DNA from: a virus
Lineage: Duplodnaviria > Caudoviricetes
Virus record (IMG/VR): IMGVR_UViG_3300033498_000048
Location: 32,001-96,000 of that record
DNA: 64,000 nt
Reading direction: 5' to 3' (one strand)
In this document: piece by piece, positions 1-64,000 of the stretch
Position numbering within the stretch: position 1 is the stretch's first letter
How the letters are laid out: each line of letters opens with the position of its first letter
Program-made: the position numbers and the translations under genes
The notes under the pieces: generated by a model
Database searches by the model: none
What the model saw: only the letters and a program-made list of their open reading frames with translations
What the model was told of the DNA's origin: nothing

Positions 1-388
1 CATTAGTTCCAATTAACAATCCTTCTGTACCACCTTTTGGAACATACAACACTGAATCTTGGTCATACTTATTTCCCAACTTTAGTATCTCAGACTTCAA
101 ATCACCCGTATCTTTTAAATCAACAACAAATAATGATTCTTCAGAAACTTCAACGGCATCTTCAGTACCATAATCTTCAATATAAGCACCTTTTACAGCA
201 GTTACACCGAATTTCTTTTCTAGTGTAGATTTTAACTCACGGTTTAATCCTTGGTTAATAGCTTTGGTATTTTTACCACGGAACGCTGTTATGAATCCAG
301 TATCGTGGTCTTGCATTGCTTGCCATGTGCGACTTAAAGAAGCCTCACTGATTACATTACTTTTATAAAATTCATCAAACGATAACAT
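1..388 (-). CDS. Partial (runs off window start) putative capsid-internal protein with T4 capsid-targeting-like leader
   Basis: Not in ORF track; manual translation from ATG 388 is open to base 2: MLSFDEFYKSNVISEASLSRTWQAMQDHDTGFITAFRG...LGNKYDQDSVLYVP; GAGGT RBS; TATAAATA at 412-419 (-). Confidence 0.8.
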   Translation of the reverse strand, partial: MLSFDEFYKSNVISEASLSRTWQAMQDHDTGFITAFRGKNTKAINQGLNRELKSTLEKKFGVTAVKGAYIEDYGTEDAVEVSEESLFVVDLKDTGDLKSEILKLGNKYDQDSVLYVPKGGTEGLLIGTN

Positions 389-411
389 ACACACCTCTAA
401 GGTTAAATATG

Positions 412-419
412 TATTTATA
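412..419 (-). promoter_or_regulatory. T4-type late promoter TATAAATA
   Basis: Exact reverse complement (tatttata) 23 nt upstream of ATG 388. Confidence 0.7.
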
Positions 420-614
420 TTCACCAATTATTAAGATAAGTCAATACCCTAGTTTCTGCAATTTCTTCAATTAACGCACACGCCAATCTCAATAAATATG
501 TATGACAAGAACTATATTGTGGATTTAATTTATTACTATATAAATTTCATCTGTAATCATACCACTCAACACCATCTTTAAAAGACACATTTCTATGGTT
601 TCTACCAATTTGTT

Positions 615-818
615 TCATAATACACATCTCCAACATTCAACTACAGAATCATCATCTTCAAATGTAAAACCTAAACGCATTGTTTCGTTGTGGGTCGTGA
701 TTCCCTTTACAGTATTAACCTTATTACCAGATTTAAATGGTTTATTTGAACGCTTTTTAACTAGCTGTCCTATTAGGTGTTGATATAGGTCGACACTTTC
801 ATTCTCAAATTTTTTCAT
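615..818 (-). CDS. Small conserved-type phage hypothetical protein
   Basis: 67 aa, GGAG RBS; KKRSNKPFKSG...VEC pattern recalled from myovirus hypotheticals. Confidence 0.75.
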   Translation of the reverse strand: MKKFENESVDLYQHLIGQLVKKRSNKPFKSGNKVNTVKGITTHNETMRLGFTFEDDDSVVECWRCVL

Positions 819-830
819 AATAATTGACTC

Positions 831-1421
831 CTAACTAAGATTAATTGATTGTCCACAGAATGGACAATATTTAATGTCAATAACATCTTCACCCACCATC
901 TTAACATTCCGATTTTCACACACTCCCACAATTGTAGATGAGTAATCAATTCCATCACTTAATGTATATTTCCCATTGCAAGATTTTTTAGTAAGTGGAT
1001 CCATATCTTCAATATGCACAAATCCATCACGACCAACATATAACCGGAACACATCACCAATTTCCTCACCTTGGGCTTGCATTTCGCCAGTTAGTCCAAA
1101 TTCTGGAAATTCCTCACGCATGAATAATATAATAAGATTAAGCTCCTCAATTGGTATAAGGTATTCATCATAAGCTTCAATACCCGTTTCATCATCTTTG
1201 ATTGTTGTTGTAATCAAGCTATCAATTGAATCTTTTAAAACATCTGGGTATTGAAGCTGGTATTTTTTAAATAGGGTTGGAATGTGAATTGCCTCTTTTT
1301 TTGCCCTTCTTTCAGCGTTACCATATAAAGATTTAAGACGATGATATTGTGCATCGGTCAATTCATTAACAAAATTTAGTGAACCTGAATAACTTACTGA
1401 ATAACTCATAATAAACTCCAA
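831..1421 (-). CDS. Hypothetical protein with C-terminal Zn-ribbon; paralog of 43486-44037
   Basis: GEMQAQGEEIGDVF and YCPFCG shared with the 43486 ORF; likely start at the MSYSV Met. Confidence 0.8.
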   Translation of the reverse strand: MEFIMSYSVSYSGSLNFVNELTDAQYHRLKSLYGNAERRAKKEAIHIPTLFKKYQLQYPDVLKDSIDSLITTTIKDDETGIEAYDEYLIPIEELNLIILFMREEFPEFGLTGEMQAQGEEIGDVFRLYVGRDGFVHIEDMDPLTKKSCNGKYTLSDGIDYSSTIVGVCENRNVKMVGEDVIDIKYCPFCGQSINLS

Positions 1422-1819
1422 AAATCAAATGTTAAATTTCTTCATAGTTCCAAGATACTGGAGAATGATTTTTTACAAAATGGTCGTAAGCTGCTTTTGA
1501 ACTAGCGTAAACAACATCTTCAAAATTTCCAGATACAGTTCCACACATTGGGTGTGTGGCTACAAAATCATTGATAAAAGGTAATAATCCTCATTTACTT
1601 CTGTTGTAATTGTCCAACACTTGAATGTTGTTTTGAATATTGTTTATGTTATTCAATATCACTATAAGCAAGTTCTGTAACACACTCTGGACTCAAAGTT
1701 ACAGCAGAAGTGATGTTGTCAACATTTGGTTCAATTTTAAATGGCAGCTTTTTATTTTTCATATAATGTCCTTAAAAAGATGGAATCTAATCCACAATAG
1801 TCAAGTATTCAGTATTATA

Positions 1820-2002
1820 TCAAGCGAACTCTGCTATATCTATTAACAACACATCAATATCAGTATAAAAATGTTCAAGCGTTGGTTCAGTCGTTACAAT
1901 GCTACCACCTTCAATATGGTCTATTGTAAATTTCATTTTAGCTAAGTCATTGCCTTGGCTTTGGATTGTTTGTAAATATTTTAAAACATCTAGTGCTGTC
2001 AT
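1820..2002 (-). CDS. Hypothetical protein
   Basis: 60 aa, GAGGT RBS, co-directional with neighbours. Confidence 0.6.
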   Translation of the reverse strand: MTALDVLKYLQTIQSQGNDLAKMKFTIDHIEGGSIVTTEPTLEHFYTDIDVLLIDIAEFA

Positions 2003-2083
2003 TTTAATTAAACCTCTAACTTGTGTGAAATTTGATTTGTGTAATATACATACATTAAAAACAATTGTAAACCTAAATCGTGT

Positions 2084-2335
2084 TCATTGTCTAAGCTGTG
2101 TAATAAGTTCAGCAAGTTCAACTTCCCTTGACTTTAATCGTTTACATTGTAATTCCAATTCTACACTAAATTTTTTAGATTTTTCGTGTCTATAGTTTTT
2201 GAGGTCAACTAAATCTCCATAGTATTCATTTACCCAATCAACAAATTGTTCATCGGATAGTGTTCCCAACCTGATTTCTTCATAAACATCATTACACGAT
2301 TTAATGGTCATAATGGTTCTCCAGATGGCAAACAA
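2084..2335 (-). CDS. Hypothetical protein
   Basis: 83 aa ORF; probable start at MTIKSC overlapping the upstream stop. Confidence 0.6.
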   Translation of the reverse strand: MFAIWRTIMTIKSCNDVYEEIRLGTLSDEQFVDWVNEYYGDLVDLKNYRHEKSKKFSVELELQCKRLKSREVELAELITQLRQ

Positions 2336-2586
2336 GGTGTGAAAATGACACCTACACCTGTTCCATCACCAACAGTACACCGTACATTAAGGTAATCGGA
2401 ACAGTATGTGTCCGAAAATAAACACCCTTTGCAGCTACCATTTGCCTCTACAATAACATTCTTAACTGCTGTTTTTCTTGCTTCCCTAATTCCTTTGCTT
2501 AGTTTTAGAATCGCTCCAACTGGGTATATAGTAGGAGTGGCTTTCCTAGAGTCTCTGGAAAAGTCTTTAAGTTTTAATTTTGGCAT
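2308..2586 (-). CDS. Cys-rich hypothetical protein (C-x-GC-x-F family); paralog of 51944-52219
   Basis: SCKGCLF...C...C...G.GV.F pattern; GGA RBS; promoter at 2706-2734. Confidence 0.7.
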   Translation of the reverse strand: MPKLKLKDFSRDSRKATPTIYPVGAILKLSKGIREARKTAVKNVIVEANGSCKGCLFSDTYCSDYLNVRCTVGDGTGVGVIFTPCLPSGEPL

Positions 2587-2705
2587 GGTTATTATCCTAT
2601 TTGATTTGTCTTACAAGTCAAGTATATTGATAACATCTTTACACAACCAATTAATTAAGATTTTGTGTAAATTGTCTTGTGCTGTCATTGTTAATTAAAA
2701 ATAGA

Positions 2706-2734
2706 ATTATACTTAGTTTGAATTTCAAAGTCAA
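2706..2734 (-). promoter_or_regulatory. sigma70-type early promoter
   Basis: TTGACT-17-TATAAT. Confidence 0.75.
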
Positions 2735-2934
2735 CTATTAATTTATTTTTCAATCGCATCAATTGCAATGATTTACAATTACTTGCGAAAAGTCCAAGGA
2801 CTTATATTCTATTCTGTCAAATAATGACTTAAGTGAACCATACCATTTATTATCTGAATATACCCAAACTTCTGATTCATTATTAATAACAACGGCGAAC
2901 TTACCAAGCTCATTAAAAAAATCAAACTCATATT

Positions 2935-3168
2935 TTACAACACAATAAACTCTGGAATCTTAATTGCAATAATATCATACTCGCTACTATATGTCCAATT
3001 CATATCAGACATTGCCTCAATCAATTTAATCACTTCACCCACAATATCAGTCATAATGGTTCTCCAGTTTCTGTACACCGTTTTAAGATTATAGCCACGC
3101 CAGACTTTGAATATACCTTGGCACAAGTAAGGTATTCCGTGCAGTTGAATAGTGGTAATAATAAGCAA
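2935..3168 (-). CDS. Hypothetical protein (start uncertain)
   Basis: 77 aa ORF; the shorter MTDIVGEV start has a GGAG RBS. Confidence 0.45.
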   Translation of the reverse strand: MLIITTIQLHGIPYLCQGIFKVWRGYNLKTVYRNWRTIMTDIVGEVIKLIEAMSDMNWTYSSEYDIIAIKIPEFIVL

Positions 3169-3186
3169 TTGTCACAAGTGAGCTGT

Positions 3187-3465
3187 TCACATCATTGTCT
3201 GTAAAAATGCCAATGTATTATCTGTCCAGTCAACCCACACTTTTAACGTTGGATTAGCGATGAGGGTTTCAACAATTTTTGCTGTGTAATCACAATTTCC
3301 ACCCTCAGCACATTTATATTGTGCCAAAAATCTTTTATTGTTCTTGCCATGATTACTATCTCCTTCTCCTAAATGATTATCTATAAACTGTGTGTGAAAG
3401 TATAAAGCAAAATAAATCAAATGTAAAGGTTTATTTGTCATTAGCAGTTCTAGGAGGTATAACAA
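3187..3465 (-). CDS. Hypothetical protein
   Basis: 92 aa ORF; listed TTG start lies in a repeat arm, so the true start is probably downstream. Confidence 0.55.
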   Translation of the reverse strand: MLYLLELLMTNKPLHLIYFALYFHTQFIDNHLGEGDSNHGKNNKRFLAQYKCAEGGNCDYTAKIVETLIANPTLKVWVDWTDNTLAFLQTMM

Positions 3466-3539
3466 ACTATCAATGACTTAGCACTTGGAACTATTATATA
3501 ACTAAGACCATACCGTAAGTGCTAAGTCATTGATAGTTT
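3464..3539. repeat. Palindromic element, single copy (perfect 23-bp inverted arms, 30-nt core)
   Basis: aaactatcaatgacttagcactt / ggaactattatataactaagaccataccgt / aagtgctaagtcattgatagttt. Confidence 0.95.
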
Positions 3540-3648
3540 ACTTTGTAAACACCACGTTACATCCTGTAAATCAGATTGGATTCGATATAAGCTAAACTCA
3601 TTGCATGGAATAAATATTCGTACAAGGTCGTCACTTGTATATGAATAG

Positions 3649-3965
3649 TTATCTACCAAAATAACTAACTATAGATATAATTCCATTGGATATTATCTTG
3701 TGAAGATGGTGTCCAAGTAATACATTATCACAATTTACAATTGGCTTACAGTGTAAGAAATCACTGAACCCTATTTGTTCTATGGTTATTGCTGGTATAT
3801 TAATTGGAACAAATATTGTCGATAACATTTCATTTGGAATATCTGACCAAGCTAACCACTTTTGCCACGAACTTTTTGCATCAGATACAAGTAATTCATC
3901 TAAAAGCAAAATCGGACTAATAACTTTGGTATTCGCAATCTTTGCTACATTGCTGTATTTTTCAT
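3649..3965 (-). pseudogene. Hypothetical gene apparently frameshifted in an A5 run just after ATG
   Basis: ATG 3965 with AAGGA RBS stops after 6 codons; one extra A gives an open MKKYSNVAKIANTKVISPILLLDE... joining ORF 3649-3909. Confidence 0.5.
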
Positions 3966-3966
3966 A

Positions 3967-5598
3967 TTACACTATAATCCTTGACATAATCTCTTGGTTT
4001 AATGCTATGCCCATTAAATCATTAGCAGTTTTTGGGTTTTTAACTGAACTATCAATTTGATTGCCCATTAAAAATCCTATGGTAGAACCGTTATATCCAC
4101 TCATATAAAACACATTTTCATTATCCCCGTATGTTTCAAATTTTGCTGTGGACTTTTTACCATAAAATGAATTTGGAATATCCCAAAATACAAATACAAA
4201 TTCGTCAACAAAAACACTAGGGAATCCACCTAATAACAATTCATTTTTAAAGCCTTCAACATTTGTTAATGTATCGGATTGACCAGCTTTATCAAATTCA
4301 CCATCACTTAAACACAATATTCCAGTAGGAAACCGTGATAATTCAATTCCAGATTTTAAAAAGTCAACAAATGACGTAGCCACTGCTAATAAGTTAGTTG
4401 AACCAACATTTTCTGAATTATCATTTTGGATTCTTTCAACTGGTGTTAATCCATTCCAAACCTTTAATGTTGCGTCAGTTCCAAACTCATAAAAAATGTT
4501 ATTAAATGGACCAGTCAACATATAACTGAAAAACAATGCTAATGATTTTCCAATATCATAACTAGATACTTTTAATCCATAAGCATTATCTGTCATTGAT
4601 AACGATGTATCGAGAACCGTAATAAAGTTGGCTTTTCGATTTACATTATTGGATGCCAATTCGACTAAACCCATAAATTGTTTATTGATTGTCATTGTTT
4701 CCATCAATGATAACTTTTTATTAGTGTGATTGGACTTAACTTTAGCTAACAATTCAAATGGATAGCCAGTATATTTAACAACAGGTTTATTATCAATCCA
4801 AGTTAAATACCTATCGGTTAAATTGTGTTTTTCTAAAAACTTAGATGAAACAAGTTTAGATAATGCTCTCCCTGGAATTGAATTAAAATCCAATTGTGAC
4901 ATCAATTGTTTACTGATTTGTTGCTGCCATGTGTTTGCAGTTCCACTTGATTTCAATTCACGGTACTTTTGATATGGACTAAAATCTCCACGTTTAATTT
5001 TACCAAACATCGTTGTGGCTAAATGTTTTGCAATATAATGTCTAGCTTGTATTCTTGGTGTCTTATTGGCAATATTTGAACTAATTGATGGTAAGTACAT
5101 TTTCACCAATCCAGTAGTTTGTGGATTTTCTAATCCAGCTAATATCAAATTAGTGAATGCTATCCAATTAAGTTTTCTATTAGCCCAACCATTATGCTCT
5201 AAATCATAAGTTAGCATTTGAAAAATGTCTTTCCATGACCCAGCACAAATAATCAATTCAATGTTGTTCCAAAATAATTCTGGAACAATTCTAGCTAACC
5301 ACATTGCCCTAATAATTGATTCGTGTTTTAAGCCTTGTCCACGTTGTACCGTTTCAGTAATTGTTCCATCAAAGAATTTAACTTTTCTATCAATTAATCT
5401 AAGATATAAGGTTAAAGCCAACGTTTTGTGTGGACATTGTGAATATAACAATCGCATATCAGCACTAATTGATTCCCATGTTCTAATTTCACGATAATGT
5501 GACACAGAACCAAACTGGTCAATAAAATCATCACCTGTTGTAGCGTACTTTAATGCTCCATTACCTGATTTTATTCCCACTGAATTTTTATTAATCAT
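3967..5598 (-). CDS. DUF2828 / TROVE-like protein with C-terminal vWA domain (Ro60-related)
   Basis: 543 aa; N-terminal ENGALK/STG-type start, LYLRLIDR, G.WKD; MIDAS-like VLDTSLSM and LCLSDGEFD; VFWDI. Confidence 0.75.
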   Translation of the reverse strand: MINKNSVGIKSGNGALKYATTGDDFIDQFGSVSHYREIRTWESISADMRLLYSQCPHKTLALTLYLRLIDRKVKFFDGTITETVQRGQGLKHESIIRAMWLARIVPELFWNNIELIICAGSWKDIFQMLTYDLEHNGWANRKLNWIAFTNLILAGLENPQTTGLVKMYLPSISSNIANKTPRIQARHYIAKHLATTMFGKIKRGDFSPYQKYRELKSSGTANTWQQQISKQLMSQLDFNSIPGRALSKLVSSKFLEKHNLTDRYLTWIDNKPVVKYTGYPFELLAKVKSNHTNKKLSLMETMTINKQFMGLVELASNNVNRKANFITVLDTSLSMTDNAYGLKVSSYDIGKSLALFFSYMLTGPFNNIFYEFGTDATLKVWNGLTPVERIQNDNSENVGSTNLLAVATSFVDFLKSGIELSRFPTGILCLSDGEFDKAGQSDTLTNVEGFKNELLLGGFPSVFVDEFVFVFWDIPNSFYGKKSTAKFETYGDNENVFYMSGYNGSTIGFLMGNQIDSSVKNPKTANDLMGIALNQEIMSRIIV

Positions 5599-5622
5599 GT
5601 TTATTTCCTTTAGTCAATATCT

Positions 5623-5883
5623 AACAATCAATGACTTAGCACTTGGAACAGGTTATTAATTACTTAATAGCTGCAAGTGCTAAGTCATTGATTGTTGGTT
5701 AAGTTACCATTCATACTCAATTATAAAGAATCAATAGGTTAGCACTTACATGGGTGTATTAGTTATATAACCGTTCTAAATGCTAAGTCATTGATTGTAT
5801 TATCATTCATTGTCATCTACTATAAATCAATGAGTTAGCACTTGGACGTTGTTACTGATTACCTAATCACGTCCAAGTGCTAA
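5623..5883. repeat. Array of three palindromic elements
   Basis: Units 5623-5696, 5729-5796, 5825-5883 (last right arm truncated); cores 30, 30, 31 nt. Confidence 0.95.
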
Positions 5884-5891
5884 AACTAGCT

Positions 5892-6194
5892 TCATTTGGT
5901 TTCGGCATCTTTAAAAACAGGTTGTATGAAGGTATTAACCTTTAAAATAACATCATTAACATTCACATCATCAATTGATATAGAGTAATCAACAACTTGT
6001 TTATTACCATAATTGATTAATTGAACTCGAATACGATTTAACCAGATAAAGATTAAGATGTTGATGTCAGGATAATCTGATTTGTGATACAAGCACGGAA
6101 AACCACATTGCGAACCAGATTGTAAGTCTACTCCAGTGATACCAGTTTTAACATTGTTGAAAATTTGATTTATTGTTTCATTCGTAAATGGCAT
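5892..6194 (-). CDS. Hypothetical protein bracketed by repeat arrays
   Basis: Track ORF to 6221; GGAG RBS favours ATG 6194 (MPFTNET). Confidence 0.7.
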   Translation of the reverse strand: MPFTNETINQIFNNVKTGITGVDLQSGSQCGFPCLYHKSDYPDINILIFIWLNRIRVQLINYGNKQVVDYSISIDDVNVNDVILKVNTFIQPVFKDAETK

Positions 6195-6213
6195 CTTAAT
6201 TTGCTCCGTATAT

Positions 6214-6668
6214 GTTAGCACTTGTAGTTATTAGGTAATTTGTAACACCTCTAAGTGCTATCTTGTTGATTTAATTGATAATAATATATACTAATATAAT
6301 CAATAAGTTAGCACTTAGAACAGTTATATAACTAAGACCAGACTGCAAGTGCTAACTCATTGATTCAAATGGCGTTTGATTAATTTAAGTTAATTCAATG
6401 AGTTAGCACTTAGGGCGTGTTACAAATTACCTAATGCCTGTAAGTGCTAACTCATTGATTCTTATGTAATACGATTTATATCAATTAATTCAATAAGATA
6501 GCATTTGGAGCGTGTTATAAATTACTTAACGACTGTAAGTGCTAACTCACTGATTTTTATATAATATAATTTACCTCAATTAAATCAATAAGATAGCACT
6601 TGGAGTCTGGTCTTAGTTATATAACTGTTCTAAGTGCTAACTCACTGATATACACACTGTTAGCATTT
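6214..6668. repeat. Array of five palindromic elements plus a trailing half-site
   Basis: Units 6214-6271, 6298-6365, 6393-6460, 6488-6555, 6583-6650; 95-bp period; half-site gttagcattt at 6659. Confidence 0.95.
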
Positions 6669-6677
6669 GCCTGATGG

Positions 6678-6908
6678 TTAATTTAAAAGTCTCCTATACA
6701 AATAACAATTAAGCTCTTTGTCAGACTTTATTGGAAAATACTCGTCTAATACTTCATCACATATCCAATAATCAGAACCACTAAAATCTATTTGTGGATA
6801 ATCATGCTTTAATTGTGATGAATATAATGTCTCACCTCGGTCTATACAATATCGTTGCGATATACTAATATACCCAGCTAATATTGCTTCAATTTTAAAG
6901 ATACTCAT
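6678..6908 (-). CDS. Hypothetical protein
   Basis: 76 aa, GAGGTG RBS. Confidence 0.65.
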   Translation of the reverse strand: MSIFKIEAILAGYISISQRYCIDRGETLYSSQLKHDYPQIDFSGSDYWICDEVLDEYFPIKSDKELNCYLYRRLLN

Positions 6909-7020
6909 TTACACCTCTTAATGGAACATATCCATGCTCGATAAACTTTTGTTTAAGCTCTTCCAATGACATTGAGTTAATACGTTCCATAGCTCGTTTA
7001 GCCAATTCTTGAATGTTCAT
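6895..7020 (-). CDS. Small hypothetical protein (41 aa)
   Basis: Below track cutoff; GGAG RBS; MNIQELAKRAMERINSMSLEELKQKF...; overlaps the next start. Confidence 0.55.
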   Translation of the reverse strand: MNIQELAKRAMERINSMSLEELKQKFIEHGYVPLRGVNEYL

Positions 7021-7050
7021 TTCACTTCTCCAATGTTTTTGATTGTGTTA

Positions 7051-7189
7051 GTTAGCACTTGCTGGATTCAGATATATTAACGATGTCAAAGTGCTTTCCA
7101 GTTAATATTCAATATCAATTAAAACAATGAGTTAGCACTTGGAGCTGTCTATTAATTAACTACCACTTGTAAGTGCTAACTTATTGTTT
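7051..7189. repeat. One degenerate and one intact palindromic element
   Basis: 7051-7095 (28-nt core); 7122-7189 (30-nt core) overlapping the stop of ORF 7188. Confidence 0.9.
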
Positions 7190-7433
7190 AATATCGTTTA
7201 TCTTGTTTTGACACCCATTCCCAAGCGGATTCTTCACTTTCAAAAACGTGGAATTGGGCAAAATGAATCTTTCTGTGTTTACAGTTTCTAATATCTAAAA
7301 AACTACCATTGTCATCTCCAGTTATATGATTCACAACATTAGTTGTCTTAAAATCTCTGGTTCCATTTTTATATCGAAGTTCAAGTATATTATACATTTT
7401 CATTAAACCTATCAATTGATTTGAATATTGCAT
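7188..7433 (-). CDS. Hypothetical protein
   Basis: 81 aa ORF; likely start at the MKMYNILE Met overlapping the upstream gene end. Confidence 0.6.
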   Translation of the reverse strand: MQYSNQLIGLMKMYNILELRYKNGTRDFKTTNVVNHITGDDNGSFLDIRNCKHRKIHFAQFHVFESEESAWEWVSKQDKRY

Positions 7434-7704
7434 TTAAGTTTTTAATTCCAACTGGATTAGCAGAATGAACTTGTAATTTTAATTGACTTGGATATTGTCC
7501 GTTATATGCCAATTCTTCTAAGTATTCAGCAATCGGAATGCTAGTTACTGGAATATCATTAATTGTTCCTAAGTCGTGGTCAAATGATATAACAGTTATT
7601 CTTTCTATAGATTCTTTTATCAGTTCCATAGCAGATTCTAAATCCCTAACTAATATCCAAGAACTGTCTGGTTGGTCTCTAATATCATCAATATATATTT
7701 TCAT
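7390..7704 (-). CDS. Cyclic-phosphate-processing receiver-domain protein
   Basis: KIYIDDIR...W..VR, ISFDHDLG, HSANPVG motifs; GAGGAG RBS. Confidence 0.8.
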   Translation of the reverse strand: MKIYIDDIRDQPDSSWILVRDLESAMELIKESIERITVISFDHDLGTINDIPVTSIPIAEYLEELAYNGQYPSQLKLQVHSANPVGIKNLNAIFKSIDRFNENV

Positions 7705-7723
7705 ATAAAACTCCTCATAATAA

Positions 7724-7791
7724 AATCAGTAGGTTAGCACTTGGAACGGTTATATAACTAATACCACGTTGTAAGTGCTAACTCATTGTTT
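7724..7791. repeat. Palindromic element, single copy
   Basis: aatcagtaggttagcactt / 30-nt core / aagtgctaactcattgttt, between a stop (7804) and the next RBS. Confidence 0.95.
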
Positions 7792-7803
7792 CGTATAGAA
7801 CGG

Positions 7804-8130
7804 CTAAGGAGCTATACCGACATCATAAGAATAATTATCACCATCACAATATCGCTCCACCCAATCTAAATATTCCTTAGATGGTTCATCATGTGTACAT
7901 ATTGAATATTCGCCTTTACCGTTACTCCACTTTCTTATCGAGATTTCCATTTTAGTGTTTTTTATGATTCTAGCTATCTGGTCTAATACCCACGCTTTAT
8001 GGTGTGAACCATCTATTTGTCCATATCGAAATAGATAATGTTCTATCCAATCTTCTTTAGTGTAATCTTTATATGGAGTGTTTTCTATATCAACTGGAAA
8101 TAGACCCAAATATCGTACTTCGTCTTTCAT
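7804..8130 (-). CDS. Conserved-type phage hypothetical; paralog of 50984-51310
   Basis: TPY..Y...DW...YGQIDG.HHKAWVLDQIAR, GIAP end. Confidence 0.75.
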   Translation of the reverse strand: MKDEVRYLGLFPVDIENTPYKDYTKEDWIEHYLFRYGQIDGSHHKAWVLDQIARIIKNTKMEISIRKWSNGKGEYSICTHDEPSKEYLDWVERYCDGDNYSYDVGIAP

Positions 8131-8262
8131 ATTTCAACCTCATTTAATTTTAGGGTTAGCTGGCTGTTGATTATAAAACTTTTATGTGATGTTCTATTGG
8201 AATGATAGTAATTGATTCTATCGTATGGATTTCACTACCTTCATATCCATACGGCATAAACT

Positions 8263-8577
8263 TTATGTGTTTTTTTCACATTTACTCCTTTGTTGTTTTC
8301 TAATATTAACACCACACATTAATAATTCTTCCCTCAAATTATTATCAAACGGATATTGTCTTAACTTACTAGCAAACATTCCATATCTATCAATTACTAA
8401 TTTGTTATCATTCAAAAGAACATAATATCCCTCTAAACTTTGTTGACAGATTTGAATTTGTGCATTTAATAATTCATATTCGTTGACATATCCCAATAAC
8501 ACATCTTCATTATCATATAACGGTATTCTAACATAATCAATAGTTTTCAACTCAATCATTCTTATTCTCCAGTTCAA
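8263..8577 (-). CDS. Hypothetical protein
   Basis: 104 aa ORF; probable start MIELKT with GGAG RBS. Confidence 0.6.
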   Translation of the reverse strand: MNWRIRMIELKTIDYVRIPLYDNEDVLLGYVNEYELLNAQIQICQQSLEGYYVLLNDNKLVIDRYGMFASKLRQYPFDNNLREELLMCGVNIRKQQRSKCEKNT

Positions 8578-8583
8578 CTTTAC

Positions 8584-8844
8584 CTAAAAACTAGGTCTAT
8601 ATTTCAACTTATCATATTCACTCTTGTCAATTAATTGTAGTTTTTTACCAATTAAGGTTTGGTTATAACAATCTATTATAACCAAACCAACTGCTTTCAA
8701 ATCCCAACCACATTCATTGCACCACACATGACCATCTATAGAGTTTAATATCGTATGGTTATCACCTACAATCATTGCATATTGGCTAGTCATTGACATT
8801 CCAATATTATCAAATTTTACTCCATTCACACGTTCAATATTCAC
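8584..8844 (-). CDS. Hypothetical protein
   Basis: 86 aa, GTG start, AAGGAG RBS. Confidence 0.65.
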   Translation of the reverse strand: MNIERVNGVKFDNIGMSMTSQYAMIVGDNHTILNSIDGHVWCNECGWDLKAVGLVIIDCYNQTLIGKKLQLIDKSEYDKLKYRPSF

Positions 8845-8866
8845 AACTAACTCCTTATAATAATTA

Positions 8867-9028
8867 AATCAATAAGTTAGCACTTATTGGCATTAGTTAA
8901 TTAGTAACACCGTCCAAGTGCTAACCTACTGATTTAATTGAGTATAATATACACTAATATTATCAATAGGTTAGCACTTGGACCAGTTAAGTAATTAATA
9001 CCACGTTGTAAGTGCTAACTCATTGATT
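8867..9028. repeat. Array of two palindromic elements
   Basis: 8867-8934 and 8961-9028; 30-nt cores, 26-nt linker. Confidence 0.95.
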
Positions 9029-9032
9029 TATA

Positions 9033-10247
9033 TTACACTAATATAATTGTGTTGAATTTAGTACGACTGAGTGCAGTGTACAAACAACGCAGTTTTTCTT
9101 CAATAGTTCCAGGCATACTTAAGATGTCTTTTGTGTTGATTACTGTAGTATCATACGATGACCCCTGGGATTGATGTGCAGTTAAACAATATGAATGTTT
9201 AACATGAATAAACGTATCTCTAAATTTATAATAATCTTTCCAAGTAAACGATTTATCACCTTTAGCTAATTGATTTCCCATTTCAGTTAATATGGAATTT
9301 AAACCAATTCTATCTTGTGGAGCAACAAAACTATTGTTAATGACTAATGATGGAATTTCAAATTTTACACTTCCAACTTTGATTATTGAATTATGTGGCT
9401 CTATATCTTCAACATCAATAATATCACCAATATTCATTACAATGGTGTTATTAGTATCAAGTTTATATGGACGCTGTAATATCAACGATTCGTTCTTTGA
9501 GTATATGAACTCTGCATTTGGATAAATTGTTTGATGACATAAATCATTTAGATTATCTACAACTACATTCCTATACGCAATAGCCGAACAGTTTTTGGTA
9601 TTTAACTTATTAGCCATTTGATTCAATATTGAAATGAAGTTATCACTTTTACGAATTATAATAACACTTCTGGTGATTCCATCTTTTCCAACGATTTGTC
9701 CAGAAAACTTAGATAAGTCTGGAATAATATTCGTTTTTGACAATATTAATGTGCGTAACAATGCCAATAATGGTCTTATTGGATGATTAACATTCGTTTG
9801 TCTCATTTGTTCAGTTAATGTGATACTTTCATGTACCAAAGAAAATGCTGGACTATAATTTAAATTTACTGGAAATAATTGTGCTTCATCTCCAACAATA
9901 ACAATCTTAATATGTTTTAATCGTTTAACTCTTGAACATATTATATCATCAACCATACTACCTTCATCTATTACTAATACATCATATTGTGTAGATTTAC
10001 ATTCACCTTTTTTGTCAATACTGACAACTCCAGTATATTCATTTACAACTAAGCCTAAGAATGAATATATCGTCATACAATCAATTTGATTACAACCCAT
10101 TTCAATTAGTACATTCACAGCTTTGTTAGTTGGAGCTGTAAATGCTATACGAACATTCTTTGACACCTGTTGTAATAAATACGTTTTCCCAGTTCCAGCT
10201 TCACCGTATAGCCCTATTCGTTTATCCCTAGGGCTATTCATAATCAA
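9033..10247 (-). CDS. dda: SF1B DNA helicase (T4 Dda / RecD-like)
   Basis: Walker A GEAGTGKT, APTNKAV, DEGSM, VGDEAQLFPV, LTEQMRQ, LTAHQSQGSSYD, LYTALSR. Confidence 0.85.
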   Translation of the reverse strand: MIMNSPRDKRIGLYGEAGTGKTYLLQQVSKNVRIAFTAPTNKAVNVLIEMGCNQIDCMTIYSFLGLVVNEYTGVVSIDKKGECKSTQYDVLVIDEGSMVDDIICSRVKRLKHIKIVIVGDEAQLFPVNLNYSPAFSLVHESITLTEQMRQTNVNHPIRPLLALLRTLILSKTNIIPDLSKFSGQIVGKDGITRSVIIIRKSDNFISILNQMANKLNTKNCSAIAYRNVVVDNLNDLCHQTIYPNAEFIYSKNESLILQRPYKLDTNNTIVMNIGDIIDVEDIEPHNSIIKVGSVKFEIPSLVINNSFVAPQDRIGLNSILTEMGNQLAKGDKSFTWKDYYKFRDTFIHVKHSYCLTAHQSQGSSYDTTVINTKDILSMPGTIEEKLRCLYTALSRTKFNTIILV

Positions 10248-10306
10248 ATCAACAGCATTATTTTGTAATTGATTTAATTTAATTTTATATCACTCCACAA
10301 CTTTAG

Positions 10307-10729
10307 TTACCGATTATCGTTATCAATTATCAAATCAGACTTTGGATTAAAAATGAACAATCTAAGTTCTTCTTTAGACAAATCAGCAGTTGTGCCACTC
10401 GATTGGTGGTCAATGTAACTATCTTTATCAAGGTCATACACAACAGAAGAACATCCTGTTTGTTCCATAATAACTTCCGTTAATAAAGCTAACTTGGAAT
10501 AACTATGCTGATAATCTACAGCTACATAATTTGCCTTAGTTATGGCATCATTATATTCTTCATAACCCCAACCAAACTCACCTCCAGTCAACGTTACAAC
10601 ACCATCCTCATTAACTGGTAATGTTTCTAATAACTCATCCGTATCACTAATTGAAATTGAATGAGTTGAGGATGAGTTAGTTTCAAATACATCTTTTCTA
10701 ATTATTTGCTTCATTTTGTTTTCCCTCAA
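10307..10729 (-). CDS. FETNSSSTHS-family phage protein
   Basis: IRKDVFETNSSSTHSISI, FGWGYE, YIDHQS; tandem paralog of the next ORF. Confidence 0.8.
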   Translation of the reverse strand: MRENKMKQIIRKDVFETNSSSTHSISISDTDELLETLPVNEDGVVTLTGGEFGWGYEEYNDAITKANYVAVDYQHSYSKLALLTEVIMEQTGCSSVVYDLDKDSYIDHQSSGTTADLSKEELRLFIFNPKSDLIIDNDNR

Positions 10730-11615
10730 TTGTAATAATTGCCCATTTTGCCACGTCTGCGTCCGAATCAGTAGTTAATTGTTCTAATGCCCAATTTGGT
10801 AGTTTTTCATTTGTAGCAAGTTCCATACGAATATACTTGTCATCACAATCTAAGAATTTAACTAAGAGGTCAGCTGGACAATTATCATTATAAACCATAG
10901 TTGTTTTAATATCTTTATAAGTGTCATCAGCTTCAACTATAGCCAATATGTGATGTGGGGTATTCTCATTTGAAATTATCTCGGTTACTATTTCCAAGTT
11001 ATCCATATTCAAATTAAACAACAATTCCAATATTGAATCAGTTGATTTTGGATGACTAGCAACATCTAATTTATCACTATATGTTCCATTAATAGCCCAC
11101 TCGGTTAATGTTTCAACATCAACATTCGTGTCGTAGCCATTATCATTTCCAGTTTTAAGTATTGACTTTGGGTTAAAGATAAAACTTCTTAATAATTCTG
11201 GAGATTCAAATAAATAATGTAAGTCTTTACTCTCAACAGATTGATGGTCAATATAACCAAAATCAAAATACAATTCATTTGTAGTGTAATTCTTTTTAGG
11301 AGTACCCTTAAAAATTACATTATCACATTGAGTTTGTTCTTTAATAATCTGCTTCAATACAGATAGGAATTGTTCACTTTTATCTCCAGACCAATCTAAA
11401 GCATAAATTAGGGAATAATTAGCTTTATCTATTGTGTTGGAATATGTTTTCCATTCCCAACCAAACTTACCTCCAGTTATAATAACATTACCATCAATAT
11501 CAACTGGCAACGTTTCAAACAATTCATTTGCTAATGTTGAATCCAATGATATTGAATGGGTTGAAGATGAATTTGTTTCAAACACTTTTTTTCTAATCAT
11601 ATTATTTGTTCTCAT
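10698..11615 (-). CDS. FETNSSSTHS-family protein with C-terminal HEAT/LRV-like helical repeats
   Basis: Same N-terminal motifs; C-terminus has repeated ASHPKS/ISNENTP/VYNDNCP/ATNEKLP units. Confidence 0.8.
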   Translation of the reverse strand: MRTNNMIRKKVFETNSSSTHSISLDSTLANELFETLPVDIDGNVIITGGKFGWEWKTYSNTIDKANYSLIYALDWSGDKSEQFLSVLKQIIKEQTQCDNVIFKGTPKKNYTTNELYFDFGYIDHQSVESKDLHYLFESPELLRSFIFNPKSILKTGNDNGYDTNVDVETLTEWAINGTYSDKLDVASHPKSTDSILELLFNLNMDNLEIVTEIISNENTPHHILAIVEADDTYKDIKTTMVYNDNCPADLLVKFLDCDDKYIRMELATNEKLPNWALEQLTTDSDADVAKWAIITIEGKQNEANN

Positions 11616-11912
11616 AGTAAGGTTCCTCGGTTGAGTCGGATGAAGTGTTTAATAAGCCCATACTAATTAATTGGTCATACCTATAGCTCTGGAATTTAGA
11701 CTTCACTTTCGATTTTCGCCTTGGTTTTATTGTTATTTCACATTCCCACACCTCCCAATCCCCACCTTTTGGAGGATTAATACAACCAACTATCATTCCA
11801 GCAAACAGTTGTGAACCCTTATCGTTAGGGTTACTTGTAACAAACTTTCCAATGGTTTTAAATTCACGTTCGCCTGTTATTGGCTCTAAATCAATTGCTA
11901 ATGTTTTTTTCA
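11602..11912 (-). CDS. Hypothetical protein
   Basis: Track ORF to 12036; MKKTLAID start at 11912 minimises overlap with the radical SAM gene. Confidence 0.6.
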
Positions 11913-12766
11913 TAATAGTTTTTAATGGATTGATAATTGCTTTTATGTTCATTCCGTGATGATGGAGAAAAATACTTATCAACGGCATTAATATAAAATG
12001 AGTGTTCGTGTTGGTATGATGATTTCCACAAATCATCTGGAATGAATCTTTTTATCTTTAATTGTTCCAATGCTAAATTATCAAACGCAACAACATCAAA
12101 CAACTTAAATAGCTCATTTACATACCATAACCATTGTTTGTGTGAACGTGATGTTAAGTCAACTTTACCTAGATTGAATCCAAAGTCCTTTTCACCTAAA
12201 ATTAATATCTTTTTAACACCTATTGTAGATAGCCCTTTAACTGCACTAAAATCGTCTATACCAGCGATAACGTGGACAACCATGTTATCATACTCAGTGA
12301 ACGGTATAAACGCTGTAATGGCACGGAATGACACTCCAAGACCATATATTAACTGATTATCAATCAAGTGTTGGATGTGTTTACGCATTGAAGCTATTGT
12401 TAATTGATTAACTGTAAGATTGCATATGAAACCACACTCTTTAGCCCAATGTAAGAACTCCCACAATTGTTCTGAATATTGGTTACAACCGATAGCCAAT
12501 TCAATTCCAGCTGGAATTTCTGCTAACACAGACTTTAACTCGGTGTAATCACACTCATCACCATCCACAGTTGCGGATTCGTGGCAAAAGTGACACACCG
12601 ACTTTCCAGTATTTTTATTATAACCAAGTGGACACCCAGATTGGACTCGAATATCAATGTTTAACGGATAATCAAGTTTAAGTTCATTATCCACCCAAGT
12701 AACGGTTCTTGTTCCGTCTAATAATACCGAAACAACGGCATTACCATTTGTATATTCTACAATCAT
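11891..12766 (-). CDS. Radical SAM protein with atypical CX12CX2C motif
   Basis: PLNIDIRV..GC-PLGYNKNTGKSV-CHFCHES, ELAIG, NLTVNQ, GLGVS. Confidence 0.75.
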   Translation of the reverse strand: MIVEYTNGNAVVSVLLDGTRTVTWVDNELKLDYPLNIDIRVQSGCPLGYNKNTGKSVCHFCHESATVDGDECDYTELKSVLAEIPAGIELAIGCNQYSEQLWEFLHWAKECGFICNLTVNQLTIASMRKHIQHLIDNQLIYGLGVSFRAITAFIPFTEYDNMVVHVIAGIDDFSAVKGLSTIGVKKILILGEKDFGFNLGKVDLTSRSHKQWLWYVNELFKLFDVVAFDNLALEQLKIKRFIPDDLWKSSYQHEHSFYINAVDKYFSPSSRNEHKSNYQSIKNYYEKNISN

Positions 12767-12768
12767 AA

Positions 12769-13317
12769 TTAACCTTTTTTCTTAATTTTTAAAAGTTCAT
12801 TAATAATGGAGTTAAGTTTAATGTTTTCAACATCGGGTGTCAACAAGTTTAATACATTTTGAAGTAAATCGGTTTTATTCGGAAATATTAATTTTAGTGC
12901 TTCTTCACCTGAACCATATACTCCAAGATACCAAACATCATCTGGAATCGAATGTCCAATTATAGATTCAAATCTTGTCCTATTAAAAAACAATATTGAT
13001 GGAACATCATACACCACTGGAATAATTAAAGCAGTTGAACCACGACAAATATGAGTCATTGATTTAATCATATCAACCTGCTCATCGCGTTTTTTGTTAT
13101 TTGATGTGTAAGCATTATACACATATATTCCAATACTTGGTTCATCTGTCAATATTCTTGAAAATTGTCCAATTGCGGAACTGTAAATATCATTCTCATA
13201 AACCTTATATTGGTCTTTTTCAAATATCGTAGACAATATTTTATCTACAATTTTCAAATTTAATTCAGTATCACACAACACTCTAATTCTTCTTTTCATA
13301 ATATACTCATTTATCAA
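12769..13317 (-). CDS. Hypothetical protein
   Basis: 182 aa, operonic. Confidence 0.7.
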   Translation of the reverse strand: MINEYIMKRRIRVLCDTELNLKIVDKILSTIFEKDQYKVYENDIYSSAIGQFSRILTDEPSIGIYVYNAYTSNNKKRDEQVDMIKSMTHICRGSTALIIPVVYDVPSILFFNRTRFESIIGHSIPDDVWYLGVYGSGEEALKLIFPNKTDLLQNVLNLLTPDVENIKLNSIINELLKIKKKG

Positions 13318-13595
13318 TGGAAACTGTCATTTAAACCCAACATTGTAGTCATTCAATATTAGAAATCTTACTAACATCCAAACCAAACGGTTTCGTGTTT
13401 TTATCAATCCAATCCCTCAATTCTTCTACTTCACACAACAATCCAATTTGTTCTTCATGGGGCATTGTATCAAAATGAAATTTAATACTGTTAAACATCC
13501 CGATAATTCCTGATAATGCTATCATAATTGTTCCTCGTTCCTTCTTCTTAAACTGTTAATGGGATAACTATTGCAAATAGTTCCTTTAGTTACCG

Positions 13596-13949
13596 TTAAT
13601 AGTCACAATATCTGCATTTTACATCTCCTTCATCGTTGATGATTTCTAAAATAGCTAAACTTTTAGATGTATTAGATAACCCATTCTTACTCCACACATT
13701 ATATCTATCTTCCCCAACAAAACCTATAAAATCCCCTATACTATAATCACTAGGGTAAAAATTATCTAAATCTTCTTGGTCTTCGATATATACATTTTTG
13801 ACATATACTAACTTACCACAATTTAACTTAACTAAACATTTACCATTTTTATCACAGATATTTTTTAGTTTTGTAGTAAATGGGTTTAATCTATCTTCTA
13901 AATAAATTATAGCTGGATTTTCTGATAATTCTGTCATAATTGATGCCAA
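13596..13949 (-). CDS. Hypothetical protein
   Basis: 117 aa, downstream of promoter 13975-14005. Confidence 0.65.
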   Translation of the reverse strand: MASIMTELSENPAIIYLEDRLNPFTTKLKNICDKNGKCLVKLNCGKLVYVKNVYIEDQEDLDNFYPSDYSIGDFIGFVGEDRYNVWSKNGLSNTSKSLAILEIINDEGDVKCRYCDY

Positions 13950-13974
13950 TTAACATTTTTAAAAACGATGGCGT

Positions 13975-14005
13975 ATTGTAACACACCTAAAAATAAAAAG
14001 TACAA
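13975..14005 (-). promoter_or_regulatory. Extended -10 early promoter
   Basis: TTGTAC..T-rich..GTGTGT-TACAAT; near-copy at 24980-25010. Confidence 0.55.
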
Positions 14006-14743
14006 CTATTTTGCATAGAGTTCGTTCCATCTGTTTTTGATAAATTCAAAATAATCTGAGTCGGATATTCCATTATATTTCCCAATTGCAAATGCGTCAT
14101 TCAATTCTATAATAACATACTTGCCATTTTTTAATTGTCCAATATCTAATGCTAAGGTTTCAGTTTTTATATATTTCAAACAATCTGATATGAACTTGCT
14201 TGATGGAACCTTATCATCAACAGAATCATCATATTGACATATTGAAATAACTTTACCATTTGTAATATAACATCTCCATTCAGCTTGAATCGAAATCAAA
14301 TCACTTTGATATATTAACAAATCATATGGAATATTTTTAAATATGTTATATTGTTCTAATTCATATTCACTACTATATGAATTAATATTATCACCACGAT
14401 AAATGAATCCTGAAAACAATTTAGTCGTAACTGGTTTAATGAAAATTGGGGATTCATTTAATTCAGATTTGTTTCCAATTGAAATATTCCTTCGATAAAA
14501 CTCAATTGGAAACTTAATAAGGTCTAAGCTATTAAAACCATAATATGGGATTTTCAGCAATTCAATAACTCGATTGACAAATTCCACAGAACCAACTGGA
14601 ATAGCTCCATTAATAAAGTGGTCTGTGTGTTTGTTTATATCTGCCAAATCGCACTCAATTAGGTTTAAGTTATCCTTAACCATACTCAATTTGCGAATAC
14701 ACCTAGATTCGCTTGAATTACTGCGTTGTAATATTACCAACAT
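14006..14743 (-). CDS. ATP-grasp protein (DUF4343/R2K-like)
   Basis: PVGSVEFV, FIKPVTTKLFSG, EWRCYI, ALDIG, IELND. Confidence 0.8.
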   Translation of the reverse strand: MLVILQRSNSSESRCIRKLSMVKDNLNLIECDLADINKHTDHFINGAIPVGSVEFVNRVIELLKIPYYGFNSLDLIKFPIEFYRRNISIGNKSELNESPIFIKPVTTKLFSGFIYRGDNINSYSSEYELEQYNIFKNIPYDLLIYQSDLISIQAEWRCYITNGKVISICQYDDSVDDKVPSSKFISDCLKYIKTETLALDIGQLKNGKYVIIELNDAFAIGKYNGISDSDYFEFIKNRWNELYAK

Positions 14744-15227
14744 TTAAGTGTTCCTCCCTAACTGCCATTAAGACTTGACCCAATAAGTTTTTGCCACGCC
14801 ATGTAGATTTGTTCCAAGCTAATGGGTCATCTTTACCTAATTTAATTCCCCATATATCATCAAATGGTGATGCTTCAACTAAAATGGTTGGATAAGTTGA
14901 AAGTAATTGTTCCATTAAGTCAGGGTTTTGTTCAAATTTTAATGTACAAGCCTCAGTCATATAATTGACACTAACGTTTGTCCACTCAGATTCACTAAAC
15001 AATTTAACTTTCTGTCCTAGCTTTTTATGTTCTTTTGGGTCTGTTTCTTGGAGTATCAATCTAGCAATTCTTTCATCGCGAAAGTGTAACGCTTTTTTGA
15101 GCATAAAATATTGTTCGGAACAATTGAATGTTGTTCCGTTAGATGTGAATTTACATGAATGGAAGTTTGAAAAAATTGAACCCCAAAACAATGTCATTCC
15201 ATTTTCTATTCGTATTCCTCTAATCAT
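14718..15227 (-). CDS. NADAR (YbiA/DUF1768) family protein
   Basis: FSNF, CSEQYFM..KA..F.D, K.LG..VK.F, KFEQN, LVEASPFDDIWG, G.NLLG..LM.VR. Confidence 0.9.
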   Translation of the reverse strand: MIRGIRIENGMTLFWGSIFSNFHSCKFTSNGTTFNCSEQYFMLKKALHFRDERIARLILQETDPKEHKKLGQKVKLFSESEWTNVSVNYMTEACTLKFEQNPDLMEQLLSTYPTILVEASPFDDIWGIKLGKDDPLAWNKSTWRGKNLLGQVLMAVREEHLNVGNITTQ

Positions 15228-15253
15228 TGGTATTTCCCACTTTAATATTAACT

Positions 15254-15466
15254 TCAGCCTATTCTGCTTGGTCTACACTCAAAAACAGAGCCACAAGTTT
15301 CACAATGTTCAATGTAAATTGTTACCGTTCTTTCACCATCGTCACAATCAAAAATCAAATCCTTAAACCGTGTTTCTGTAAGTTTTGAACAATCGCATTT
15401 TATTAGTTCACCACATTCATCACACCAGCCACTATCTAATTCACCATGCTCACTACATTTGTACAT
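15254..15466 (-). CDS. Small Cys-rich (Zn-binding) hypothetical protein
   Basis: C.EHG..C..C..C and C..CG motifs. Confidence 0.65.
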   Translation of the reverse strand: MYKCSEHGELDSGWCDECGELIKCDCSKLTETRFKDLIFDCDDGERTVTIYIEHCETCGSVFECRPSRIG

Positions 15467-15549
15467 TCAATGTCATCCAACTTATTTTTTATGGGTCTAT
15501 ATCAAATATAAACATTATTTACTCACCAACATTGAGGGGTGCTAAATCT

Positions 15550-15602
15550 GCACCCATCGTAGTATAACTTAATTAATGGATGCAAGTGCTAACTCATTGA
15601 TT
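15550..15602. repeat. Degenerate palindromic element (right arm intact)
   Basis: aagtgctaactcattgatt at 15584-15602; left arm eroded (gcaccc). Confidence 0.75.
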
Positions 15603-15625
15603 TATGGTTACACACTGGATTGGGA

Positions 15626-15976
15626 TTAGTTCCTTATCCAAAAAGATTTTACTTTAGCAGCAATAAGTAATTTTTCAATGTCATAACTTGGATTCTTACT
15701 ATTTTTAACCCTTCGCAAGTTGTGTTTCATCACACCCTTTACCACGTCAACATCGTTTGGGTTTAATACCTCAATCACAACACCAGCATATTTTAATATA
15801 GTACCCGTAGCTTTATATAGAGTTTTGCCAGTCCCATCACAACATCCACAGTTTGAACTTCCATTATTATCATACCGACCAGAACCAGAACAAGCCGAAC
15901 ATACTCCGAGTTTATGTTTATAAACATTACTGTAATATCTTTTTGTTCTTTCTTTTTTTGCCTCTAAAAAGGTCAT
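15626..15976 (-). CDS. Protein with DnaJ-type CxxCxGxG zinc finger
   Basis: CSACSGSG and CGCCDGTG. Confidence 0.7.
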   Translation of the reverse strand: MTFLEAKKERTKRYYSNVYKHKLGVCSACSGSGRYDNNGSSNCGCCDGTGKTLYKATGTILKYAGVVIEVLNPNDVDVVKGVMKHNLRRVKNSKNPSYDIEKLLIAAKVKSFWIRN

Positions 15977-16077
15977 TTCATTTAGTCCTTGTCAAGTTAA
16001 ATATGTTAGTATGTGGAACATTTATGTGATTAATCCAAGTACACATCACTTACAACCATTAGTTAATTATAAGACCG

Positions 16078-16419
16078 TCATTGATTCTTGATTAACCGTT
16101 GTATAGTTTCACCTAAAACCGTATCTTCGTTTCCACAATCATCACTAACCAAATACAATCCCATGTTTAGTAATGTGTTGGTAACTGTGGTTTGTTTATT
16201 GTTGATGTTACTAATAAACTTAAAGCCTGTTTTGAACCAAGTTCCATTGGATATAAGTTCTTGTCTTCTTACTAACATTTCTGCCCTTGAACGAACTCTA
16301 AATAATATGTTTGGATTATACCAGTTCCCATTTGGTAATTTACCACCAGCTATTAGTCCTATAGTAAGATTCTTTATCAGTTTGTTAAGTTGCTTAACTC
16401 TTAAATTCTTTGTCATCAA
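16078..16419 (-). CDS. Hypothetical protein
   Basis: 113 aa, GGGG RBS, promoter 16441-16469. Confidence 0.65.
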   Translation of the reverse strand: MMTKNLRVKQLNKLIKNLTIGLIAGGKLPNGNWYNPNILFRVRSRAEMLVRRQELISNGTWFKTGFKFISNINNKQTTVTNTLLNMGLYLVSDDCGNEDTVLGETIQRLIKNQ

Positions 16420-16440
16420 TTACCCCTTTAAGTTTTGTTT

Positions 16441-16469
16441 ATATTACAGGTGTTTTAATATCTTGTCAA
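16441..16469 (-). promoter_or_regulatory. sigma70-type early promoter
   Basis: TTGACA-17-TAATAT. Confidence 0.6.
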
Positions 16470-16496
16470 TTGTATTTAATAATAAATATCACACGC

Positions 16497-16831
16497 AACT
16501 ATCAATGACTTAGCATTTGGAACAGTTAGGTAATTACTAACACACCACAAGTGCTAAGTCATTGATAGTTGTTATCGTATAAGTTTGGTAGTAACTGTTC
16601 CAAGTGCTAACTCGTTTGTGTCAATAACCTGTTCTATAATATCATTCATTGTCAATTATTAAGAATCAATGACTTAGCATTTGGAACAGTTATATAATTT
16701 AATTAACTAATGCCTGTAAGTGCTAACTCGTTGATTCTTAATAATTGATAAATATACAGTAACAATCAATAACTTAGCACTTGGAACAGTTATACAACTA
16801 AGACCACGGTGTAAGTGCTAACTCATTGATT
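16497..16831. repeat. Array of palindromic elements at a divergent junction
   Basis: 16497-16570 intact; partial ending 16602-16618; 16664-16736 (35-nt core); 16764-16831 intact. Confidence 0.95.
16747..16754 (+). promoter_or_regulatory. Possible late promoter (GATAAATA) inside an array linker
   Basis: NATAAATA variant about 100 nt upstream of the plus-strand late operon. Confidence 0.4.
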
Positions 16832-16856
16832 CCTAACAAATGTAAGGAGTAAACGA

Positions 16857-17456
16857 ATGTTGAGCTTTCAACAATATAAAAATAGACCGTTATATGAAAG
16901 TATATCTAAAGGTGAACCGATAATCGTAGTTGACATCCAACCTGCATATGAAAAATTTTGCGATGATGTTATTTCAAATGACGCATTCATACAAATGATA
17001 AACAACCAAGAAAACATATTGTGGTTTTTTAATGGAGATTTTGATGGATTAACCAATGATAACATAAACACATTAAAGTCGTGGTTATTAGAATATGGAA
17101 TCACAAAGAAGACATTAAAACGAATTACATTTAAAGAAAAGTCTTATGGGTTTCTTAGGGGGTGGATGGATAATGATGTTCCATATAATATCATTATTAA
17201 GGTTATACGAGAAATGTATATAAAAAAGAAATATAGCTCAGATGAATTAGATTTAACTAAAGTGTTAAATGACGATGAACTTGAATTAGTTCCACAATAT
17301 GATTCAATTGGATTAACTGATATAGCTATTGCACAATTAAAGAAATATTCTGGATTTATTTGTGGTGGTGGAGCAGAAGAATGTTTGAGGGAAATTGAAT
17401 TACTAATGTCTGCTTTTAATTTCAAATGTAAACGATTACAAGAATATATCTATTAA
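16857..17456 (+). CDS. Isochorismatase/cysteine-hydrolase-fold protein with capsid-targeting-like leader
   Basis: IIVVDIQ (Asp), KEKSYGF (Lys), CGGGAEECL (Cys); leader MLSFQQYKNRPLYES; AAGGAG RBS. Confidence 0.65.
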   Translation: MLSFQQYKNRPLYESISKGEPIIVVDIQPAYEKFCDDVISNDAFIQMINNQENILWFFNGDFDGLTNDNINTLKSWLLEYGITKKTLKRITFKEKSYGFLRGWMDNDVPYNIIIKVIREMYIKKKYSSDELDLTKVLNDDELELVPQYDSIGLTDIAIAQLKKYSGFICGGGAEECLREIELLMSAFNFKCKRLQEYIY

Positions 17457-17457
17457 T

Positions 17458-19329
17458 ATGGCAGACCAATATTACAATAATGTTCAATTTGCATTAAGTT
17501 TAAATGGAGACTTCTTAGATTGGAGTAAACATAACAGAAGTGTAACAATTGATTCTGGAATTATAATGTCAAATAGTGTTATTAAATATGGTTCATATTC
17601 AGCCTATTTTCCAGCTGCTGTTAGTAGAACTATGTTGATAGATTACATTGATTGGACACCAAATACCGATGATTATACTATAGAGTTTTGGATAAATGCA
17701 ATAAAAGCAAGTTCACCAGCAAATGTCTTTTTAATTGGACAATATAGAGATTCCAATAACTTTTGGAAACTATACCTAAATTCAATTAATAATGATGTAA
17801 TATTGACATCATCCTCTGGAACCACCATTACAGCATCAAATTCATTTTTAAACAATTGGAATACATGGAATCATGTTGTAATGGTTCGGTATAATTCAAT
17901 TACCTCAATTTACATTAATGGTGCTGTAGTATTAACTGGAAACTTTACTATACCTACAATCAATGAACCAATTTTAATTGGAGGTTTACAACATTCAGGG
18001 ACTAATGAGTTCTTTGTTGGATATTTAAGTGATATTAGATTCACTAAAGGGATAGCAAGATATACATCTAATTTTAATGTCCCAACACAATTATTAGAAC
18101 AATCATCATTAAAAACAGTTTTGATTCAAACTATAGATTCAATTAGTTGCATTAATCCACAATGTAACTTTGATGTTTATATTGTAGGCTCTGGTAAAGT
18201 TAAATCATTTGTTAGTAATAGTTATGGGAACATTGTAATTAAAGTTCCAGAGGATGTTGTTGTCGAATTAACTGCGTATGCTACTGGATATAAAAAAGCC
18301 AGATTAGAGTTTAAATCATGTCCTGATGTCGTTACATTGAACTTAAATAGAATAGTTAATTCAAATTCTGATACAATACAACAACTATTACCATTAATAT
18401 ATTTTTCATGTGAAAATGATTCCAATGGTATATTAGCCAATTCTGGAATTACATCTGGACAAATGTCATTATTGAATACCAATTATATTACAAAATTAAA
18501 TAGTTTGATTTATGGAATTTATTACCAATTATCAGATACAATTGAACTGAATCCGATTAATAATGGTTGGACTGGTTTAAATGGATTAACTGATAATACA
18601 ACAGGCTACCAAAATATCACAACGACTGGAGGTAGCTATTGTTTTTGGGTAAAACCTACCAAATCAATTGTAATTTATAACGAGTCAATAACTGGAAATT
18701 ATGCTGACAATTTAGACCAAAGATTTTTAATTACTCCAGAATACAGTATTAACAACGTGTTTTATGGAATATCAATAGGCATTAATGGCATTCAATTTTA
18801 TATGCGAAAGGGAACAACCTTTTCTCCAGTATTAACTTGGATTAACGATTTGTCTAATTGGAATCATATTGTATTAACGATTAATTCAAATGGAGTTCCA
18901 ACATTATATATGAATGGAATATTCATTAAATCGACAAATTATGTTCCAGTTGGTGATAGGTATCTGGGATTAAACATTGGAACAGATACCAGTGGAAATA
19001 GACATTCATTTGCTGGCTCATTTACTGATATGTGTTTATTCGGTTATGATGTTAGTATTCCAAACATTAATAGAATAATGAATAGTCAATTGAAATATAA
19101 AATACAGGGAAAGGTTGTAGATTCAAATGGTAATGTTAAACCAAGTATAATTAGAGCTTATTCACATGAATCTGGAGAGTTAATTGGTGAATGTACAACA
19201 GATATTGATGGGGATTATGTCTTGATAACAAGTTCAAATGTTGCTAGTTATGTTACCTGTTTGCAATTAGATTGTGATGATATTTCAAGTGAAGGAATGA
19301 TTTACACTAATGTCATTCCTTCGTTATAA
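17458..19329 (+). CDS. LamG/concanavalin-repeat virion protein (fibre / receptor-binding candidate)
   Basis: Two LamG-like repeats (YTIEFWI..WNHVVMVR..YING..SDIRFTKG); C-terminal KIQGKV..IRAY..G module. Confidence 0.8.
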   Translation: MADQYYNNVQFALSLNGDFLDWSKHNRSVTIDSGIIMSNSVIKYGSYSAYFPAAVSRTMLIDYIDWTPNTDDYTIEFWINAIKASSPANVFLIGQYRDSNNFWKLYLNSINNDVILTSSSGTTITASNSFLNNWNTWNHVVMVRYNSITSIYINGAVVLTGNFTIPTINEPILIGGLQHSGTNEFFVGYLSDIRFTKGIARYTSNFNVPTQLLEQSSLKTVLIQTIDSISCINPQCNFDVYIVGSGKVKSFVSNSYGNIVIKVPEDVVVELTAYATGYKKARLEFKSCPDVVTLNLNRIVNSNSDTIQQLLPLIYFSCENDSNGILANSGITSGQMSLLNTNYITKLNSLIYGIYYQLSDTIELNPINNGWTGLNGLTDNTTGYQNITTTGGSYCFWVKPTKSIVIYNESITGNYADNLDQRFLITPEYSINNVFYGISIGINGIQFYMRKGTTFSPVLTWINDLSNWNHIVLTINSNGVPTLYMNGIFIKSTNYVPVGDRYLGLNIGTDTSGNRHSFAGSFTDMCLFGYDVSIPNINRIMNSQLKYKIQGKVVDSNGNVKPSIIRAYSHESGELIGECTTDIDGDYVLITSSNVASYVTCLQLDCDDISSEGMIYTNVIPSL

Positions 19330-19461
19330 CCCTCAATTCAGTTTCTTTAAATTATATTCCATTGAGTGTAACAAACTTGTTTAATACCCAATGTCCAAAG
19401 AATATATACTCTTTAGGTAATTTTTCCCAATAACCGTTATTCCAATATTCAACATCAAATT

Positions 19462-19980
19462 TTACCATTTGTTATCACCTTGAACATAACCGATTGCATT
19501 AATAATTTCATCCCATGAAACTGCTCTGTTTATTCCCAAATCATAACCATAATCTTCTGTTTCATGGGTTGAAATTGAATAATGTATCACTCCATCCTCA
19601 GTGATTAACGCTGTCAATATTCCTGAGTCCTTTGATTTAAAAGTTATGTTGAAATAACCAGTGTCTGCATCAATAGAAATACAAGGGTCATACTTTGAAA
19701 TTGTTGGAACCAAATAAAGAAAGTTCTTTGCGGATGCGTTTGAAATTTCTTTGAAGTGTTTGATTTTCTTAAAAGCCTCATTATAATTGGCTATAACCAC
19801 ATCGAATCGTACAAGGGTATTTTCCCATTCCTCTGTACTATGTTCCCAAGTATATAACATAGCCTCTCGATGAAAATCAATATTTAATTGTGTGATATAT
19901 TCTATCCACTTTTGTTCTAATTCGGTACACTTTGTCACCACGATAACCTCGATGTGTGATATTTTATGGATGCCTGTCAA
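19462..19980 (-). CDS. Hypothetical protein sharing a C-terminal module with 36377-36706
   Basis: ETEDYGYDLGINRAVSWDEIINAIG. Confidence 0.7.
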   Translation of the reverse strand: MTGIHKISHIEVIVVTKCTELEQKWIEYITQLNIDFHREAMLYTWEHSTEEWENTLVRFDVVIANYNEAFKKIKHFKEISNASAKNFLYLVPTISKYDPCISIDADTGYFNITFKSKDSGILTALITEDGVIHYSISTHETEDYGYDLGINRAVSWDEIINAIGYVQGDNKW

Positions 19981-21059
19981 TTAACAACGATTACAATTTC
20001 ATCAAATTCACCTAATGATGGTAATTGCATTTTCCAATATTGTGAATTAATAACTTCTACTGGAACATTCTTATCATGTCGAGTTGATTGTCTATCAACA
20101 TTGCTTTTGAATGCTGTTAGGAATACAACTCCAATAGTGTGATATTTTCTATTTTTCAACTCATTTAAATGATATTGGCGTGTGTTTTTAATGGTGTTGG
20201 TGTTATCAACAATCATATCGGAATTTAGTCTTGCAATACTTAATAATCGTTCTTTACACTTTGCTTTAAAATGCGAGTCTTTTGTGGATTTGTAAAAGCT
20301 AGTTGCATAATCATTTCCATACAACTCGATTCTCAAGTCGTCCATTGAAAATGTTGGTAAATTGCCTAATTGATTTCTAAATGTTGTTTTTCCAGAACCA
20401 GAAGCTCCAATCATAAAATAAGCCTTTGGAAACTTATTATTTCTAGGGCTATTAAAATAATCCAATTTGGCTAAATATTGCGATTTAAAATTAGCACACC
20501 ATTCCTCGGCTTTTTTATTATTTTGTGTATAATCATCACTAATCCTACCATAATTATCTGATAACAAAATATCTAAAAACACATCAACATTACCTATGAA
20601 TTTAGATATAGTCCAACACATATCACTAATACTGTTTTTGTTTGTAATGTTCCAAGGTTTATGTTGTTCAATTAGCCAAGCTATTACAAACAATAATTCA
20701 TTAGTAAATAATGGCTTTAATTGTGGACTTGCTAATATGAAATCAATGAATATTCTTGATGATTGCAATTCATGTCCAGTAAATGCAAAATACGTTCCAC
20801 GTTCAATTGAATATTTTTCAATTTTAGATTTTGGTTTTCCAACATCGTGAAATAATAATACTACCGAAACAATAAAGTCATTAATATTCCAATTATTAGA
20901 ACATAGTATCGAATATTCTTCCAGTGCCATTTTAGTATGAATGGCAACATTAGACTCACGATGGAATGGAGATTGTTCAACACAATTTTCCATATCATTC
21001 CACAATTTTGATACAACTAATGATTGTTGTATTGTATCAAACATTTCTTTATAATTCAT
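19977..21059 (-). CDS. HD-domain + P-loop (AAA_33/polynucleotide kinase-like) fusion
   Basis: HRESNVAIHT and LLFHDVGKP; MIGASGSGKTT, VDNTN; real start taken as MNYKEMF (21059, GGGA RBS). Confidence 0.8.
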   Translation of the reverse strand: MNYKEMFDTIQQSLVVSKLWNDMENCVEQSPFHRESNVAIHTKMALEEYSILCSNNWNINDFIVSVVLLFHDVGKPKSKIEKYSIERGTYFAFTGHELQSSRIFIDFILASPQLKPLFTNELLFVIAWLIEQHKPWNITNKNSISDMCWTISKFIGNVDVFLDILLSDNYGRISDDYTQNNKKAEEWCANFKSQYLAKLDYFNSPRNNKFPKAYFMIGASGSGKTTFRNQLGNLPTFSMDDLRIELYGNDYATSFYKSTKDSHFKAKCKERLLSIARLNSDMIVDNTNTIKNTRQYHLNELKNRKYHTIGVVFLTAFKSNVDRQSTRHDKNVPVEVINSQYWKMQLPSLGEFDEIVIVVN

Positions 21060-21060
21060 A

Positions 21061-21288
21061 TTAATCCCATTTAAAATCATCACATGGTTTATGGTACTCT
21101 CCGATATATTCACAACATCCAAAATAGAATTGCCTACAGTTTTTACAACAGATTGTAGTTTGTATTGTTCGTTTTGCATATTCTTCATTGTGATTTGCCA
21201 TATTTGCAAATGTAGTACCAGTCCTAACAGTAGAATGTATTTGCCTAGTAAATTCGTGTATGTTTTTCTTATCTGTCTTTCTTGCCAT
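21061..21288 (-). CDS. Cys-rich hypothetical protein
   Basis: CCKNCRQF..C...KPCDDF; fills the gap between 21288 and the HD gene start. Confidence 0.6.
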   Translation of the reverse strand: MARKTDKKNIHEFTRQIHSTVRTGTTFANMANHNEEYAKRTIQTTICCKNCRQFYFGCCEYIGEYHKPCDDFKWD

Positions 21289-21560
21289 TATCTTCTTCCC
21301 AGTGTCAATTTAAATGATTTTCTACCATCGGTAATTTCATTAAACTTGTAGATTATATTGGAATCAGAAACAAGTGTTTTAAAATATTCCATAAAAATAC
21401 GATGTGGTGAATTTCTCAAATATCGTGTACCTTGAATTATATCACCATTTTTCATAAACAACACAAAGTCTTTATCTCCTTTAAATATTCTAATGGATTC
21501 AACATCACACAAATTAACTTGGTCAACATTATCTGTTGTGTCGTTTGTGAATTGAAACAT
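21288..21560 (-). CDS. Hypothetical protein
   Basis: 90 aa, GGAG RBS, promoter 21588-21616. Confidence 0.7.
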   Translation of the reverse strand: MFQFTNDTTDNVDQVNLCDVESIRIFKGDKDFVLFMKNGDIIQGTRYLRNSPHRIFMEYFKTLVSDSNIIYKFNEITDGRKSFKLTLGRR

Positions 21561-21587
21561 TTACTATCTCCAATGGATTAAAAGCAT

Positions 21588-21616
21588 ATTATACAACAAA
21601 CAGGAGGTTAAATCAA
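21588..21616 (-). promoter_or_regulatory. sigma70-type early promoter
   Basis: TTGATT-17-TATAAT. Confidence 0.6.
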
Positions 21617-21939
21617 ACAATAGAAACATCGTCATCTTCTATTACATAGTTAATTCGTTTGACTTTTGGTTTTACTGTTCCCAACTCGATTATCGAACAC
21701 CCATAAGGTCTTGTTTGCTTCGATGGTACAACTGATAGGTCTACAGTAGCATCTAATATTTTTCCAATTGCTTGTCGCGGACTATTAGCTTCAACCATAT
21801 GTTCATTCAAAAAACGTTCTGATTCACCATCTGCGAGGTCATCACCAACCGTTTCATCAAACATTATCAAGTACCAAGCCATACTATTTCTCCAATTGAT
21901 TAAAAACATATTATACATTAAACCGAATTTTAAAGTCAA
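21613..21939 (-). CDS. Hypothetical protein
   Basis: Probable start MAWYLI after a GGAG RBS. Confidence 0.6.
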   Translation of the reverse strand: MTLKFGLMYNMFLINWRNSMAWYLIMFDETVGDDLADGESERFLNEHMVEANSPRQAIGKILDATVDLSVVPSKQTRPYGCSIIELGTVKPKVKRINYVIEDDDVSIV

Positions 21940-21949
21940 CCTATTTCAA

Positions 21950-22291
21950 TCAATCCCTAGTAGTTTCAACCCGTATTGAATCTAATAACTCGACTGGAAC
22001 CAATTGCTCAATAATATCACCGATTGCTGAATCATCAAATGTTGCTCCAGTATAAATAGTCAATATTAATTTCGTGTCTAATTCTATTGTGATGTGCCAA
22101 ATATCATATCCATATAATAGAACATTGTCATAAAAACATAATAAAAAATCATGCAATTTGTGTAATTCTATATAATGCAGTATTTCTGTGGTATCTCCAA
22201 AATAATCATATTTTAATGGAAGTTTTGGGTCATAATCGGTATTCATAAAATTGTAATTCCTTGTTAAAAGTGTTATAGTAGTGTAACACAT
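21950..22291 (-). CDS. Hypothetical protein
   Basis: Probable start MNTDYD after an AGGA RBS. Confidence 0.6.
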   Translation of the reverse strand: MCYTTITLLTRNYNFMNTDYDPKLPLKYDYFGDTTEILHYIELHKLHDFLLCFYDNVLLYGYDIWHITIELDTKLILTIYTGATFDDSAIGDIIEQLVPVELLDSIRVETTRD

Positions 22292-22314
22292 TTTATTTAT
22301 TAAAAGCCATTAAT

Positions 22315-22479
22315 ATGTTATCTTTTAAACAATACTTAGCCGAATCAAAAAAGTCTGGTAATCGCATTCAGCACTTTCAAATTAACACTCGTGGAAAAGA
22401 TTTTGTGGTTGGAGACATACATGGAGCATTTAATCACTTATTAACCGAGTGCTATTTTACAATTATACAAATCAATTAA
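22315..22479 (+). pseudogene. Truncated PPP-family Ser/Thr phosphatase remnant (54 aa) with capsid-targeting-like leader
   Basis: Manual translation MLSFKQYLAESKKSGNRIQHFQINTRGKDFVVGDIHGAFNHLLTECYFTIIQIN*; GDxHG motif I only. Confidence 0.7.
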
Positions 22480-22646
22480 AATAGACCTGGAGGTACAAAT
22501 ATACGCAATTTTTTATTACCAAATGAACTTTGATACTTAGATTTAAGATGTGGTACACGTCCACCTCTTGCGACCTCCTCTAAGCATTTAGTGTAGTTAG
22601 CATGAATCCTACTTTTGTGTTCAATTTTCGGTTTAACAGTTACCAT
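22476..22646 (-). CDS. Small hypothetical protein (56 aa)
   Basis: MVTVKPKIEHKSRIHANYTKCLEEVARGG...; below track cutoff. Confidence 0.45.
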   Translation of the reverse strand: MVTVKPKIEHKSRIHANYTKCLEEVARGGRVPHLKSKYQSSFGNKKLRIFVPPGLF

Positions 22647-22678
22647 CTCGACACCCCATTAGATAACTTATGGAACAT

Positions 22679-23398
22679 TTAATTCACTCGATTCCATAAG
22701 TAAATTTCAGCATTTTTAAAAGAATTGTCTTTGTGTGGAGTCCAATCAACACTTGAAAAATCTTTGGTTGGATTGTCAGCTATGATTCGTTCAAATTCTA
22801 ATTCCCCAGCAACACGATTAGCGTAACTAACGGCATTATCTATAGTAAAATCAATTCCAAATTTTTTGCCCCTTTGTACTAAGTATGCAATAGCTTCACC
22901 AACAAGAACATCATTGTTATCTGATTCATTCTCTTTGATATGATATAAATCAATAGCCCGTTTAGCACATTCGACATACTTACGGACTTTCCCAGTTCCA
23001 ATAAAATCATACTGAATCCATTTAGTGTAATCTGGACTAGGTAAACTGACGTGTTTATCAAGGTATTCTGATAATTTAGTATTATCCAATGATTTTAAAA
23101 CACTAATAGCTTCACCAACAACATTTGTATTGTGTTCTTGAATTGCTGCGTTATAATTTACAACACACTCAATTTCTTTTTCAATTTCAATGATTTGGTC
23201 GTCAGTGATACTAGCTAAATTGAAGACTTCGTAATATTCAGCATCGCTAGTTATACCCCAATCACAAAGGTCTGGAAACTGAATGTGGCACAAATCACGG
23301 TCATTTGATAAATAGAATCCACGAATAACCCATAGAATTGATGGGTGATTAAAAACTAAAAACTTTTGTACTTGTTTCATAAAAATATACTCCTTCAA
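22679..23398 (-). CDS. Hypothetical protein; paralog of 30413-31132
   Basis: Both 239 aa; IRG(F/Y)YLSN, ITDDQI, G.VR.YV.CAK, AI.YL...GK..G.DF. Confidence 0.8.
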   Translation of the reverse strand: MKEYIFMKQVQKFLVFNHPSILWVIRGFYLSNDRDLCHIQFPDLCDWGITSDAEYYEVFNLASITDDQIIEIEKEIECVVNYNAAIQEHNTNVVGEAISVLKSLDNTKLSEYLDKHVSLPSPDYTKWIQYDFIGTGKVRKYVECAKRAIDLYHIKENESDNNDVLVGEAIAYLVQRGKKFGIDFTIDNAVSYANRVAGELEFERIIADNPTKDFSSVDWTPHKDNSFKNAEIYLWNRVN

Positions 23399-23694
23399 TC
23401 TAGTGGAACATTCAATCCAACTGATACAACTTCACAAGTATGAATGAACACATCTTCTTGTATGGTAGTTGGCTGTTTACACATCTTTAACATTTCAAAG
23501 TAAAACCAGTTCGAGATTGGTAAATGTCCACTTTGAAAGAATGGACCCAACAAGCGATTAACCGTTACATCGTTGATGAAATGTTTGTAACACAATTGTT
23601 TGAAAAGGTTATTTAACTCCGTATCATCTGATTGAAAACACAATCCATATCCGTGGACTTCATCTGGATAATGTATATACAATTTTGTTATCAT
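23395..23694 (-). CDS. Hypothetical protein
   Basis: 99 aa, operonic overlap. Confidence 0.65.
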   Translation of the reverse strand: MITKLYIHYPDEVHGYGLCFQSDDTELNNLFKQLCYKHFINDVTVNRLLGPFFQSGHLPISNWFYFEMLKMCKQPTTIQEDVFIHTCEVVSVGLNVPLD

Positions 23695-23696
23695 TT

Positions 23697-24306
23697 TCAG
23701 TCCATAATAGTAATAGGTTGACCTTCTTTTCTAATGAGTTCCTTTTTATCAGATACAATATTATTGAAAATCTTATTTGTTTTAACTGTTAAATTGATAG
23801 AAATATAATCTAATGTATCGTGTAACAAATTAATAACCCTTAATACACTATTAACTTCATAATCGAAACATTGAATATCAACCCCACCTCCAATTACCCA
23901 TGTTTCAACTACTCCAATTTTTCTTAAGACACTTCTTAAATTTTCAGCAGCTAAGTACGAATTGTTGATATTTGTATTCTTAAACTCAACAGGAATAAAT
24001 TTTCTTGGAATCCTATATCCTAATTCAACTAACTGTTTGTGTTCTAAATGTCTCAACTTATTAACTAAGAAATTATAACATTCAGTATCATAATCATATG
24101 GTTCATTGTATTGAAGAAGTTAAAGTTCTAACCACACAAATCTTATCAACTAAACTAGATAAAATTTGTATTAAAGCAACTTTATCTTCTTCCACTGAAC
24201 CATATCTGTAATAAAACCTTTTATATACAGATATTAACCTTTTCTTATTCTGAGTTTTACAAGCTCTAATTAATAGCTGCTCGATATTAGTTAATTTTGT
24301 TGTCAT
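23697..24306 (-). pseudogene. Probable single gene split by a frameshift near 24105-24120
   Basis: ORF 24103-24306 ends where the frame of ORF 23697-24056 opens (LLQYNEPYDYDTECYNFLVNKLRHLEH...); the downstream ORF lacks a clear RBS. Confidence 0.55.
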
Positions 24307-24541
24307 GTTTGTTACTTACCAAATTTGATTTAAAATCCTTAAAAGTTGCCAGTTTTACAGCATCGTTCCAATTGGAACCTGTATTGTCCGTCCGTATTTC
24401 AGTTACTTTGTAGATATGACCGTTCACATTAATACAATCAAAACATAGTTTGGTTCTCAATGTGATAATATCAAATTCATCAGTTTTTTAGAAAACCAAC
24501 ATACAACTGGTCTATCGAACCATCTTCTCATTTAACACCTA

Positions 24542-24991
24542 TTAAAATTCTGTTCCGTTTGAACTAATGTAATCAGCTTTTACGTCATTAACACTTTTTG
24601 CGTATATTGAATGTCGCCACTCGCTTCTGATTTTTTCAATTGATTTTGGTGTTGGTAATCTACCTACCAACACATACACACATCTAAATGTATGGTGGTA
24701 ATTCTTTTGGACTTCAGCATTTTCACCATGAGTAAGATGACCACTATATTCTTTCCACTTTAATGCCGTAGATTCAGAACTAAACGTTTTAATGATTGTG
24801 CGTTTATCACGCATATCTGTTGATTGTTCTATGCCATAAATTGCCATTTTTACTCCTAGAGAAATTGTGTAATCAAGTGTTACAGTGTTAATAATTATAT
24901 GAACCAAAATGCTAATGGAATATATACGAATCAAGCCATCGTAGTATCTCCAAAATATTGTTTCTAAGCTATGGAACATATTGTAACACAT
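24542..24991 (-). CDS. Hypothetical protein
   Basis: Probable start MAIYGIEQ after an AGGAG RBS. Confidence 0.65.
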   Translation of the reverse strand: MCYNMFHSLETIFWRYYDGLIRIYSISILVHIIINTVTLDYTISLGVKMAIYGIEQSTDMRDKRTIIKTFSSESTALKWKEYSGHLTHGENAEVQKNYHHTFRCVYVLVGRLPTPKSIEKIRSEWRHSIYAKSVNDVKADYISSNGTEF

Positions 24992-25010
24992 CTAAAAACA
25001 AAATGTACAA
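24980..25010 (-). promoter_or_regulatory. Extended -10 early promoter
   Basis: TTGTACATTTTGTTTTTAGATGTGT-TACAAT. Confidence 0.55.
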
Positions 25011-25027
25011 CTTTTTTTAAAATGACG

Positions 25028-25285
25028 TATCAATGAGTTAGCATTTGGAGCTATTAGGTAATTAGTAAACAGTTCCAAGTGCTAACTCATTGATAGTGTT
25101 ATCATTCATTGTCAATTATTAAGAATCAATGACTTAGCACTTACTGCGTGTTACTAATTACCTAATAGCCCCAAGTGCTAACCTGTTGATTTTATTATAA
25201 TATAATTTATGTTTGTAAACCAATGAGTTAGCACTTCGGCAGTGTTATGTTATTAATACCTATTATAAGTGCTAACCTATTGATA
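25028..25285. repeat. Array of three palindromic elements
   Basis: 25028-25095, 25124-25191, 25218-25285; all 30-nt cores. Confidence 0.95.
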
Positions 25286-25295
25286 ATGTTAGTTA

Positions 25296-25997
25296 TCAGA
25301 GTGTAATATGTTTCACCAAAGAAATTCTATATTTTTTTATAACATTGTCTAAAAATTGTAAAAAGGGTTTATCTAATTCACTGTTGGGGTCTGCTATCAC
25401 AACAACAGCATCTGGATTAACATCTCCCAATAATTTGGAAATGGTAGCCCACCAACCTTTATATTCTGATACTACTCGTTTTGCTTTAAAGATGTTGGTT
25501 CCGATATTGTTAGTTGCCACCAACACATCACGGTGTTTGTAATACAAGTCTTCAAAGTGGAAAAAACCATGATAATCTTGTTTCCTAGAACACACGAGTG
25601 AAAACTTAACAAATGGAGCTTTATTTTGTACCAATTTTATAATTTTGTTTTCATAATCATCTTTAAACTCTAACCTAGGTGGAAATAGTATAACAACATT
25701 AAACGCATTTTGCATTTTCTTTTCGAGTTCGGCATTGTCTTTTAATGTAGCCAACCTATCATTTTCAATTTGTTTCAGTTCCAAATTACGCTTATCGGTT
25801 TCTTGTTTAAGTTTTAGTATTCTAACTGGGTCTATTGAATTTAACTTGTTTTGGACATCTGCTATCTCAGAATCAAGTTTTGAAATGTATTCCCTATCAA
25901 GGGTATCTGCATATTGTTCAATGCTTTTGGTACGATTTAATGAATCCAGTTTTAATTCAAGTGAATGTATATCTCGTTGGAGTGATGTAAAACCCAT
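25296..25997 (-). CDS. Hypothetical protein with N-terminal coiled coil
   Basis: 233 aa, AGGA RBS, promoter 26030-26058. Confidence 0.75.
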   Translation of the reverse strand: MGFTSLQRDIHSLELKLDSLNRTKSIEQYADTLDREYISKLDSEIADVQNKLNSIDPVRILKLKQETDKRNLELKQIENDRLATLKDNAELEKKMQNAFNVVILFPPRLEFKDDYENKIIKLVQNKAPFVKFSLVCSRKQDYHGFFHFEDLYYKHRDVLVATNNIGTNIFKAKRVVSEYKGWWATISKLLGDVNPDAVVVIADPNSELDKPFLQFLDNVIKKYRISLVKHITL

Positions 25998-26029
25998 TTT
26001 AGTATTCCTGTAGTTATATTGTTATTGTA

Positions 26030-26058
26030 ATTGTATTTAACATAAACCGTGAAGTCAA
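26030..26058 (-). promoter_or_regulatory. sigma70-type early promoter, back-to-back with a late promoter
   Basis: TTGACT-17-TACAAT. Confidence 0.65.
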
Positions 26059-26062
26059 TAGG

Positions 26063-26070
26063 CATAAATA
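26063..26070 (+). promoter_or_regulatory. Late promoter variant CATAAATA
   Basis: 30 nt upstream of ATG 26101. Confidence 0.55.
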
Positions 26071-26100
26071 ATTCAATTAAACTTATTTTAAGGATATACT

Positions 26101-29100
26101 ATGCTACATGAAAATAGCTTATATGTTGACAACATTGCATCTAGGAAAGAAATTTTAAAAAATAAAACTAAAGTGATGGACACATTGATGTTTAATTACT
26201 TCGGGTTTATAGCATTACTTGCCACAAAGCCATCAGACTCAGGTATATTAAAAACATATAAGAATAAAGATAAGTCCGTTAGTTTGGACAAAATAGATTA
26301 TTCAAATAGCGACATTTGCATATCAATACTTTTAGCTATTGATTCTGGTATTATTGATGATTCCATTGCTGAAAAGATGTTGACATTGTTTTCAAAGCTG
26401 CGAAATGGAATCATCAATGCTGATAACTTTGATAATAATAGTTTAATAAACTTGTTAATAAAAACCAAGTATCAAGTTAATAAACCATCATCCGCAATAT
26501 TATCAATTGTGGATTCATATACTGGAAATGGTGATATTAATCAATTTGTATTAGACTTGGTTGAAGCAGCAAATAATTCCAAATATAAAGACTTAACGTC
26601 TGAATTTAGAGCTGTCACTAAACTTGTGTTTAAATATGACACACTACCAGATGATGTTTCAATGCCAACTAAAGCAATTGTTGCAAAGGGAACAATTGCT
26701 CGCGCCCAACAATTAGCAAGGGCGGAAGCAGGTGCTGAAAAGTATGAACAAGATACATTTAATAATAGTTTGAAAACTGCTTGGACAGAGGTTAAAGCAA
26801 ATAGTCCAGCTCAATTTGAAATATTCTACAAACTATCCAGCGTTAAAGAAATGGAAGAGTTTGTAACCACACATCCAATATTTGATATTGATAAGTTTGT
26901 GGTGTGGTTAAATGTTACTTACATTAAAAACCAATTTCCAGCTGAAAATACAAATGTTTTATATGATTATCTATTTGGATTATTCAAAACAGAAAGAAAA
27001 ACACATTTTGATGTTATTGGAAAACTATTAGTGGATAAAATATCTTATTATTCCCAATCAATGTCAGTTGATGATATAGTAAAAACATTCGGTGTATTTA
27101 AGCCATCTAATAATATATTGGATTCATCTATAACAAGTGCAATGGAATCAGTTGCAGATTTAGTTCTTGACCATTTAGTTCACAAGTATGAAACTATAAC
27201 TCCAGCCAACTTTAAAGAACTTAAAGATTATACTACAAATTGTATTCGTTTGTTGTCTAATTATGGAACATCCGTACATAGACGATTAGGTGATGTGATA
27301 GCCCAATTATTAAAATCTATGGGTACTAATCAGTCCAAGTCTAATGATAGTGCTAGGGCATTTTGTTCATTATATTCTACTGGTGTGATTTATATTGATG
27401 TCCAATCTAGTAAATACACAAGATATTTAATTGAATTTCTAAATAATTATTTTGAATACGATGTGTTACAATCACAGAAAAAGTTTAATGTGAGTATATA
27501 CGATAGCTTATATCAATTGATGTCACAAGACCAACGGGATTTAATCGACATTCTGAGAATGTCCATTTCATATAAAGTTGAGTTAGTTGTTGTTCCTGAA
27601 TATGTGAGGTTAAAGGATTTATTCGATGGGGTTATTGCTAATGAATCTACACTTGATAGCTTAGTAAAGAATTTAGCATCTTATAGGTTGAACGATAATG
27701 ATTATGCTAAGTTTGTTGAGAATAGTAGAAGATACATTGTGACTGGATATGATAAATTCATGGACATATACCCAACATTAATCAATTCTAATAACAATAA
27801 TCCAAATACAATTGGAATGGTTGTTAGATTGTACAAAGATTTATTCACATCACTAAAAGATAATCCAATACCAAGTACAACTAAATCAAAACGTGTTATA
27901 ACAGATATAATTGAGCGTATGGCGAATTTGTGTGAACATGAAAAAGATTACACCATATTAAATACAATATTTGATTCAGTAAACATATCTGATTTATATT
28001 CAATAGCTAGTTTATTGTCCGATGATACTAAGTACATATTTTATACATGGATTAATAATAAGGCAAATGTTGATATTGATTTCCAATCATCTATTGTTAA
28101 TGGAACACCAGATACTTTAAGTGGATTTGTAGATTCAATTATATACAACCCACAAAATACTTTTTTGATAGAATCATTAGATGTAGCAGTTAAGTTTGTC
28201 ACTATGTTTTTATCTGATAATCCGTACACATCTGATGGAATGTCTGAAATTCCAGACTATATGATTAGGTTATACAATAAACACCCAACATTAAGAGATG
28301 TAATATTAAATAAAATTCTTACAGATTCAACATACAAGTTACTTGAAGCTGCTATCAATATGTATAAAGAAAGTGTGTTTTCGTTATTGTTAAATGCTAA
28401 TGGAAAATTGATTCCAGATGATAAAACAACTAATTATATTGTGTCTTATATTAGAGCTAATATTTCAAACATACCAAGCCTTGAATATTTTAAGGGTTCA
28501 GATTATATATTAAATGTGATTAGTAATGAAATAAAATCACAAGTTATCACTAAAGTACAATTAGCTCCAGAAGAATCACTTGCATTACTATCAAGTCAAG
28601 CGTGTGATGTTGATTTATTAAATGATATACTCACAGACACTGATATTGTAAAATCTTACAAAGAATATATCACGACATCACCTGAAATATTTTCTACCAA
28701 TATGCACAAAATATTCAATAAAGTAATAACACATCCACATAATGTTAATATGAATACTGCGAATAACTTATTGAATGTGATTAAACATTTTGAATCAAAC
28801 AAATCACTATTGAAATCATCAGAAAGGAACTCACTTGTAAACTTATATTTTGAAATTGTGATTAACATATATTTAAAACAACCTGAGTCTGCTGATATTA
28901 TTTTTGATAAAGTTGGAACTAAAATGCAACAAAGTATGTTAGAGTACGTTGAACAATTTGCATTTGTAGAGTCAGCAATGAAGTCAATTACATCGGATTC
29001 TAATCCTATAAAACCTATGATTAAACTCGATAGAGATAAAATATGTAGTGTATTAGCTATTAACAGAATTAAACTTCCAGAAAACACCAAAGTTGAATAT

Positions 29101-30093
29101 ATAAAGGGAATGAAATTAACTGATATGTTAAAAAAAGGTGGAGTTCAACCAGAAAATAACATAATCACTGATTTACAATTAACCCCAAAAACAAAAACAA
29201 AAACGGAGTTAGAAGAACTATCAATCGAATACGATAAAAAGTTTAATAATAAAAATGAAAGTGGACAATATTCATATATGTTTATGGACGAATATGATGT
29301 GAGAATCCAACTGCAAGCTGATGGAATAAAAAAATTCATAGAAAACAATCCAGATACTGAGATTATGGACATAGCGTTCCACGGTACTGGAACACTAGCA
29401 GCTAGTATGATTTTACGTTATGGATTCAATGTTATTACAGAACAAATGGCAGAAGAATCTGGAGTAAAATTTGCAGGTAGAAGTTTGGGTGATGGTATTT
29501 ACTTTTCAGATGCGATTGATAAAGCTGGTTCTTACGCTTATGACAATGATGCCACAACCGATGGTTTAGGTGGATATATATTCATTATGAAAGCTGCTTT
29601 GGGACATAAAGGAAAACAATATCAAACATATAAAGGTTATAATAACGAGTGGTGTGTATTCTTTCCGAATGAACAATTGATGATTTATAAGGCATATAGG
29701 ATTAAAGCTGTTAATCCTGGAACATTTAGTAGAATTGTTGCGAAACACAAATTAAAAGAAAATTACACTGGCTTCACAACGTTTGCAAACTTCATAAACG
29801 AAGCTGAACTTATCCAATCAGATAACATCCAACAAAACGGTGATGCTATGGGAACTATAAAGCTAATTTTTATGGATGGTACATTGCCTTTAAATAATGA
29901 TGTTACAATTGACTCAACATCATTTAGAGTTGACGATGACAAAGCTTCAATAGTTAAAACAATGCGTGGAACAGAACTAACAATTAATGCGAATAATAAC
30001 GTGAATATATCACACAAAATTCCATTTACCAAAACCTTTATGGTTAGACATCCAGAATTATTAAAACTTGTATTGGGTGTAATTAAACAATAA
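26101..30093 (+). CDS. Large putative virion-injected protein with PARP-type (H-Y-E) ADP-ribosyltransferase domain
   Basis: FHGTG...ILRYGF, GRSLGDGIYFSDAIDKAGSYA, YNNEWCVF; late promoter; AAGGA RBS; L-H-E N-terminal and I-N-E/A internal protease-like sites. Confidence 0.8.
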   Translation: MLHENSLYVDNIASRKEILKNKTKVMDTLMFNYFGFIALLATKPSDSGILKTYKNKDKSVSLDKIDYSNSDICISILLAIDSGIIDDSIAEKMLTLFSKLRNGIINADNFDNNSLINLLIKTKYQVNKPSSAILSIVDSYTGNGDINQFVLDLVEAANNSKYKDLTSEFRAVTKLVFKYDTLPDDVSMPTKAIVAKGTIARAQQLARAEAGAEKYEQDTFNNSLKTAWTEVKANSPAQFEIFYKLSSVKEMEEFVTTHPIFDIDKFVVWLNVTYIKNQFPAENTNVLYDYLFGLFKTERKTHFDVIGKLLVDKISYYSQSMSVDDIVKTFGVFKPSNNILDSSITSAMESVADLVLDHLVHKYETITPANFKELKDYTTNCIRLLSNYGTSVHRRLGDVIAQLLKSMGTNQSKSNDSARAFCSLYSTGVIYIDVQSSKYTRYLIEFLNNYFEYDVLQSQKKFNVSIYDSLYQLMSQDQRDLIDILRMSISYKVELVVVPEYVRLKDLFDGVIANESTLDSLVKNLASYRLNDNDYAKFVENSRRYIVTGYDKFMDIYPTLINSNNNNPNTIGMVVRLYKDLFTSLKDNPIPSTTKSKRVITDIIERMANLCEHEKDYTILNTIFDSVNISDLYSIASLLSDDTKYIFYTWINNKANVDIDFQSSIVNGTPDTLSGFVDSIIYNPQNTFLIESLDVAVKFVTMFLSDNPYTSDGMSEIPDYMIRLYNKHPTLRDVILNKILTDSTYKLLEAAINMYKESVFSLLLNANGKLIPDDKTTNYIVSYIRANISNIPSLEYFKGSDYILNVISNEIKSQVITKVQLAPEESLALLSSQACDVDLLNDILTDTDIVKSYKEYITTSPEIFSTNMHKIFNKVITHPHNVNMNTANNLLNVIKHFESNKSLLKSSERNSLVNLYFEIVINIYLKQPESADIIFDKVGTKMQQSMLEYVEQFAFVESAMKSITSDSNPIKPMIKLDRDKICSVLAINRIKLPENTKVEYIKGMKLTDMLKKGGVQPENNIITDLQLTPKTKTKTELEELSIEYDKKFNNKNESGQYSYMFMDEYDVRIQLQADGIKKFIENNPDTEIMDIAFHGTGTLAASMILRYGFNVITEQMAEESGVKFAGRSLGDGIYFSDAIDKAGSYAYDNDATTDGLGGYIFIMKAALGHKGKQYQTYKGYNNEWCVFFPNEQLMIYKAYRIKAVNPGTFSRIVAKHKLKENYTGFTTFANFINEAELIQSDNIQQNGDAMGTIKLIFMDGTLPLNNDVTIDSTSFRVDDDKASIVKTMRGTELTINANNNVNISHKIPFTKTFMVRHPELLKLVLGVIKQ

Positions 30094-30104
30094 GATGTTG
30101 TTTT

Positions 30105-30141
30105 ATAGCATCGTTCCGTTAGTTACTTGGAACGATGCTAT
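30105..30141. terminator. Bidirectional hairpin terminator between convergent genes
   Basis: Perfect 13-bp stem atagcatcgttcc/ggaacgatgctat, 11-nt loop. Confidence 0.75.
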
Positions 30142-30149
30142 TGTGTTGT

Positions 30150-30416
30150 TTATCTGATTCCAACTTCACTAGGGAAGAATGCGTTATAGCGATTGAAAAA
30201 TGATTTAATCACATTTTTATTAGCATTAGTTATTTCAAATTTGACTGTTCCACCTAAAAATGTAATTGAAAGGTGATATAGTCCATCTTTAACAGAACAA
30301 TTGAGTATTAACTTAAACTCAGTTGGACGAACAATTGTAACTAAGTCGTTAGACATAAAATCAAATTCACCATTTTCGCCTAAAATATTTTGGAAATGTT
30401 TAAATAAGTCTTTCAT
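30150..30416 (-). CDS. Hypothetical protein
   Basis: 88 aa, operonic overlap. Confidence 0.65.
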   Translation of the reverse strand: MKDLFKHFQNILGENGEFDFMSNDLVTIVRPTEFKLILNCSVKDGLYHLSITFLGGTVKFEITNANKNVIKSFFNRYNAFFPSEVGIR

Positions 30417-31132
30417 TTTAACTCCAGCTTTGAACCAAAATAGTTGATTATTGAAATGTCTACTGATTCAAATGAATGTCCATGGTTGGTGTTCCATGTA
30501 ACGTCACTCAAATCAACTTCTGGGTTTAGTGTCATAATTCGATATAACTCTAGTTGAGCAGCACATTCATCAGCAAGACGAATTGCATTTCCAAAATTGA
30601 AATCTACTCCACAACGCTTACCTTTTGATATTAAATATGTAATAGCTTTACCAATTAAGATATTAACATCTTCATCTTCTTTCAACTTTTTGTGGTATGC
30701 CTCTAATGTAGCTTTAGCACAATCAACATATGTGCGAACCATTCCGACTTTCATTATGAACGCGGACTCATGACTAGTCCATTCTAAATAATCTGGACGT
30801 GGATATTCAACCTTTTCATCGAGTGACTTTGATAACAAACAATTGTTCAATCTTTTTAAAGTCTGAACAGCAACATCAATTGCAGTTTTATTTTCGGCTT
30901 GAATGTTTTTGTTGTTGAAGAAAACAAAATCAATCTCACATTCAATGTCAACGATTTGCTCATCTGTAATATTAGCTAACCTAGTAATCAAGTCAAATTT
31001 ATCTTTAGTGTCTATTCTATCTAATGTTACTTCGCCTGATAAGTTTGAATGGTGTAAAACACCGTTTGATAAATAGTAACCACGAATAACGTTCAAAATT
31101 AATGGATTAGTGAACTTTCTAAATTCTTTCAT
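30413..31132 (-). CDS. Hypothetical protein; paralog of 22679-23398
   Basis: Shared motifs as listed for 22679. Confidence 0.8.
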   Translation of the reverse strand: MKEFRKFTNPLILNVIRGYYLSNGVLHHSNLSGEVTLDRIDTKDKFDLITRLANITDEQIVDIECEIDFVFFNNKNIQAENKTAIDVAVQTLKRLNNCLLSKSLDEKVEYPRPDYLEWTSHESAFIMKVGMVRTYVDCAKATLEAYHKKLKEDEDVNILIGKAITYLISKGKRCGVDFNFGNAIRLADECAAQLELYRIMTLNPEVDLSDVTWNTNHGHSFESVDISIINYFGSKLELK

Positions 31133-31187
31133 ATTGTGTACCTGTTTGAGTGTTGATAAACTTGTATATTGTTGTTTCCAGGAACAT

Positions 31188-31457
31188 TTAATCTAAATAT
31201 AACAAGGTATCACAAAATGATATAAATGCGTCTATTTTATGCCAATCCATGCTATTCCTAGTGTTATAATCAGTCCTTTCTTCTTTTAACAAGGTTTTTG
31301 TTTCTTCTAACCACAATTCTCTGTTTTTAGGGTCTCTATCTTTAAGAATGCCCCTTAATGAACTCAATCTAGTATTCAAAAACATAGTTGGAGTATTATC
31401 AGTCAACGTTTGGACAACAGATTCACAAACATTTACCATTGTTCTATTAAAATTCAT
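31188..31457 (-). CDS. Hypothetical protein
   Basis: 89 aa, GGAAGGTG RBS. Confidence 0.65.
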   Translation of the reverse strand: MNFNRTMVNVCESVVQTLTDNTPTMFLNTRLSSLRGILKDRDPKNRELWLEETKTLLKEERTDYNTRNSMDWHKIDAFISFCDTLLYLD

Positions 31458-31521
31458 TATTCACCTTCCATTAATAATTAAGGGTTATCACATATCATAT
31501 CTAGTGTGAATTGTCGTACAA

Positions 31522-31950
31522 TCACAATAATTCGCTAAGGTACTTATAATTTGAGTATAATCCACAAAAGTTTGTTGGAATTGATTTTCCCTTAGCATCG
31601 TACAAAAATACATATTCTGTATCTTCAGTTAATGATGATAACGCAGTATTGTATGCGATTTTACCCATATCGTCTAGTTGTTTGTACCAAGCATCAAAAT
31701 TATCATTCTGTGTGAAAATTTGCCAATGTGGGTCACGTTCTAATGTTCCAGACTTTCTATGTTGATTTCTGAGTTTACCCATTTCATTTCTGAAATTAAT
31801 GAATATTAAGTGGTCAATCACATTTTTATCGGTACAATCTCTCAACCGTTTTGGTTCACTTCTACGGAACAGTTCAGTAGCAATCACTTTCCATGGTCTA
31901 TCATCGTTTACCTTAACTCCAAACAAGCCATATATAATTGAATTTCTCAT
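31522..31950 (-). CDS. Hypothetical protein
   Basis: 142 aa. Confidence 0.7.
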   Translation of the reverse strand: MRNSIIYGLFGVKVNDDRPWKVIATELFRRSEPKRLRDCTDKNVIDHLIFINFRNEMGKLRNQHRKSGTLERDPHWQIFTQNDNFDAWYKQLDDMGKIAYNTALSSLTEDTEYVFLYDAKGKSIPTNFCGLYSNYKYLSELL

Positions 31951-31976
31951 TTTGTCTATTTTCCATAATATTAAGT

Positions 31977-32303
31977 TTAAGCCATACTCAGTTTAACTTC
32001 TTGCCATGCCAATCTTAAGCCTCGGTTAAAATAATCACTTACTTTACCAGTTCCAAATTGTTCACGCAACCCCCTAGCAATTTCCCAACCACGACTAAAT
32101 GTTCCTTTAGCAATAACTTTCTTAGTCGGAACTATTCTGTGTGCTTCAATTTCAGCCTCACGATATATCCGATTTGCCTCAACAACCAACTTGCCTTGCA
32201 ATTTGTGGGTGCGAATGATGTTTGCTAATTCAATAATATCACCACTAATTCCAGCAGCCTTTAATTTAGCAATTACACTAGGAAACAATGTTTGATTTTT
32301 CAT
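31977..32303 (-). CDS. Hypothetical protein
   Basis: 108 aa; C-terminal AWEIAR...F...L..AW pattern. Confidence 0.7.
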   Translation of the reverse strand: MKNQTLFPSVIAKLKAAGISGDIIELANIIRTHKLQGKLVVEANRIYREAEIEAHRIVPTKKVIAKGTFSRGWEIARGLREQFGTGKVSDYFNRGLRLAWQEVKLSMA

Positions 32304-32318
32304 AATAATTCTCTTTAG

Positions 32319-32561
32319 TTACTTAAATATGTTTTTAACAACGTGTGCTATTGTTATTTTTTTATTTAACCTTCCAGTCAAATAACACGCAATGCTATTG
32401 CAATCATCCACTGATAGATAACATGGAAGTTGCATTTTTAAAGCATCATAATCGACCATTGATGACACGTCAACCATTCCCAAACATTCATCAGTTTCTC
32501 TGGTTGAAATAATTTCAACGTCATCACCTTTAGATAAACTAGCTAAGAAATTCAGTTTCAT
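32319..32561 (-). CDS. Hypothetical protein
   Basis: 80 aa, downstream of promoter 32599-32627. Confidence 0.6.
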   Translation of the reverse strand: MKLNFLASLSKGDDVEIISTRETDECLGMVDVSSMVDYDALKMQLPCYLSVDDCNSIACYLTGRLNKKITIAHVVKNIFK

Positions 32562-32598
32562 TACAAGTTCTCTTTAATGTGGTTAATTTATGTTGCAT

Positions 32599-32627
32599 AT
32601 ATTAAATTAATTAAACATCAATGTCAA
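32599..32627 (-). promoter_or_regulatory. sigma70-type early promoter
   Basis: TTGACA-17-TAATAT. Confidence 0.55.
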
Positions 32628-32636
32628 CATATATTT

Positions 32637-32852
32637 TTACCAGTGACGTGGATTTGGAACTTGTGCTAATGCGACTGCTAGGTATGCTTCTAATATTTTG
32701 AATTTAGCTCCAGTTGTAATTAGTCTAGTTTCGCTGTACCAATTGTGGCTATCAACATCGGTCTTCTTATATGACATACTACCTACCACAAGCTCAATAC
32801 TATTGTCAGTCCACCAATACGCACAAACATTTTTACTATTATTAAGTTTCAT
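32637..32852 (-). CDS. Hypothetical protein
   Basis: 71 aa, AAGGTG RBS. Confidence 0.6.
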   Translation of the reverse strand: MKLNNSKNVCAYWWTDNSIELVVGSMSYKKTDVDSHNWYSETRLITTGAKFKILEAYLAVALAQVPNPRHW

Positions 32853-32877
32853 AAAACATACACCTTAAGTCCAGTTA

Positions 32878-32899
32878 AATCAATAGGTTAGCATTTGGA
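32878..32899. repeat. Solitary half-site of the palindromic element
   Basis: aatcaataggttagcattt+gga, no partner arm. Confidence 0.8.
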
Positions 32900-32920
32900 A
32901 TCCCTTTACTTTCTGACATT

Positions 32921-33160
32921 TTATTTTATCCCTAATTCTAAATCTGTTAAAAAATTTCTATTATCAAAATGTAATTCTGTTAGTGTAGAATTCTTACTTT
33001 CAGTAACAGGAATGCTATTATAACCTAACTCTTCTAATATCAAATATCCACCGACATATCTAATACCATAAATGATATTAGGTTTTAATATTTTTCCTGC
33101 ATCTATTCCGATAAATCCATTGTTACCCTCAAAAGGTAAAACAAATCTAGTTAATATCAT
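32921..33160 (-). CDS. Hypothetical protein
   Basis: 79 aa. Confidence 0.6.
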   Translation of the reverse strand: MILTRFVLPFEGNNGFIGIDAGKILKPNIIYGIRYVGGYLILEELGYNSIPVTESKNSTLTELHFDNRNFLTDLELGIK

Positions 33161-33176
33161 ATTAATCTACCCTATT

Positions 33177-33572
33177 TTATGTTGAATGACCATATGTTAA
33201 AATTCCAGCCACAATCGGGTCTTGTAACATTGAGGCTAAAGTTTCTTCTAAATCTGGTTTATCTTCACAATAATGCTGTTTATTGCCAATGGTAATTTTA
33301 CAAGGATAGCCTCCTCTAGCTTTTTCCCATTCAGCTAATTCATTATTACTAGCACAAATTGCATAATGTCCAATAGACATATCTGGTACACCATTGTAAC
33401 CTTGGAAAGCTTTATTTGGAATAAATTGGATATTGAGCTTAACCTCACCTCCAGTAACTGTAGCAAGTTCTTCATTTAATCTTTTAAAAACAGAATCTAT
33501 CTCTTGATTATTATTTTTGACTCGTTCAGACGCAGCTTGCCCTTGTTTAAATGCTTTAATAAAATCTACCAT
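33177..33572 (-). CDS. Hypothetical protein
   Basis: 131 aa, operonic. Confidence 0.7.
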   Translation of the reverse strand: MVDFIKAFKQGQAASERVKNNNQEIDSVFKRLNEELATVTGGEVKLNIQFIPNKAFQGYNGVPDMSIGHYAICASNNELAEWEKARGGYPCKITIGNKQHYCEDKPDLEETLASMLQDPIVAGILTYGHST

Positions 33573-33574
33573 GA

Positions 33575-33838
33575 TTACTTACCATTAAATCCGTTTGAAC
33601 TTAAAACTTCAACGACTTCAGTAACAGCCAAGTTCCAATCAGAATCCGAACATTGGAATGGGAAAGATTCTACTATATCAAGACGAACCCTATCAAAATT
33701 ATAATCAATTGAAATTAGGTATTGGTGGATTCGTTCATCACTTGGGTTTAACAAACCTGTACACCACATTAAATGAGTGCAAAGAACTTTTGTAACCCGA
33801 TTCCGTGTTTTATACTCGCGCAAATAACCAATGTTCAC
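33575..33838 (-). CDS. Hypothetical protein
   Basis: 87 aa, GTG start, AAGGAG RBS. Confidence 0.65.
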   Translation of the reverse strand: MNIGYLREYKTRNRVTKVLCTHLMWCTGLLNPSDERIHQYLISIDYNFDRVRLDIVESFPFQCSDSDWNLAVTEVVEVLSSNGFNGK

Positions 33839-33869
33839 AATAAACTCCTTATCTAAAATTATATAACAT

Positions 33870-33894
33870 TTAATCCATAATTGTTATGGATTAA
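33870..33894. promoter_or_regulatory. 11-bp perfect inverted repeat in a 5' leader
   Basis: ttaatccataa-ttg-ttatggattaa between promoter 33906-33935 and the RBS of 33838. Confidence 0.5.
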
Positions 33895-33905
33895 TGAAAA
33901 AACAC

Positions 33906-33935
33906 ATTATAACTATTATGGTAGTATAATGTCAA
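33906..33935 (-). promoter_or_regulatory. sigma70-type early promoter
   Basis: TTGACA-18-TATAAT followed by GTGTTTTT. Confidence 0.65.
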
Positions 33936-34165
33936 GCAAGCTCAACAACATTTTCGGTTTCAATCCAAACCTTTGCACCACATGGAAGTGGGTTATCGGG
34001 ACTATAAACCACCTTAGCAACAACGTTTCCACTTGAATCAAGAATATTAGCAGTATGTGCGTAAGTATTTGATTTGTAAGTTTTTATGGTCAATACTGGT
34101 TCATTACTTCCAGTTTTTTGATTAGCTTTTATAACGTGCTGGTTGACATGGATGATTGTTTTCAT
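33932..34165 (-). CDS. Conserved-type myovirus hypothetical protein
   Basis: IIHVNQHVIKAN...PVLTIK...VYSPDNPLPCGAKVWIET pattern recalled from T4-like phages. Confidence 0.75.
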   Translation of the reverse strand: MKTIIHVNQHVIKANQKTGSNEPVLTIKTYKSNTYAHTANILDSSGNVVAKVVYSPDNPLPCGAKVWIETENVVELA

Positions 34166-34920
34166 AATGAATACCTTTCTTCTAATTTACCAATTATTAG
34201 TTGTAAATCGCTAGCATAAAAAGCTGAACAATTTATACAATTAATTTCAACTATTTTCCAATTGTATGGAGTCAATGCTAAATCAATAACAAATGCTGGA
34301 GCTAAATCACTCCAAACCCTTAACACCGAATTTGCAAAATCAATGGCACTTGAGTCGACATCACCAATCCACATTACATTATTACCAATTTTATAATGTG
34401 ATGATGTTACGATTTTACCATTAACCACCCATATCCTAACTTCTTTGTATATTGGTTTTACTTTGTTTATTTGGATGTTTATGTCGTGATTAAGTGTCGA
34501 TAATCTTGATATTAAATCATCCCATTTGATTTTTGAATATATACCTCCATTAAAAACCTTACTATCTTTAGTTGGTCGAATGAATTTAGATTCACCTGAA
34601 TACCACTTAATTGGATCCAATACATTCTGAATCAAACAACCATGATTGAGCATTAAGTTTCCATATACTGGACCATAAACTTCATAATCATGGTTGCCAC
34701 CGAAAAATGAACCTGGATTCCAATCTAATTTAGTTGCTAATCGAGCCAATTTACTTGAGCCAAAAGCAAACACATTATTAGTTTCTATTTCAGGGTTTAT
34801 TAAATTCCCATTTGAATCAAACTTAACGATTGTGTATGGTAGCCCCAATCTGATTAATTGAGTAATTAAATTATCATAGTTCCTTTCTCGGAACACATTT
34901 TCTTGAATACAATAGTGCAT
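34162..34920 (-). CDS. ATP-grasp protein (DUF4343/R2K-like)
   Basis: FAFGS, KFIRPTKDSKVFNG, EVRIWVVNGKIVT.S.Y, FVIDL, IVEINC. Confidence 0.8.
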   Translation of the reverse strand: MHYCIQENVFRERNYDNLITQLIRLGLPYTIVKFDSNGNLINPEIETNNVFAFGSSKLARLATKLDWNPGSFFGGNHDYEVYGPVYGNLMLNHGCLIQNVLDPIKWYSGESKFIRPTKDSKVFNGGIYSKIKWDDLISRLSTLNHDINIQINKVKPIYKEVRIWVVNGKIVTSSHYKIGNNVMWIGDVDSSAIDFANSVLRVWSDLAPAFVIDLALTPYNWKIVEINCINCSAFYASDLQLIIGKLEERYSL

Positions 34921-34921
34921 A

Positions 34922-35863
34922 TTAACTCCTAGCTATTAACCAGTTAGAATAGTCAACCAATTCTTGTTCTAGTCTTAGTATTGTATTAGCGAATTTAGTA
35001 AGACATGAATCCAAGTGAGATTGTGGATAAACCAAAAAATGTAGTGGATTTTTAATTATAACAACATTTGATTTTATTAGTGTTGATAATTTAATAGCGT
35101 TACCTTCTACTGTGGAAACAGTTTTCGGTGTTGTTTTTGCTACATGGTAACTCAACCTATCAATATAAAACCTATCACCTGAATTAAAATGTGTTAAGTT
35201 ATTCAACTCGAACAATTCACATTTTAATGATTTGTGTTTTGTTAATGATGAGGTGTTTTCGATAAAATGTGCATATCTTACTCTTAATAAAGCATATTGA
35301 TACGCACCAATTGAAGTATTAAATTCCATATCAAATAGTTTACCTCCACGAATATTATACGTTACAGCAATGAACTTGTTATTTGGAAGTTGGACTGGTG
35401 TAACACTAACACGGTTTCCAGTTGTGTGGTGTAAATCACAAATCACATCTGCAAGGTCTAATAATGCTGGAGTATTAACACACTCAGCTTCCATATCTAA
35501 CTGTTTAAAATCATCATCTGGAACTACTGGTGCTAAATCCTCAACGCTAGGTACATATTCACCTTCAATTCCAATTAAATGGTCTCTGTCGGTTTCTTCT
35601 AACAGACTAATTACATTTGATAATAGATGGAACCCAAAACTCCTAGCACCTTCACCAACTTGGATAACTTTAAATTCATTCCGTACAGTGTCAAATGTGT
35701 ACTCCAACACTCTTTCAAATCTATCATCAATCAATTTAAATGATTTAATTCCACTTAAAATATCATTAGCATACTTTCCCAATAACGGTTTAATTTTGTT
35801 CATTATTATTACCTCTGATTGTCTATGTTGGATATTATAATGCGTTATATATTCCAATGTCAA
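34922..35863 (-). CDS. Hypothetical protein
   Basis: 313 aa ORF; probable start MNKIKP after a GAGGT RBS. Confidence 0.7.
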   Translation of the reverse strand: MTLEYITHYNIQHRQSEVIIMNKIKPLLGKYANDILSGIKSFKLIDDRFERVLEYTFDTVRNEFKVIQVGEGARSFGFHLLSNVISLLEETDRDHLIGIEGEYVPSVEDLAPVVPDDDFKQLDMEAECVNTPALLDLADVICDLHHTTGNRVSVTPVQLPNNKFIAVTYNIRGGKLFDMEFNTSIGAYQYALLRVRYAHFIENTSSLTKHKSLKCELFELNNLTHFNSGDRFYIDRLSYHVAKTTPKTVSTVEGNAIKLSTLIKSNVVIIKNPLHFLVYPQSHLDSCLTKFANTILRLEQELVDYSNWLIARS

Positions 35864-35870
35864 CTAATAA

Positions 35871-36385
35871 TTTCAATGAGTTAGCACTTATAGGTGTTGG
35901 GTAATTAGTAACCTGTTCCAAATGCTAACCTATTGATATTGTTAGTGTATATTATTATCAATTAAATCAATAAGTTAGCACTTATAGGTGTTGGGTAATT
36001 AGTAACCTGTTCCAAATGCTAACCTATTGATATTGTTAGTGTATATTATTATCAATTAAATCAATAAGTTAGCACTTACAGTTTGGTATTAGTTAGTTAA
36101 TGGTTGCAAGTGCTAACTCATTGATTTGTAGTAATTGACAATGATGACACATGGACACGATATATTGATAACCAAGAATCAATGAGTTAGCACTTGGAAC
36201 AGGTTACTAATTAACCAACACATACAAATGCTATGTCATTGATATTTAACACCTAACTAATTGGCTAACAGAATCAATGACATAGCATTTGCAGCTATTA
36301 TATAATTAACTAACACCTCTAAGTGCTAAGTCATTGATAGTTGGTGCTATTGATTGTTTAGTTGAAAATCAAAGGGTTAGCATTT
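35871..36385. repeat. Array of five palindromic elements plus a half-site, including a perfect 94-bp tandem duplication
   Basis: 35871-35938, 35965-36032, 36059-36126, 36177-36244, 36272-36339; half-site 36367-36385; 35880-35973 identical to 35974-36067. Confidence 0.95.
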
Positions 36386-36706
36386 GGAGCATAAACCGAT
36401 TGCATTAATAATTTCGCCCCATGAAACAGCTCTGTTTATTCCCAAATCGTAACCATAATCTTCAGTTTCTTGATTATAGTCTGTAGATATAACGTAACGG
36501 GTTGAATCGTCATCGTGTAACATTCCAAGGTCAACTGTAACTGGAGTTAAACTACCATCATTATCAATGTAGTACGAATCGCAGTAAACTTCAAATGTTC
36601 CAAGTTTGGTGAAATTAAAAACCCTAGAAAATTTACAGTCTGCATAATAATTGGGTGCAAGTGGTATTTGATGCAATATTGTTGTTCCAACTTGTTTTGT
36701 TTTCAT
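36377..36706 (-). CDS. Hypothetical protein with own promoter, bracketed by arrays; C-terminal module shared with 19462
   Basis: GGGG RBS; ends ...EIINAIGLCSKC with its stop inside a repeat half-site. Confidence 0.7.
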   Translation of the reverse strand: MKTKQVGTTILHQIPLAPNYYADCKFSRVFNFTKLGTFEVYCDSYYIDNDGSLTPVTVDLGMLHDDDSTRYVISTDYNQETEDYGYDLGINRAVSWGEIINAIGLCSKC

Positions 36707-36737
36707 GTTAGAAACCCCTGTTAGTTAATGAAGACGC

Positions 36738-36767
36738 ATTATAATACAACCTACAGATTAACGTCAA
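36738..36767 (-). promoter_or_regulatory. sigma70-type early promoter
   Basis: TTGACG-18-TATAAT. Confidence 0.6.
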
Positions 36768-36797
36768 TGCGTTAGGAATTTAATAATTCGTTCCGAT

Positions 36798-37179
36798 TGC
36801 TAACCTATTGATTTAATTGAGAATTATATACTAATATTATCAATAGGTTAGCACTTGTAACCATCTTATAATTAACTAACTGCTGCAAGTGCTATCTTAT
36901 TGATAACTAAGCACAAACTTATGTGGCATAAGAATCAATGATGATATGTGGAACAATTTGTGTCCATCAAGTTAGCACTTCCCAGTTTGTGTTAATAATT
37001 GACATGAATACACTCAACCAACTATCAATGAGTTAGCACTTACAACTGGTTACTAATTACCTAACTGCTTAAAGTGCTAACGCATTGATTTGTATAGTGC
37101 ATATTTTTACATATAATTATCAACAAGATAGCACTTGGAACAGTGTTATTAATTACCTAATGGCTGCAAGTGCTAACGC
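36798..37179. repeat. Array of palindromic elements at a divergent junction
   Basis: Half 36798-36812; units 36838-36905, 37023-37090, 37118-37179 (right arm truncated); half 36971-36980. Confidence 0.95.
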
Positions 37180-37187
37180 TATAAATA
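37180..37187 (+). promoter_or_regulatory. T4-type late promoter TATAAATA
   Basis: Exact match, 27 nt before ATG 37215. Confidence 0.75.
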
Positions 37188-37214
37188 TTATAAAAATTAA
37201 CAAGAGAAACTAAT

Positions 37215-39068
37215 ATGTCAGGATATAAAAGCCAAGTTCAATATGATGCACCAGTAAGTTTTTGGACGTTTGATGGTGATTTGTTTGATACTGGTGTTAG
37301 GGTTTTAATGCCAGCAAGTGGTGAACCGATGTATATAATGGATGAAATTGAAAATCAAAATCCAGCAATATTACAAGTTCAAAGTTTACAGGGACCACAT
37401 GGTTATCGTATGGGTATTTCTAGTTTAGTTCAACTTGAAACATCAGACCAAGCAGCGTGTTCATTTGGATTTTATGGAAGACAACCAACACATCCAGACG
37501 ATGGTTGGGCAAAAGCATATTTAACAATACCTCATAGTATTCAATATTCATTTCCAAATAATGGTTCATTCAGTATTGAGTTTATGTTCAATAAAACAAC
37601 TGAAAATGATTATGCAAATTGGTACTATGGAAAGTATAATAATTATTATCAAATACCAATATCACGTCCAATATTTTACAAAACAAATGTAATTGATATA
37701 CATTCGTTGTTTTATTATGGGAATTATTTAGTTATTAAGTTTCCAAGTAACGTAACAATTAATTTAGACATTAGTAAACATATTGGAAAGGATACTCACT
37801 TTGCTTTATCGTGGAACGTTATTGAAACTTCTTCTAATGTATATGAGGCAACCGAAACTGTTTATATTGAATCAAGAATTGTATATCAATTTAAACGAAC
37901 ATATTATGATGTTTACCCTAACACAAATGTGGCACAAGATTGGGAAATTGCTGGTATATCAAACAATTCAAGTCTATATCATTCAGATAGGAATACATCA
38001 TCACTAAAACTCGACCAAATAGCGATATATGATTATGCTTTAAGTGTTGATAATGTAGCAAATCATTATAAGAAGCTTAGGGAATATGATAAAATGATAG
38101 TTAATGATGGGGCTGAATATTTTTATCCAATGGATGAAGACGATAGCCTTACCGATTGGACTATAAGAGAACCATCGTATAAGAATCAACACAGTAATGT
38201 TGTTGCTAATTATATTGGTAATATATCAACACTATCAAGAGGGAACCCTGGACCAAGAACTATTCCATTAGCAGTAGCACCTACATTCACAAACGGAGCT
38301 AGTGCATTTATCAAAACCAATAATACTTATTCTCCAGTATTTCCAATCACAAATGAATATACAGTGGAGTTTTGGTTTAATTCAAGCCACGCACAACGTG
38401 GGATATTACTATCACAACAAGGTGAGGAATACCCATATTCAGGAATATTGGTAACATTGAATTGGAGAGACAATGCAATTAATAATGGTGCAATCCAATG
38501 GAATATTAACGATGAATATTACATTTGTTCATTAGAATATGATGAATTGTTTAATCCATATTACTTCAATGATGGTAATTGGCATCATATAGTGCTATTA
38601 AGAAGAAGTGGATTGTATATGGAATTATGGTTAGATGGAATATTACACAATTCAGTACAAATGCCTAATGTTTCAGTACAATCAACTGGAAGCATATATA
38701 TGATGGGAATAAAACCTGGACACTTTAGTATGAATGGACAAATATGTAAACTTGCCTATTATGGATTTGCATTACAACAACAACAAATTCAATGTAGGCA
38801 TTCATATTCGATAACATTTAAAATAAAGGGAATTGTTACATTGCGAGGTGTTCCAACAAAAGCAACTATTAGAGCATACGACCACGGAACTGGACACCTA
38901 ATACAAGAACAAGAAAGTGACATTAACAATGGTGAATATACAATTGTTTTGTCCAACAATAGAAAGATTGATTTGATGGTATTCGATAAGAATGATAGAA
39001 GTGTTCGGTATAGAGCTTATGGACCAATAACCCCAAGTGAATATGAAGACTTACCAATCTTAATATGA
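37215..39068 (+). CDS. LamG-repeat virion protein
   Basis: FSIEFMF / YTVEFWF..WHHIVLLR..WLDG; C-terminal KIKGIV..IRAYDH.TG module. Confidence 0.8.
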   Translation: MSGYKSQVQYDAPVSFWTFDGDLFDTGVRVLMPASGEPMYIMDEIENQNPAILQVQSLQGPHGYRMGISSLVQLETSDQAACSFGFYGRQPTHPDDGWAKAYLTIPHSIQYSFPNNGSFSIEFMFNKTTENDYANWYYGKYNNYYQIPISRPIFYKTNVIDIHSLFYYGNYLVIKFPSNVTINLDISKHIGKDTHFALSWNVIETSSNVYEATETVYIESRIVYQFKRTYYDVYPNTNVAQDWEIAGISNNSSLYHSDRNTSSLKLDQIAIYDYALSVDNVANHYKKLREYDKMIVNDGAEYFYPMDEDDSLTDWTIREPSYKNQHSNVVANYIGNISTLSRGNPGPRTIPLAVAPTFTNGASAFIKTNNTYSPVFPITNEYTVEFWFNSSHAQRGILLSQQGEEYPYSGILVTLNWRDNAINNGAIQWNINDEYYICSLEYDELFNPYYFNDGNWHHIVLLRRSGLYMELWLDGILHNSVQMPNVSVQSTGSIYMMGIKPGHFSMNGQICKLAYYGFALQQQQIQCRHSYSITFKIKGIVTLRGVPTKATIRAYDHGTGHLIQEQESDINNGEYTIVLSNNRKIDLMVFDKNDRSVRYRAYGPITPSEYEDLPILI

Positions 39069-41743
39069 TAATAATAACCTCAAATAAAAAAGATTCGAGA
39101 TTCAATAACTTAATCGACCCTCCAAGCAACGATTCTAGTTTCATCATTAATGCTAGAAAGTTAAATAAAGAATTTTCAATCATATTGAATAACCCATTAG
39201 TTGTTTATCCTAATTTAATATTAACGATAAATGATATTAGAGGTAATTTAACTCCAATATTAACAAACACACCTAGTAAATTAGTTGGTGATATTAATGG
39301 AACTAATATCAATTGGTATTCTAGTGATGTTACTATGGTGTTGAATTATTGTGGAACAACATTATTACCATTCAATTTATATGAACATGGGATAATTATT
39401 ATTCCAGTAATGTTTGATGGTTTAGTGGCTAGCGTTGTATTAAACACAACTCCAGTTTCATACATATCAGCCGATGGACATTCAGGTTCAAACCTACACA
39501 ATACAATACAGACAAGTAAATTGGTTGATGTGGCTCAATTTGATGGTACACATTCAACAACATCATTTAACACATATTTAAGCTATGATGTTGGATATGT
39601 TAATATGTATTCTGGTAGCGTGTCAACTGTTACAATTAACACATATAAGTTACTCGGTTTTGGTTTATATGATTCCAGTAGCATATCAACAATATTAAAT
39701 ACATATTTGGGAATAAACTTCGGAATATTACAATCATATTCTGGAGAAAGCATTAGTGTAGACTTAATTACTTTTAAATTGTTAGAGTTTAATTATGTGT
39801 ATGGAGATAATTGTTTTATTGAATTAACTGAAAATTTACAATTCCAAATACAATCTAATATGTTTAGTGGTGATGTTTTACATTGTGGATTACAGATTGT
39901 TCCAGTAATAACACTCGATAACATTTACAATGGAAGTAATATTGATGTCACTATTAAAGACGCTAAATCAATACAGCTTAATTTAAGTGACATTTATACT
40001 GGAAGTACAATTAATGTTACTATGGTTACATCATTATTGATTGGTTTTAATTTCCATTGTGGCTCTATCGAATACTTCACTTTAACAGAAAACAAATCTA
40101 TTCCAACACAAATTTCACCAATTAACGATGGTGCTAATGGTAGTGTTCAGTTAATGTGTAATAGGCTATTCCAAAGTAGTTATTATGGTGGGTCAATTAA
40201 TTATGTCGATACATTGACTACTATAATTAATACTGGAATTGAATTTCCAATATGGTGTTCAGAACTTGTTTATGTAGACAAATTAATCACATATTCAAGG
40301 TTGTACCCAATAGCATCATCTGATAATATTGTTACAATTGGATTATCAACAACATATATTTTAGGCTTAAATGGAATTAATTGTGGTGATACATTAACAA
40401 TTGATTTAATAGCAAGTGGACCACCAACATTTAATTTTACTAATTACTATGGTGGATTAGTGAATTGTTCCATATATTCCATCTCTAAGTTAGGTGGGTT
40501 TCAATATAATGGTTCAACATTCAATTTAACTTTAAATACACACGAGTCTAATCATTTATCATTTTCTGCTCATTGTGGACAAGTATCTACAATAATACAA
40601 CCTGAAATCAAACTCAATTATAATTATTTAGGTGAAGTATTACAAATAGTAGCATTGGATAATGAACAATTGTGGAGGTTTAGGTGTGGTGACATTTTCA
40701 CGTTGTCTAGCTTTATAACATCTGCGACACTGGACTGTAGTATTGCAACTGGTTCAATGTGTACGTTAAGTGTACAAATCAACCCTAGTGAGGGGATAGG
40801 TACGTTTAATGGTTATGGTGGAGAGTTTACGGGAATTCCACTACGAACAATGATACATCAAACTATATCAGTAACATTTAAAAATGAGGTATTAACCACA
40901 TTAGATATTGACAGTGCAGTATATTTTGATTTAATTACTGATAGTTGTTGTAATAAGCGTCCACTTAATGGACAAAACTCTTACATAATTGAATTAGATA
41001 ATGCTGAATATCCAGATGAAGTGTTTTATGGAAACATTGTAAAATATTTGGTTGCATTAAGTGTTAGTCCAACAATTCAGCTACAGATGTATAATGGTTC
41101 CAATTTATCGTATATAGACAAAACAAAATACTTTAATATTGAATTTAGTGATGGAAACAATGTGAATATTAATTCATTTGAAGCTATTGTTAGGAATAGA
41201 TTATGTAATGGATATTTCATTCCAAGTGGTGGAAGTGTAGTTACTGAATTGACAGAGGTAATATCAGAAGAATGTAATTCAGATATGGGATATATGGGTG
41301 AAACATTAATATGTAAACTGACACCAATGGCTATATTCCAAATTGAAAGTCAGTTTGTAGTATCGAATAGGTTAGAGGTTGAATTTACTACATATAGGAA
41401 TATTCCATGGGACTTTATTGCTTATAGTGGAGAAACAATACTACGAATAACTGAGTTTGTTAGAATGTCGACATTTGAGCCAGCGATTACGTTTGAACAT
41501 GGTTCGGTCATTACAATGTCATTTCCAGAGCCACATTTATTAGGTTATTCAGGTGAATGTAATAGTTTCACATTAACAACATCTAAAATATCAATAGAAT
41601 TTATTGACACTGGATGTTTAGTAAATGAATATCAATTTGTGGATGAATTAGGTAATATAATTCCAGACCAATATGTGTCTGTAGCATTGGAATTATATCC
41701 ATTTGAACATCAATTAAAATTGAAACCAAGGTGTGTTTTTTAA
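39065..41743 (+). CDS. Large putative virion structural protein (beta-rich, repetitive Y/xG spacing)
   Basis: 892 aa, translationally coupled in the late operon; no recognisable catalytic motif. Confidence 0.7.
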   Translation: MIIITSNKKDSRFNNLIDPPSNDSSFIINARKLNKEFSIILNNPLVVYPNLILTINDIRGNLTPILTNTPSKLVGDINGTNINWYSSDVTMVLNYCGTTLLPFNLYEHGIIIIPVMFDGLVASVVLNTTPVSYISADGHSGSNLHNTIQTSKLVDVAQFDGTHSTTSFNTYLSYDVGYVNMYSGSVSTVTINTYKLLGFGLYDSSSISTILNTYLGINFGILQSYSGESISVDLITFKLLEFNYVYGDNCFIELTENLQFQIQSNMFSGDVLHCGLQIVPVITLDNIYNGSNIDVTIKDAKSIQLNLSDIYTGSTINVTMVTSLLIGFNFHCGSIEYFTLTENKSIPTQISPINDGANGSVQLMCNRLFQSSYYGGSINYVDTLTTIINTGIEFPIWCSELVYVDKLITYSRLYPIASSDNIVTIGLSTTYILGLNGINCGDTLTIDLIASGPPTFNFTNYYGGLVNCSIYSISKLGGFQYNGSTFNLTLNTHESNHLSFSAHCGQVSTIIQPEIKLNYNYLGEVLQIVALDNEQLWRFRCGDIFTLSSFITSATLDCSIATGSMCTLSVQINPSEGIGTFNGYGGEFTGIPLRTMIHQTISVTFKNEVLTTLDIDSAVYFDLITDSCCNKRPLNGQNSYIIELDNAEYPDEVFYGNIVKYLVALSVSPTIQLQMYNGSNLSYIDKTKYFNIEFSDGNNVNINSFEAIVRNRLCNGYFIPSGGSVVTELTEVISEECNSDMGYMGETLICKLTPMAIFQIESQFVVSNRLEVEFTTYRNIPWDFIAYSGETILRITEFVRMSTFEPAITFEHGSVITMSFPEPHLLGYSGECNSFTLTTSKISIEFIDTGCLVNEYQFVDELGNIIPDQYVSVALELYPFEHQLKLKPRCVF

Positions 41744-43073
41744 TATGGCAACGTGTTTACAATCAATTAATACAATTGTTACAAATAATCAAATCGGAAC
41801 TATCACAAATATTATTCCATCAATACCAACAACATTTCAAATTGCACCACTAGGTAAAAAGTTATTGTATATTCAATTAATAAAACGTGAAATTATTAGG
41901 TTCATATTTAACTTAAGCCCTATTGGAAGTATTGGGTCAGTTGAAATGACCATGACAATATACAAATATGATGAAATATTAAACAAAGTAACCGAAGTTG
42001 GAAACGCATTATTAACGGTATTGAATCAAGAACTCCAAAAAGACATGGATATTGGCACATACTTCATTTGTATATCAAATAAGTATTCAACATTTAATAC
42101 AACCATAACTGGAATATTTACCTCATTTACACAAGCTATTAGGTTAGATTTTAAATTTTACAATGGTTCAAACACATCAACACAAATACTAAAGGAGAAT
42201 CCATGTAATGCTCCAGTTTTTTATGAAATAATTAATGGTTCATTACCTACAGGATTAACACTATCTTTAACTGGAAAAATATCAGGCATTTTACCAAATC
42301 TTGATTGTTTATCTGAAAATACAGACCTTGGACCAAGTGCTAATTGGTTCGGTCAATTACCAACTGGTGAGTGGTTTCCATGGGGCAGACAATATAGATT
42401 TAAAGTTGTTATGTGGGTTTCTTCACATCCACATATAAAAGATGATAGGTGGTTTTGTATTCGAGTTTATAACAACTGGGACATTGAAAAAAATAACTTA
42501 TTGAATCAACTTCCATCAATAGTAACTGTGAAAACTACTCAACAATTAGTACAACCACAAAAAATGGAATACAATTTTGATTTGTGTAATCCAGGGATTG
42601 AATCTACTCAAATACAAAAGCCAATCCAAGCTGCGTTATGTGTTCATTGTATAGAGGATGTATTCACCGAAGTACAAACTGTGGAACTTCCAATTACATT
42701 GTGTGAAATACAACCAGACGATTTAATCAATTGGTGGCAATTGCATTATAATAATAGAAACAATTTAAGTCCTGACGAATTAGCACTATTAAAATCATTG
42801 ATGAATAATAAAGTTTTTAGAATACTATTAATTAAAAATGGCTTAATTGTTGGAGATGTATCAGAACGTAAATATGTAGATGGTAGTATATTAATTGCAA
42901 AGAATAACAATACCATTTCATTGAGGATTAATAAATTGGTAAATGGAAGAAATGTTGACGATGTTGATTATGAAATGTTGCGTGATATAAACACAATAAA
43001 CCAATCGTTACCATTTGAATTTATAACGTTTAATGGAGATAACTTAAATGAGTTTGAACTTACAATTGGATAA
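41733..43073 (+). CDS. Putative virion/baseplate protein with putative-Ig motif
   Basis: YEIINGSLPTGLTLSLTGKISG; late operon. Confidence 0.7.
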   Translation: MFFNMATCLQSINTIVTNNQIGTITNIIPSIPTTFQIAPLGKKLLYIQLIKREIIRFIFNLSPIGSIGSVEMTMTIYKYDEILNKVTEVGNALLTVLNQELQKDMDIGTYFICISNKYSTFNTTITGIFTSFTQAIRLDFKFYNGSNTSTQILKENPCNAPVFYEIINGSLPTGLTLSLTGKISGILPNLDCLSENTDLGPSANWFGQLPTGEWFPWGRQYRFKVVMWVSSHPHIKDDRWFCIRVYNNWDIEKNNLLNQLPSIVTVKTTQQLVQPQKMEYNFDLCNPGIESTQIQKPIQAALCVHCIEDVFTEVQTVELPITLCEIQPDDLINWWQLHYNNRNNLSPDELALLKSLMNNKVFRILLIKNGLIVGDVSERKYVDGSILIAKNNNTISLRINKLVNGRNVDDVDYEMLRDINTINQSLPFEFITFNGDNLNEFELTIG

Positions 43074-43254
43074 CTTGTGTCCTGTAATTAATGTTCCAGT
43101 GATTCCAGTTGATATGCCTAATACGTTGTGCGTTAGTTGTGTTCCAATTTTAATTCCAGAAACACAACTAATTATCACAACAACTAATATTGAAGTTGGA
43201 CTTAAATCATTTATACACGGACAGGTTCATACTAAGTTTTGTACTGGTTCGTGA
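43048..43254 (+). CDS. Small late-operon protein
   Basis: LC..P..LCVSC echoes the LC..LCVHC segment of the upstream gene; overlaps its end. Confidence 0.45.
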   Translation: MSLNLQLDNLCPVINVPVIPVDMPNTLCVSCVPILIPETQLIITTTNIEVGLKSFIHGQVHTKFCTGS

Positions 43255-43418
43255 TTAGTACACCCAAATATGGATTCTGTTCGATAGTTTTTATATATCC
43301 ACCATCCAAACCAGTTTGAAGGTCTATATATCAATATTAGCAATTAATAGTCCAACACATTCACCTGTGGATAGTATTTTTTGTGTCCAATATTTACAAG
43401 TTTTATACAGTGTTTCAG
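43227..43418 (-). pseudogene. Possible decayed Cys-rich (CKTCKYW-type) gene
   Basis: AGGAGGT RBS then CTG; two 2-nt AT insertions would restore KHCKTCKYW...GEC...DIDLQTGLDGG...FGCTNHE. Confidence 0.35.
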
Positions 43419-43485
43419 TTATACCTCCTGTGTGCTGGATATGTGGTGGAATCACTCCACAATTGCCATAGTTGAACGATATTGT

Positions 43486-44037
43486 TCATAATGTACTGTA
43501 GATTTTATTGATTTTATCGGCACAGAATGGGCAATATGTAAATTCCAGTATTAGCATATAATCTAACTCTATGGCTTCACCACAACTGGATTCAACTCCA
43601 TAAACCTCTTCAGCAAATGGTGTTAAATTCCATGTACACTCGTGGTGTGGGTGAAACACAGCCAACTCAACAACTTCAGCATAACCATCCTTATTGATAA
43701 TAATCTTAAAAACGTCTCCCAATTCATCACCTTGAGCAAACATTTCACCGATTAGTTTAAATCCAGGCTTCCTGCGTTGCATTAATATTGTAATAAGGTT
43801 TAGTGCTGAATCCATAGAATGTGATTTTTCACTACTATCCCATTGAACTCCATTTCTATCCACAGTAAGTTCTAAGTTTAGAAATGTTAGGTTCTTGCTC
43901 ACATAATCTTGGTTTAATGTTTCGTTGAATTTCCTATAATCACTTTTTTCCAACAGTTCTTCTAGGTATCTCATATCGTTGGAATCTAATTCCTTATTGA
44001 ATTGGAACGCACCTTTAAATTCTATATTGTAACCCAT
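43486..44037 (-). CDS. Hypothetical protein with Zn-ribbon; paralog of 831-1421
   Basis: GEMFAQGDELGDVF, YCPFCA. Confidence 0.8.
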   Translation of the reverse strand: MGYNIEFKGAFQFNKELDSNDMRYLEELLEKSDYRKFNETLNQDYVSKNLTFLNLELTVDRNGVQWDSSEKSHSMDSALNLITILMQRRKPGFKLIGEMFAQGDELGDVFKIIINKDGYAEVVELAVFHPHHECTWNLTPFAEEVYGVESSCGEAIELDYMLILEFTYCPFCADKINKIYSTL

Positions 44038-44055
44038 TTTTAATCCTATGTTGTT

Positions 44056-44063
44056 TATAAATA
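44056..44063 (+). promoter_or_regulatory. T4-type late promoter TATAAATA
   Basis: Exact match 25 nt before the PAAR ATG. Confidence 0.75.
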
Positions 44064-44088
44064 CTATTTTTAATCAATTGGAAACATT

Positions 44089-44382
44089 ATGGGTACACCT
44101 GCTGCACGATTAATGGACATGGCAACTGGACATCAAATGTTCCCTCCACATAATTGTATGAGTGGAAGTTCTACAGTTCTAATTAATGGTAGACCTGCCT
44201 GTAGAACTGGGGATATGTGGATGTTACATTGCGCTCCAACTGGAGGTTGTCATCCTGGAATTGCTGGTATGGGGAGTAGTACCGTTATAATTGAAGGTAA
44301 GAACCAGTCAAGAGTTGGTGACCAAGTGTCTTGTGGCTCTATTATTATGACTGGTTCAACTAATGTTTTAATTGGAGGTTAA
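44089..44382 (+). CDS. PAAR-domain spike-tip protein (T4 gp5.4-like)
   Basis: PAARLMD, GH..FPP, GSSTVLINGRPACR.GD, HC, CH, SCG, GS.NV.IG. Confidence 0.93.
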   Translation: MGTPAARLMDMATGHQMFPPHNCMSGSSTVLINGRPACRTGDMWMLHCAPTGGCHPGIAGMGSSTVIIEGKNQSRVGDQVSCGSIIMTGSTNVLIGG

Positions 44383-44792
44383 TTCTCTATCATAAACCAT
44401 TTAACAGCATCTTTCCATGTACCACTGAATAATAAGACGCATTGATTATTTTCACGTCCGTATATTTCACTAATACCATTACAATTTTTTGGAACTACAG
44501 TGAAAATAACATCGTCAGTTTCTATTTCACTGATTCTAAAATCATCGTATAGTTTACCATCCCACGCACGACAATTATTTTTGAATAAAACACAACAGGT
44601 ATCAATATCAAATCGTTTGGAACCTTTAATTTGATTTAATTTACTAATTAATGTTTTTCCACGGTTTGCCAGTGCTTTATCGGAACAAAACCAGTCACAC
44701 CATAGTCCACAATCTGGAATAACTCCAATAACACTAGATATTGGCATTGATAAAATTTCTCTAATACTTTTACTAAACATATAATTCCCCAA
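44379..44792 (-). CDS. Hypothetical protein
   Basis: 137 aa; FKNNC...G.LYDDFRI. Confidence 0.7.
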   Translation of the reverse strand: MGNYMFSKSIREILSMPISSVIGVIPDCGLWCDWFCSDKALANRGKTLISKLNQIKGSKRFDIDTCCVLFKNNCRAWDGKLYDDFRISEIETDDVIFTVVPKNCNGISEIYGRENNQCVLLFSGTWKDAVKWFMIEN

Positions 44793-44818
44793 CTTGAATG
44801 TATATTGATTAAAAACAC

Positions 44819-44848
44819 ATTATAACAAATATGACAGCCCAGTGTCAA
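44819..44848 (-). promoter_or_regulatory. sigma70-type early promoter
   Basis: TTGACA-18-(TGT)TATAAT followed by GTGTTTTTAATCAAT. Confidence 0.7.
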
Positions 44849-44989
44849 TCAAATATATGTGTTTTACTAACAACCAACCTCCACAAGTCGTTTCAATGTG
44901 AATGGAAATGCGCTGGTTGCTGTTATTGATTTTTAGCATGATGTTGTAGTAAATCAACTAATTATTTTTTAACATAGTATTTTCAGTTC

Positions 44990-45349
44990 CTACAAGTAGT
45001 CATATAAATCAAATGACTGTGGTGATTTATCAACAAAAACGTGTAAGTGTTTCACATCTTCATATACTGCAAAACCCATTCCCTCGCCTTTATGTGTACA
45101 TAAACAAACGAATATACAATCGTCAGGAACTGTGATAGAATCATAAATTCGGTCAACTTCGTTACAATATGAATCAAAGGCATAATCATCTTCATCAAAT
45201 GTAGGCTCTGGTCTAACAATACCACGTTTTAGTAATTCCACCTCAATCATGGATTGTTTTATTTTCGATTTAACACGATGTATAACTTTAGGGTCAATTG
45301 ATGATAACGACACTACGTTGTAACGTGTTATACATTTGGTCTGCTGCAT
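44990..45349 (-). CDS. Hypothetical protein
   Basis: 119 aa, promoter 45391-45420. Confidence 0.65.
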   Translation of the reverse strand: MQQTKCITRYNVVSLSSIDPKVIHRVKSKIKQSMIEVELLKRGIVRPEPTFDEDDYAFDSYCNEVDRIYDSITVPDDCIFVCLCTHKGEGMGFAVYEDVKHLHVFVDKSPQSFDLYDYL

Positions 45350-45390
45350 TAGTTGTCATGGTATATTCCAAGTTATTTAATATGTTGCAT

Positions 45391-45420
45391 AGTATAAAAC
45401 ACCTTTATAAACAAAGTCAA
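45391..45420 (-). promoter_or_regulatory. Early promoter overlapping a divergent late-like TATAAACA (45406-45413, +)
   Basis: TTGACT-18-TATACT. Confidence 0.6.
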
Positions 45421-45434
45421 TAGGTAATTTAAAA

Positions 45435-45776
45435 ATGTCGATACACATTACAAAAAAAGATTTAAAGCAGGTTTTGAACGGACTAAGAGCAAGTGCAAAA
45501 AAACGTGGTATTCCATTTGAATTGACAATGGATGATTTGAATGAAATATCAATACCGTTGACTTGTCCCATTTTAGGTATGCCTGTATTTTTCAACACGG
45601 GACAAGTCAATGATAATTCGATTTCATTTGATAGGATTGATAATACTAAAGGATATGTTCCAGATAATATCATTGCTATTAGCTATAGAGCTAATAGACT
45701 TAAATCAGATGCAACCTTAAATGAATTAAAATTGTTATGTGATTTTTATAAACAGCATCAGATTGATGGAGTTTGA
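45435..45776 (+). CDS. HNH-like (beta-beta-alpha-Me) endonuclease
   Basis: CPILG, SFDRIDNTKGYVPDNI, ANRLKS. Confidence 0.75.
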   Translation: MSIHITKKDLKQVLNGLRASAKKRGIPFELTMDDLNEISIPLTCPILGMPVFFNTGQVNDNSISFDRIDNTKGYVPDNIIAISYRANRLKSDATLNELKLLCDFYKQHQIDGV

Positions 45777-46606
45777 ATACTTAAATTTACCATTTTCTGT
45801 TTGATATATTGAGCGAATGGGATTCCATGTGGTAACGTTAAGTTGAAAGCATTTTCGCTATTGTCATTCAACCATTCCAACATAGTGGAATCCGAAATCG
45901 TTTCCCATGATTCCACTTCCATAAGTGATTCAAAATCAAATTCCCAATCCATATCATGTAAACACGAATCACCTAGGGTTTCTGCAAAATCCCATTTGAA
46001 GTTTCGTTCACCAATTTTACCACTAACTGATATGTCGTTATACCAGCGATGGTTGCGTGATGAATAAACTGTGGAATAATTAGAGAATATTTCAATACAC
46101 AAGTTACTAAAAAACATATCAGTTAATGTTGTTTTAGTTACTTCACAAATGTATTTCAAAGCTTCTTGAGCTTTAACTGGTAACTTTGTAAACATCTCGA
46201 TGGAACGTGTATCTTGACAGTCTCGTTCATCTTGTAATTTTTTTAAGTATGACTCAAACCAATCAAGAGAATAATCGGGTTTTATATCACGTTCTCGAAT
46301 ATTAAACTCAGATGTCAATATTGCGATGATTACTTGTTTCCTAGCGTATTGTTCGACTTCAACCTTTAAAAGGTCTATTGAACCGTTTTGTATGAAATGT
46401 TCTACGCAAGAATTACACACATGGATGTTATTATCGTATTCGTCTGTTAAATGAATTATTCCAATTCCAGTGTCATTGAGTGTTGAATATTCAACTCCAC
46501 AATTGGAACAACGTTGATATTTTGGTTTATTTCTAATTTTTAACCAAGCTGATAAATCAAACATATTAATTCGTGCTGATTTAACTTGTGTTGTTTTGTA
46601 TTTCAT
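45758..46606 (-). CDS. Hypothetical protein with N-terminal CxxC...CxxC
   Basis: 282 aa, GGAGTG RBS, promoter 46647-46676. Confidence 0.75.
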   Translation of the reverse strand: MKYKTTQVKSARINMFDLSAWLKIRNKPKYQRCSNCGVEYSTLNDTGIGIIHLTDEYDNNIHVCNSCVEHFIQNGSIDLLKVEVEQYARKQVIIAILTSEFNIRERDIKPDYSLDWFESYLKKLQDERDCQDTRSIEMFTKLPVKAQEALKYICEVTKTTLTDMFFSNLCIEIFSNYSTVYSSRNHRWYNDISVSGKIGERNFKWDFAETLGDSCLHDMDWEFDFESLMEVESWETISDSTMLEWLNDNSENAFNLTLPHGIPFAQYIKQKMVNLSIQTPSI

Positions 46607-46646
46607 ACTAATTCACTCCACTAGAATGTTTATTGACTAAAAACAC

Positions 46647-46676
46647 ATTATAATATTTGTCGACACTCAATGTCAA
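46647..46676 (-). promoter_or_regulatory. sigma70-type early promoter
   Basis: TTGACA-18-TATAAT followed by GTGTTTTTAGTCAAT. Confidence 0.7.
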
Positions 46677-46928
46677 CTACAGAATCAAAGTTTCATGGTA
46701 CCATTGAAGTTACTAATGCAGTTATATTCACAAAAGACACGATATACAGTACAGCCTGTAATAATACAATATGTTCTTTAGTAATTTTAGTTTGACCTGT
46801 TTTACTGGAACAATTATTTCACAATCCATTAACTATTCCAGTTATCATCCAATTCATTTTTGTTATTCATCACATACATAATCTTGTTTTATGTTGACTT
46901 TATTGCGATGTCGCAACACTCTATTTAA

Positions 46929-46979
46929 AAATGTTCGTGTTGTCTGGTTTTTCCAAATAAAAAGGCAACACGAACATTT
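46929..46979. terminator. Hairpin, probable terminator or processing site
   Basis: 14-bp perfect stem aaatgttcgtgttg/caacacgaacattt downstream of ORF 47023. Confidence 0.55.
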
Positions 46980-47022
46980 AATTCCACCTGGACCCAAATG
47001 TTTGGTCTTTTGATGTGCGATT

Positions 47023-47514
47023 TTAATAGTCTAATTCCTCACAGAATCGTTTTGTTTTTGGTAATCCGTATAATGGATATGTCTTTACACGACCAAAACA
47101 ATTGGATATTACAAAGGTGTTTTTATCAAAATCTATAACATAACACCATTCACATTCTAATGTATCACTTGCAAACTCGATATTGTTTACCAATTCAATT
47201 TCACGTTCACTATTGTTTAAAATGTAATCTAAAACCTTTGAGCTATAGTTTCTAGCCAGTTGTGGACGTTGTTTATAATACCATTCTATTTCAAAGGGGT
47301 GGCAATTCCGTTGCATTGATTCAATCACACCTGTAACATCTACAATTAAATTTAGATGTGTTTTGAATTTTCCAACGATACCATGCTGATTAAGCCTTTT
47401 CAAAAAGTTTAAAATCTTGACTCCATGGTAGCTTGGGTACATATCATATTGACAATATTGCGCAACTGGAGTCACACCTTTGTGTTTAACGACAATCAGT
47501 CCTCTTGTTCCCAT
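47023..47514 (-). CDS. Conserved-type phage hypothetical (MGTRG...Y.QYD.YP family)
   Basis: MGTRG, QYCQYDMYPS, EWCYVIDFD. Confidence 0.75.
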   Translation of the reverse strand: MGTRGLIVVKHKGVTPVAQYCQYDMYPSYHGVKILNFLKRLNQHGIVGKFKTHLNLIVDVTGVIESMQRNCHPFEIEWYYKQRPQLARNYSSKVLDYILNNSEREIELVNNIEFASDTLECEWCYVIDFDKNTFVISNCFGRVKTYPLYGLPKTKRFCEELDY

Positions 47515-47523
47515 AACCTTTCC

Positions 47524-47778
47524 TCAATCAATTCTAATGGTTGCGCCCTTGAATATACCTGAGCATACTGTGCCACTAACTGGAAAACCATCTAACCCTG
47601 TAGCCGTGAATCCCGTGTGCCAACCATCATCTCTGCCACAACCAAACCAGTTATACCCATCAATTTTGATATTCTTATATCCAGCTGATGTTAATGCTTT
47701 GGTTGCCTCAACTGAACTCGTACAAGACACTGTTACGGTTAATAGTACGATTGTTAATATAACTCTAATTTTTAACAT
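47524..47778 (-). CDS. Putative lipoprotein
   Basis: Basic N-terminus, hydrophobic stretch, lipobox-like VSC; GY.WFGCG.DD...TGF.A...SG.VCSG. Confidence 0.75.
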   Translation of the reverse strand: MLKIRVILTIVLLTVTVSCTSSVEATKALTSAGYKNIKIDGYNWFGCGRDDGWHTGFTATGLDGFPVSGTVCSGIFKGATIRID

Positions 47779-47783
47779 TTAAT

Positions 47784-48347
47784 TTACTCCACCTTTAATT
47801 GGATTTTGTATAGTATTCCACCATATTTTAATTCACAGATTTTAGATATTGCTGTGTTTACGATGAAAAAGTCTTTATCTTCACTTACTAAACCCCGTCC
47901 AGCTGTTGGAAGTGATGTTGGATTGTAATACGATGGTCTCCACAAATCTAGGTTTATTGCATCTTCTTCAGTGATTTCAACTCCATCGTGATAATATGCT
48001 AACAAAGTTGATGCTTGTGTGTACAAAACTTTACCATCAATCAAATACTCAAGCGTTTTATCTGATTGTAATAACGTTCCACACACCCTAGTTTTACCTT
48101 TCAATCCTTGTGCTTGGAACGTTATGTCTCCAGTTAAATTTTGAACTTTTTGCTCATAGTCATGGTTTAAATATAAATGACTAATGTGAACTTTCTTTTG
48201 AACTGCTGCCTTTCCATGAGTTGTTTTACTTCTTGTGTCGTCTACAACATAAGTTAAACTCACCACCGTAGACCGTGTAATTAATTGTAACATATCAATC
48301 AATTCTTGCTGTGAAATTACTTGCACTGGAATATTTTTAGTTGCCAT
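47784..48347 (-). CDS. Hypothetical protein
   Basis: 187 aa. Confidence 0.75.
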   Translation of the reverse strand: MATKNIPVQVISQQELIDMLQLITRSTVVSLTYVVDDTRSKTTHGKAAVQKKVHISHLYLNHDYEQKVQNLTGDITFQAQGLKGKTRVCGTLLQSDKTLEYLIDGKVLYTQASTLLAYYHDGVEITEEDAINLDLWRPSYYNPTSLPTAGRGLVSEDKDFFIVNTAISKICELKYGGILYKIQLKVE

Positions 48348-48387
48348 GATATATGCTCACAAGTGTGTTTAAGAATTTATGCTGCGT

Positions 48388-48415
48388 ATTATAAACACAT
48401 TAAAAACAAAGTCAA
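48388..48415 (-). promoter_or_regulatory. sigma70-type early promoter
   Basis: TTGACT-16-TATAAT. Confidence 0.6.
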
Positions 48416-48720
48416 CTATATTTTTTATTACTCCATTTATCAACTTTTTTGTCAATCGTTTTGTTGATTTCCATAGCAAGTTGGGTTGCTGATACCTCTG
48501 GATATGACAACTGAATAATGTCTAATAAACATACTATAACATCAACACATTCACCGATAACACCGTCCTCAGTTTCTGGTTTTATCGAATGCCCTATTCC
48601 CTTAAGAATCTCGTCCGATAACTCTCCCATTTCAGTCATCGCATAAATCAAACTGGTTTCTACAGTCCGTTTTAGCTCAACATTGCGAATGTTAAATATT
48701 GTACTTACTTTCACATACAA
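48412..48720 (-). CDS. MazG-like NTP pyrophosphohydrolase
   Basis: TEMGELSDEI and GECVDVIV acidic motifs; GTG start with AGGAG. Confidence 0.7.
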   Translation of the reverse strand: MYVKVSTIFNIRNVELKRTVETSLIYAMTEMGELSDEILKGIGHSIKPETEDGVIGECVDVIVCLLDIIQLSYPEVSATQLAMEINKTIDKKVDKWSNKKYS

Positions 48721-48846
48721 CTCCTATATCACAATATGGTGTAATAATACTAACGCACTTATAACAATTACAGCAATGTAAACTATAGCCAAGCTATCGC
48801 CTATTTTATTAACTGTTTTCAAAATCACTACAATCTCCTATTTTTA

Positions 48847-49666
48847 TTAATCGGTGTAAGGTTCACATATTTGGAGTACAAATATACCATCCCTATGGGT
48901 AATTGAGTAATATGGACTTAATCCATGTTTACCATGTGATGTGCCAGAAAAATCGGTATCTTGAAACACAACACCTTTTAATTTTGGAATACGTTTTTCT
49001 GGCAAGTTCTTCAAATTCTTCAACAGTAAGTGGTGAAGTAATGTGATACTCATAAACGCAATCCTTATATTTACCAACTTGTCCACTTCGTTTACACTCG
49101 ACTTTAAAGTTGTGCTGATTATAGGCATAACTATTAACCAAGTGTGACATTCTTCTTTTTTCTGCTTCGAAGTTATTTCTTGCAACAACATATTCGTTAT
49201 ATTTTGATTTATATTGATTAACTCCAATCCCAAACAATTCCAAATCTTTAATGTGTTTGTCGCGAGTTAGCGAACCACTCATAGCATAATCAAGCTTTTT
49301 GGCTAAGATTTGCCTATAATCTTGCATGATAATTCCATCAACTTCTTTAGTGGAGATGTCACTTCCAAATCTAATTTCAAATAATACACCATTAATCATA
49401 CATCCAGTTAAGTATTCTGAAGTAGCATACTCCTCAGTTTCGTACACGAAATGTTTATTTTTAACACCACAAACAGTTTTAAATATGTTTTTGACTATAT
49501 CGTGAATGTCATTGATTTCACCATTAAAAACAAAGTCAACATCGTGGGCTTTTCTATTTAAGTTTAATCCTTGATATAACAAGGCAAAACTACCAGTCAG
49601 AAATATTTGATGTTCTTGTAATGCAATTGCTATGTTTTTTACAGTATCATTTAATTTAAGTTTCAT
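48847..49666 (-). CDS. Nucleotidyltransferase-fold protein, probably frameshifted in an A5 run near 48995
   Basis: FLTGSFAL..QG..L.R.AHDVD; removing one A joins EELARK to RIPKLKGVVFQDTDFSG of ORF 48847. Confidence 0.6.
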
Positions 49667-50016
49667 CTAATTGTTTCCTTAGAACGTTTTACAATATCTT
49701 TGAATGTTGTATATTGGGATTCCACAATATCTGGAATAGTAATATCTTTTGCTTTACAATACTGAATTACTACCTTAGTTGGAATATACTTAACACATTC
49801 CGCTGAATGTAACATTGAATACGCAATCTTCATTAATCGCAATGTTTCCACTCTACTTGTGTATAACCTATTAAATTGTAACCACATTGGTTTACATTTT
49901 GTGTGGTCATTCTTATGTCCAACAATATTAACTAAAATTGCATACATATCATCGTCAATCTTTTTAACGTCTTTCTTTAATTTTTCAAACATATTCACTC
50001 CGTTTAAGTCGTTCAA
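49663..50016 (-). CDS. Hypothetical protein
   Basis: 117 aa; probable start MFEKLK. Confidence 0.65.
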   Translation of the reverse strand: MNDLNGVNMFEKLKKDVKKIDDDMYAILVNIVGHKNDHTKCKPMWLQFNRLYTSRVETLRLMKIAYSMLHSAECVKYIPTKVVIQYCKAKDITIPDIVESQYTTFKDIVKRSKETIR

Positions 50017-50264
50017 TCAAGTTTTTCTAAAAAGGCAATAAACTTATCAATTGATTTTCTAAGTTTTTTTAACTTAAATATAAAATCTACAAGTGATTCG
50101 TTCTTTGTTTTGTGTAATCTTATAATTTCGTGACACGAACCAATTTCCAAAAACATATCAATTAACTTTCTATTCCATGGATGTGTTCCATAATAACATA
50201 CCACTGAACCAGTTGATGCACTTTTTATGGAATTTAACCAAGTTCTTTTATTGTATTTTTTCAT
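50013..50264 (-). CDS. Hypothetical protein
   Basis: 83 aa; KRTWLN...TGSVV. Confidence 0.65.
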   Translation of the reverse strand: MKKYNKRTWLNSIKSASTGSVVCYYGTHPWNRKLIDMFLEIGSCHEIIRLHKTKNESLVDFIFKLKKLRKSIDKFIAFLEKLD

Positions 50265-50267
50265 AAT

Positions 50268-50987
50268 TTATCCCTTAACACTAAACAAACATTCAGTTGG
50301 TCTTTTGACGGCATTGCGTGATGTCACATTAGTTACTATTTGTCTTTCCCACAATTTAGTAAATCTATCAGATGGCATATCATATTCGCTAATAAAAACT
50401 TTGTGTCCATTATTGTGTTGTAACTCACACCAATCATAAAACTCTGGATGGTTAAATTTGACCTTATATCCTGTTGTATTTAAATATGGAGGGTCACAAT
50501 ATACAACACTTCTAGGTGGTATATCAACATCATAATAATTACCAGACGTGAATGTTATTCCAGATAATAATGGAGCTTGTTTAAGTAGTGCCAGTTTTGA
50601 ACCATAACCATAGTTTCTAACTCGTTCTGCATTAGGTGTCCCAATCTTAACATTTCTAGCATATCCACCAAACCACTTACTAGCAAAACTACACCCAAAT
50701 CCAATAAAACCTTTTAACGGATTATCATCATCTAGGGTTTTTGCAGCCTGATATTCATCCTCACTGACAAAATCAGGTGGAACCCAACCATCTTTAATTG
50801 CAGTCAATAAACTTATTAATGGGACATTAATATCATTAGCAATTTTACCAATTCCAGTTGGAACAAGACTAATAAGGTTACAACCTCCACAAAATGGTTC
50901 AACGTACCATTGGTCTAAGCATCTATCTTTAAGAATTATTGGAATTATGTATTTTGCTATTCGCCGTTTACTTCCTAAATATATCAT
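50268..50987 (-). CDS. DNA adenine methyltransferase (D12 class, Dam-like)
   Basis: YLGSK, YVEPFCGG, IANDIN, YCDPPY, FISEY. Confidence 0.9.
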   Translation of the reverse strand: MIYLGSKRRIAKYIIPIILKDRCLDQWYVEPFCGGCNLISLVPTGIGKIANDINVPLISLLTAIKDGWVPPDFVSEDEYQAAKTLDDDNPLKGFIGFGCSFASKWFGGYARNVKIGTPNAERVRNYGYGSKLALLKQAPLLSGITFTSGNYYDVDIPPRSVVYCDPPYLNTTGYKVKFNHPEFYDWCELQHNNGHKVFISEYDMPSDRFTKLWERQIVTNVTSRNAVKRPTECLFSVKG

Positions 50988-51310
50988 TTTAGTTTATTGT
51001 ACCCAGAATTGTATGGATATACATCGTCTTCCACATGAATCATACTGTTTACCCAATCTTTATACTCAGAACTTGGAATTAATTCTACTCTATATTCACT
51101 CTCACCGTTATCCCAAGTGTGTAAGCTTAATACTACTTTTGAACCCTTTAATACCCTAGCAACATTGTCAATTACAGTTGCCTTATATCTTACATCATCT
51201 AATTGTCCATATAGTGTGATGAAATACATTGCCCAATCAATTTGACTATAATTTTCAAATGGAGTGTTAGTTAAATCTGTGATAATAGTACCACCTAAAT
51301 ATTCTGCCAC
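50984..51310 (-). CDS. Hypothetical; paralog of 7804-8130
   Basis: TPF..Y...DW...YGQLD...KA.VID.VAR. Confidence 0.7.
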   Translation of the reverse strand: MAEYLGGTIITDLTNTPFENYSQIDWAMYFITLYGQLDDVRYKATVIDNVARVLKGSKVVLSLHTWDNGESEYRVELIPSSEYKDWVNSMIHVEDDVYPYNSGYNKLK

Positions 51311-51311
51311 T

Positions 51312-51644
51312 TTAATCTCCGTTATTAACTTTCAAATAATGTGTTTTAATAGCGTCTTTAATATCTACATTAACCCTATTAAACTCATCCAAGTAGCTTT
51401 GGATATTGTCAGCAATTCGTTTTCTACTTTTGGTCCAACCATCTAAACTATCGTTTGAATAGAATAAACTTGTTGGAATTGAAACTCCATATAACTCAAC
51501 TGTAGTTGCATTTTTAATATTTGGAAGTGACATAATAGCGTCAGCAAAGTTATCGGCATCAACCCACCATCCAACATTAACAAACTGTTTTGCAACAACA
51601 TCCCCATTTGCATCAAAAAATAATGCGTATGTTGGTAAACTCAT
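51312..51644 (-). CDS. Hypothetical protein
   Basis: 110 aa, AGGAG RBS. Confidence 0.7.
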   Translation of the reverse strand: MSLPTYALFFDANGDVVAKQFVNVGWWVDADNFADAIMSLPNIKNATTVELYGVSIPTSLFYSNDSLDGWTKSRKRIADNIQSYLDEFNRVNVDIKDAIKTHYLKVNNGD

Positions 51645-51653
51645 TTTAATCTC

Positions 51654-51947
51654 CTATAAACAATTAATTGAACTATATTCAATCATCAATATATCACTTC
51701 TAACATCTGATAACGATTCAACTAATATTCCAGCCAATTCAAAATTCAAATCGAATATATCACATATTGGCTTGTCTACGAATATTGTTACTAATACGCA
51801 ATCTAGTAGTATTTCACAAACATTAAGTGATTTCGAATTAGCTAAACTTAATGCTAATTCGCACAATGTTTTAAGTTCCGTATCAAATAAACCATTGCGT
51901 GTGAATATTTCAATGGCTTCATTATAAAAATGTATCTGTGGTATCAT
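51654..51947 (-). CDS. Hypothetical protein
   Basis: 97 aa, operonic overlap. Confidence 0.6.
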   Translation of the reverse strand: MIPQIHFYNEAIEIFTRNGLFDTELKTLCELALSLANSKSLNVCEILLDCVLVTIFVDKPICDIFDLNFELAGILVESLSDVRSDILMIEYSSINCL

Positions 51948-52219
51948 ACCTGCTCAACCTCAAATTTAGTGTTAATTCCATCAATTCTATCCGATGCTAT
52001 ACAATTTCCAGTTATGTAGTTGAGTAATTTATTTCCACAATCATCTTGTTCAAAGAAGCACCCTTGACAAGTATAGCTTCTTTGAACAACACGCAATTTA
52101 ATTAAACCATATCTAAAAATGTTTCCAACTGGTCTATCCTTTAATGTAAAGTACAATTTATATGTTTCCCATTTTGTTGTTAGTGTTTTACTTTTCATAT
52201 ACGGAATCGTTGAGTCCAC
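51944..52219 (-). CDS. Cys-rich hypothetical; paralog of 2308-2586
   Basis: PVG.I...V....TCQGCFF...C...C...R.DG. Confidence 0.65.
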   Translation of the reverse strand: MDSTIPYMKSKTLTTKWETYKLYFTLKDRPVGNIFRYGLIKLRVVQRSYTCQGCFFEQDDCGNKLLNYITGNCIASDRIDGINTKFEVEQV

Positions 52220-52264
52220 CTAATTACCAACATCATAAACTTTCGATATTAATAGTTTCAATTA

Positions 52265-52621
52265 CTAAATGTTTTCTACTTCAATTCTAATATTTTGTAC
52301 ACAATCATCTATTAGTATATGATAGTTACTATTTTTATCAAATCTAAGAAAATTTAAGAAACTAATAAACTTACAATTAGTTTCTACGAAATCGCTAGTA
52401 TTAAACCATTTTATTCTTCTGTTAGTATATTCTTTCTTCATTAAATCTTCTAAAGAAGGAAATTCAATAATCTTAACATTTAATACATTTTCTAATGTAG
52501 GTTTAATATCTTCATTAAATACTTTTTTATCGTTGTCATCCCATATAGCTGCTGAAAAGATATTAACCTCTTTAATATTATTGTTATCTCTTAAGAACTT
52601 TCTTATCTTCTTTTCATTCAT
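52265..52621 (-). CDS. Hypothetical protein
   Basis: 118 aa. Confidence 0.6.
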   Translation of the reverse strand: MNEKKIRKFLRDNNNIKEVNIFSAAIWDDNDKKVFNEDIKPTLENVLNVKIIEFPSLEDLMKKEYTNRRIKWFNTSDFVETNCKFISFLNFLRFDKNSNYHILIDDCVQNIRIEVENI

Positions 52622-52705
52622 AATAGAATTAGGACTAAAACTAAGAAAATCACTCCAAGAACTGATAATAGTTCCTTCTAAATCTAACCAAATTGTTTTA
52701 TTCAG

Positions 52706-53033
52706 CTAAACCCCTCTTATCGGTGCTATCTTATCTTTCATAAATCGTTTTGTAAGCTTGTCAAAGTGTTTTTCTAATAGCACATATGTCGCGTCAATCA
52801 TTTCATTGTAGTCTACAATAGCATCATATTCAGTTAAATGGAATTTATACTTTGACTTTGACCAATGCTCAAAGCCAGCATTGCGAACAATTAATAACAA
52901 CCCAATTAATTTACCATTTAACTTGGTTGTTATCCTTGTCATTGTATCATCGTTATTTGTGGTAACGTCAATCACACCCTTCACTGGAGGTATTTTTGAT
53001 ATTTTTTTCTTTTTCCAAAAGAGTTAAAGTCAT
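52706..53033 (-). pseudogene. Hypothetical gene apparently frameshifted in an A7 run near 53002-53008
   Basis: ATG 53033 with AGGA RBS; removing one A gives MTLTLLEKEKISKIPPVKGVIDV... joining ORF 52706-52984. Confidence 0.5.
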
Positions 53034-53084
53034 TTTTGTTTCCTATTAAGTAGTTGGATGTTAAATAAATCAAACATTAGAGTT

Positions 53085-53609
53085 TCACCAATAGCAAATC
53101 ATGTTTTCACCTTGAATGAATTTTGATAAGATATTAGTACGAAACGAACGATTGAAGTAATTAAGATAATGTAATGCTGCTTCGTCTCCAGTTACTATAA
53201 ATCCACCAGTGTCCCATACCCCTTCTGAATAAAACCTTGCATTAGCTCCCTTACGCTGATAACCAACCTCTTTGTAGTATAATACTGGTTCTATTTCAGT
53301 ATAACACGGACTATTAATCCTAGTGTTAAATGTGATAAAATCAATATCTTCTAAATCACTGCCAATCTTGTTTTTTGGAATAAAGTCATACTTTCTCCCA
53401 CAACTTGAATACAACTCATAATCATTGTAATTTAATCCACGCCGTTTGAATAATTTAATCCAATCAATATATTCAATTGGTTCGTGTTCGATGTAACCTT
53501 TAAAATAAGTAGATACTCTGTTAAGGATGTTTCCACGTTTAAGTGTAATAGAACCTGTAGACATATCTTGTACACATGGTTCTATTAAATAAATATCAAG
53601 ACCCATCAC
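53085..53609 (-). CDS. Hypothetical protein
   Basis: MGLDIY start, EVGYQRK; GGGG RBS. Confidence 0.75.
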   Translation of the reverse strand: MMGLDIYLIEPCVQDMSTGSITLKRGNILNRVSTYFKGYIEHEPIEYIDWIKLFKRRGLNYNDYELYSSCGRKYDFIPKNKIGSDLEDIDFITFNTRINSPCYTEIEPVLYYKEVGYQRKGANARFYSEGVWDTGGFIVTGDEAALHYLNYFNRSFRTNILSKFIQGENMICYW

Positions 53610-53615
53610 TATCCC

Positions 53616-53861
53616 CTAAATACAAACACATAATCTAAATAATTGCATTTCTGCAATAGTAAACAAACATTTCATAATGCGTATCCTTGACCAGTATATT
53701 CTGGATTCAATTGCTTTAAATGTTTTTAATGCTTCTAAGTTCCATTGGTTTAATGATGGTAGCCATGTGTCGTGAATCACGGCAGTTCTATCACAATTAA
53801 ATCTATATACGGTTGAGTACATTTTTTGTGGTTTTGTTAATGGTCTAATTTTCATTATCAT
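53616..53861 (-). CDS. Hypothetical protein
   Basis: 81 aa. Confidence 0.55.
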   Translation of the reverse strand: MIMKIRPLTKPQKMYSTVYRFNCDRTAVIHDTWLPSLNQWNLEALKTFKAIESRIYWSRIRIMKCLFTIAEMQLFRLCVCI

Positions 53862-54024
53862 TTGCTCTCTTAATTGTGTCCATATTAAAATACTCGGTTG
53901 GAATATAATAGCAACTTTTACCTGAAATTAAACATAATTCAGTAATTGTAATGCCACCATTATCAATCCAAGCATATTTAATATTGACATTCGATTGAAT
54001 GCTATTTCTGAATCTGATATTTGT

Positions 54025-54240
54025 TTATTCATCTTCATTATCCACCTCTACTAGATAAATTTGTTCTTCATAATTTGAAGGTGTTACTTTTAATGGAAAC
54101 TCTATCACATAATCATTCGCAACATCAAATGTATAAAATTGTCGTCCGTTGATTTTCACACCAGTCACAATTTGTTTAAATTTTAATCCACGACATTTTG
54201 ATTTGTGGTACAAGTTACTATATTGTTCTTTTGTTATCAC
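54025..54240 (-). CDS. Hypothetical protein
   Basis: 71 aa, GTG start, downstream of a consensus promoter. Confidence 0.6.
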   Translation of the reverse strand: MITKEQYSNLYHKSKCRGLKFKQIVTGVKINGRQFYTFDVANDYVIEFPLKVTPSNYEEQIYLVEVDNEDE

Positions 54241-54273
54241 TATATTAACTACCGTTTAAGTATTAGTTTTCAA

Positions 54274-54302
54274 ATTATAGTCAATTTAATATTCAATGTC
54301 AA
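54274..54302 (-). promoter_or_regulatory. Consensus sigma70 promoter
   Basis: TTGACA-17-TATAAT. Confidence 0.8.
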
Positions 54303-54328
54303 TACATTTGTTACGCTAAAAGTAAATT

Positions 54329-54637
54329 GGAACAACTATTATAATTAACTAACACGTCCAAGTGCTAACTTATTGATTTAATTGAATTATGGTAAAATGC
54401 TTAATAAACAGTTAGTTAGCACTTAGACACATTAGGTAATTACTAACACGATGCAAGTGCTAACCCATTGATTGTTGGTATTCATGTCAATTATTAAGAA
54501 TCAATAAGTTAGCACTTGGACGTGTTAGTTAATTATAATACTGTCTAAGTGCTAACCCATTGATTTAACTGGCTTATGGTGAAAATGTTTAATAAACAAG
54601 TTAGTTAGCATTTAGAAGACCATCTGCAAGTGCTAAC
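54329..54637. repeat. Array of four palindromic elements (one one-armed, one core-deleted)
   Basis: Right arms at 54360, 54455, 54547, 54628; last core only 14 nt. Confidence 0.9.
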
Positions 54638-54811
54638 AGTCACTTAACAAGTAACTTTGTAAGATATTAACTCATCTACAAAAAATTCATCCAAGCCTCT
54701 TTGTGTAATGGTTCAGTAAGATATGTAAAGATACTATTAATTTCACTACTAACAAATTTAATACATTATCCATTTTATGCTCCACATTTACCATTAGTTG
54801 TAATTTATAAA

Positions 54812-54840
54812 AGTATAGTCATTTGACAGTCCGATGTCAA
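54812..54840 (-). promoter_or_regulatory. sigma70-type early promoter between two arrays
   Basis: TTGACA-17-TATACT, driving a short GGAG-preceded ORF at 54773. Confidence 0.65.
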
Positions 54841-54871
54841 CTATCAGTGTATATTCATGTCAATTATGAAG

Positions 54872-55113
54872 AATCAATGACTTAGCACTTGGAACGGTTA
54901 TATAACTAACTAACACCATCAAGTGCTAACTTATTGATTTGATTGAGTTATGATAAAGACTTAATAAGCAGTCAGTTAGCACTTAGAATCACTCAATAAG
55001 GTGCTAACGCTTAATAATTGACAACGAATAGATAACACAACCAACTATCAATGAGTTAGCACTTGCAACCATTATATAATTAATACACCCATGTAAGTGC
55101 TAACTTATTGATT
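54872..55113. repeat. Array of three palindromic elements (middle one core-deleted)
   Basis: 54872-54939, 54969-55008 (14-nt core), 55046-55113. Confidence 0.92.
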
Positions 55114-55121
55114 CTCAGTGG

Positions 55122-55129
55122 TATAAATA
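55122..55129 (+). promoter_or_regulatory. T4-type late promoter TATAAATA
   Basis: Exact match 35 nt before ATG 55165. Confidence 0.75.
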
Positions 55130-55164
55130 ATTGACAATGTAGTGATATAGCTTAACGGAGTCAA

Positions 55165-56733
55165 ATGACAGATTTATACACAGAAAACATAACACTCAAT
55201 ATGCGATTTGAAGGAACAAACAATTCCACAACATTCGTAGATGATTGTGAACAAGTTTTTATTACAAATGGAAATGCCAAACTCAGTAATGCTAAACAGA
55301 AATATGGAACAACATCTGGGTTCTTTGATGGTAATGGAAGTTATTTGTATCTGGCTGGAAATAATATATTTAATTTATCATCCGATGATTTCACTATTGA
55401 AGCTTATGTGAATTTGATTGCAATGCCAACTTCAGATGCTTGGCCCAGCAACTATTCTAATCACATGGTTATATGTGAAACAGGTTCTCCAAATGCTAGT
55501 GATGGTTTTGCATTCTTTATGGGAACTACTAAGTTGTTTTTGATGTCCAATGACCCTGTTATTTTCAGTGCAACACACAATATGGTAATTAACACTTGGT
55601 ATCACGTTGCTGTTACTAGACAGGCTAATACGATGTATATGTTTGTTAATGGAACGTTAATTGGCACTGATACATGGGCTGGAACTTGTGGTACTGGGTC
55701 TGAAACATACATTGGTTGTGAAACAGGACAAGGTGCGTGGTTTAATGGTTATATAGATGAATTGAGGGTAACAAGAAAGATAGCAAGATATACTTCAAGT
55801 TTCACTCCAATACAAATTGATACATTATCAAGATTACAATTTAGTCCAGAATTATATAATTCAAATGTTGTATTAAACCTTAGAATGGATGGAAACAATG
55901 GCTCGAATGTGTTTTATGATGATACAAACCTTAATTCAATTTCTGTTAGTAATGCAATACTATCAAATGTCCAGTCTAAGTATGGAACAGTATCTGGATA
56001 TTTTAATGGTAGTTCATATTTACAATTGACTGCTAATAGTGGATTAGATTTAAGTACAAGCGATTTTACAATTGAATTTTGGTGTTATTGTAATGATAGT
56101 CCAAATTCATACCCATCATATATTACATCTGGAACTACTTGGGTATCTGGCTCATTTGTTATTAGATTTGATGATACTAGATACCCAAGTAAATTTGTTG
56201 TTGCGTGGAATCCACTTGGAGATACATTTTTACTAACCCCAACTACCTTTTCATACAATCAATGGAGACACGTTGCAGTAGCTAGAGATGGTAAACTTGT
56301 AAGGTTGTTTATTGATGGGGTTATACAAGCAACTAACACAGTTACAGTATCACAAACGTTAAATCTTGCATTTGGTGGATATATGCGAATTGGGTACAAT
56401 TACTTGGATGTTACTAATGGTTACATAACAGACTATATGGATGAAGTTAGAATCACAAAGGGAGTTTGCCGTTATAAACGGAATTTTATTCCAAATAGAA
56501 TTGGTGGATATAAAACCATATCAGGTGTTGTTAATTCATCTAGTGGAATGTCAGTTGCTAATGTGTTGGTTAGGTTATATTCAAATACGGATGGAAACTT
56601 AATCAAATCAACATATAGTAATTTTGATGGAACATTCACATTTACTGGTATGTGGACTGGAGATTATTATATAACTTGCCACTATGATGATTATCCTAAT
56701 ATTATTTTAAATAAAAAGGTTTCAATAGCATGA
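55165..56733 (+). CDS. LamG-repeat virion protein
   Basis: Two repeats KYGT.SG.F.G..DFTIE..WYHVAVTR..GYIDELRVT; C-terminal TISGVV..VRLY..G module; GGAG RBS. Confidence 0.85.
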   Translation: MTDLYTENITLNMRFEGTNNSTTFVDDCEQVFITNGNAKLSNAKQKYGTTSGFFDGNGSYLYLAGNNIFNLSSDDFTIEAYVNLIAMPTSDAWPSNYSNHMVICETGSPNASDGFAFFMGTTKLFLMSNDPVIFSATHNMVINTWYHVAVTRQANTMYMFVNGTLIGTDTWAGTCGTGSETYIGCETGQGAWFNGYIDELRVTRKIARYTSSFTPIQIDTLSRLQFSPELYNSNVVLNLRMDGNNGSNVFYDDTNLNSISVSNAILSNVQSKYGTVSGYFNGSSYLQLTANSGLDLSTSDFTIEFWCYCNDSPNSYPSYITSGTTWVSGSFVIRFDDTRYPSKFVVAWNPLGDTFLLTPTTFSYNQWRHVAVARDGKLVRLFIDGVIQATNTVTVSQTLNLAFGGYMRIGYNYLDVTNGYITDYMDEVRITKGVCRYKRNFIPNRIGGYKTISGVVNSSSGMSVANVLVRLYSNTDGNLIKSTYSNFDGTFTFTGMWTGDYYITCHYDDYPNIILNKKVSIA

Positions 56734-59700
56734 CAGTAAATTATACTGATATTATTAATAATGATAATCCATTATGGTATTACCCATTACAAGATGTGTC
56801 TGGTCCAAACCTAATGGAATCTAATGGAAAAAGCTTTGCAACATCAACATCAATTGTATGTGAAACTAAAATGGATAACACAGCAATTTTTAATGGGATT
56901 AAATTTGATGGAACCAACTCAACTATTGTATTACCATTCACAACAAACTTTTTAGAGTTTTCTATTAGTTTTTGGTTGATTCCATTAACTGGCTCACAAT
57001 CTGGTGGAAGTGTAATCGGTCATCGAGATTTTATTGTGTTTCCATTTTCAATATCATTATCACAAGACGGAACACAATTAACATTTAGTTTAGATACGGG
57101 AAAAGATACATTAACTGATTTGAATTTAGTTGTTAATGTTATTCCAGATAAATTGTATCATATTGGATTCACACGCAATTCAATTAGTGGATTAAATTCA
57201 ATTTACTTAAACGGTATATTAGTTTCAACTGGAATATTAATTGGTACATTAGCATTCTATTCAGGGAATTGGATGATAGGAACATCGAATGAATATGGTG
57301 GAGGTGTTGGTACATCAAAAGGTAAGTTTATTATTAGCCATGTTTCATTTTTCGATTATGTTTTAACAAATGTACAATTCCAGAATCACTATTGGAATGG
57401 AATATCTAATGTGTATGTGAACGATTCATCTACAGTTAATGATGAACATTTTAATAAGGTTGAATTACTAACACATTGTGAACAATTGAATACAATAGCT
57501 GACCCATACCTAAAAAATGTGTGTTTGTTATTACATTTTAATGGACAAAACAACACTTCTGAATTTAAGGATGTTACAAACAAACAAATAGTTCCAATTG
57601 GTAATGCTTATATGAGTACAACTCAAAAAAAGTTTGGAACATCGTCTGGTTATTTTAATTCAGATTCTAAATTGCATATTACACATAAAGATTTTAATTT
57701 TGGATTAAATGATTTTACAATTGAGTTTTGTTTTTATTTACCAACTACAATTACCGTTGATAACTTTTCTTATATGTTTGATTTTAGAAACAATGTTACA
57801 CCTAATGGTGGATTATATTGTTATGTTGATTCCAATATGATATTGAAAGTTGTTGCAAATGGAATAACCATTAGCTGTAATACCACATTAACTATTAACA
57901 ATTGGTATTCAATTGTGGTTTGTAGAGATGGTGAAGCAGTAACAATATTTAATAATGGAATAATTGATATTGTGTCTCCAATGTCAGTTGTATTATCGAA
58001 TGATACATTAAATATTGGTGGTCCATATCAATATCAAGGAAACCCATCATTTCCAGTTTATATAGATGAATTTAGGGTTACAAGGTTATTATCAAGATAC
58101 AGATATGATTGTGACATTAGTGTTCCAATATCAGAATTTCAATATCAAATTGACTCAACCTACGATGGTTATAGTGGATATACAACATTAAGTATGGATT
58201 TCAATTACCCTAAAATTTGTGAGTTAGCTAGAAACGCAATTGTAATTCCAGTTAATTTTACATTAAGTAAAAATCAAATTAAATCTGGAACATCGAGTGG
58301 GTATTTTAATGGAGTGAACTCATATATTGAGTTAGCTAATATAGTAGATTATAACTTATCACATTTTGATTTTACAATTGAACTCGATATACATTTAATT
58401 GGTCATTCTAATACTGGTAATTCAATATTGGTTGCTAAAGGTAGTGAATTTACATTTTATATAACAGAAACAACTATCACAATTCAAGGATTCAATACAA
58501 ACTCAAATCAATCAATAGTTGGAGCATTCATATTCCAATTAAATACTTGGTACAATATTGCAATATCAAGAATAGGGAATGATTTGTTCATATATGTAGA
58601 TGGCAATATTGTGAATACGCAATCGTTTTTTGATATTGAACTTAATATAACAAATAGTCCACTACGAATTGGAGGTAATACTGAACACTTTTTTAATGGT
58701 TATATTGACAACTTTAGGATAACAAGAGGAATATCGAAGTACAATAAACGATATGTTCCAATGAAATTATTACCAATATTCCAACAGGGTATAACATCAA
58801 ATAAGTCACTCCAGTTTAATACAACCCAACGATACATATCTAGTTCAATAAAACGGTTTAAGAAAACTTCAATGTTGTTTAATAATTCAAATGGGTATTA
58901 TGATAAACAAATTGACTTCAGCAATAAAGACTTCACTATTGAACTATGGTACTATAAAATTGCAAATGGTGAAATTAATTCGAGATTGATACAAACTTCT
59001 AATGGTAGTACAATGTCTTCTATAGCACTAATTGATAATGTAAATGGAAGTCTATCATTTGCTTGTAGTATTGATGGTACAACATGGGCTAATGGTACAT
59101 ATCCACAAATATGTACATTAGTATTAGGTGTATGGAATCATATAGCAATCACTAGATGTGCTGGTGATGTATCAGTGTGGATAAATGGTATTTCAATGTA
59201 TTCATATAACATTGGAACATCAAGTTTATATTTCAATTCAAGCACGGATAAAATCTATATTGGAGGTGTTCCAGGAAATTCAATACACGGTTATATTGAT
59301 GATATTAGAATAACGTTAGGTGTTGCCAGATATAATAATAATTTTACTATTCCACAATTTGAATTTCCTGATTCAACAACATACACGCATTACTATAACA
59401 AGTATGATATGAATTTTAAACAGGTTGCGTTCCTATTGGGTGGAACTAATACAATAATTGATTGTAGTGTTAATAATATCGAATTAGTCTTATATGGTAA
59501 TTCCATCGCATTAACAACTGAAAAAACTGTGTTTGGAAAAAGTATTAAATCTACAAATCAATCTGATTACATCGTAACTAATGCACGTCAAGAGTTAAGG
59601 TTTAATAATTCAGATTTTACAATTGATTGCTGGATATTACCTATGACATCTTCCAATTCAATTTTATTAGATGGTCGACCAACAAATACTAATGGTGAAT

Positions 59701-60386
59701 ACCTTACAATCGGTATTAATGATAATAAACTTGAATTGATTAGTGGAGGTGTGATTATATTAACTAGCAATATTACAATTATTCCACTAACATGGAATCA
59801 CATATCAATTACTAGGTTGAATGATGTTATCACAATGTACATACAAGGAATAAAAGATACGTCCACTATATTCCATAACCAATTTAAACAAGATAGGTTT
59901 ATAATACTTGCATCAGCATACAACACTGGAGTATCAAATACATTTATAGGGTTTATTGAAGATTTAAGAATATCTCTTGGGATATGTAGATATATTGGTA
60001 ATTTTGAATTACCAACAAGTAGTTATTTAAAATCGAGTGATTTGGCATGGACACCATTTACTCCAATTGTAAATGACCCTAATGATATTGTGATTACGTT
60101 TCCAATGAATTGGGTTAATAATGAAGTATTGGATCCAGATAATATATTAATTAGTTTTGCTGGGTATAAGTTTACTGGTAAAGCATTGAAGGATGATTAT
60201 ACCCCAGCAAGTTTAGTTAGTATTCATAGTGAAGATGGAACTGAATATTATACACAAATTCCAGAACAAGTTACTGGTGCTTATTCTTTTTCCAATTTAC
60301 ATTATAAACTATATTACATAACAGTTGATTCGTCTGGAGATTACTTACCACATACTATCGGTCCAGTTTATCCAGATTTAATGTAG
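56730..60386 (+). CDS. Large multi-LamG virion protein (fibre / receptor-binding candidate)
   Basis: About five LamG repeats (DFTIE..WNHI.ITR..YIDD.RIT.G..RY); coupled to the upstream gene. Confidence 0.85.
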   Translation: MTVNYTDIINNDNPLWYYPLQDVSGPNLMESNGKSFATSTSIVCETKMDNTAIFNGIKFDGTNSTIVLPFTTNFLEFSISFWLIPLTGSQSGGSVIGHRDFIVFPFSISLSQDGTQLTFSLDTGKDTLTDLNLVVNVIPDKLYHIGFTRNSISGLNSIYLNGILVSTGILIGTLAFYSGNWMIGTSNEYGGGVGTSKGKFIISHVSFFDYVLTNVQFQNHYWNGISNVYVNDSSTVNDEHFNKVELLTHCEQLNTIADPYLKNVCLLLHFNGQNNTSEFKDVTNKQIVPIGNAYMSTTQKKFGTSSGYFNSDSKLHITHKDFNFGLNDFTIEFCFYLPTTITVDNFSYMFDFRNNVTPNGGLYCYVDSNMILKVVANGITISCNTTLTINNWYSIVVCRDGEAVTIFNNGIIDIVSPMSVVLSNDTLNIGGPYQYQGNPSFPVYIDEFRVTRLLSRYRYDCDISVPISEFQYQIDSTYDGYSGYTTLSMDFNYPKICELARNAIVIPVNFTLSKNQIKSGTSSGYFNGVNSYIELANIVDYNLSHFDFTIELDIHLIGHSNTGNSILVAKGSEFTFYITETTITIQGFNTNSNQSIVGAFIFQLNTWYNIAISRIGNDLFIYVDGNIVNTQSFFDIELNITNSPLRIGGNTEHFFNGYIDNFRITRGISKYNKRYVPMKLLPIFQQGITSNKSLQFNTTQRYISSSIKRFKKTSMLFNNSNGYYDKQIDFSNKDFTIELWYYKIANGEINSRLIQTSNGSTMSSIALIDNVNGSLSFACSIDGTTWANGTYPQICTLVLGVWNHIAITRCAGDVSVWINGISMYSYNIGTSSLYFNSSTDKIYIGGVPGNSIHGYIDDIRITLGVARYNNNFTIPQFEFPDSTTYTHYYNKYDMNFKQVAFLLGGTNTIIDCSVNNIELVLYGNSIALTTEKTVFGKSIKSTNQSDYIVTNARQELRFNNSDFTIDCWILPMTSSNSILLDGRPTNTNGEYLTIGINDNKLELISGGVIILTSNITIIPLTWNHISITRLNDVITMYIQGIKDTSTIFHNQFKQDRFIILASAYNTGVSNTFIGFIEDLRISLGICRYIGNFELPTSSYLKSSDLAWTPFTPIVNDPNDIVITFPMNWVNNEVLDPDNILISFAGYKFTGKALKDDYTPASLVSIHSEDGTEYYTQIPEQVTGAYSFSNLHYKLYYITVDSSGDYLPHTIGPVYPDLM

Positions 60387-60594
60387 TAATTTTATGTTTT
60401 TCAAGTGCTACTTTAATTTGTTAATCGGCTATTCCAAATTTGCCCCATAAATCGTGTATTGGAGACACGAAAGTTTTTCCTTTGATGTCCATATACTTTA
60501 AATGTGCATGGTATGAACATGGTAAAGAACATCAACTATGATAATAGATTCACCAACATTAAACTCCATTACTGGAGATGTTGATGTGTGCTTA

Positions 60595-60810
60595 TTAATT
60601 GAATGTTAGTTGTTTACCTTTATAAAGAGGATTTAAACGTTTTTTCGCATATTTAAACACCATACTCTTATTGAAATGTCCACGTTTAGATTTTATTGGA
60701 CAAAACAACTTGGCTTCAGTTGTATCATGTTCACTTTTAACTACTCCACAATTTTTACAAGACAAATCAGATGTTACAACTTTAGCCATTATATCAATTT
60801 GGTCATACAT
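60595..60810 (-). CDS. Small Cys/His-rich hypothetical protein
   Basis: CKNCG...EH...LFCP. Confidence 0.6.
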   Translation of the reverse strand: MYDQIDIMAKVVTSDLSCKNCGVVKSEHDTTEAKLFCPIKSKRGHFNKSMVFKYAKKRLNPLYKGKQLTFN

Positions 60811-60856
60811 TTTGTTACTCCAATATCATTGAATTGTGGTTGTTAAGCAATACAAC

Positions 60857-61225
60857 TTACCATGGAACACTTTCCCATCTAATTGTTTTAACTTCTATTG
60901 GATGAACTTTTGTTGGGTCTTCCCACACCAATTTACCACCAGTAACACCCCAATTACCGATGTAATCAAGATATACCTTATCTTGAGGTGCATCAGCATA
61001 ATATAACAATATCGTTGCAGTTGATTCAAAGTCATCTTTACACAAATTAACCTCTTTGCAGCGTAAAATGGACTTTTTGTTATTTCTTTGTAAATATTCA
61101 ATAATATCTTCTGGATTGTGAATATCGAATGCTAGTGCATTAATTTGTCCAGACTCAGTTTTATCAACCTCTTGTTGAATAGTTGACATTAACTCAGCAT
61201 ACGATTGTTCGGATAATTTTTTCAT
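60857..61225 (-). CDS. Hypothetical protein
   Basis: 122 aa. Confidence 0.7.
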   Translation of the reverse strand: MKKLSEQSYAELMSTIQQEVDKTESGQINALAFDIHNPEDIIEYLQRNNKKSILRCKEVNLCKDDFESTATILLYYADAPQDKVYLDYIGNWGVTGGKLVWEDPTKVHPIEVKTIRWESVPW

Positions 61226-61239
61226 TTGTGTGTTCCGTA

Positions 61240-61845
61240 TTATATTAAAGTTATATTAAACTGTTCTTCAAACTCACTAACTGTCAAGTTTTTTCTAGCT
61301 TTAACGATAGCATCTCTACCAAACTTAGCTGTAAGTGTTTTTAAGTCTAACTGTTCGTACAATTCTTTCCACACCTTTTCGATTGGAGTGTTTTTCAACG
61401 ATTGCCGTTTTTTAGTATCAGCCTTTTGTTTTTTTGATATATCCAATTGCTCAATATGATTATGGATAATGTGCTGTGCTTCTTGTAACGACATATTCAC
61501 TGGTAAATCATATAAATCAGATGGAAAGTTGTCAAATTTACCACTGGCTGCAATAACGCTATCGACATTTACTGCATCAATTATAAACATTGCAGCCACA
61601 TATGCAGCTTCGCGTGAATCAGCATAATAACCACCTTTCCACACCTTTGAAGTGTTGTGCATCATATTTGATTTGTCTGTAACTTTAGCGTGTAAGAATG
61701 ACACTTCTGGAGAAAACGGAAAATCAACATTAGCACGATTTGATAGGTTTAATGTAACTCCATAATACCCACATCTGTTGTTTGTGCGTTGTCCACATTC
61801 AATTACAACATCAGTTGATAATTCGTATAACATAATATTTCTCAC
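61240..61845 (-). CDS. Hypothetical protein, possible AP2-like DNA-binding segment
   Basis: NNRCGYYGV...W..GYY....EAAYVA. Confidence 0.5.
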   Translation of the reverse strand: MRNIMLYELSTDVVIECGQRTNNRCGYYGVTLNLSNRANVDFPFSPEVSFLHAKVTDKSNMMHNTSKVWKGGYYADSREAAYVAAMFIIDAVNVDSVIAASGKFDNFPSDLYDLPVNMSLQEAQHIIHNHIEQLDISKKQKADTKKRQSLKNTPIEKVWKELYEQLDLKTLTAKFGRDAIVKARKNLTVSEFEEQFNITLI

Positions 61846-61896
61846 TAAGTAATTTACGATGTTGAATATAACATACCCAACATCGAGTCAAGTCAA

Positions 61897-62085
61897 CTAC
61901 TCATTTAAAAGATATTTAACGTTTGGAGTATTGGATAGTTTTTGGCTTAACCAGTGTTCAAATGTAATTGACGCATTTAGGTTGAGTCCAGCATTAATAG
62001 CCATGTGGTGTTGATACTCATTGAGGTATTTTGTCATATCATCTTGTGATATGATTGGAACATCTTGTTTTACGATTGTTGTCAT
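61897..62085 (-). CDS. Hypothetical protein
   Basis: 62 aa, operonic overlap. Confidence 0.6.
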   Translation of the reverse strand: MTTIVKQDVPIISQDDMTKYLNEYQHHMAINAGLNLNASITFEHWLSQKLSNTPNVKYLLNE

Positions 62086-62666
62086 TTTGACTTTCCTTTT
62101 TGGTAAATAATTTCTAAAATTTCATTCAAGTTCCATGGAGTTTGATTCAATCTAGTATCAATTCCAACATCAAACATTTTACCAGTTGGTTTTCGTGAGC
62201 CATGCAAATGTCCGTGTAGCCACAAATCATAAGGTTTACTGGTCAAATCCTCAATCTCGGCTTGTATAAAATCTGGAATCCTACCTGTTGGGTCGATAAT
62301 CGGGTAATGTGAACAAATGATAATTAGACCATTGATATTCAATTCCATACATCCAGTGGTATGTGAAACTAACCTTGATTTGAATGATGTACTTGTTTTT
62401 ATACCACTATCGTGGTTTCCAAAACACATATGAACATTTTTACAGTTAATCCTATCAATGAACTCTACACACTTGGTATTTGAACAAAATCCAAAGTCTC
62501 CCAAATGGTACAATACATCGTCAGTGTTTACCATGCTATTAATTCCATTAATAATAGCTGTATTCATTTCATCTAGTGATGTGAATCCATTTCTAGTATC
62601 TGGACAATACTTTTGGATATTTTTATGATTGAAATGCCAATCAGATGTGAAGTAAATTCCACTCAT
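62082..62666 (-). CDS. Calcineurin-like metallophosphoesterase
   Basis: FTSDWHFNH, LYHLGDF, GNHD, SHYP, LHGHLH. Confidence 0.9.
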   Translation of the reverse strand: MSGIYFTSDWHFNHKNIQKYCPDTRNGFTSLDEMNTAIINGINSMVNTDDVLYHLGDFGFCSNTKCVEFIDRINCKNVHMCFGNHDSGIKTSTSFKSRLVSHTTGCMELNINGLIIICSHYPIIDPTGRIPDFIQAEIEDLTSKPYDLWLHGHLHGSRKPTGKMFDVGIDTRLNQTPWNLNEILEIIYQKGKSK

Positions 62667-62684
62667 GTTTAATATTCCTATTAG

Positions 62685-63188
62685 TTAATACATATATAAA
62701 TTAGTGTCAATCATGTTGGTACGGCTATCTATAACCTTTCCAGTTTCCATATAAACAGTATAATAAAAACCATCAATAACGCTAATCACAACTGTTAATC
62801 CTTTATTAGACTCGCGAGTTTTGACACATTTAACTTTATAATTGATTACACTACAAACTTTGTTTTCTAATCTAGCCAATATAACATCTAGTATATCAAT
62901 TTCAAACTCTGTTAAAAATAGGATTGTACCACAAACCTTATATTGAACTAAATTCAATTTTAAAATTTCTTCCTTAGCCTCATTTAACGAATCACATGAT
63001 TTGATATATTGACTATACATTCCATAACCAATTGAATTGGAAGTATGTCGATAAACATCATAACTAGGTGAACGTTTATTCTTGACTATTTCTGCTATAG
63101 TCATTCCAGATTCTGATTGATATAACTGATAAGTTGAATAACTATGTCTATACCACCGTGGAATTGTTTGTTTAACAAATTTTTTCAT
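62685..63188 (-). CDS. Hypothetical protein
   Basis: 167 aa. Confidence 0.7.
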   Translation of the reverse strand: MKKFVKQTIPRWYRHSYSTYQLYQSESGMTIAEIVKNKRSPSYDVYRHTSNSIGYGMYSQYIKSCDSLNEAKEEILKLNLVQYKVCGTILFLTEFEIDILDVILARLENKVCSVINYKVKCVKTRESNKGLTVVISVIDGFYYTVYMETGKVIDSRTNMIDTNLYMY

Positions 63189-63243
63189 AATTTATACCTA
63201 AATTGTGTTGAAAGTTAGTTGGATTAGACACAAATTATTTCCA

Positions 63244-63726
63244 CTATCGTGCGATTATGTTGGTTATGTTATATATTAACGTGGTATCATATCTCACACA
63301 ATCAATGATACACATTTTAACTTCGGAATCTTCAATTCGATTTTTGTGTTTCTGACTCAATTCACTAAACAATTTACCATCTAATTCTGGGTATACAGAT
63401 TTAACCTTGAAACCATCGTTCAAATATTCTAAAACTACCGATAAAATGTCACTGACAAAGGTGTATTTCCCTGTTGAATCTTCAGTAACCATTACTGTTG
63501 GTAAATCTACTCGTGACATAATCAATTCAATCACACCATCGCGTATTTTTTTAATTGCAGTGGTTTTACTCGTTTTTATTAACATTTGTCCAGACATGAC
63601 ACTTTTGTTTATGTCAAATATGGTTCTGATTTCACGTCTAACTAATAATTCGTCTATTGAGTTCATTTTGTGTTTTGTATGTTGTTGAATAAATTTATGT
63701 TGCACATGATACAATCTATTTTCCAC
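63244..63726 (-). CDS. Possible degenerate DUF262 (ParB/Srx-like) domain protein
   Basis: IELIMSRVDLPTVMVTEDSTGKY and F.ELS....NRIED resemble DUF262; DGQQR motif absent. Confidence 0.45.
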   Translation of the reverse strand: MENRLYHVQHKFIQQHTKHKMNSIDELLVRREIRTIFDINKSVMSGQMLIKTSKTTAIKKIRDGVIELIMSRVDLPTVMVTEDSTGKYTFVSDILSVVLEYLNDGFKVKSVYPELDGKLFSELSQKHKNRIEDSEVKMCIIDCVRYDTTLIYNITNIIAR

Positions 63727-63750
63727 ATTGTCAATAAAATATTCAGTGTG

Positions 63751-64000
63751 CTATAATTTAATCATTTTTGGAGTAAAACCACCTTGATAAGTGCCTGGAA
63801 TTGGACATAGGTTGTCACCACGCACATCACAATTAGGTAGCTGAGTTATTGTGTTGTACCAGCTTTTAGCATACTTTTTGTCCACTTTACTAGATTCAAC
63901 CAGTAAATGGAATCCACTCCTAGTTTCGATACACGTTAAACAATCGTTGTTTATTTCACCAATTAATAATGGTTTAATTTCAGATATTGAAATATTATCA
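63751..64000 (-). CDS. Partial ORF (3' end); AEP/prim-pol-like T.SG.H motif possible
   Basis: Manual translation ...IETRSGFHLLV...DNLCPIPGTYQGGFTPKMIKL*, open from the window end. Confidence 0.6.
   Translation of the reverse strand, partial: DNISISEIKPLLIGEINNDCLTCIETRSGFHLLVESSKVDKKYAKSWYNTITQLPNCDVRGDNLCPIPGTYQGGFTPKMIKL

What the first reader, a model, noticed from the sequence alone, without database searches (positions are those of the whole stretch)
3464..55113. Dispersed family of 68-bp palindromic elements with a fixed 19-12-6-12-19 architecture
Seen: about 30 intact and about 12 degenerate copies in about 14 intergenic loci. Each has inverted arms (AATCAATRASTTAGCAYTT ... AARTGCTAASTYATTGATT) around a core that is exactly 30 nt in 26 of 30 units. 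In 22 of those 26, core positions 13-18 are TAAYTA (3 more have one mismatch), flanked asymmetrically by N6-RTTA-NN and N-TAAC/KACC-N7. Both core orientations occur within single arrays. Inference: fixed geometry, a conserved 6-bp centre and built-in polarity resemble a protein-bound recombination site (6-bp overlap as in tyrosine-recombinase sites), or a multi-copy origin/enhancer like baculovirus hrs or the module-separating repeats of CP220-like Campylobacter phages. I recognise no named element with this sequence, and no recombinase is in the window.
Basis: partly seen in the sequence, partly recalled or inferred. Interest (0 to 1): 0.92.

Follow-up and report, generated by a model that had tools for sequence, protein, structure and literature searches.

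The report
Palindromic boundary repeats between phage genes
A 306-kb uncultured T4-like phage carries about 90 copies of a 68-bp mirror-image DNA element between its genes, often just upstream of early promoters and at the edges of gene blocks that related phages have reshuffled. It looks like an unusually elaborate, probably protein-bound version of the known "PeSL" cassettes of T4-type phages.

Summary
The window has 28 two-armed units, 26 with a 30-nt core and 22 with TAAYTA at the centre. The genome has 86 units plus about 39 lone arms, nearly all intergenic.

The arms do not co-vary and show no G·U/A·C strand bias. Core orientation is independent of gene strand. Core length is held at 30 nt despite 40% sequence divergence. 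This favours recognition as duplex DNA over a pairing-selected hairpin.

Arm positions 1-13 fit the IHF consensus WATCAANNNNTTR in 79% of arms. Three related uncultured phages (64-69% protein identity) keep only TTAGCACTT-N29/30-AAGTGCTAA.

Element-bearing gaps are 5.5-fold enriched for strong host-type early promoters, and the elements always lie upstream of them. One spacer family is the 5' half of such a promoter.

Genes shared with the relatives are element-bounded blocks in a different order. No tyrosine or serine recombinase, HUH, TnpB or DDE transposase was found.

Best reading: the dyad module of PeSL-type early cassettes, protein-bound (IHF inferred, second factor unknown) and used as recombination homology. 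It is a new variant of a known kind. Other agents of this scan reached similar readings on other windows of this genome. Function is inferred, not shown.

The parts
3468..3535 (.). unit, 30-nt core (orientation +), single copy
5626..5890 (.). array: units 5626-5693 and 5729-5796 (cores -), plus a truncated third unit 5825-5890 that ends at the stop of ORF 5892-6221
6253..6650 (.). array: lone right arm 6253-6271, then units 6298-6365 (+), 6393-6460 (-), 6488-6555 (-) and 6583-6650 (-), period exactly 95 bp
7122..7189 (.). unit, 30-nt core (-)
7724..7791 (.). unit (+) that fills a 99-bp gap between two minus-strand genes: 12 nt after a stop, 19 nt before the next start
8867..9028 (.). two units, 8867-8934 and 8961-9028 (+), with an S2-type spacer at 8935-8960; ends 4 nt from the stop of the Dda-like helicase gene 9033-10247
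15584..15602 (-). lone arm (0 mismatches)
16500..16831 (.). array: units 16500-16567 (+), 16664-16736 (35-nt core) and 16764-16831 (+); the last ends 25 nt before the ATG at 16857
25028..25285 (.). array of three units, 25028-25095 (+), 25124-25191 (-) and 25218-25285 (-); S1 spacer at 25096-25123
32878..32896 (+). lone arm (1 mismatch)
35871..36385 (.). array: units 35871-35938, 35965-36032 and 36059-36126 (cores -), 36177-36244 and 36272-36339 (+), and a lone arm 36367-36385; the first two units and their spacers are near-identical (a tandem duplicate)
35834..35863 (-). early promoter TTGACA-N18-TATAAT, 7 nt beyond the first unit of the array, driving the minus-strand gene that ends at 35863-31
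36838..37090 (.). units 36838-36905 (+) and 37023-37090 (-) in a divergent gap; weaker arm remnants near 36795 and 37118
37180..37187 (+). T4-type late box TATAAATA directly behind an AAGTGCTAAC half-arm, 28 nt before the ATG at 37215
54311..54565 (.). degenerate unit ending at 54378, then units 54406-54473 (+) and 54499-54565 (29-nt core)
54274..54302 (-). perfect early promoter TTGACA-N17-TATAAT between the array and ORF 54025-54240, whose homologue in relative L221 also follows an element plus a promoter
54872..55113 (.). units 54872-54939 (+) and 55046-55113 (+), with a degenerate unit between them
55122..55129 (+). late box TATAAATA 8 nt after the last unit, 36 nt before the ATG at 55165

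Best explanation
The element (E) is the dyad module of a PeSL-type intergenic cassette system in a small clade of uncultured, AT-rich T4-like phages. Shown: E consists of two inverted 19-bp arms held 30 bp apart by an AT-rich, intrinsically polar core. The part conserved across the clade is TTAGCACTT-N29/30-AAGTGCTAA. E sits between transcription units, preferentially just upstream of strong host-type early promoters (0-31 nt before the -35 box in eight cases). E also lies at the borders of gene blocks that related phages hold in a different order. Inferred: E is read as double-stranded DNA by proteins. Host IHF would bind the outer boxes, whose positions 1-13 fit WATCAANNNNTTR. An unidentified dimeric factor would bind the invariant inner arms, and the fixed spacing lets both arms be contacted at once. 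The resulting bent complex would act as a boundary or upstream element for early units. Its roughly 125 near-identical copies, together with two conserved spacer families, give the phage's homologous-recombination machinery patches of homology. Because E is its own inverse, those patches allow excision, insertion and inversion of E-bounded cassettes. This also explains the free assortment of arm variants, core orientation and spacers.
For: Reality and scale. Duplex rather than hairpin: at the polymorphic arm positions 8, 9 and 17, left and right arms agree no more often than chance (36 vs 38.2, 45 vs 44.8, 60 vs 60.9). G·U versus A·C mismatches show no bias towards the transcribed strand (35 vs 29 in minus-strand contexts). 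Core orientation is independent of gene strand (19 + and 22 - in minus-strand contexts). Length constraint: cores differ pairwise at 11.9 of 30 positions, yet 80 of 86 are exactly 30 nt. IHF fit: 136 of 172 arms match WATCAANNNNTTR, while matches outside arms equal expectation (55 vs 55.4). The least informative arm positions are 1 and 7-10, the W and N positions of the consensus. The consensus itself is documented. Clade conservation: contigs L220 and L221 (helicase 69% and 66% identical) and L224 (64-69% identical proteins) carry 1, 1 and 8 intergenic copies of TTAGCACTT-N29/30-AAGTGCTAA, with different cores and outer arms. Promoter link: 12 of 36 E-bearing gaps against 33 of 396 others hold a correctly oriented promoter scoring at least 11/12 (odds ratio 5.5, p=7.5e-5). 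Apart from one promoter that lies inside an array, E is upstream of the promoter. There is no link to the late TATAAATA boxes. Spacer S1 equals the upstream part and -35 box of such promoters. Shuffling: L224 joins homologues of this phage's genes from 122, 38.7, 118.7/119.2 and 36-37.6 kb, each E-bounded in both genomes. The ORF after E plus promoter in L221 is homologous to window ORF 54025-54240, which has the same layout elsewhere in the genome. Dispersal: the nearest relative of 69 of 80 units lies at another locus, and spacer families are shared between loci.
Against: There are no binding or transcript data. The IHF box is lineage-specific: it is absent in L221 and L224 and present on one side only in L220. 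Its fit could therefore be partly coincidental, with positions 8-10 acting as a variable linker. The phage encodes no HU/IHF homologue and the host is unknown. Twenty-four of 36 E-bearing gaps lack a strong promoter, and 5 are convergent gaps. Stable hairpins are predicted for every copy, and E often starts 2-50 nt after a stop codon, so an RNA-level role is not excluded. No candidate binding protein was identified.
Confidence: 0.45

Rival explanations
1. E acts as an RNA hairpin, or a hairpin in single-stranded DNA. It would be a factor-dependent terminator, a 3'-end stabiliser or an RNase III-type processing site between cistrons. This is the role given to the stem-loop of classical PeSLs.
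For: All tested copies fold stably (-15 to -35 kcal/mol, z -3 to -11). Many arrays begin 2-50 nt after a stop codon and, in L224, right at stop codons. Canonical terminators are scarce (1 found against 4.8 expected in 15 kb). Cores of relatives carry inner stems of different sequence. PeSL stem-loops are reported to be effective terminators (PMC2839356).
Against: The arms show no covariation and there is no G·U/A·C strand bias. No T-run follows the element. Core orientation is random relative to transcription. The largest arrays lie in divergent gaps: 25 units in 7 gaps. In 9 of 24 co-directional gaps 37 nt or fewer separate the last E from the next start codon, so that gene must be read through E. 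A structure-only role explains neither the invariant 9-bp arm sequence across lineages nor the fixed 30-nt loop. No Rfam family matches.
Confidence: 0.25
2. E is a selfish MITE-like element of the Correia, ERIC or BIME type. Its arms would be terminal inverted repeats for a transposase supplied in trans, and it would have no function for the phage.
For: The architecture is terminal inverted repeats, with both orientations, truncated copies and lone arms. The nearest relative of 69 of 80 units is at a distant locus. Copies occur in all four gap types. Correia elements and IS ends also carry IHF sites (own knowledge).
Against: None of six transposase or recombinase families is present in the complete genome. 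No target-site duplication is visible in the flanks. The element is absent from 185,579 prokaryote species genomes; the inner-arm pattern gives 14 single hits, about my own rough chance estimate of 17. An E lies at the same place after the RNA-ligase gene in this phage and in L224, at 69% protein identity, with conserved arms and a diverged core. That indicates long retention. There is also a significant link to early promoters.
Confidence: 0.12
3. The arrays are enhancer or replication-origin clusters in the manner of baculovirus hrs. A phage early protein would bind the dyads to activate nearby early promoters or to start replication.
For: The arrays are dispersed sets of imperfect palindromes with a fixed centre in a large dsDNA virus. 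They are enriched upstream of early promoters and are largest in divergent promoter regions. The geometry is fixed.
Against: Twenty-four of 36 loci have no strong promoter, and 5 lie between convergent genes. About 36 origins would be implausibly many. No activator is known. There is no sequence relation to hrs, so only an analogy is possible.
Confidence: 0.08
4. E is a true site-specific recombination site, integron-like or pdif-like, cut and rejoined in its TAATTA centre by a dedicated recombinase.
For: Cassette borders coincide with E in four lineages. The core has polarity. Half-cores of different types combine freely around the central AA|TT in this phage and in L224.
Against: There is no tyrosine or serine recombinase and no HUH enzyme. 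The arms are 30 bp apart rather than 6-8 bp. Sequence is conserved while pairing is not, the opposite of attC sites. T4-type homologous recombination on short homologies is sufficient to explain the exchanges (PMC2839356).
Confidence: 0.05

Closest known systems
PeSL / PmSL cassettes (promoter-early stem-loops) of T4-type phages (Arbiol et al. 2010, PMC2839356; Comeau et al. 2014, PMC4122927)
   Same: The host is a T4-type phage. A conserved dyad or stem-loop sits directly upstream of a strong sigma-70-type early promoter, Shine-Dalgarno sequence and small ORF. The cassettes concentrate among small ORFans, and degraded half-copies that keep only the -35 part occur. They lie at the insertion, deletion and replacement borders between related phages.
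   Different: The dyad here is 68 bp rather than a short GC-rich stem. It is AT-rich and has no T-run. It has sequence-invariant 9-bp arms and a length-fixed 30-nt polar core. Its outer arms fit the IHF consensus. It is palindromic and therefore direction-less. It is amplified into mosaic arrays with a period of about 95 bp, and two thirds of the loci have no complete promoter.
E. coli BIME-1 / RIP (RIB) elements and REP arrays
   Same: Both are dispersed intergenic mosaics of inverted palindromic units joined by a few conserved linker types. Both have IHF consensus sites built into the repeat, and both have about a hundred copies.
   Different: REPs are 20-40 bp, GC-rich and cellular. Their IHF site lies in the linker between two REPs, not in the arms. 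They are tied to RAYT transposases, which were not found here. They avoid divergent gaps, where the arrays here are largest.
Correia elements of Neisseria and other bacterial MITEs (ERIC, RUP)
   Same: All are small elements bounded by terminal inverted repeats, found between genes in both orientations. They carry promoter-like ends and IHF sites and have no known transposase.
   Different: Correia elements have TA target duplications and are 100-155 bp. They are chromosomal, not phage-borne, and do not form regular arrays. No duplication is seen here.
Baculovirus homologous regions (hrs)
   Same: Both are arrays of imperfect palindromes with a fixed centre, dispersed around a large dsDNA virus genome. 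Both are linked to early transcription and to recombination.
   Different: There is no sequence relation. The hrs bind the viral IE-1 protein and act as enhancers and origins in eukaryotic cells. Nothing comparable has been shown here.

Membership tests
PeSL cassettes | Found in a T4-type phage genome | tested here: met
   22 correctly placed T4-type late boxes TATAAATA; Dda-like helicase and baseplate-wedge paralogues; distant relatives are T4-like Stenotrophomonas and Acidovorax myophages.
PeSL cassettes | Stem-loop or dyad directly upstream of a strong sigma-70-like early promoter, followed by Shine-Dalgarno sequence and ATG | tested here: met
   Met at 12 of 36 loci in this phage (odds ratio 5.5, p=7.5e-5; E is upstream apart from one promoter inside an array; 0-31 nt from the -35 box in 8 cases) and in relatives L220 and L221. 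Not met at the other 24 loci.
PeSL cassettes | The stem-loop is an effective transcription terminator | not testable with these tools
   Stable folds are predicted. However there is no T-run, no covariation, and read-through is required at 9 gaps. The sequence evidence leans against this feature.
PeSL cassettes | Lies at insertion, deletion and replacement borders between related phages | tested here: met
   Gene order around E differs between this phage and L220, L221 and L224. The shared genes are E-bounded blocks.
PeSL cassettes | Recombination between copies yields mini-circles | not testable with these tools
   This needs inverse PCR or long reads. The joints reported are cross-mapping of other copies, not evidence.
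REP / BIME | Associated RAYT (Y1 HUH) transposase | tested here: not met
   PF01797 gives no hit in the complete genome.
REP / BIME | Mosaic of inverted palindromic units with a few conserved linker types, one of which carries an IHF site | tested here: inconclusive
   There are two linker families, S1 and S2, but the IHF-consensus fit lies in the arms, not in a linker.
MITE | Target-site duplication and a cognate transposase | tested here: not met
   No duplication is visible in 172 flanks. rve, DDE_Tnp_1, TnpB, Y1_Tnp, integrase and resolvase are absent. Other transposase families were not tested.
Tyrosine-recombinase core site / integron attC | Cognate recombinase, and two inverted binding arms around a 6-8-bp overlap (for attC: conserved structure with variable sequence) | tested here: not met
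   No PF00589 hit. The arms are 30 bp apart. Sequence is conserved while pairing is not.
IHF-binding site | Match to WATCAANNNNTTR, with variation confined to the degenerate positions | tested here: met
   136 of 172 arms match. The lowest information content is at positions 1 and 7-10. Actual binding is not testable here, and the box is missing in L221 and L224.
Baculovirus-type hr | Bound by a viral transactivator; enhancer and origin activity | not testable with these tools
   Only the statistical link to early promoters is available.

The most novel reading that the evidence does not exclude
A lytic T4-like phage clade may run a dedicated cassette-exchange system. An as yet unrecognised phage protein would bind the invariant TTAGCACTT arms of the IHF-flanked dyads and direct excision, insertion or inversion of the gene blocks between them. 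That would be a functional counterpart of integrons or pdif modules without any known recombinase family.
Probability: 0.12. Interest if true: 0.85.

Novelty: new variant of a known kind. Interest (0 to 1): 0.55.

Why it matters
PeSLs were proposed as the motors of gene-cassette shuffling in T4-type phages, but their stem-loops are short and variable. Whether a specific protein reads them has stayed open (PMC2839356). This clade offers a much sharper handle. It has a 48-bp core signature that is invariant over more than 30% protein divergence, a fixed spacing, IHF-type flanks and about a hundred copies. A pull-down, a footprint or an inverse-PCR test is therefore straightforward. The element also shows that BIME-like mosaic repeat architecture, known from bacterial chromosomes, can make up about 2% of a virus genome.

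Tried and rejected
- **Pairing-selected hairpin:** rejected as the main reading because there is no covariation and no strand bias.
- **E as a promoter:** its hexamers are wrongly spaced for sigma-70. The TTGACA in spacer S1 has no -10 box at 16-18 nt and points away from the next gene in about 15 of 25 cases. Promoter-like sites are not enriched overall (82 vs 96.6 expected).
- **MotA-box (T4 middle promoter) reading of AAGTGCTAA:** no MotA domains in the genome, and the spacing to -10-like hexamers is inconsistent.
- **Phage-encoded HU/IHF (TF1-like):** none found.
- **Intrinsic terminator:** no T-run follows the element.
- **CRISPR-like array:** the spacers belong to two repeated families, not unique sequences.
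- **Origin in host chromosomes or known phages:** nothing in genome contigs, IMG/VR or GenBank phages. The first loose IMG/VR scan and the metagenome scan returned chance hits.
- **More distant relatives:** RNA-ligase homologues at 51% identity or less (L239-L241) and L113 have no such dyads.
- **Structural variants from reads:** the joints seen when contigs were laid on the window are other genomic copies cross-mapping and were not used as evidence.
- a mistyped reference; it gave nothing.

Full report
**Context.** The window is bases 32,001-96,000 of a 305,782-bp IMG/VR phage record with terminal repeats. It is 31% G+C. It was recovered from a microbial-mat metagenome and is present, identical, in a second mat sample. 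It encodes a Dda-like helicase and several baseplate-wedge-like paralogues. Its nearest cultured relatives, at about 36% protein identity, are T4-like myophages of Stenotrophomonas, Xanthomonas and Acidovorax. The genome holds at least 30 perfect or near-perfect TTGACA-N17/18-TATAAT promoters 25-45 nt before ORF starts. It also holds 22 T4-type late boxes TATAAATA 11-45 nt before ORF starts. It therefore appears to use host sigma-70 early and T4-style late transcription.

**Check of the observation.** The arm pattern hits 61 times in the window against 0.03 expected and 189 times in the genome.
- Pairing the arms gives 86 units, 80 with a 30-nt core, plus about 39 lone arms.
- In the window there are 28 units, 26 with 30-nt cores, and 22 of those have TAAYTA at core positions 13-18.
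- The units are almost wholly intergenic and make up 1.9% of the genome.
- Within arrays the spacer is 25-28 nt in 29 of 36 neighbouring pairs, giving a period of 94-96 bp.

**Anatomy.** When the cores are oriented, the consensus half-cores are GGAACAGTTATATAA and, read from the other side, GCAGCGTGTTATTAA.
- The two halves are homologous. They differ by a one-base shift (6+9 against 7+8 nt), and this shift produces the polarity.
- Mirrored core positions agree less often than chance, so the polarity is real.
- Core orientation is 39 + and 41 - overall and does not follow gene strand.
- Arm variants, core orientation and flank modules assort independently.
- Directly outside the arms lie a few recurrent modules, mirrored on either side. 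S1 is cttaataaTTGACAatgaatgataacac, S2 begins TAATTGAG and contains TATAAT, and a third is a short GTTGGT extension.

**Hairpin or duplex?** Several results argue against a hairpin maintained by pairing.
- At the three clearly polymorphic arm positions (8, 9, 17), left and right arms match no more often than shuffled pairs.
- Transition mismatches show no preference for G·U on the transcribed strand.
- No T-run follows the element, and no Rfam family matches.
- Cores differ pairwise at 11.9 of 30 positions, yet 93% keep exactly 30 nt. This length constraint is expected for a protein that touches both arms of duplex DNA, not for a hairpin loop.
- Every copy could still fold, so an RNA role is not excluded. 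It is simply not what the sequence statistics favour.

**IHF box.** Arm positions 1-13 read (A/T)ATCAA-NNNN-TTA, which is the IHF consensus WATCAANNNNTTR (consensus confirmed in the literature).
- 136 of 172 arms match it fully.
- Matches elsewhere in the genome equal expectation (55 vs 55.4).
- The least informative arm positions are 1 and 7-10, the degenerate positions of the consensus.
- I noted this before consulting earlier findings (note). Two other agents reached the same reading on other windows.
- Caveats: the phage has no HU/IHF gene, the host is unknown, and the box is lineage-specific, as described next.

**Relatives.** No other IMG/VR contig, GenBank phage or prokaryote genome carries the element.
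- Protein searches found three short contigs of related uncultured phages, all 33% G+C. L220 and L221 have helicases 69% and 66% identical. L224 has DUF7788 and RNA-ligase proteins 64% and 69% identical.
- They carry 1, 1 and 8 intergenic copies of TTAGCACTT-N29/30-AAGTGCTAA. L224 also has tandem arrays with a 77-78-bp period.
- Outer arms and cores differ from this phage's. Half-cores are recognisably related among the relatives, sharing TTGTATACATA.
- Only L220's promoter-side arm keeps the IHF-type box.
- More distant relatives (51% identity or less) have no such dyads.
- Freshwater runs hold relatives at 90-95% identity in which the repeat bins are several-fold deeper than the gene bins.
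- The clade-wide invariant is therefore the 9-bp inverted arm at a fixed spacing. This argues for a conserved sequence-specific reader other than IHF.

**Relation to transcription.** E occupies 36 of 432 gaps, in all four gene arrangements: 20 and 4 co-directional, 7 divergent and 5 convergent.
- E-bearing gaps are 5.5-fold enriched for strong, correctly oriented early promoters (12 of 36 vs 33 of 396, p=7.5e-5).
- Apart from one promoter that lies inside an array, E is upstream of the promoter. In eight cases it lies within 31 nt of the -35 box, and in three the arm end is fused to TTGACA.
- Late boxes show no association.
- S1 is the upstream part and -35 box of such a promoter without a -10 box. 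This resembles the degraded half-PeSLs described by Comeau et al..
- In L220 and L221, E is followed by TTGATT-16-TATAAC and TTGACT-18-TATAAT respectively, and then by a small ORF.
- In 9 of 24 co-directional gaps no promoter can fit between the last E and the next start codon. E is therefore not a tight terminator.

**Relation to genome plasticity.** Gene order around E differs between lineages.
- Downstream of the conserved helicase, the three lineages carry different small ORFs. L221's first ORF is homologous to window ORF 54025-54240, which lies behind a degenerate E and a perfect promoter 45 kb away in this phage. One L220 ORF has its homologue at 195 kb.
- L224 joins homologues of genes that lie at 122, 38.7, 118.7/119.2 and 36-37.6 kb here. 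Each is bounded by E in both genomes.
- An E follows the RNA-ligase stop codon in both phages, with conserved arms and unrelated cores. This speaks for long retention rather than recent insertion.
- Within the genome, 69 of 80 units have their closest relative at another locus.
- No tyrosine or serine recombinase, Y1 HUH, TnpB, rve or DDE_Tnp_1 gene is present. T4-type recombination works on homologies under 50 bp (PMC2839356).
- Homologous exchange at E and its spacers is thus the most economical mechanism. Because E is its own inverse, inversion is as available as excision.

**Verdict.** The finding is real and striking in scale. In kind, it is the dyad module of PeSL-type mobile regulatory cassettes, with BIME-like mosaic arrays and IHF-type arms. 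I rate it a new variant of a known kind.
- Shown: the protein-binding signature in the sequence statistics, the association with early promoters, and the cassette borders.
- Inferred: IHF binding, the second factor, and any boundary or activating function.
- Main rival: a hairpin acting on RNA.

Noticed in passing
L125, L127, L147, L158-L160, L189, L191, L196, L204, L206 (metagenome contigs): A different conserved intergenic motif of about 76 bp has the same 9-bp inverted arms and the same 30-nt spacing (TTAGCACTT-N30-AAGTGCTAA, with TTGACT in its core). It sits in divergent gaps next to a DUF927/AAA helicase gene 25-27% identical to this phage's 530-aa protein at genome 218717-220309. It could be a shared DNA-binding specificity or chance.
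   Followed up: partly
window 55122-55129, 37180-37187 and 20 other genome sites: T4-type late promoter boxes TATAAATA lie 11-45 nt upstream of ORF starts, two of them directly behind element arms.
   Followed up: partly
whole genome, e.g. window 54274-54302 (-), 35834-35863 (-): There are some 30 perfect or near-perfect TTGACA-N17/18-TATAAT promoters 25-45 nt before ORF starts. This is an unusually canonical early promoter set for a 31% G+C phage.
   Followed up: partly
window 17458-19329, 37215-39068, 55165-56733, 56730-60386: Four large paralogous proteins share baseplate-wedge or virion-structural repeat domains (phrog_24074, phrog_3545, phrog_13163).
   Followed up: no
L221 2505-2620: Between the helicase stop and the element lies a second, unrelated dyad with 15-bp arms, CTGTACGAGAAACGT and its complement, about 57 nt apart.
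   Followed up: no
window 3967-5598 (-): A 543-aa DUF7788 protein (PHROG 'RNA-binding protein') has more than 1,400 homologues at about 50% identity in metagenomes. It is flanked by elements here and in L224.
   Followed up: no
window 3000-18000: Canonical intrinsic terminators are rarer than chance: 1 found against 4.8 expected.
   Followed up: no

Follow-up and report, generated by a model that had tools for sequence, protein, structure and literature searches.

A 68-bp mirror-image repeat family in the intergenic gaps of an uncultured T4-like phage: putative protein docking sites at gene boundaries rather than integron-like cassette sites

What separates the small genes in this part of a phage genome, and does the separation make them movable cassettes? 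The window analyzed, a stretch of 64,000 nucleotides, comes from an uncultured T4-like phage of 305,782 bp (~306 kb) whose genome is rated 100% complete. Positions 3464 to 9028 of the window belong to a long series of small minus-strand genes, most of them orphans, in which single genes or short blocks are set apart by inverted-repeat elements. An earlier note on this DNA took the layout for an integron-like gene-cassette array or, alternatively, for a series of transcribed hairpins acting as RNase III-like processing sites. The features between 3464 and 10247 are as follows.

3466..3537, no strand: single 68-bp dyad element with perfect 23-nt arms
3649..3909, minus strand: 86-aa ORF, no homologues; frame shared with the upstream ORF, in the area of the 'frameshifted ORF' of the earlier note
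3967..5598, minus strand: DUF2828/DUF7788 (TROVE/Ro60-like) protein, 543 aa, 65% identical to the copy in the relative L212
5624..5883, no strand: row of three elements (5624-5695, 5727-5798, 5823-5883)
5892..6194, minus strand: 100-aa ORFan
6211..6651, no strand: row of five elements (6211-6272, 6297-6366, 6393-6463, 6489-6557, 6582-6651)
6678..7020, minus strand: two small overlapping ORFs of 76 aa and 41 aa, no homologues
7043..7190, no strand: degenerate copy and full element (full element at 7121-7190)
7188..7704, minus strand: cREC_REC-domain gene (7390-7704) and 81-aa ORF; cREC 69% identical to the relative's copy
7722..7792, no strand: single element separating the 108-aa gene from the cREC gene; junction without element in the relative L025
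7804..8844, minus strand: three small genes, of 108 aa (phrog_23179), 104 aa and 86 aa
8866..9030, no strand: two elements (8866-8935 and 8960-9030) joined by the conserved 28-nt linker TTAATTGAGTATAATATACACTAATATT
9033..10247, minus strand: Dda-type SF1 helicase whose stop codon lies 2 nt from the element

The cassette-like layout is real. Six gaps between the minus-strand genes of 3464-9028 hold 13 clear copies and one degenerate copy of the element, and the blocks of genes between them are those that had been listed before. The degenerate copy has TTAGCACTT at 7052-7060 and AAGTGCTTT at 7089-7097, a half-site spacing of 28 nt, and the four full copies in the row at 6211..6651 follow each other at exactly 95 bp. 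The supposed frameshifted ORF at 3522-3909 could not be confirmed as such and consists of two overlapping ORFs, both without homologues. The DUF2828/TROVE-like ORF (3967-5598), set against its relatives, is essentially of full length. Eight of the ten small proteins of the region have no PHROG family match, and nine of the ten have no Pfam match. The placement of the arms close to stop codons and just before the next ribosome-binding site is likewise borne out. Upstream stop codons lie 2 nt (gene at 9033), 11 nt (7804), 26 nt (6678) and 8 nt (5892) from the element, and the end of the element at 7121-7190 overlaps the stop codon at 7188 by 3 nt. The next start codon follows after 21, 17, 16, 25 and 24 nt (in the series 9033, 7804, 7188, 6678 and 5892), which leaves space for a ribosome-binding site only.

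The elements belong to a genome-wide family. A profile built on 68 oriented copies finds ~116 copies of the 68-bp mirror-image repeat in 41 of the 475 gaps of the 305,782-bp genome, every copy being intergenic; in the window, the half-site TTAGCACTT was observed 57 times against 0.5 expected from shuffles. Same-direction, convergent and divergent gaps carry elements alike, with the core in either polarity across the 41 gaps. The element-bearing gaps are clustered, 19 of 40 inter-element blocks holding at most three genes versus 9.5 ± 2.4 expected (p ~5e-5), so their dense spacing is not a matter of chance. No length difference was found between element-adjacent genes and other genes (median 121 aa in both groups).

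In each 68-bp dyad, two inverted arms, AATCAAT-RRG-TTAGCACTT and its inverse, enclose a polar core of 30 bp with TAATTA at its centre. Of the 95 paired half-sites, 81 keep the 30-bp spacing exactly, and a spacing of 9 bp was never seen. At the unpaired centre, each of the six TAATTA positions is kept in 70-80 of the 81 copies, and sequence blocks including TTAGCACTT and GCACTT are invariant. The copies are old and diverged, with a median of 17 and a minimum of 4 differences over 68 positions between pairs; that the blocks are nevertheless invariant indicates purifying selection on sequence. Core polarity is random relative to gene direction, strings such as '++---' and '-+------+' being found within rows. 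Copies stand alone or in rows, with up to five sites per gap here and nine elsewhere in the genome. Of 61 pairs of neighbours, 30 have their centres 94-96 bp apart. Linkers of 28-30 nt account for 32 of 44; their sequences differ, with recurrent TAATTGA(G/C) motifs, and one 28-nt type recurs in ~12 copies.

The row spacing of 94-96 bp, together with conserved blocks that do not pair, points to protein docking on double-stranded DNA. The reading that we tentatively prefer, and to which we give somewhat less than an even chance, is that the elements are double-stranded-DNA docking sites for a sequence-specific protein, serving as intergenic boundary modules and probably as exchange points. On this reading each arm combines the IHF-type consensus WATCAANNNNTTR with the invariant GCACTT block, which falls outside that consensus. 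The consensus matches 159 of the ~232 arms, whereas outside the elements its density, 0.21 per kb, is no more than chance would give (0.18 per kb). As boundary modules, the sites would occupy the space from a stop codon to the next promoter or ribosome-binding site. Because the phage replicates by recombination and contains ~100 dispersed look-alikes, these would be likely preferred points of homologous exchange, acting like the promoter-early stem-loop (PeSL) cassettes of T4-type phages (Arbiol et al. 2010, PMC2839356; Comeau et al. 2014, PMC4122927) and unlike integron attC sites. It should be mentioned that IHF may not even occur in the host, and that, as candidates for the binding protein, neither an HU/IHF nor an HrcA homologue was found in the phage genome. 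Convergent gaps as short as 66 and 80 bp also contain elements, as do intervals from stop codon to ribosome-binding site within apparent operons; a regulatory site has no obvious job at such places, which suit a hairpin or a selfish repeat naturally.

The alternative that survives best, although we consider it rather unlikely, is that the elements are RNA hairpins transcribed with the genes, as terminators or attenuators, as stabilizers of mRNA 3' ends or as RNase III-type processing sites; they would then match the PeSL stem-loops and the REP elements of bacterial operons. Hairpins of the kind proposed in the earlier note are physically possible. Every tested copy folds into 19-25 bp at -18 to -39 kcal/mol (z-scores -2.7 to -11.7), the elements begin a few nucleotides past stop codons, and the 66- and 80-bp convergent gaps are occupied by single copies, as expected of bidirectional terminators. 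Canonical intrinsic terminators are scarce, with 10 weak candidates over all gaps of the genome and none in 3000-10400 of the window. Selection on pairing, however, is not seen. At variable arm positions, Watson-Crick pairing does not exceed the shuffle expectation (34 vs 37.3 at pair 12/65, for example), compensatory changes in the arms show no excess over chance and no covariation, and the sense RNA of same-direction gaps has no G·U bias (47 G·U vs 42 A·C). The presumed loop is conserved both in its TAATTA centre and in its length, termination does not need helically phased rows of up to nine, and no U-tract of canonical quality was found at the elements. No RNase III gene was found in the phage, for which a host enzyme could serve.

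The promoters bear on the docking reading, which their position relative to the rows partly favours, and on the hairpin alternative as well. A near-perfect TTGACA-N17-TATAAT promoter, matching at 11 or more of 12 positions, stands beside the row in 14 of the 41 element gaps, compared with 28 of the 184 other gaps that measure 40 nt or more; in four of the 14, the -35 box is fused to the ATTGAT of the element. The order of stop codon, elements and strong early promoter, found in 14 gaps, would suit a terminator. Against the docking reading, the distance from row to -35 box ranges from -3 to 87 nt, which implies no fixed activator geometry. In the six element gaps of the region discussed here, however, no promoter was found at 10 or more of 12 positions, so that efficient termination would silence about ten genes. 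Some rows, moreover, are flanked by two divergent promoters, an early one of sigma-70 type and a late one (TATAAATA), and are therefore not read through from either of these.

A palindromic repeat of the MITE or REP kind that is selfish and mobile would have its arms recognized by a nuclease or transposase and would spread between genes, the cassette look being a by-product. Such a repeat, which we regard as improbable, would be in keeping with elements that are intergenic only, occur in every gap type and in both polarities, differ in presence between relatives at comparable junctions, and share recurrent linker motifs in rows, as in BIMEs. The arms, in which an IHF-type site adjoins a conserved inverted repeat, are reminiscent of transposon ends. 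Searches of the complete 305,782-bp genome nevertheless gave no match to PF01797 (Y1_Tnp, RAYT), PF00239 (Resolvase) or PF00589 (Phage_integrase), the last with a control that matched in 14 of 14 genomes. The elements further differ from MITEs in having no near-identical recent copies and no target-site duplication; repeats at their flanks are inverted rather than direct (9 vs 5 expected, no significant excess). The strict 28-30-nt length of the linkers suggests selection on spacing.

Copies have been gained or lost between relatives, as seen in a comparison that rests on the only accessible relative (L025/L212, 65-69% protein identity). The element is absent from it at all three comparable junctions, the one at 8866..9030 having a sigma-70 promoter there, and one copy is present elsewhere in it. 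This lack of conservation speaks against an essential local function. The relative, with 69% helicase identity, retains TTAGCACTT-N30-AAGTGCTAA around a different core, which indicates that arms and spacing are the conserved requirement. Beside the helicase, and also upstream of cREC, the relative has other genes, and our phage has elements at these places; the segment 8131-8262 is the remnant of a gene that in the relative sits upstream of the helicase. Two or three breakpoints fall at elements of our genome, and at least three have no element in either genome (3' of cREC, 3' of DUF2828 and a reordering in 400-3400 of the window). At these element-free places small-gene reshuffling is equally strong. 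Gene content near the elements, which the earlier note had proposed to compare across related genomes, is not invariant.

A decoy for the host heat-shock repressor HrcA, in which ~230 CIRCE-like half-sites would titrate HrcA and raise host chaperones for head assembly, seems very unlikely. The CIRCE consensus is TTAGCACTC-N9-GAGTGCTAA, and the arm TTAGCACTT/AAGTGCTAA agrees with 8 of the 9 bases of this inverted repeat. The phage sites differ in their 30-bp spacer (9 in CIRCE), their ~116 copies and their position away from chaperone genes. The decoy would leave the conserved ATCAAT and TAATTA blocks unexplained, and no HrcA homologue was found in the phage genome.

Scarcely tenable, and already largely refuted, is the integron-like site-specific system of the earlier note, in which a recombinase would move single genes at the elements. 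Single genes or short co-oriented blocks without promoters of their own do lie between elements, gene content beside them differs from the relative, and inverted arms around an asymmetric core recall recombinase sites in a general way, but the features of an integron are missing: the genome has no tyrosine or serine recombinase gene, the 30-bp core is far longer than the 6-8 bp crossover regions of tyrosine recombinases, several sites of random polarity share a gap, and element-free regions are reshuffled as strongly. Clean excision joints were not found in the contigs of the source run, a weak test on contigs only; the contigs show only paralogous copies that cross-map, and every joint has short sides or extra letters in between.

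Integron attC sites resemble the elements in being imperfect palindromes of similar length (57-141 bp) located at the 3' ends of short genes that share one direction and lack promoters of their own. In contrast to the attC/IntI system, the phage has no integrase, and sequence is conserved in place of structure. One attC per cassette in constant orientation is ruled out by one to five sites per gap (nine elsewhere), mixed polarity and the use of divergent and convergent gaps, and attC-type structural conservation by the invariant blocks and chance-level pairing at variable positions. GTTAGCA and TGCTAAC, as read from the sequence, depart from the RYYYAAC/GTTRRRY core sites. In practical terms the outcome is negative: this is not an integron-like system.

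The elements look closest to PeSL cassettes and to bacterial REP/BIME 'punctuation'. The REP/BIME repeats of enterobacteria, especially the IHF-binding BIME-1 (RIP/RIB), are likewise extragenic imperfect palindromes in ~100 or more copies, lying just past stop codons, inside operons and between convergent genes. Clustered extragenic palindromes with conserved linker motifs are found in the phage too, and an IHF consensus is associated with the element. The phage unit differs in residing in a phage rather than a bacterial genome, in being twice as long with a conserved centre of its own, in an orientation within rows that does not strictly alternate, and in that no RAYT (Y1 transposase) gene was found in the phage genome. 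PeSLs are promoter-defined, with a variable and often G/C-rich stem-loop (PMC2839356, PMC4122927). Mini-circles and terminator activity have been shown for them (PMC2839356, PMC4122927) and would be hypothetical for the elements here. In both cases ~50-100 intergenic motifs are dispersed over a T4-type phage genome, between an upstream stop codon and a downstream Shine-Dalgarno sequence; a concentration among small orphan genes, known from PeSLs, may apply here as well. The motifs are hairpin-capable and frequently linked to a strong early promoter of sigma-70 type (14 of 41 gaps here), and the gene content next to them varies between relatives. The elements differ from PeSLs in their strict 68-bp dyad, whose core length is fixed at 30 bp, in a promoter that is optional and missing from the six gaps of this region, and in rows of up to nine with a 94-96-bp phasing undescribed for PeSLs.

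The hyperplastic regions of T4-type phages are the place where host-adaptation genes turn over, and the only described agents of this turnover are, to our knowledge, the loosely defined PeSL cassettes. The repeat of this phage, apparently undescribed, occupies the same niche and is built far more strictly. The fixed internal spacing, the polar core and the phased rows suggest that a dedicated protein binds it; once known, this protein would show whether large phages use chromatin-like arrays to organize or insulate their early regions, and also whether such arrays guide gene exchange. A bolder proposal, in our judgement a long shot, goes beyond docking: the dyads may serve as cis sites for a kind of phage genome punctuation not described before, in which a sequence-specific protein of phage or host origin, bound along the helically phased rows, would create nucleoprotein boundaries. 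Neighbouring transcription units would thereby be insulated and homologous exchange channelled, so that small accessory genes could be swapped as units. If true, this system would be the protein-defined counterpart of the PeSL cassettes, distinct from integrons.

The half-site TTAGCACTT, a part of each arm of the 68-bp dyad, is present in 57 copies in the window, where shuffled sequence would give 0.5. Genome-wide there are 95 facing half-site pairs, and in 81 of them the spacing is exactly 30 nt. The aligned copies give the consensus AATCAAT-RRG-TTAGCACTT, a 30-nt core (GGAAC-N-GTTA-NN-TAATTA-AT-A-CCAC-NN-TGC) and AAGTGCTAA-CYY-ATTGATT. A profile built from 68 oriented copies and run over the genome returned 116 elements, all 116 of them intergenic, in 41 of 475 gaps (29 same-direction, 7 divergent and 5 convergent). 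The copies, which are old, diverge from one another at a median of 17 of 68 bp (minimum 4), with blocks that are nonetheless invariant. Neighbouring elements are 94–96 bp apart in 30 of 61 cases, and 32 of 44 linkers are 28–30 nt long despite their differing sequences. Since 95 bp is about nine turns, this row spacing suggests selection on helical phase. Outward extension of the arm palindromes was not significant. One 28-nt linker type, TTAATTGA(G/T)(T/A)ATAATATACACTAA(T/C)A(T/A)T, is itself conserved and joins adjacent elements on either strand at the following window positions and at about eight more in the genome:
8936-8959, conserved linker
6273-6296, conserved linker
35940-35963, conserved linker
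36034-36057, conserved linker

Within window 3464-9028, 13 clear elements and one degenerate copy are spread over six gaps. The distance from stop codon to element is 2–26 nt, with an overlap at 7188, and that from element to next start codon is 16–25 nt. The gene blocks between the elements are as listed in the earlier note, which had proposed an integron-like gene-cassette array. Element-bearing gaps are clustered: of the 40 blocks between them, 19 contain at most three genes, where 9.5 would be expected (p about 5e-5). Because of this clustering, the cassette-like look is real here and in roughly three further dense zones, at genome positions ~11-15 kb, 116-121 kb and 281-297 kb, but it is no general rule genome-wide, since other inter-element blocks hold up to 54 genes. 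One further open frame is noted in this region:
3649-3969 (−), frame of the DUF2828/Ro60-like ORF, open for 105 more codons past its stop, down to 3649
This stretch probably represents a gene of its own that shares the frame of the DUF2828 ORF, because the DUF2828 of relatives ends where ours does.

We consider the dyad most likely to be a protein-docking site on double-stranded DNA, such sites being set in phased rows filling intergenic space. The alternative raised earlier, that the elements are transcribed hairpins acting as RNase III-like processing sites, draws on their folding: if transcribed, they would give hairpins of 19–25 bp at −18 to −39 kcal/mol. However, the evolutionary signal, as judged from the aligned copies, lies in sequence rather than in pairing. 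The variable arm positions are purine on the left and pyrimidine on the right, combined at random; pair 12/65, for example, is Watson-Crick in 34 copies against 37.3 expected by shuffling. None of the arm pairs clearly exceeds the shuffle expectation; the greatest excess (57 against 47.9, about 2.7 sd) is that of pair 5/72, at the outer edge of the arm. Covariation of the RRG/CYY triplets, suspected by eye, was not supported by the pairing counts. For the 56 copies flanked by genes of the same direction, G·U (47) and A·C (42) are equally common in the sense RNA, giving no sign of pairing selection in the transcript. TAATTA, the would-be loop centre, is conserved, as is loop length. The halves of the core are anti-correlated (pair 33/44 is Watson-Crick in 7 copies against 37 expected), so each element is polar, but this polarity is random relative to the direction of the genes and to the closest promoter. 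The IHF consensus WATCAANNNNTTR is found within 159 of ~232 arms and at chance level outside the elements; GCACTT, the least variable block, is no part of this consensus. No homologue of HU/IHF, HrcA or RNase III was found in the phage genome. With the dyad as a docking site, RNA hairpin formation would be a physical by-product, which may still matter.

The virus record, of 305,782 bp and 31% G+C with direct terminal repeats, has a completeness rating of 100%; the window covers its positions 32,001-96,000. The phage is T4-like, with genes for a Gp23 major capsid protein (E = 2e-128) and a Dda-type helicase. Of the 45 occurrences of the T4 late-promoter motif TATAAATA, 26 fall no more than 60 nt upstream of a gene, and perfect TTGACA-N17-TATAAT promoters are many, intergenic and mainly on the minus strand. 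Rfam and tRNA scans across the window gave no matches. A 1330-aa protein was observed with a weak match to the PARP catalytic domain (E = 1.3e-5, below the Pfam cut-off):
26101-30093 (+), gene of the 1330-aa protein

A near-perfect sigma-70 promoter adjoins the downstream gene in 14 of the 41 element gaps, with the row of elements just upstream of the promoter. The −35 box is fused to the outer ATTGAT of the element in four of the 14 gaps (e.g. ATTGATTGACA), which hints at a shared evolutionary history of elements and promoters. The early promoters with a −35 hexamer fused to, or formed by, this ATTGAT are:
Genome 254221-254249, early promoter
Genome 281104-281132, early promoter
Genome 116593-116621, early promoter
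Window 36738-36767, early promoter
The six gaps of window 3464-9028 have no such promoter and no space for one. Transcription of the genes there must therefore start far upstream and pass through the elements, which argues against efficient termination at these gaps. Canonical intrinsic terminators are almost lacking genome-wide, so a terminator-like role of the elements is possible outside this region. In one divergent gap, four elements are transcribed by neither flanking promoter:
36707-37214, four elements flanked by an early promoter on the minus strand and a TATAAATA late promoter on the plus strand
Large genes for Laminin_G_3 (concanavalin-like) repeat proteins, probably fibres, were also observed; the two with starts at 37215 and 55165 carry TATAAATA late promoters and follow divergent gaps filled by element rows:
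17458-19329 (+), Laminin_G_3 repeat protein
37215-39068 (+), Laminin_G_3 repeat protein
55165-60386 (+), Laminin_G_3 repeat protein

Several promoter types were tried and rejected. Element and linkers contain no sigma-70 hexamer pair at legal spacing, and the TATAAT-bearing linker type has a perfect TATAAT but lies on either strand relative to genes. For T4 MotA/AsiA-type middle promoters, a family search run without a positive control found no match to AsiA or MotCF (the MotA C-terminal domain). The idea that the core holds an AR9-type AACA-N6-TA promoter was given up, as core polarity bears no relation to gene direction.

Megablast with window 3464-9028 found no match and no close relative among GenBank phages. 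The pattern TTAGCACTT-N(28-32)-AAGTGCTAA gave only single, unrelated, mostly high-GC matches in IMG/VR, and likewise in metagenomes among the matches listed. Related-locus searches with single proteins found no relatives; with a helicase alignment, relatives at ≤42% identity only were returned, none with the element, which is also missing from relatives at 52–55% DUF2828 identity. Contigs P0003 and P0082, close relatives at 64–66% identity, have suggestive gaps of 170–260 bp. In two more distant contigs, L213 and L214 (DUF2828 at 52% identity), tRNA genes and AAGRTYNNTAACAGCAACTAAA-type repeats, the latter possibly Y-RNA-like, flank the Ro60-like DUF2828 gene; neither contig has the 68-bp dyad.

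Gene order was compared with a single relative, ENA assembly ERZ925373, through contigs L025 (2.7 kb; helicase and cREC each 69% identical to ours) and L212 (5.6 kb; DUF2828 65% identical). The orders in the helicase stretch are:
L025: partial upstream gene, helicase, TTGACA-N16-TATAAT promoter, 72 aa, one element, 92 aa, cREC, 102 aa
Our phage: helicase, two elements, 86 aa, 104 aa, remnant of the relative's upstream gene, 108 aa, one element, cREC, 81 aa
Remnant: 8131-8262 (−), coding (...GYEGSEIHTIESITIIPIEHHIKVL*), matching the C-terminus of the gene upstream of the L025 Dda helicase
The single L025 element is TTAGCACTT-N30-AAGTGCTAA with a core different from ours, and our phage carries the homologue of its 92-aa gene at a distance of 155 kb, with no adjoining element. 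The remnant, downstream of the helicase in our phage and in a frame other than that of the preceding 104-aa ORF, is a gene that has either moved and decayed or undergone a frameshift. L212 has no element in its 5.6 kb, including the 40-nt gap upstream of DUF2828, where ours has three. Homologues of its downstream genes (79, 104, 64 and 156 aa) lie in window 400-3400, reordered and interleaved with unshared genes, and that part of our window also has no element. In our phage the homologue of the 104-aa gene (L212 2624-2938) is broken up between two reading frames, probably by a frameshift:
2774-3054 (−), split homologue
From these comparisons the element family is older than the split of the two phages, with individual copies gained and lost. 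Gene content differs from the relative at junctions with elements in our phage and equally at junctions without them, so the elements are at most one of several routes to plasticity. Homologous recombination among the ~100 copies is a plausible, if unproven, contributor to gene turnover.

An integron-like site-specific cassette system is very improbable, since gaps hold more than one site, core polarity is random, copies also occupy convergent and divergent gaps, sequence is conserved where structure is not, and no gene for a tyrosine recombinase, a serine recombinase or a Y1 transposase is present. Contigs of four DNA runs, which cannot show rare forms, contained no clean excision or deletion joints: in the probable source run the only signal was paralogous copies cross-mapping, and the other three gave fragments of ≤265 nt.

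Full-text searches of the literature turned up no account of the 68-bp dyad family. The closest published system is the PeSLs, the promoter-early stem-loop cassettes of T4-type phages (PMC2839356, PMC4122927). PeSLs are promoter-defined with variable stem-loops, and the elements of this phage differ on both points; phased rows, present here, have not been described for PeSLs. We read the elements as a phage counterpart of REP/BIME, the bacterial extragenic palindromes, or of PeSL punctuation.

Follow-up and report, generated by a model that had tools for sequence, protein, structure and literature searches.

T4 Alt is the textbook example of an enzyme that a phage carries in its head in order to reprogramme its host, and PARP-type enzymes are familiar chiefly from DNA repair and antiviral defence in eukaryotes. 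The N-terminus of Alt (MELITE/LFDE) carries a short propeptide ending in I-T-E. Both termini of Alt are trimmed by gp21, and the protein, located in the head, enters the host by ejection (PMC9026906). PARP-like ADP-ribosyltransferases (ARTs) of phages have already been described ('PARTs', HY-[EDQ] clade; PMC9503650, PMC7824862). Large virion-delivered proteins with an ART domain include the polyvalent proteins (PMC5512222) and the cyanophage A4 pre-ejectosome protein 9k3a_B.

A 1330-aa protein (P0001) encoded within a 64-kb window, the whole stretch of DNA that was analysed, was compared with these systems. The source genome belongs to a 306-kb, uncultured T4-like jumbo phage and has terminal repeats. 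The described phage PARP-like ARTs align with the C-terminal 300-400 aa of P0001 at 28-34% identity, have in common with it a layout of long helical body, PARP domain and small C-terminal domain, and like it all derive from T4-like myoviruses; P0001 is unlike them in its uncultured jumbo-phage origin and its minimal 4-aa leader. At a probability of about 0.55, P0001 is best read as a late, head-packaged, protease-trimmed, injected PARP-family ART that is not an Alt homologue.

Family membership, gene and flanking signals

P0001 belongs to a known group, since phage PARP-like ARTs are published (PMC9503650, PMC7824862) and existing annotations name its relatives in Marzo, Moby, BUDD, X1 and Ps15 either ADP-ribosyltransferase or PARP catalytic domain protein. 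The novelty given to the protein in a preliminary description of the locus, as an injected effector of a different ART class, was therefore overstated. Its nearest relative is 53% identical, and megablast returned no near-identical DNA from the phage collection. The family profile recovered 280 representatives at E <= 1e-30, and in the 50%-identity library the family comprises at least 280 clusters, mostly of 1000-1580 aa, from T4-like phages. Cultured phages with members are pf16, the Marzo, Moby and Ps15 group, RSP15 and Aeh1-like phages. No characterised phage PARP was found in the literature.

The start codon of P0001 is fixed, with no upstream extension, because of the in-frame stop codon just ahead of it (Table 1). 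Genome-wide, about 8 of 18 CATAAATA sites, as well as many TATAAATA sites, lie 20-35 nt ahead of a Shine-Dalgarno sequence and ATG, and the upstream layout of P0001 is the same as that of the genome's TATAAATA late genes. For the Marzo homologue the order is terminator, GATAAATA and gene, with GATAAATA at the place equivalent to CATAAATA. No sigma-70-like site was found on the + strand directly upstream of P0001. Furthermore, the + strand islands of the window consist of structural-protein genes, and P0001 lies on the same strand; the flanking - strand genes received no annotation in a PHROG scan. From the strand and the late-promoter-like motif we infer late transcription of P0001, in agreement with the late expression proposed in the preliminary description. 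Counting against a late head cargo, the homologue gene in Marzo and pf16 runs in the same direction as early and middle genes.

Table 1. Positions of the features of the P0001 locus and of the prohead protease gene of the same genome.
Feature	Position	Strand	Basis or remark
Late-promoter-like CATAAATA	26064..26071	+	ends 29 nt before P0001 ATG
In-frame TAA	26089-26091	+	upstream of ATG
Shine-Dalgarno AAGGA	26090..26094	+	6 nt ahead of ATG
CDS of P0001 (1330 aa)	26101..30093	+	open frame; matches phrog_18612, E 3.3e-36
Predicted 4-aa propeptide MLHE, ending in [LIV]-x-E, then conserved NSLY	26101..26112	+	family comparison
Conserved N-terminal helical domain (aa 5-178)	26113..26634	+	AF2 pLDDT ~85
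Disordered linker (aa 179-231)	26635..26793	+	pLDDT <50; WGR at this place in a subclade
All-alpha solenoid-like region (aa 232-1029), poorly conserved	26794..29187	+	AF2 secondary structure
PARP-class ART catalytic domain (aa ~1030-1215)	29188..29745	+	Pfam, alignment, profile search, fold
H1094, catalytic	29380-29382	+	codon arithmetic on translation
Y1134 (in GIYF), catalytic	29500-29502	+	codon arithmetic
Y1145 (second Tyr)	29533-29535	+	invariant in alignment
E1183 (in NEWCVF), catalytic	29647-29649	+	codon arithmetic
Candidate cleavage motif A, L1218-K-E1220 / N	29752..29760	+	start of pLDDT<50 linker (model residues 190-220)
Capsid-targeting-like peptide TFANFINE (aa 1227-1234) / A, includes motif B (INE1234)	29779..29802	+	consensus fit
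C-terminal beta-rich domain (aa ~1250-1330), conserved	29848..30090	+	AF2 strands, pLDDT ~77-91
Terminator-like hairpin (14 bp), then U-rich tail	30105..30155	+	-22 kcal/mol, z-score -6.15
T4-type prohead protease (Peptidase_S77)	G000:C1:199746-200189		131.3 bits, E 4.9e-39

The PARP-class catalytic domain

Against a gathering cut-off of 26.7 bits, the Pfam PARP profile (PF00644) scored slightly too low with full-length P0001 (25.3 bits) and above the cut-off both with aa 1030-1330 (28.2 bits) and in a six-frame search of the genome (28.5 bits). All 18 homologues were matched by the same profile at E<=0.01 (best E 1.2e-08). A search of the PDB with the single sequence yielded only marginal PARP matches (E ~0.2), and a profile search aligned HG[ST], GIYF and DK..Y with PARP1. 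The catalytic residues are intact: His (29380), the Tyr of GIYF and the Glu of NEWCVF (29647) lie exactly where the preliminary description had placed them and, together with Y1145, are invariant in the 18-member alignment, in the contexts HG[ST], GIYF and xE[YW]xV. The G-rich NAD+ loop motifs are likewise invariant over these homologues. Most relatives have a longer loop ahead of the catalytic Glu than P0001 does, and P0001 reads NNEW where relatives have SPEW; from the alignment, this could alter activity. No WGR or PARP_reg domain was detected in P0001 by Pfam at E<=1, BRCT and zinc fingers were likewise absent, and no second effector domain was found, PARP being the sole significant Pfam match.

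The AF2 model of aa 1030-1330 had a pLDDT of 81.6. Foldseek matched it to PARP1 and PARP10 at a probability of 1.00, and VIA-align gave Z scores of 14.6 for PARP1, 14.2 for both PARP2 and tankyrase 2, and 14.0 for PARP10, with an rmsd of ~3.3-3.5 A over 155-162 residues and an identity of 14-21% for the PARP fold matches. Other H-Y-E ARTs scored far lower (diphtheria toxin 6.0, exotoxin A 5.5), and a toxin domain of the diphtheria-toxin or exotoxin-A kind is argued against by a Z of ~6 vs 14.6 for PARP1. Judged by sequence and model together, the C-terminal ART is a genuine PARP-type domain, with a resemblance far beyond chance. Pfam, the invariant residues and the fold scores thus agree with the earlier assignment to the H-Y-E class, within the PARP clade, and not to R-S-E.

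The small domain that follows is conserved, with D1259, P1263 and G1290 invariant in the 18-member alignment; in a joint model with the ART domain, the list of fold matches was filled by the PARP domain. An ESM Atlas feature search with aa 1-180 and 1235-1330 gave no lead (all scores <0.8), and tblastn found no paralogues of the N- and C-terminal domains in the genome.

Leader, candidate cleavage motifs and internal peptide

Across the family, a leader of 4-45 aa ending in [LIV(M)]-x-E stands directly before N-[ST]-[LIF]-Y (41 of 56 members; 103 of 143 representatives). Long leaders, e.g. MKFKEFLELQE and MKTFSELRKQINE, are similar to the T4 capsid-targeting sequence (CTS) MKTYQEFIAE, and CTS-like leaders of 10-22 aa occupy the same place in many homologues. 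P0001 has MLHE only, which is not itself a CTS because it is merely 4 aa long. By comparison of family sequences, a leader of variable length ahead of [LIV]-x-E/NSLY is the predicted signature of a removed propeptide.

The preliminary description had also placed a protease-like site after the enzyme domain, and this is real as a motif: LKE1220/N and INE1234/A (motifs A and B) flank TFANFINE within a disordered linker (pLDDT <50). E1220 is nearly invariant in the 18-member alignment, and [LIVM]-x-E is found at motif A in most members; in the motif B column it is found in 43 of 56 members, and the motif occurs in 108 of 148 representatives. Given how short [LIVM]-x-E is, cleavage at these putative sites is argued from its conservation and position. 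TFANFINE fits [ST][FY]xx[FY][ILV]xE, the phage's own T4-type capsid-targeting consensus, which occurs 10 times in the genome vs 1.3 +/- 1.1 times in shuffles, with seven of the ten occurrences being N-terminal leaders. T4 CTS residues 4, 7, 8 and 10 map onto TFANFINE (PMC9026906). Other genes of the same genome carry T4-like CTS leaders, and among its genes is one for a T4-type prohead protease. Head delivery is thereby supported on comparative grounds, by leader peptides, cleavage motifs and the protease gene. No description of this architecture of leader, cleavage motifs and internal CTS was found in the literature on phage PARP-like ARTs; what appears to be new here is the [LIV]-x-E leader before N-S-L-Y and the two [LIVM]-x-E motifs in the linker flanking a CTS-like peptide.

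Were the Glu motifs structural, P0001 could instead be a late ART that stays unpackaged in the cytoplasm and acts late in infection on host or phage proteins, with a role such as shut-off, superinfection exclusion or the timing of lysis. T4 ModA and ModB offer a precedent as unpackaged ARTs (PMC9503650), the N-terminal leader of P0001 is very short, and the literature yielded neither virion proteomics nor enzymology for family members (pf16 and Ps15 included), hence no proteomic evidence of packaging. We consider this reading unlikely, given the removed-propeptide signature at the N-terminus and an internal peptide fitting a consensus that is elsewhere in the genome concentrated at N-termini.

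Proposed head delivery and comparison with known systems

In the preferred reading, that of an injected ART, the H-Y-E enzyme domain is carried by a helical body of ~1000 residues. The protein would be incorporated into the core of the prohead, probably by way of TFANFINE, perhaps helped by the conserved domains at its N- and C-termini. The T4-type prohead protease would then cut after Glu4, Glu1220 and/or Glu1234, so that TFANFINE and the small domain at the C-terminus are lost. A mature enzyme of ~139 kDa (aa 5-1220; mass estimated from length) would remain in the head, leave it together with the DNA and, drawing on the NAD+ of the host, ADP-ribosylate macromolecules of the host at the onset of infection, as T4 Alt does. 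Counting against injection, a protein of 139 kDa must unfold or thread through the tail tube. Head loading by a capsid-targeting peptide that lies internally and is removed through a cut on either side would extend the rules known for T4-type phages. Because cultured members of the family exist, the cleavage sites, the targeting peptide, the activity and its mono or poly character can be checked directly.

The family could also be a head-delivered full PARP, making poly(ADP-ribose) in the bacterium or ADP-ribosylating nucleic-acid ends (phage DNA termini, host RNA or DNA), which is likewise unlikely. Under this reading, the subclade with a WGR domain at aa ~220-315, ~900 aa upstream of the ART (P0004, P0058, P0030, P0052 and P0028), would be the phage counterpart of the DNA-sensing PARP1-3. 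If true, it would be the first poly-ART or nucleic-acid ART to be borne by a virion, with a bearing on whether eukaryotic PARPs came from phages or bacteria. The H-Y-E triad is necessary, not sufficient, for poly-ADP-ribosylation, with PARP3, PARP4 and diphtheria toxin being H-Y-E mono-ARTs, and neither poly-ADP-ribosylation nor NAD+ consumption is inferable from H-Y-E alone.

The region ahead of the enzyme was reported as about 1050 aa of helical sequence, and AF2 indeed predicted aa 1-1040 to be all-alpha (mean pLDDT 67.6). Because all VIA matches to these 1040 aa were generic helical repeats (best Z 9.6), no fold family was given to them, and Pfam had no match in aa 232-1029. A helical solenoid of ~1000 aa without enzymatic signatures could belong to a mainly structural part of the prohead core, scaffold or inner body, the ART acting on phage components or DNA ends and not on host proteins. 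The WGR subclade would suit such a role, WGR being the nucleic-acid-sensing module of PARP1-3, as would the free ends that the phage genome has because of its terminal repeats. This reading is decidedly unlikely for P0001, which itself has no WGR; conservation is lowest in the helical body (mean column identity 22%) and highest in the ART domain (42%), and NAD+ would not be expected inside a packed head. Outside the C-terminus, conservation in the alignment is highest in the N-terminal helical domain.

That the protein is an NAD+ glycohydrolase or other NAD+-consuming enzyme, draining NAD+ or destroying NAD+-derived defence signals, is quite improbable: the nearest folds are PARP-clade transferases, not NADase toxins, and an early drain would presumably hurt the phage's own replication, set against an empty genome search for an NAPRTase salvage gene and the capacity of ART folds for NAD+ hydrolysis through attack of water on the intermediate (PMC9503650). 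A catalytically dead pseudo-PARP retained as a binding module, of the kind known from TASOR and PARP13 (matched at Z 12-13) and compatible with the shortened loop before the catalytic Glu, is very improbable, since the invariance of H, Y, Y, E and the G-rich NAD+ loop across 18 homologues of a family with 280 representatives is expected of an active enzyme.

As far as sequence comparison goes, P0001 is a member of a large, annotated phage family and probably serves as an injected enzyme that modifies the host. With PARP1, PARP2, tankyrase and PARP10 it shares the fold, H-Y-E, GIYF and equivalents of K903 and Y907; unlike these eukaryotic PARPs, it is without the regulatory helical domain, WGR, BRCT and zinc fingers, and its pre-Glu loop is much shorter. 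The cyanophage A4 ART is a weak match (Z 4.7), and phage morphotype and delivery route differ. P0001 was also considered as a polyvalent protein (PMC5512222), a group defined by at least 2 distinct effector domains, and was rejected as such for having one recognisable effector domain.

T4-type CTS cargo resembles P0001 in the aromatics at CTS positions 4 and 7, in [IL]-x-E at 8-10 and in the protease family, but carries its CTS N-terminally on a small basic protein, whereas the P0001 peptide is internal, between two cleavage motifs, on a 1330-aa enzyme. The name 'Alt-like' in the preliminary description holds as analogy only: hhalign of the family vs Alt gave a probability of 0.07, and no Alt or VIP2 match (PF03496, Alt protein) was found in the genome, in a sequence search that a very divergent R-S-E ART could escape. 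P0001 is twice the length of T4 Alt and is an H-Y-E protein with predicted packaging and activity, whereas Alt is an R-S-E enzyme for which both were shown by experiment. The predicted logistics of P0001 are identical to those of Alt, each with a late gene and a short propeptide, and a large second family seems to do as T4 Alt does with a different class of enzyme.

Identity and architecture of the enzyme domain

The IMG/VR virus record has a size of 305,782 bp with direct terminal repeats, of which the window covers positions 32001-96000. The start codon of the open frame encoding P0001 is fixed by an in-frame TAA (26089-26091) and an AAGGA (26090-26094). Residue placements in the preliminary description were exact: His1094 lies at 29380, Tyr1134 within GIYF, and Glu1183 at 29647 within NEWCVF. 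A database search yielded 17 homologues of 988-1580 aa, and H1094, G1095, Y1134, F1135, D1140, K1141, Y1145, and E1183 were invariant in the resulting 18-protein alignment.

The Pfam PARP model scored 25.3 bits on full-length P0001 (cut-off 26.7 bits) and 28.2-28.5 bits on its C-terminal part, with a match in all 18 proteins. A profile built on the last 300 aa (C-terminal) matched PDB chains of PARP1, tankyrase, and PARP2 (E 7e-6 to 1e-3), aligning HG[ST], GIYF, and K..Y of the family with these chains. An AlphaFold2 model of the C-terminal region, built from the same alignment (pLDDT 81.6), retrieved the PARP1 and PARP10 catalytic domains in Foldseek with probability 1.00. In an exhaustive VIA-align search, Z was 14.6 for PARP1, 14.2 for PARP2 and tankyrase 2, and 14.0 for PARP10, versus 6.0, 5.5, 5.1, and 4.1 for the other H-Y-E ADP-ribosyltransferases (ARTs) diphtheria toxin, exotoxin A, Arr, and DarT, respectively. 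Together, the Pfam, profile, Foldseek, and VIA-align results confirm the proposed H-Y-E domain and place it in the PARP family in the narrow sense, beyond mere class membership. P0001 is very probably an active ART. The loop before the catalytic Glu (29614-29646, aa 1172-1182) is approximately 7-10 residues shorter than in most relatives, the longer form being retained in the closest relative, P0002; P0001 reads NNEW at this Glu where the family consensus is SPEW.

The helical sequence noticed ahead of the ART domain was borne out, residues 1-1040 being predicted as all-alpha (mean pLDDT 67.6). The solenoid matched only generic helical repeats in the fold search (best Z 9.6) and is the least conserved part of the family (22% mean column identity).

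Features of the P0001 gene and protein
Feature	Position	Strand	Basis or remark
Late-promoter-like CATAAATA	26064-26071	+	ends 29 nt 5' of the P0001 ATG
P0001 ORF	26101-30093	+	open frame, 1330 aa
Conserved N-terminal domain, confident	aa 5-178		prediction and conservation
Disordered linker	aa 179-231		prediction
Long helical solenoid	aa 232 to ~1000		prediction
Disordered linker behind ART domain	aa 1219-1249		pLDDT<50
Small beta-rich domain, conserved	aa ~1250-1330		model and alignment

In a 50%-identity clustered library, 280 representatives of the family reached E <= 1e-30; nearly all are 1000-1580 aa long and have the PARP domain at the C-terminal end. Annotations as an ART or a PARP catalytic domain protein already exist for the homologues in phages Marzo, Moby, BUDD, X1, and Ps15; the Ps15 homologue is described as 'the second largest protein' of its phage (PMC9025141). 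For none of the family members did a literature search find an assay, a structure, or virion proteomics. P0001 belongs to a known but uncharacterised kind of protein.

In a subclade of 1469-1555 aa proteins (P0004, P0058, P0030, P0052, and P0028), Pfam WGR was matched at aa ~220-315, a position occupied in P0001 by disordered linker; P0001 had no Pfam match to WGR or to the PARP regulatory domain. In the DNA-sensing PARP1-3, WGR likewise occurs together with a PARP catalytic domain. This subclade hints at a family of virion-borne true poly-ARTs or nucleic-acid ARTs, a reading considered improbable. A further homologue, P0044, gave a phmmer match to the WGR region of P0004 without matching the Pfam WGR model.

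Expression context

Within the window, genes for baseplate and virion-type proteins make up the + strand islands; helicase, kinase, and small early-type genes are on the - strand. The P0001 gene is a lone + strand gene flanked by - strand genes, and its stop codon is followed by a 14-bp hairpin with a U-rich tail. Genome-wide, approximately 8 of 18 CATAAATA sites lie 20-35 nt 5' of a Shine-Dalgarno sequence and ATG, as do many TATAAATA sites, and one such CATAAATA site precedes a gene, at G000:C1:254852, tagged with a capsid-targeting sequence (CTS). CATAAATA seems to be a variant late promoter with the same spacing as TATAAATA. In Stenotrophomonas phage Marzo, an annotated terminator and, after it, GATAAATA (L002:3571-3633) lie upstream of the homologue (N-terminus MLLLE/NSLY, the slash marking the predicted cut), which seems to form a late transcription unit of its own within an otherwise early/middle replication gene block. 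Strand context, promoter-like motif, Marzo layout, and 3' hairpin therefore make late transcription of the P0001 gene likely.

TATAAATA itself was under-represented in the window (5 sites versus 17.7 expected; four of the five on the + strand). Three + strand structural proteins (17458-19329, 55165-56733, and 56730-60386) share repeated modules matching phrog_24074, phrog_3545, and phrog_13163 ('baseplate wedge subunit'), with up to four copies in the 1218-aa protein at 56730-60386.

Predicted targeting and processing

Among the genes of this phage is one for a T4-type prohead protease (Peptidase_S77, E 4.9e-39). Leaders were compared in 56 distinct full-length members, from the first search and 46 IMG/VR loci. 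A leader of 4-31 aa with [LIV]-x-E at its end, immediately followed by a conserved N-[ST]-[LIF]-Y, was present in 41, and the same architecture recurred in 103 of 143 independent cluster representatives (4-45 aa). P0001 has the minimal form, MLHE/NSLY. Longer leaders (MKFKEFLELQE/, MRFEDFIKHLQE/, and MKTFSELRKQINE/) resemble the T4 CTS, MKTYQEFIAE, and the pf16 subgroup leader, ...LLTE/LFNMGSAKGY, is close to the T4 Alt start, MELITE/LFDE.

The protease-like site described after the ART domain is present as two motifs in the disordered linker, LKE1220/N and INE1234/A, and most family members have two [LIVM]-x-E motifs there. Across all family alignment columns, the motif was conserved at >=50% only at E4, E1234, and one strand-internal position. 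The peptide preceding E1234, TFANFINE (SFKEFIKE and similar in relatives), fits [ST][FY]xx[FY][ILV]xE, which was counted 10 times in the genome, compared with 1.3 +/- 1.1 times in shuffles. Of these 10 matches, seven lie at residues 3-5 of other proteins and, by that placement, are CTS leaders; they served here solely as a reference for the pattern. The pattern maps onto T4 CTS residues shown experimentally to serve targeting (4 and 7) and processing (8 and 10) (PMC9026906). Two further internal matches were SYGEYVLE, at aa 141 of a 344-aa ORF adjoining the prohead protease gene (G000:C1:198544-199578, -) and possibly a scaffold protein, and SFPVYIDE, at aa 440 of the 1218-aa repeat-rich protein.

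On these motifs, P0001 is rather likely to be packaged and processed. As far as found in the literature, this processing and targeting architecture is undescribed, and it offers sharp, cheap experimental predictions for cultured relatives.

Proposed role and comparison with known phage ARTs

Made late, P0001 would enter the prohead core through its internal CTS-like peptide, perhaps aided by its terminal domains, and be cut by the prohead protease behind E4 and behind E1220, E1234, or both. In its mature form, the helical body with the ART domain would stay in the head, be ejected with the DNA, and ADP-ribosylate host targets from host NAD+ ahead of any phage gene expression. We put the probability that P0001 is an injected host modifier at roughly 0.55; Alt, taken as a model, would point first to the transcription or translation machinery as its target. 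The genome also encodes one stand-alone Macro domain protein (G000:C1:272361-272678, -; 37.9 bits, 151-aa open frame) with neither a CTS-like leader nor an obvious late promoter. This protein could remove ADP-ribose marks, and might thereby act either alongside the ART or against it.

Phage PARP-like ARTs ('PARTs') are counted among the most frequent viral ARTs, and head packaging has been proposed for phage ARTs in general (PMC9503650); a few jumbo phages are reported to have PARPs (PMC7824862). The solved pre-ejectosome protein of cyanophage A4 (PDB 9k3a_B) has an ART-like domain (Z 4.7 to model residues 56-181) and provides an independent case of a virion ejection protein that carries an ART. 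What the preliminary description observed is confirmed, and its interpretation is supported in part. Between the P0001 family and T4 Alt, hhalign gave a probability of 0.07, and genome searches returned no Alt or VIP2-type match. 'Alt-like' therefore describes predicted logistics, not family. T4 Alt resides in the prohead core, is trimmed at both its N- and C-terminus by gp21, and enters the host by ejection (PMC9026906, PMC9958956).
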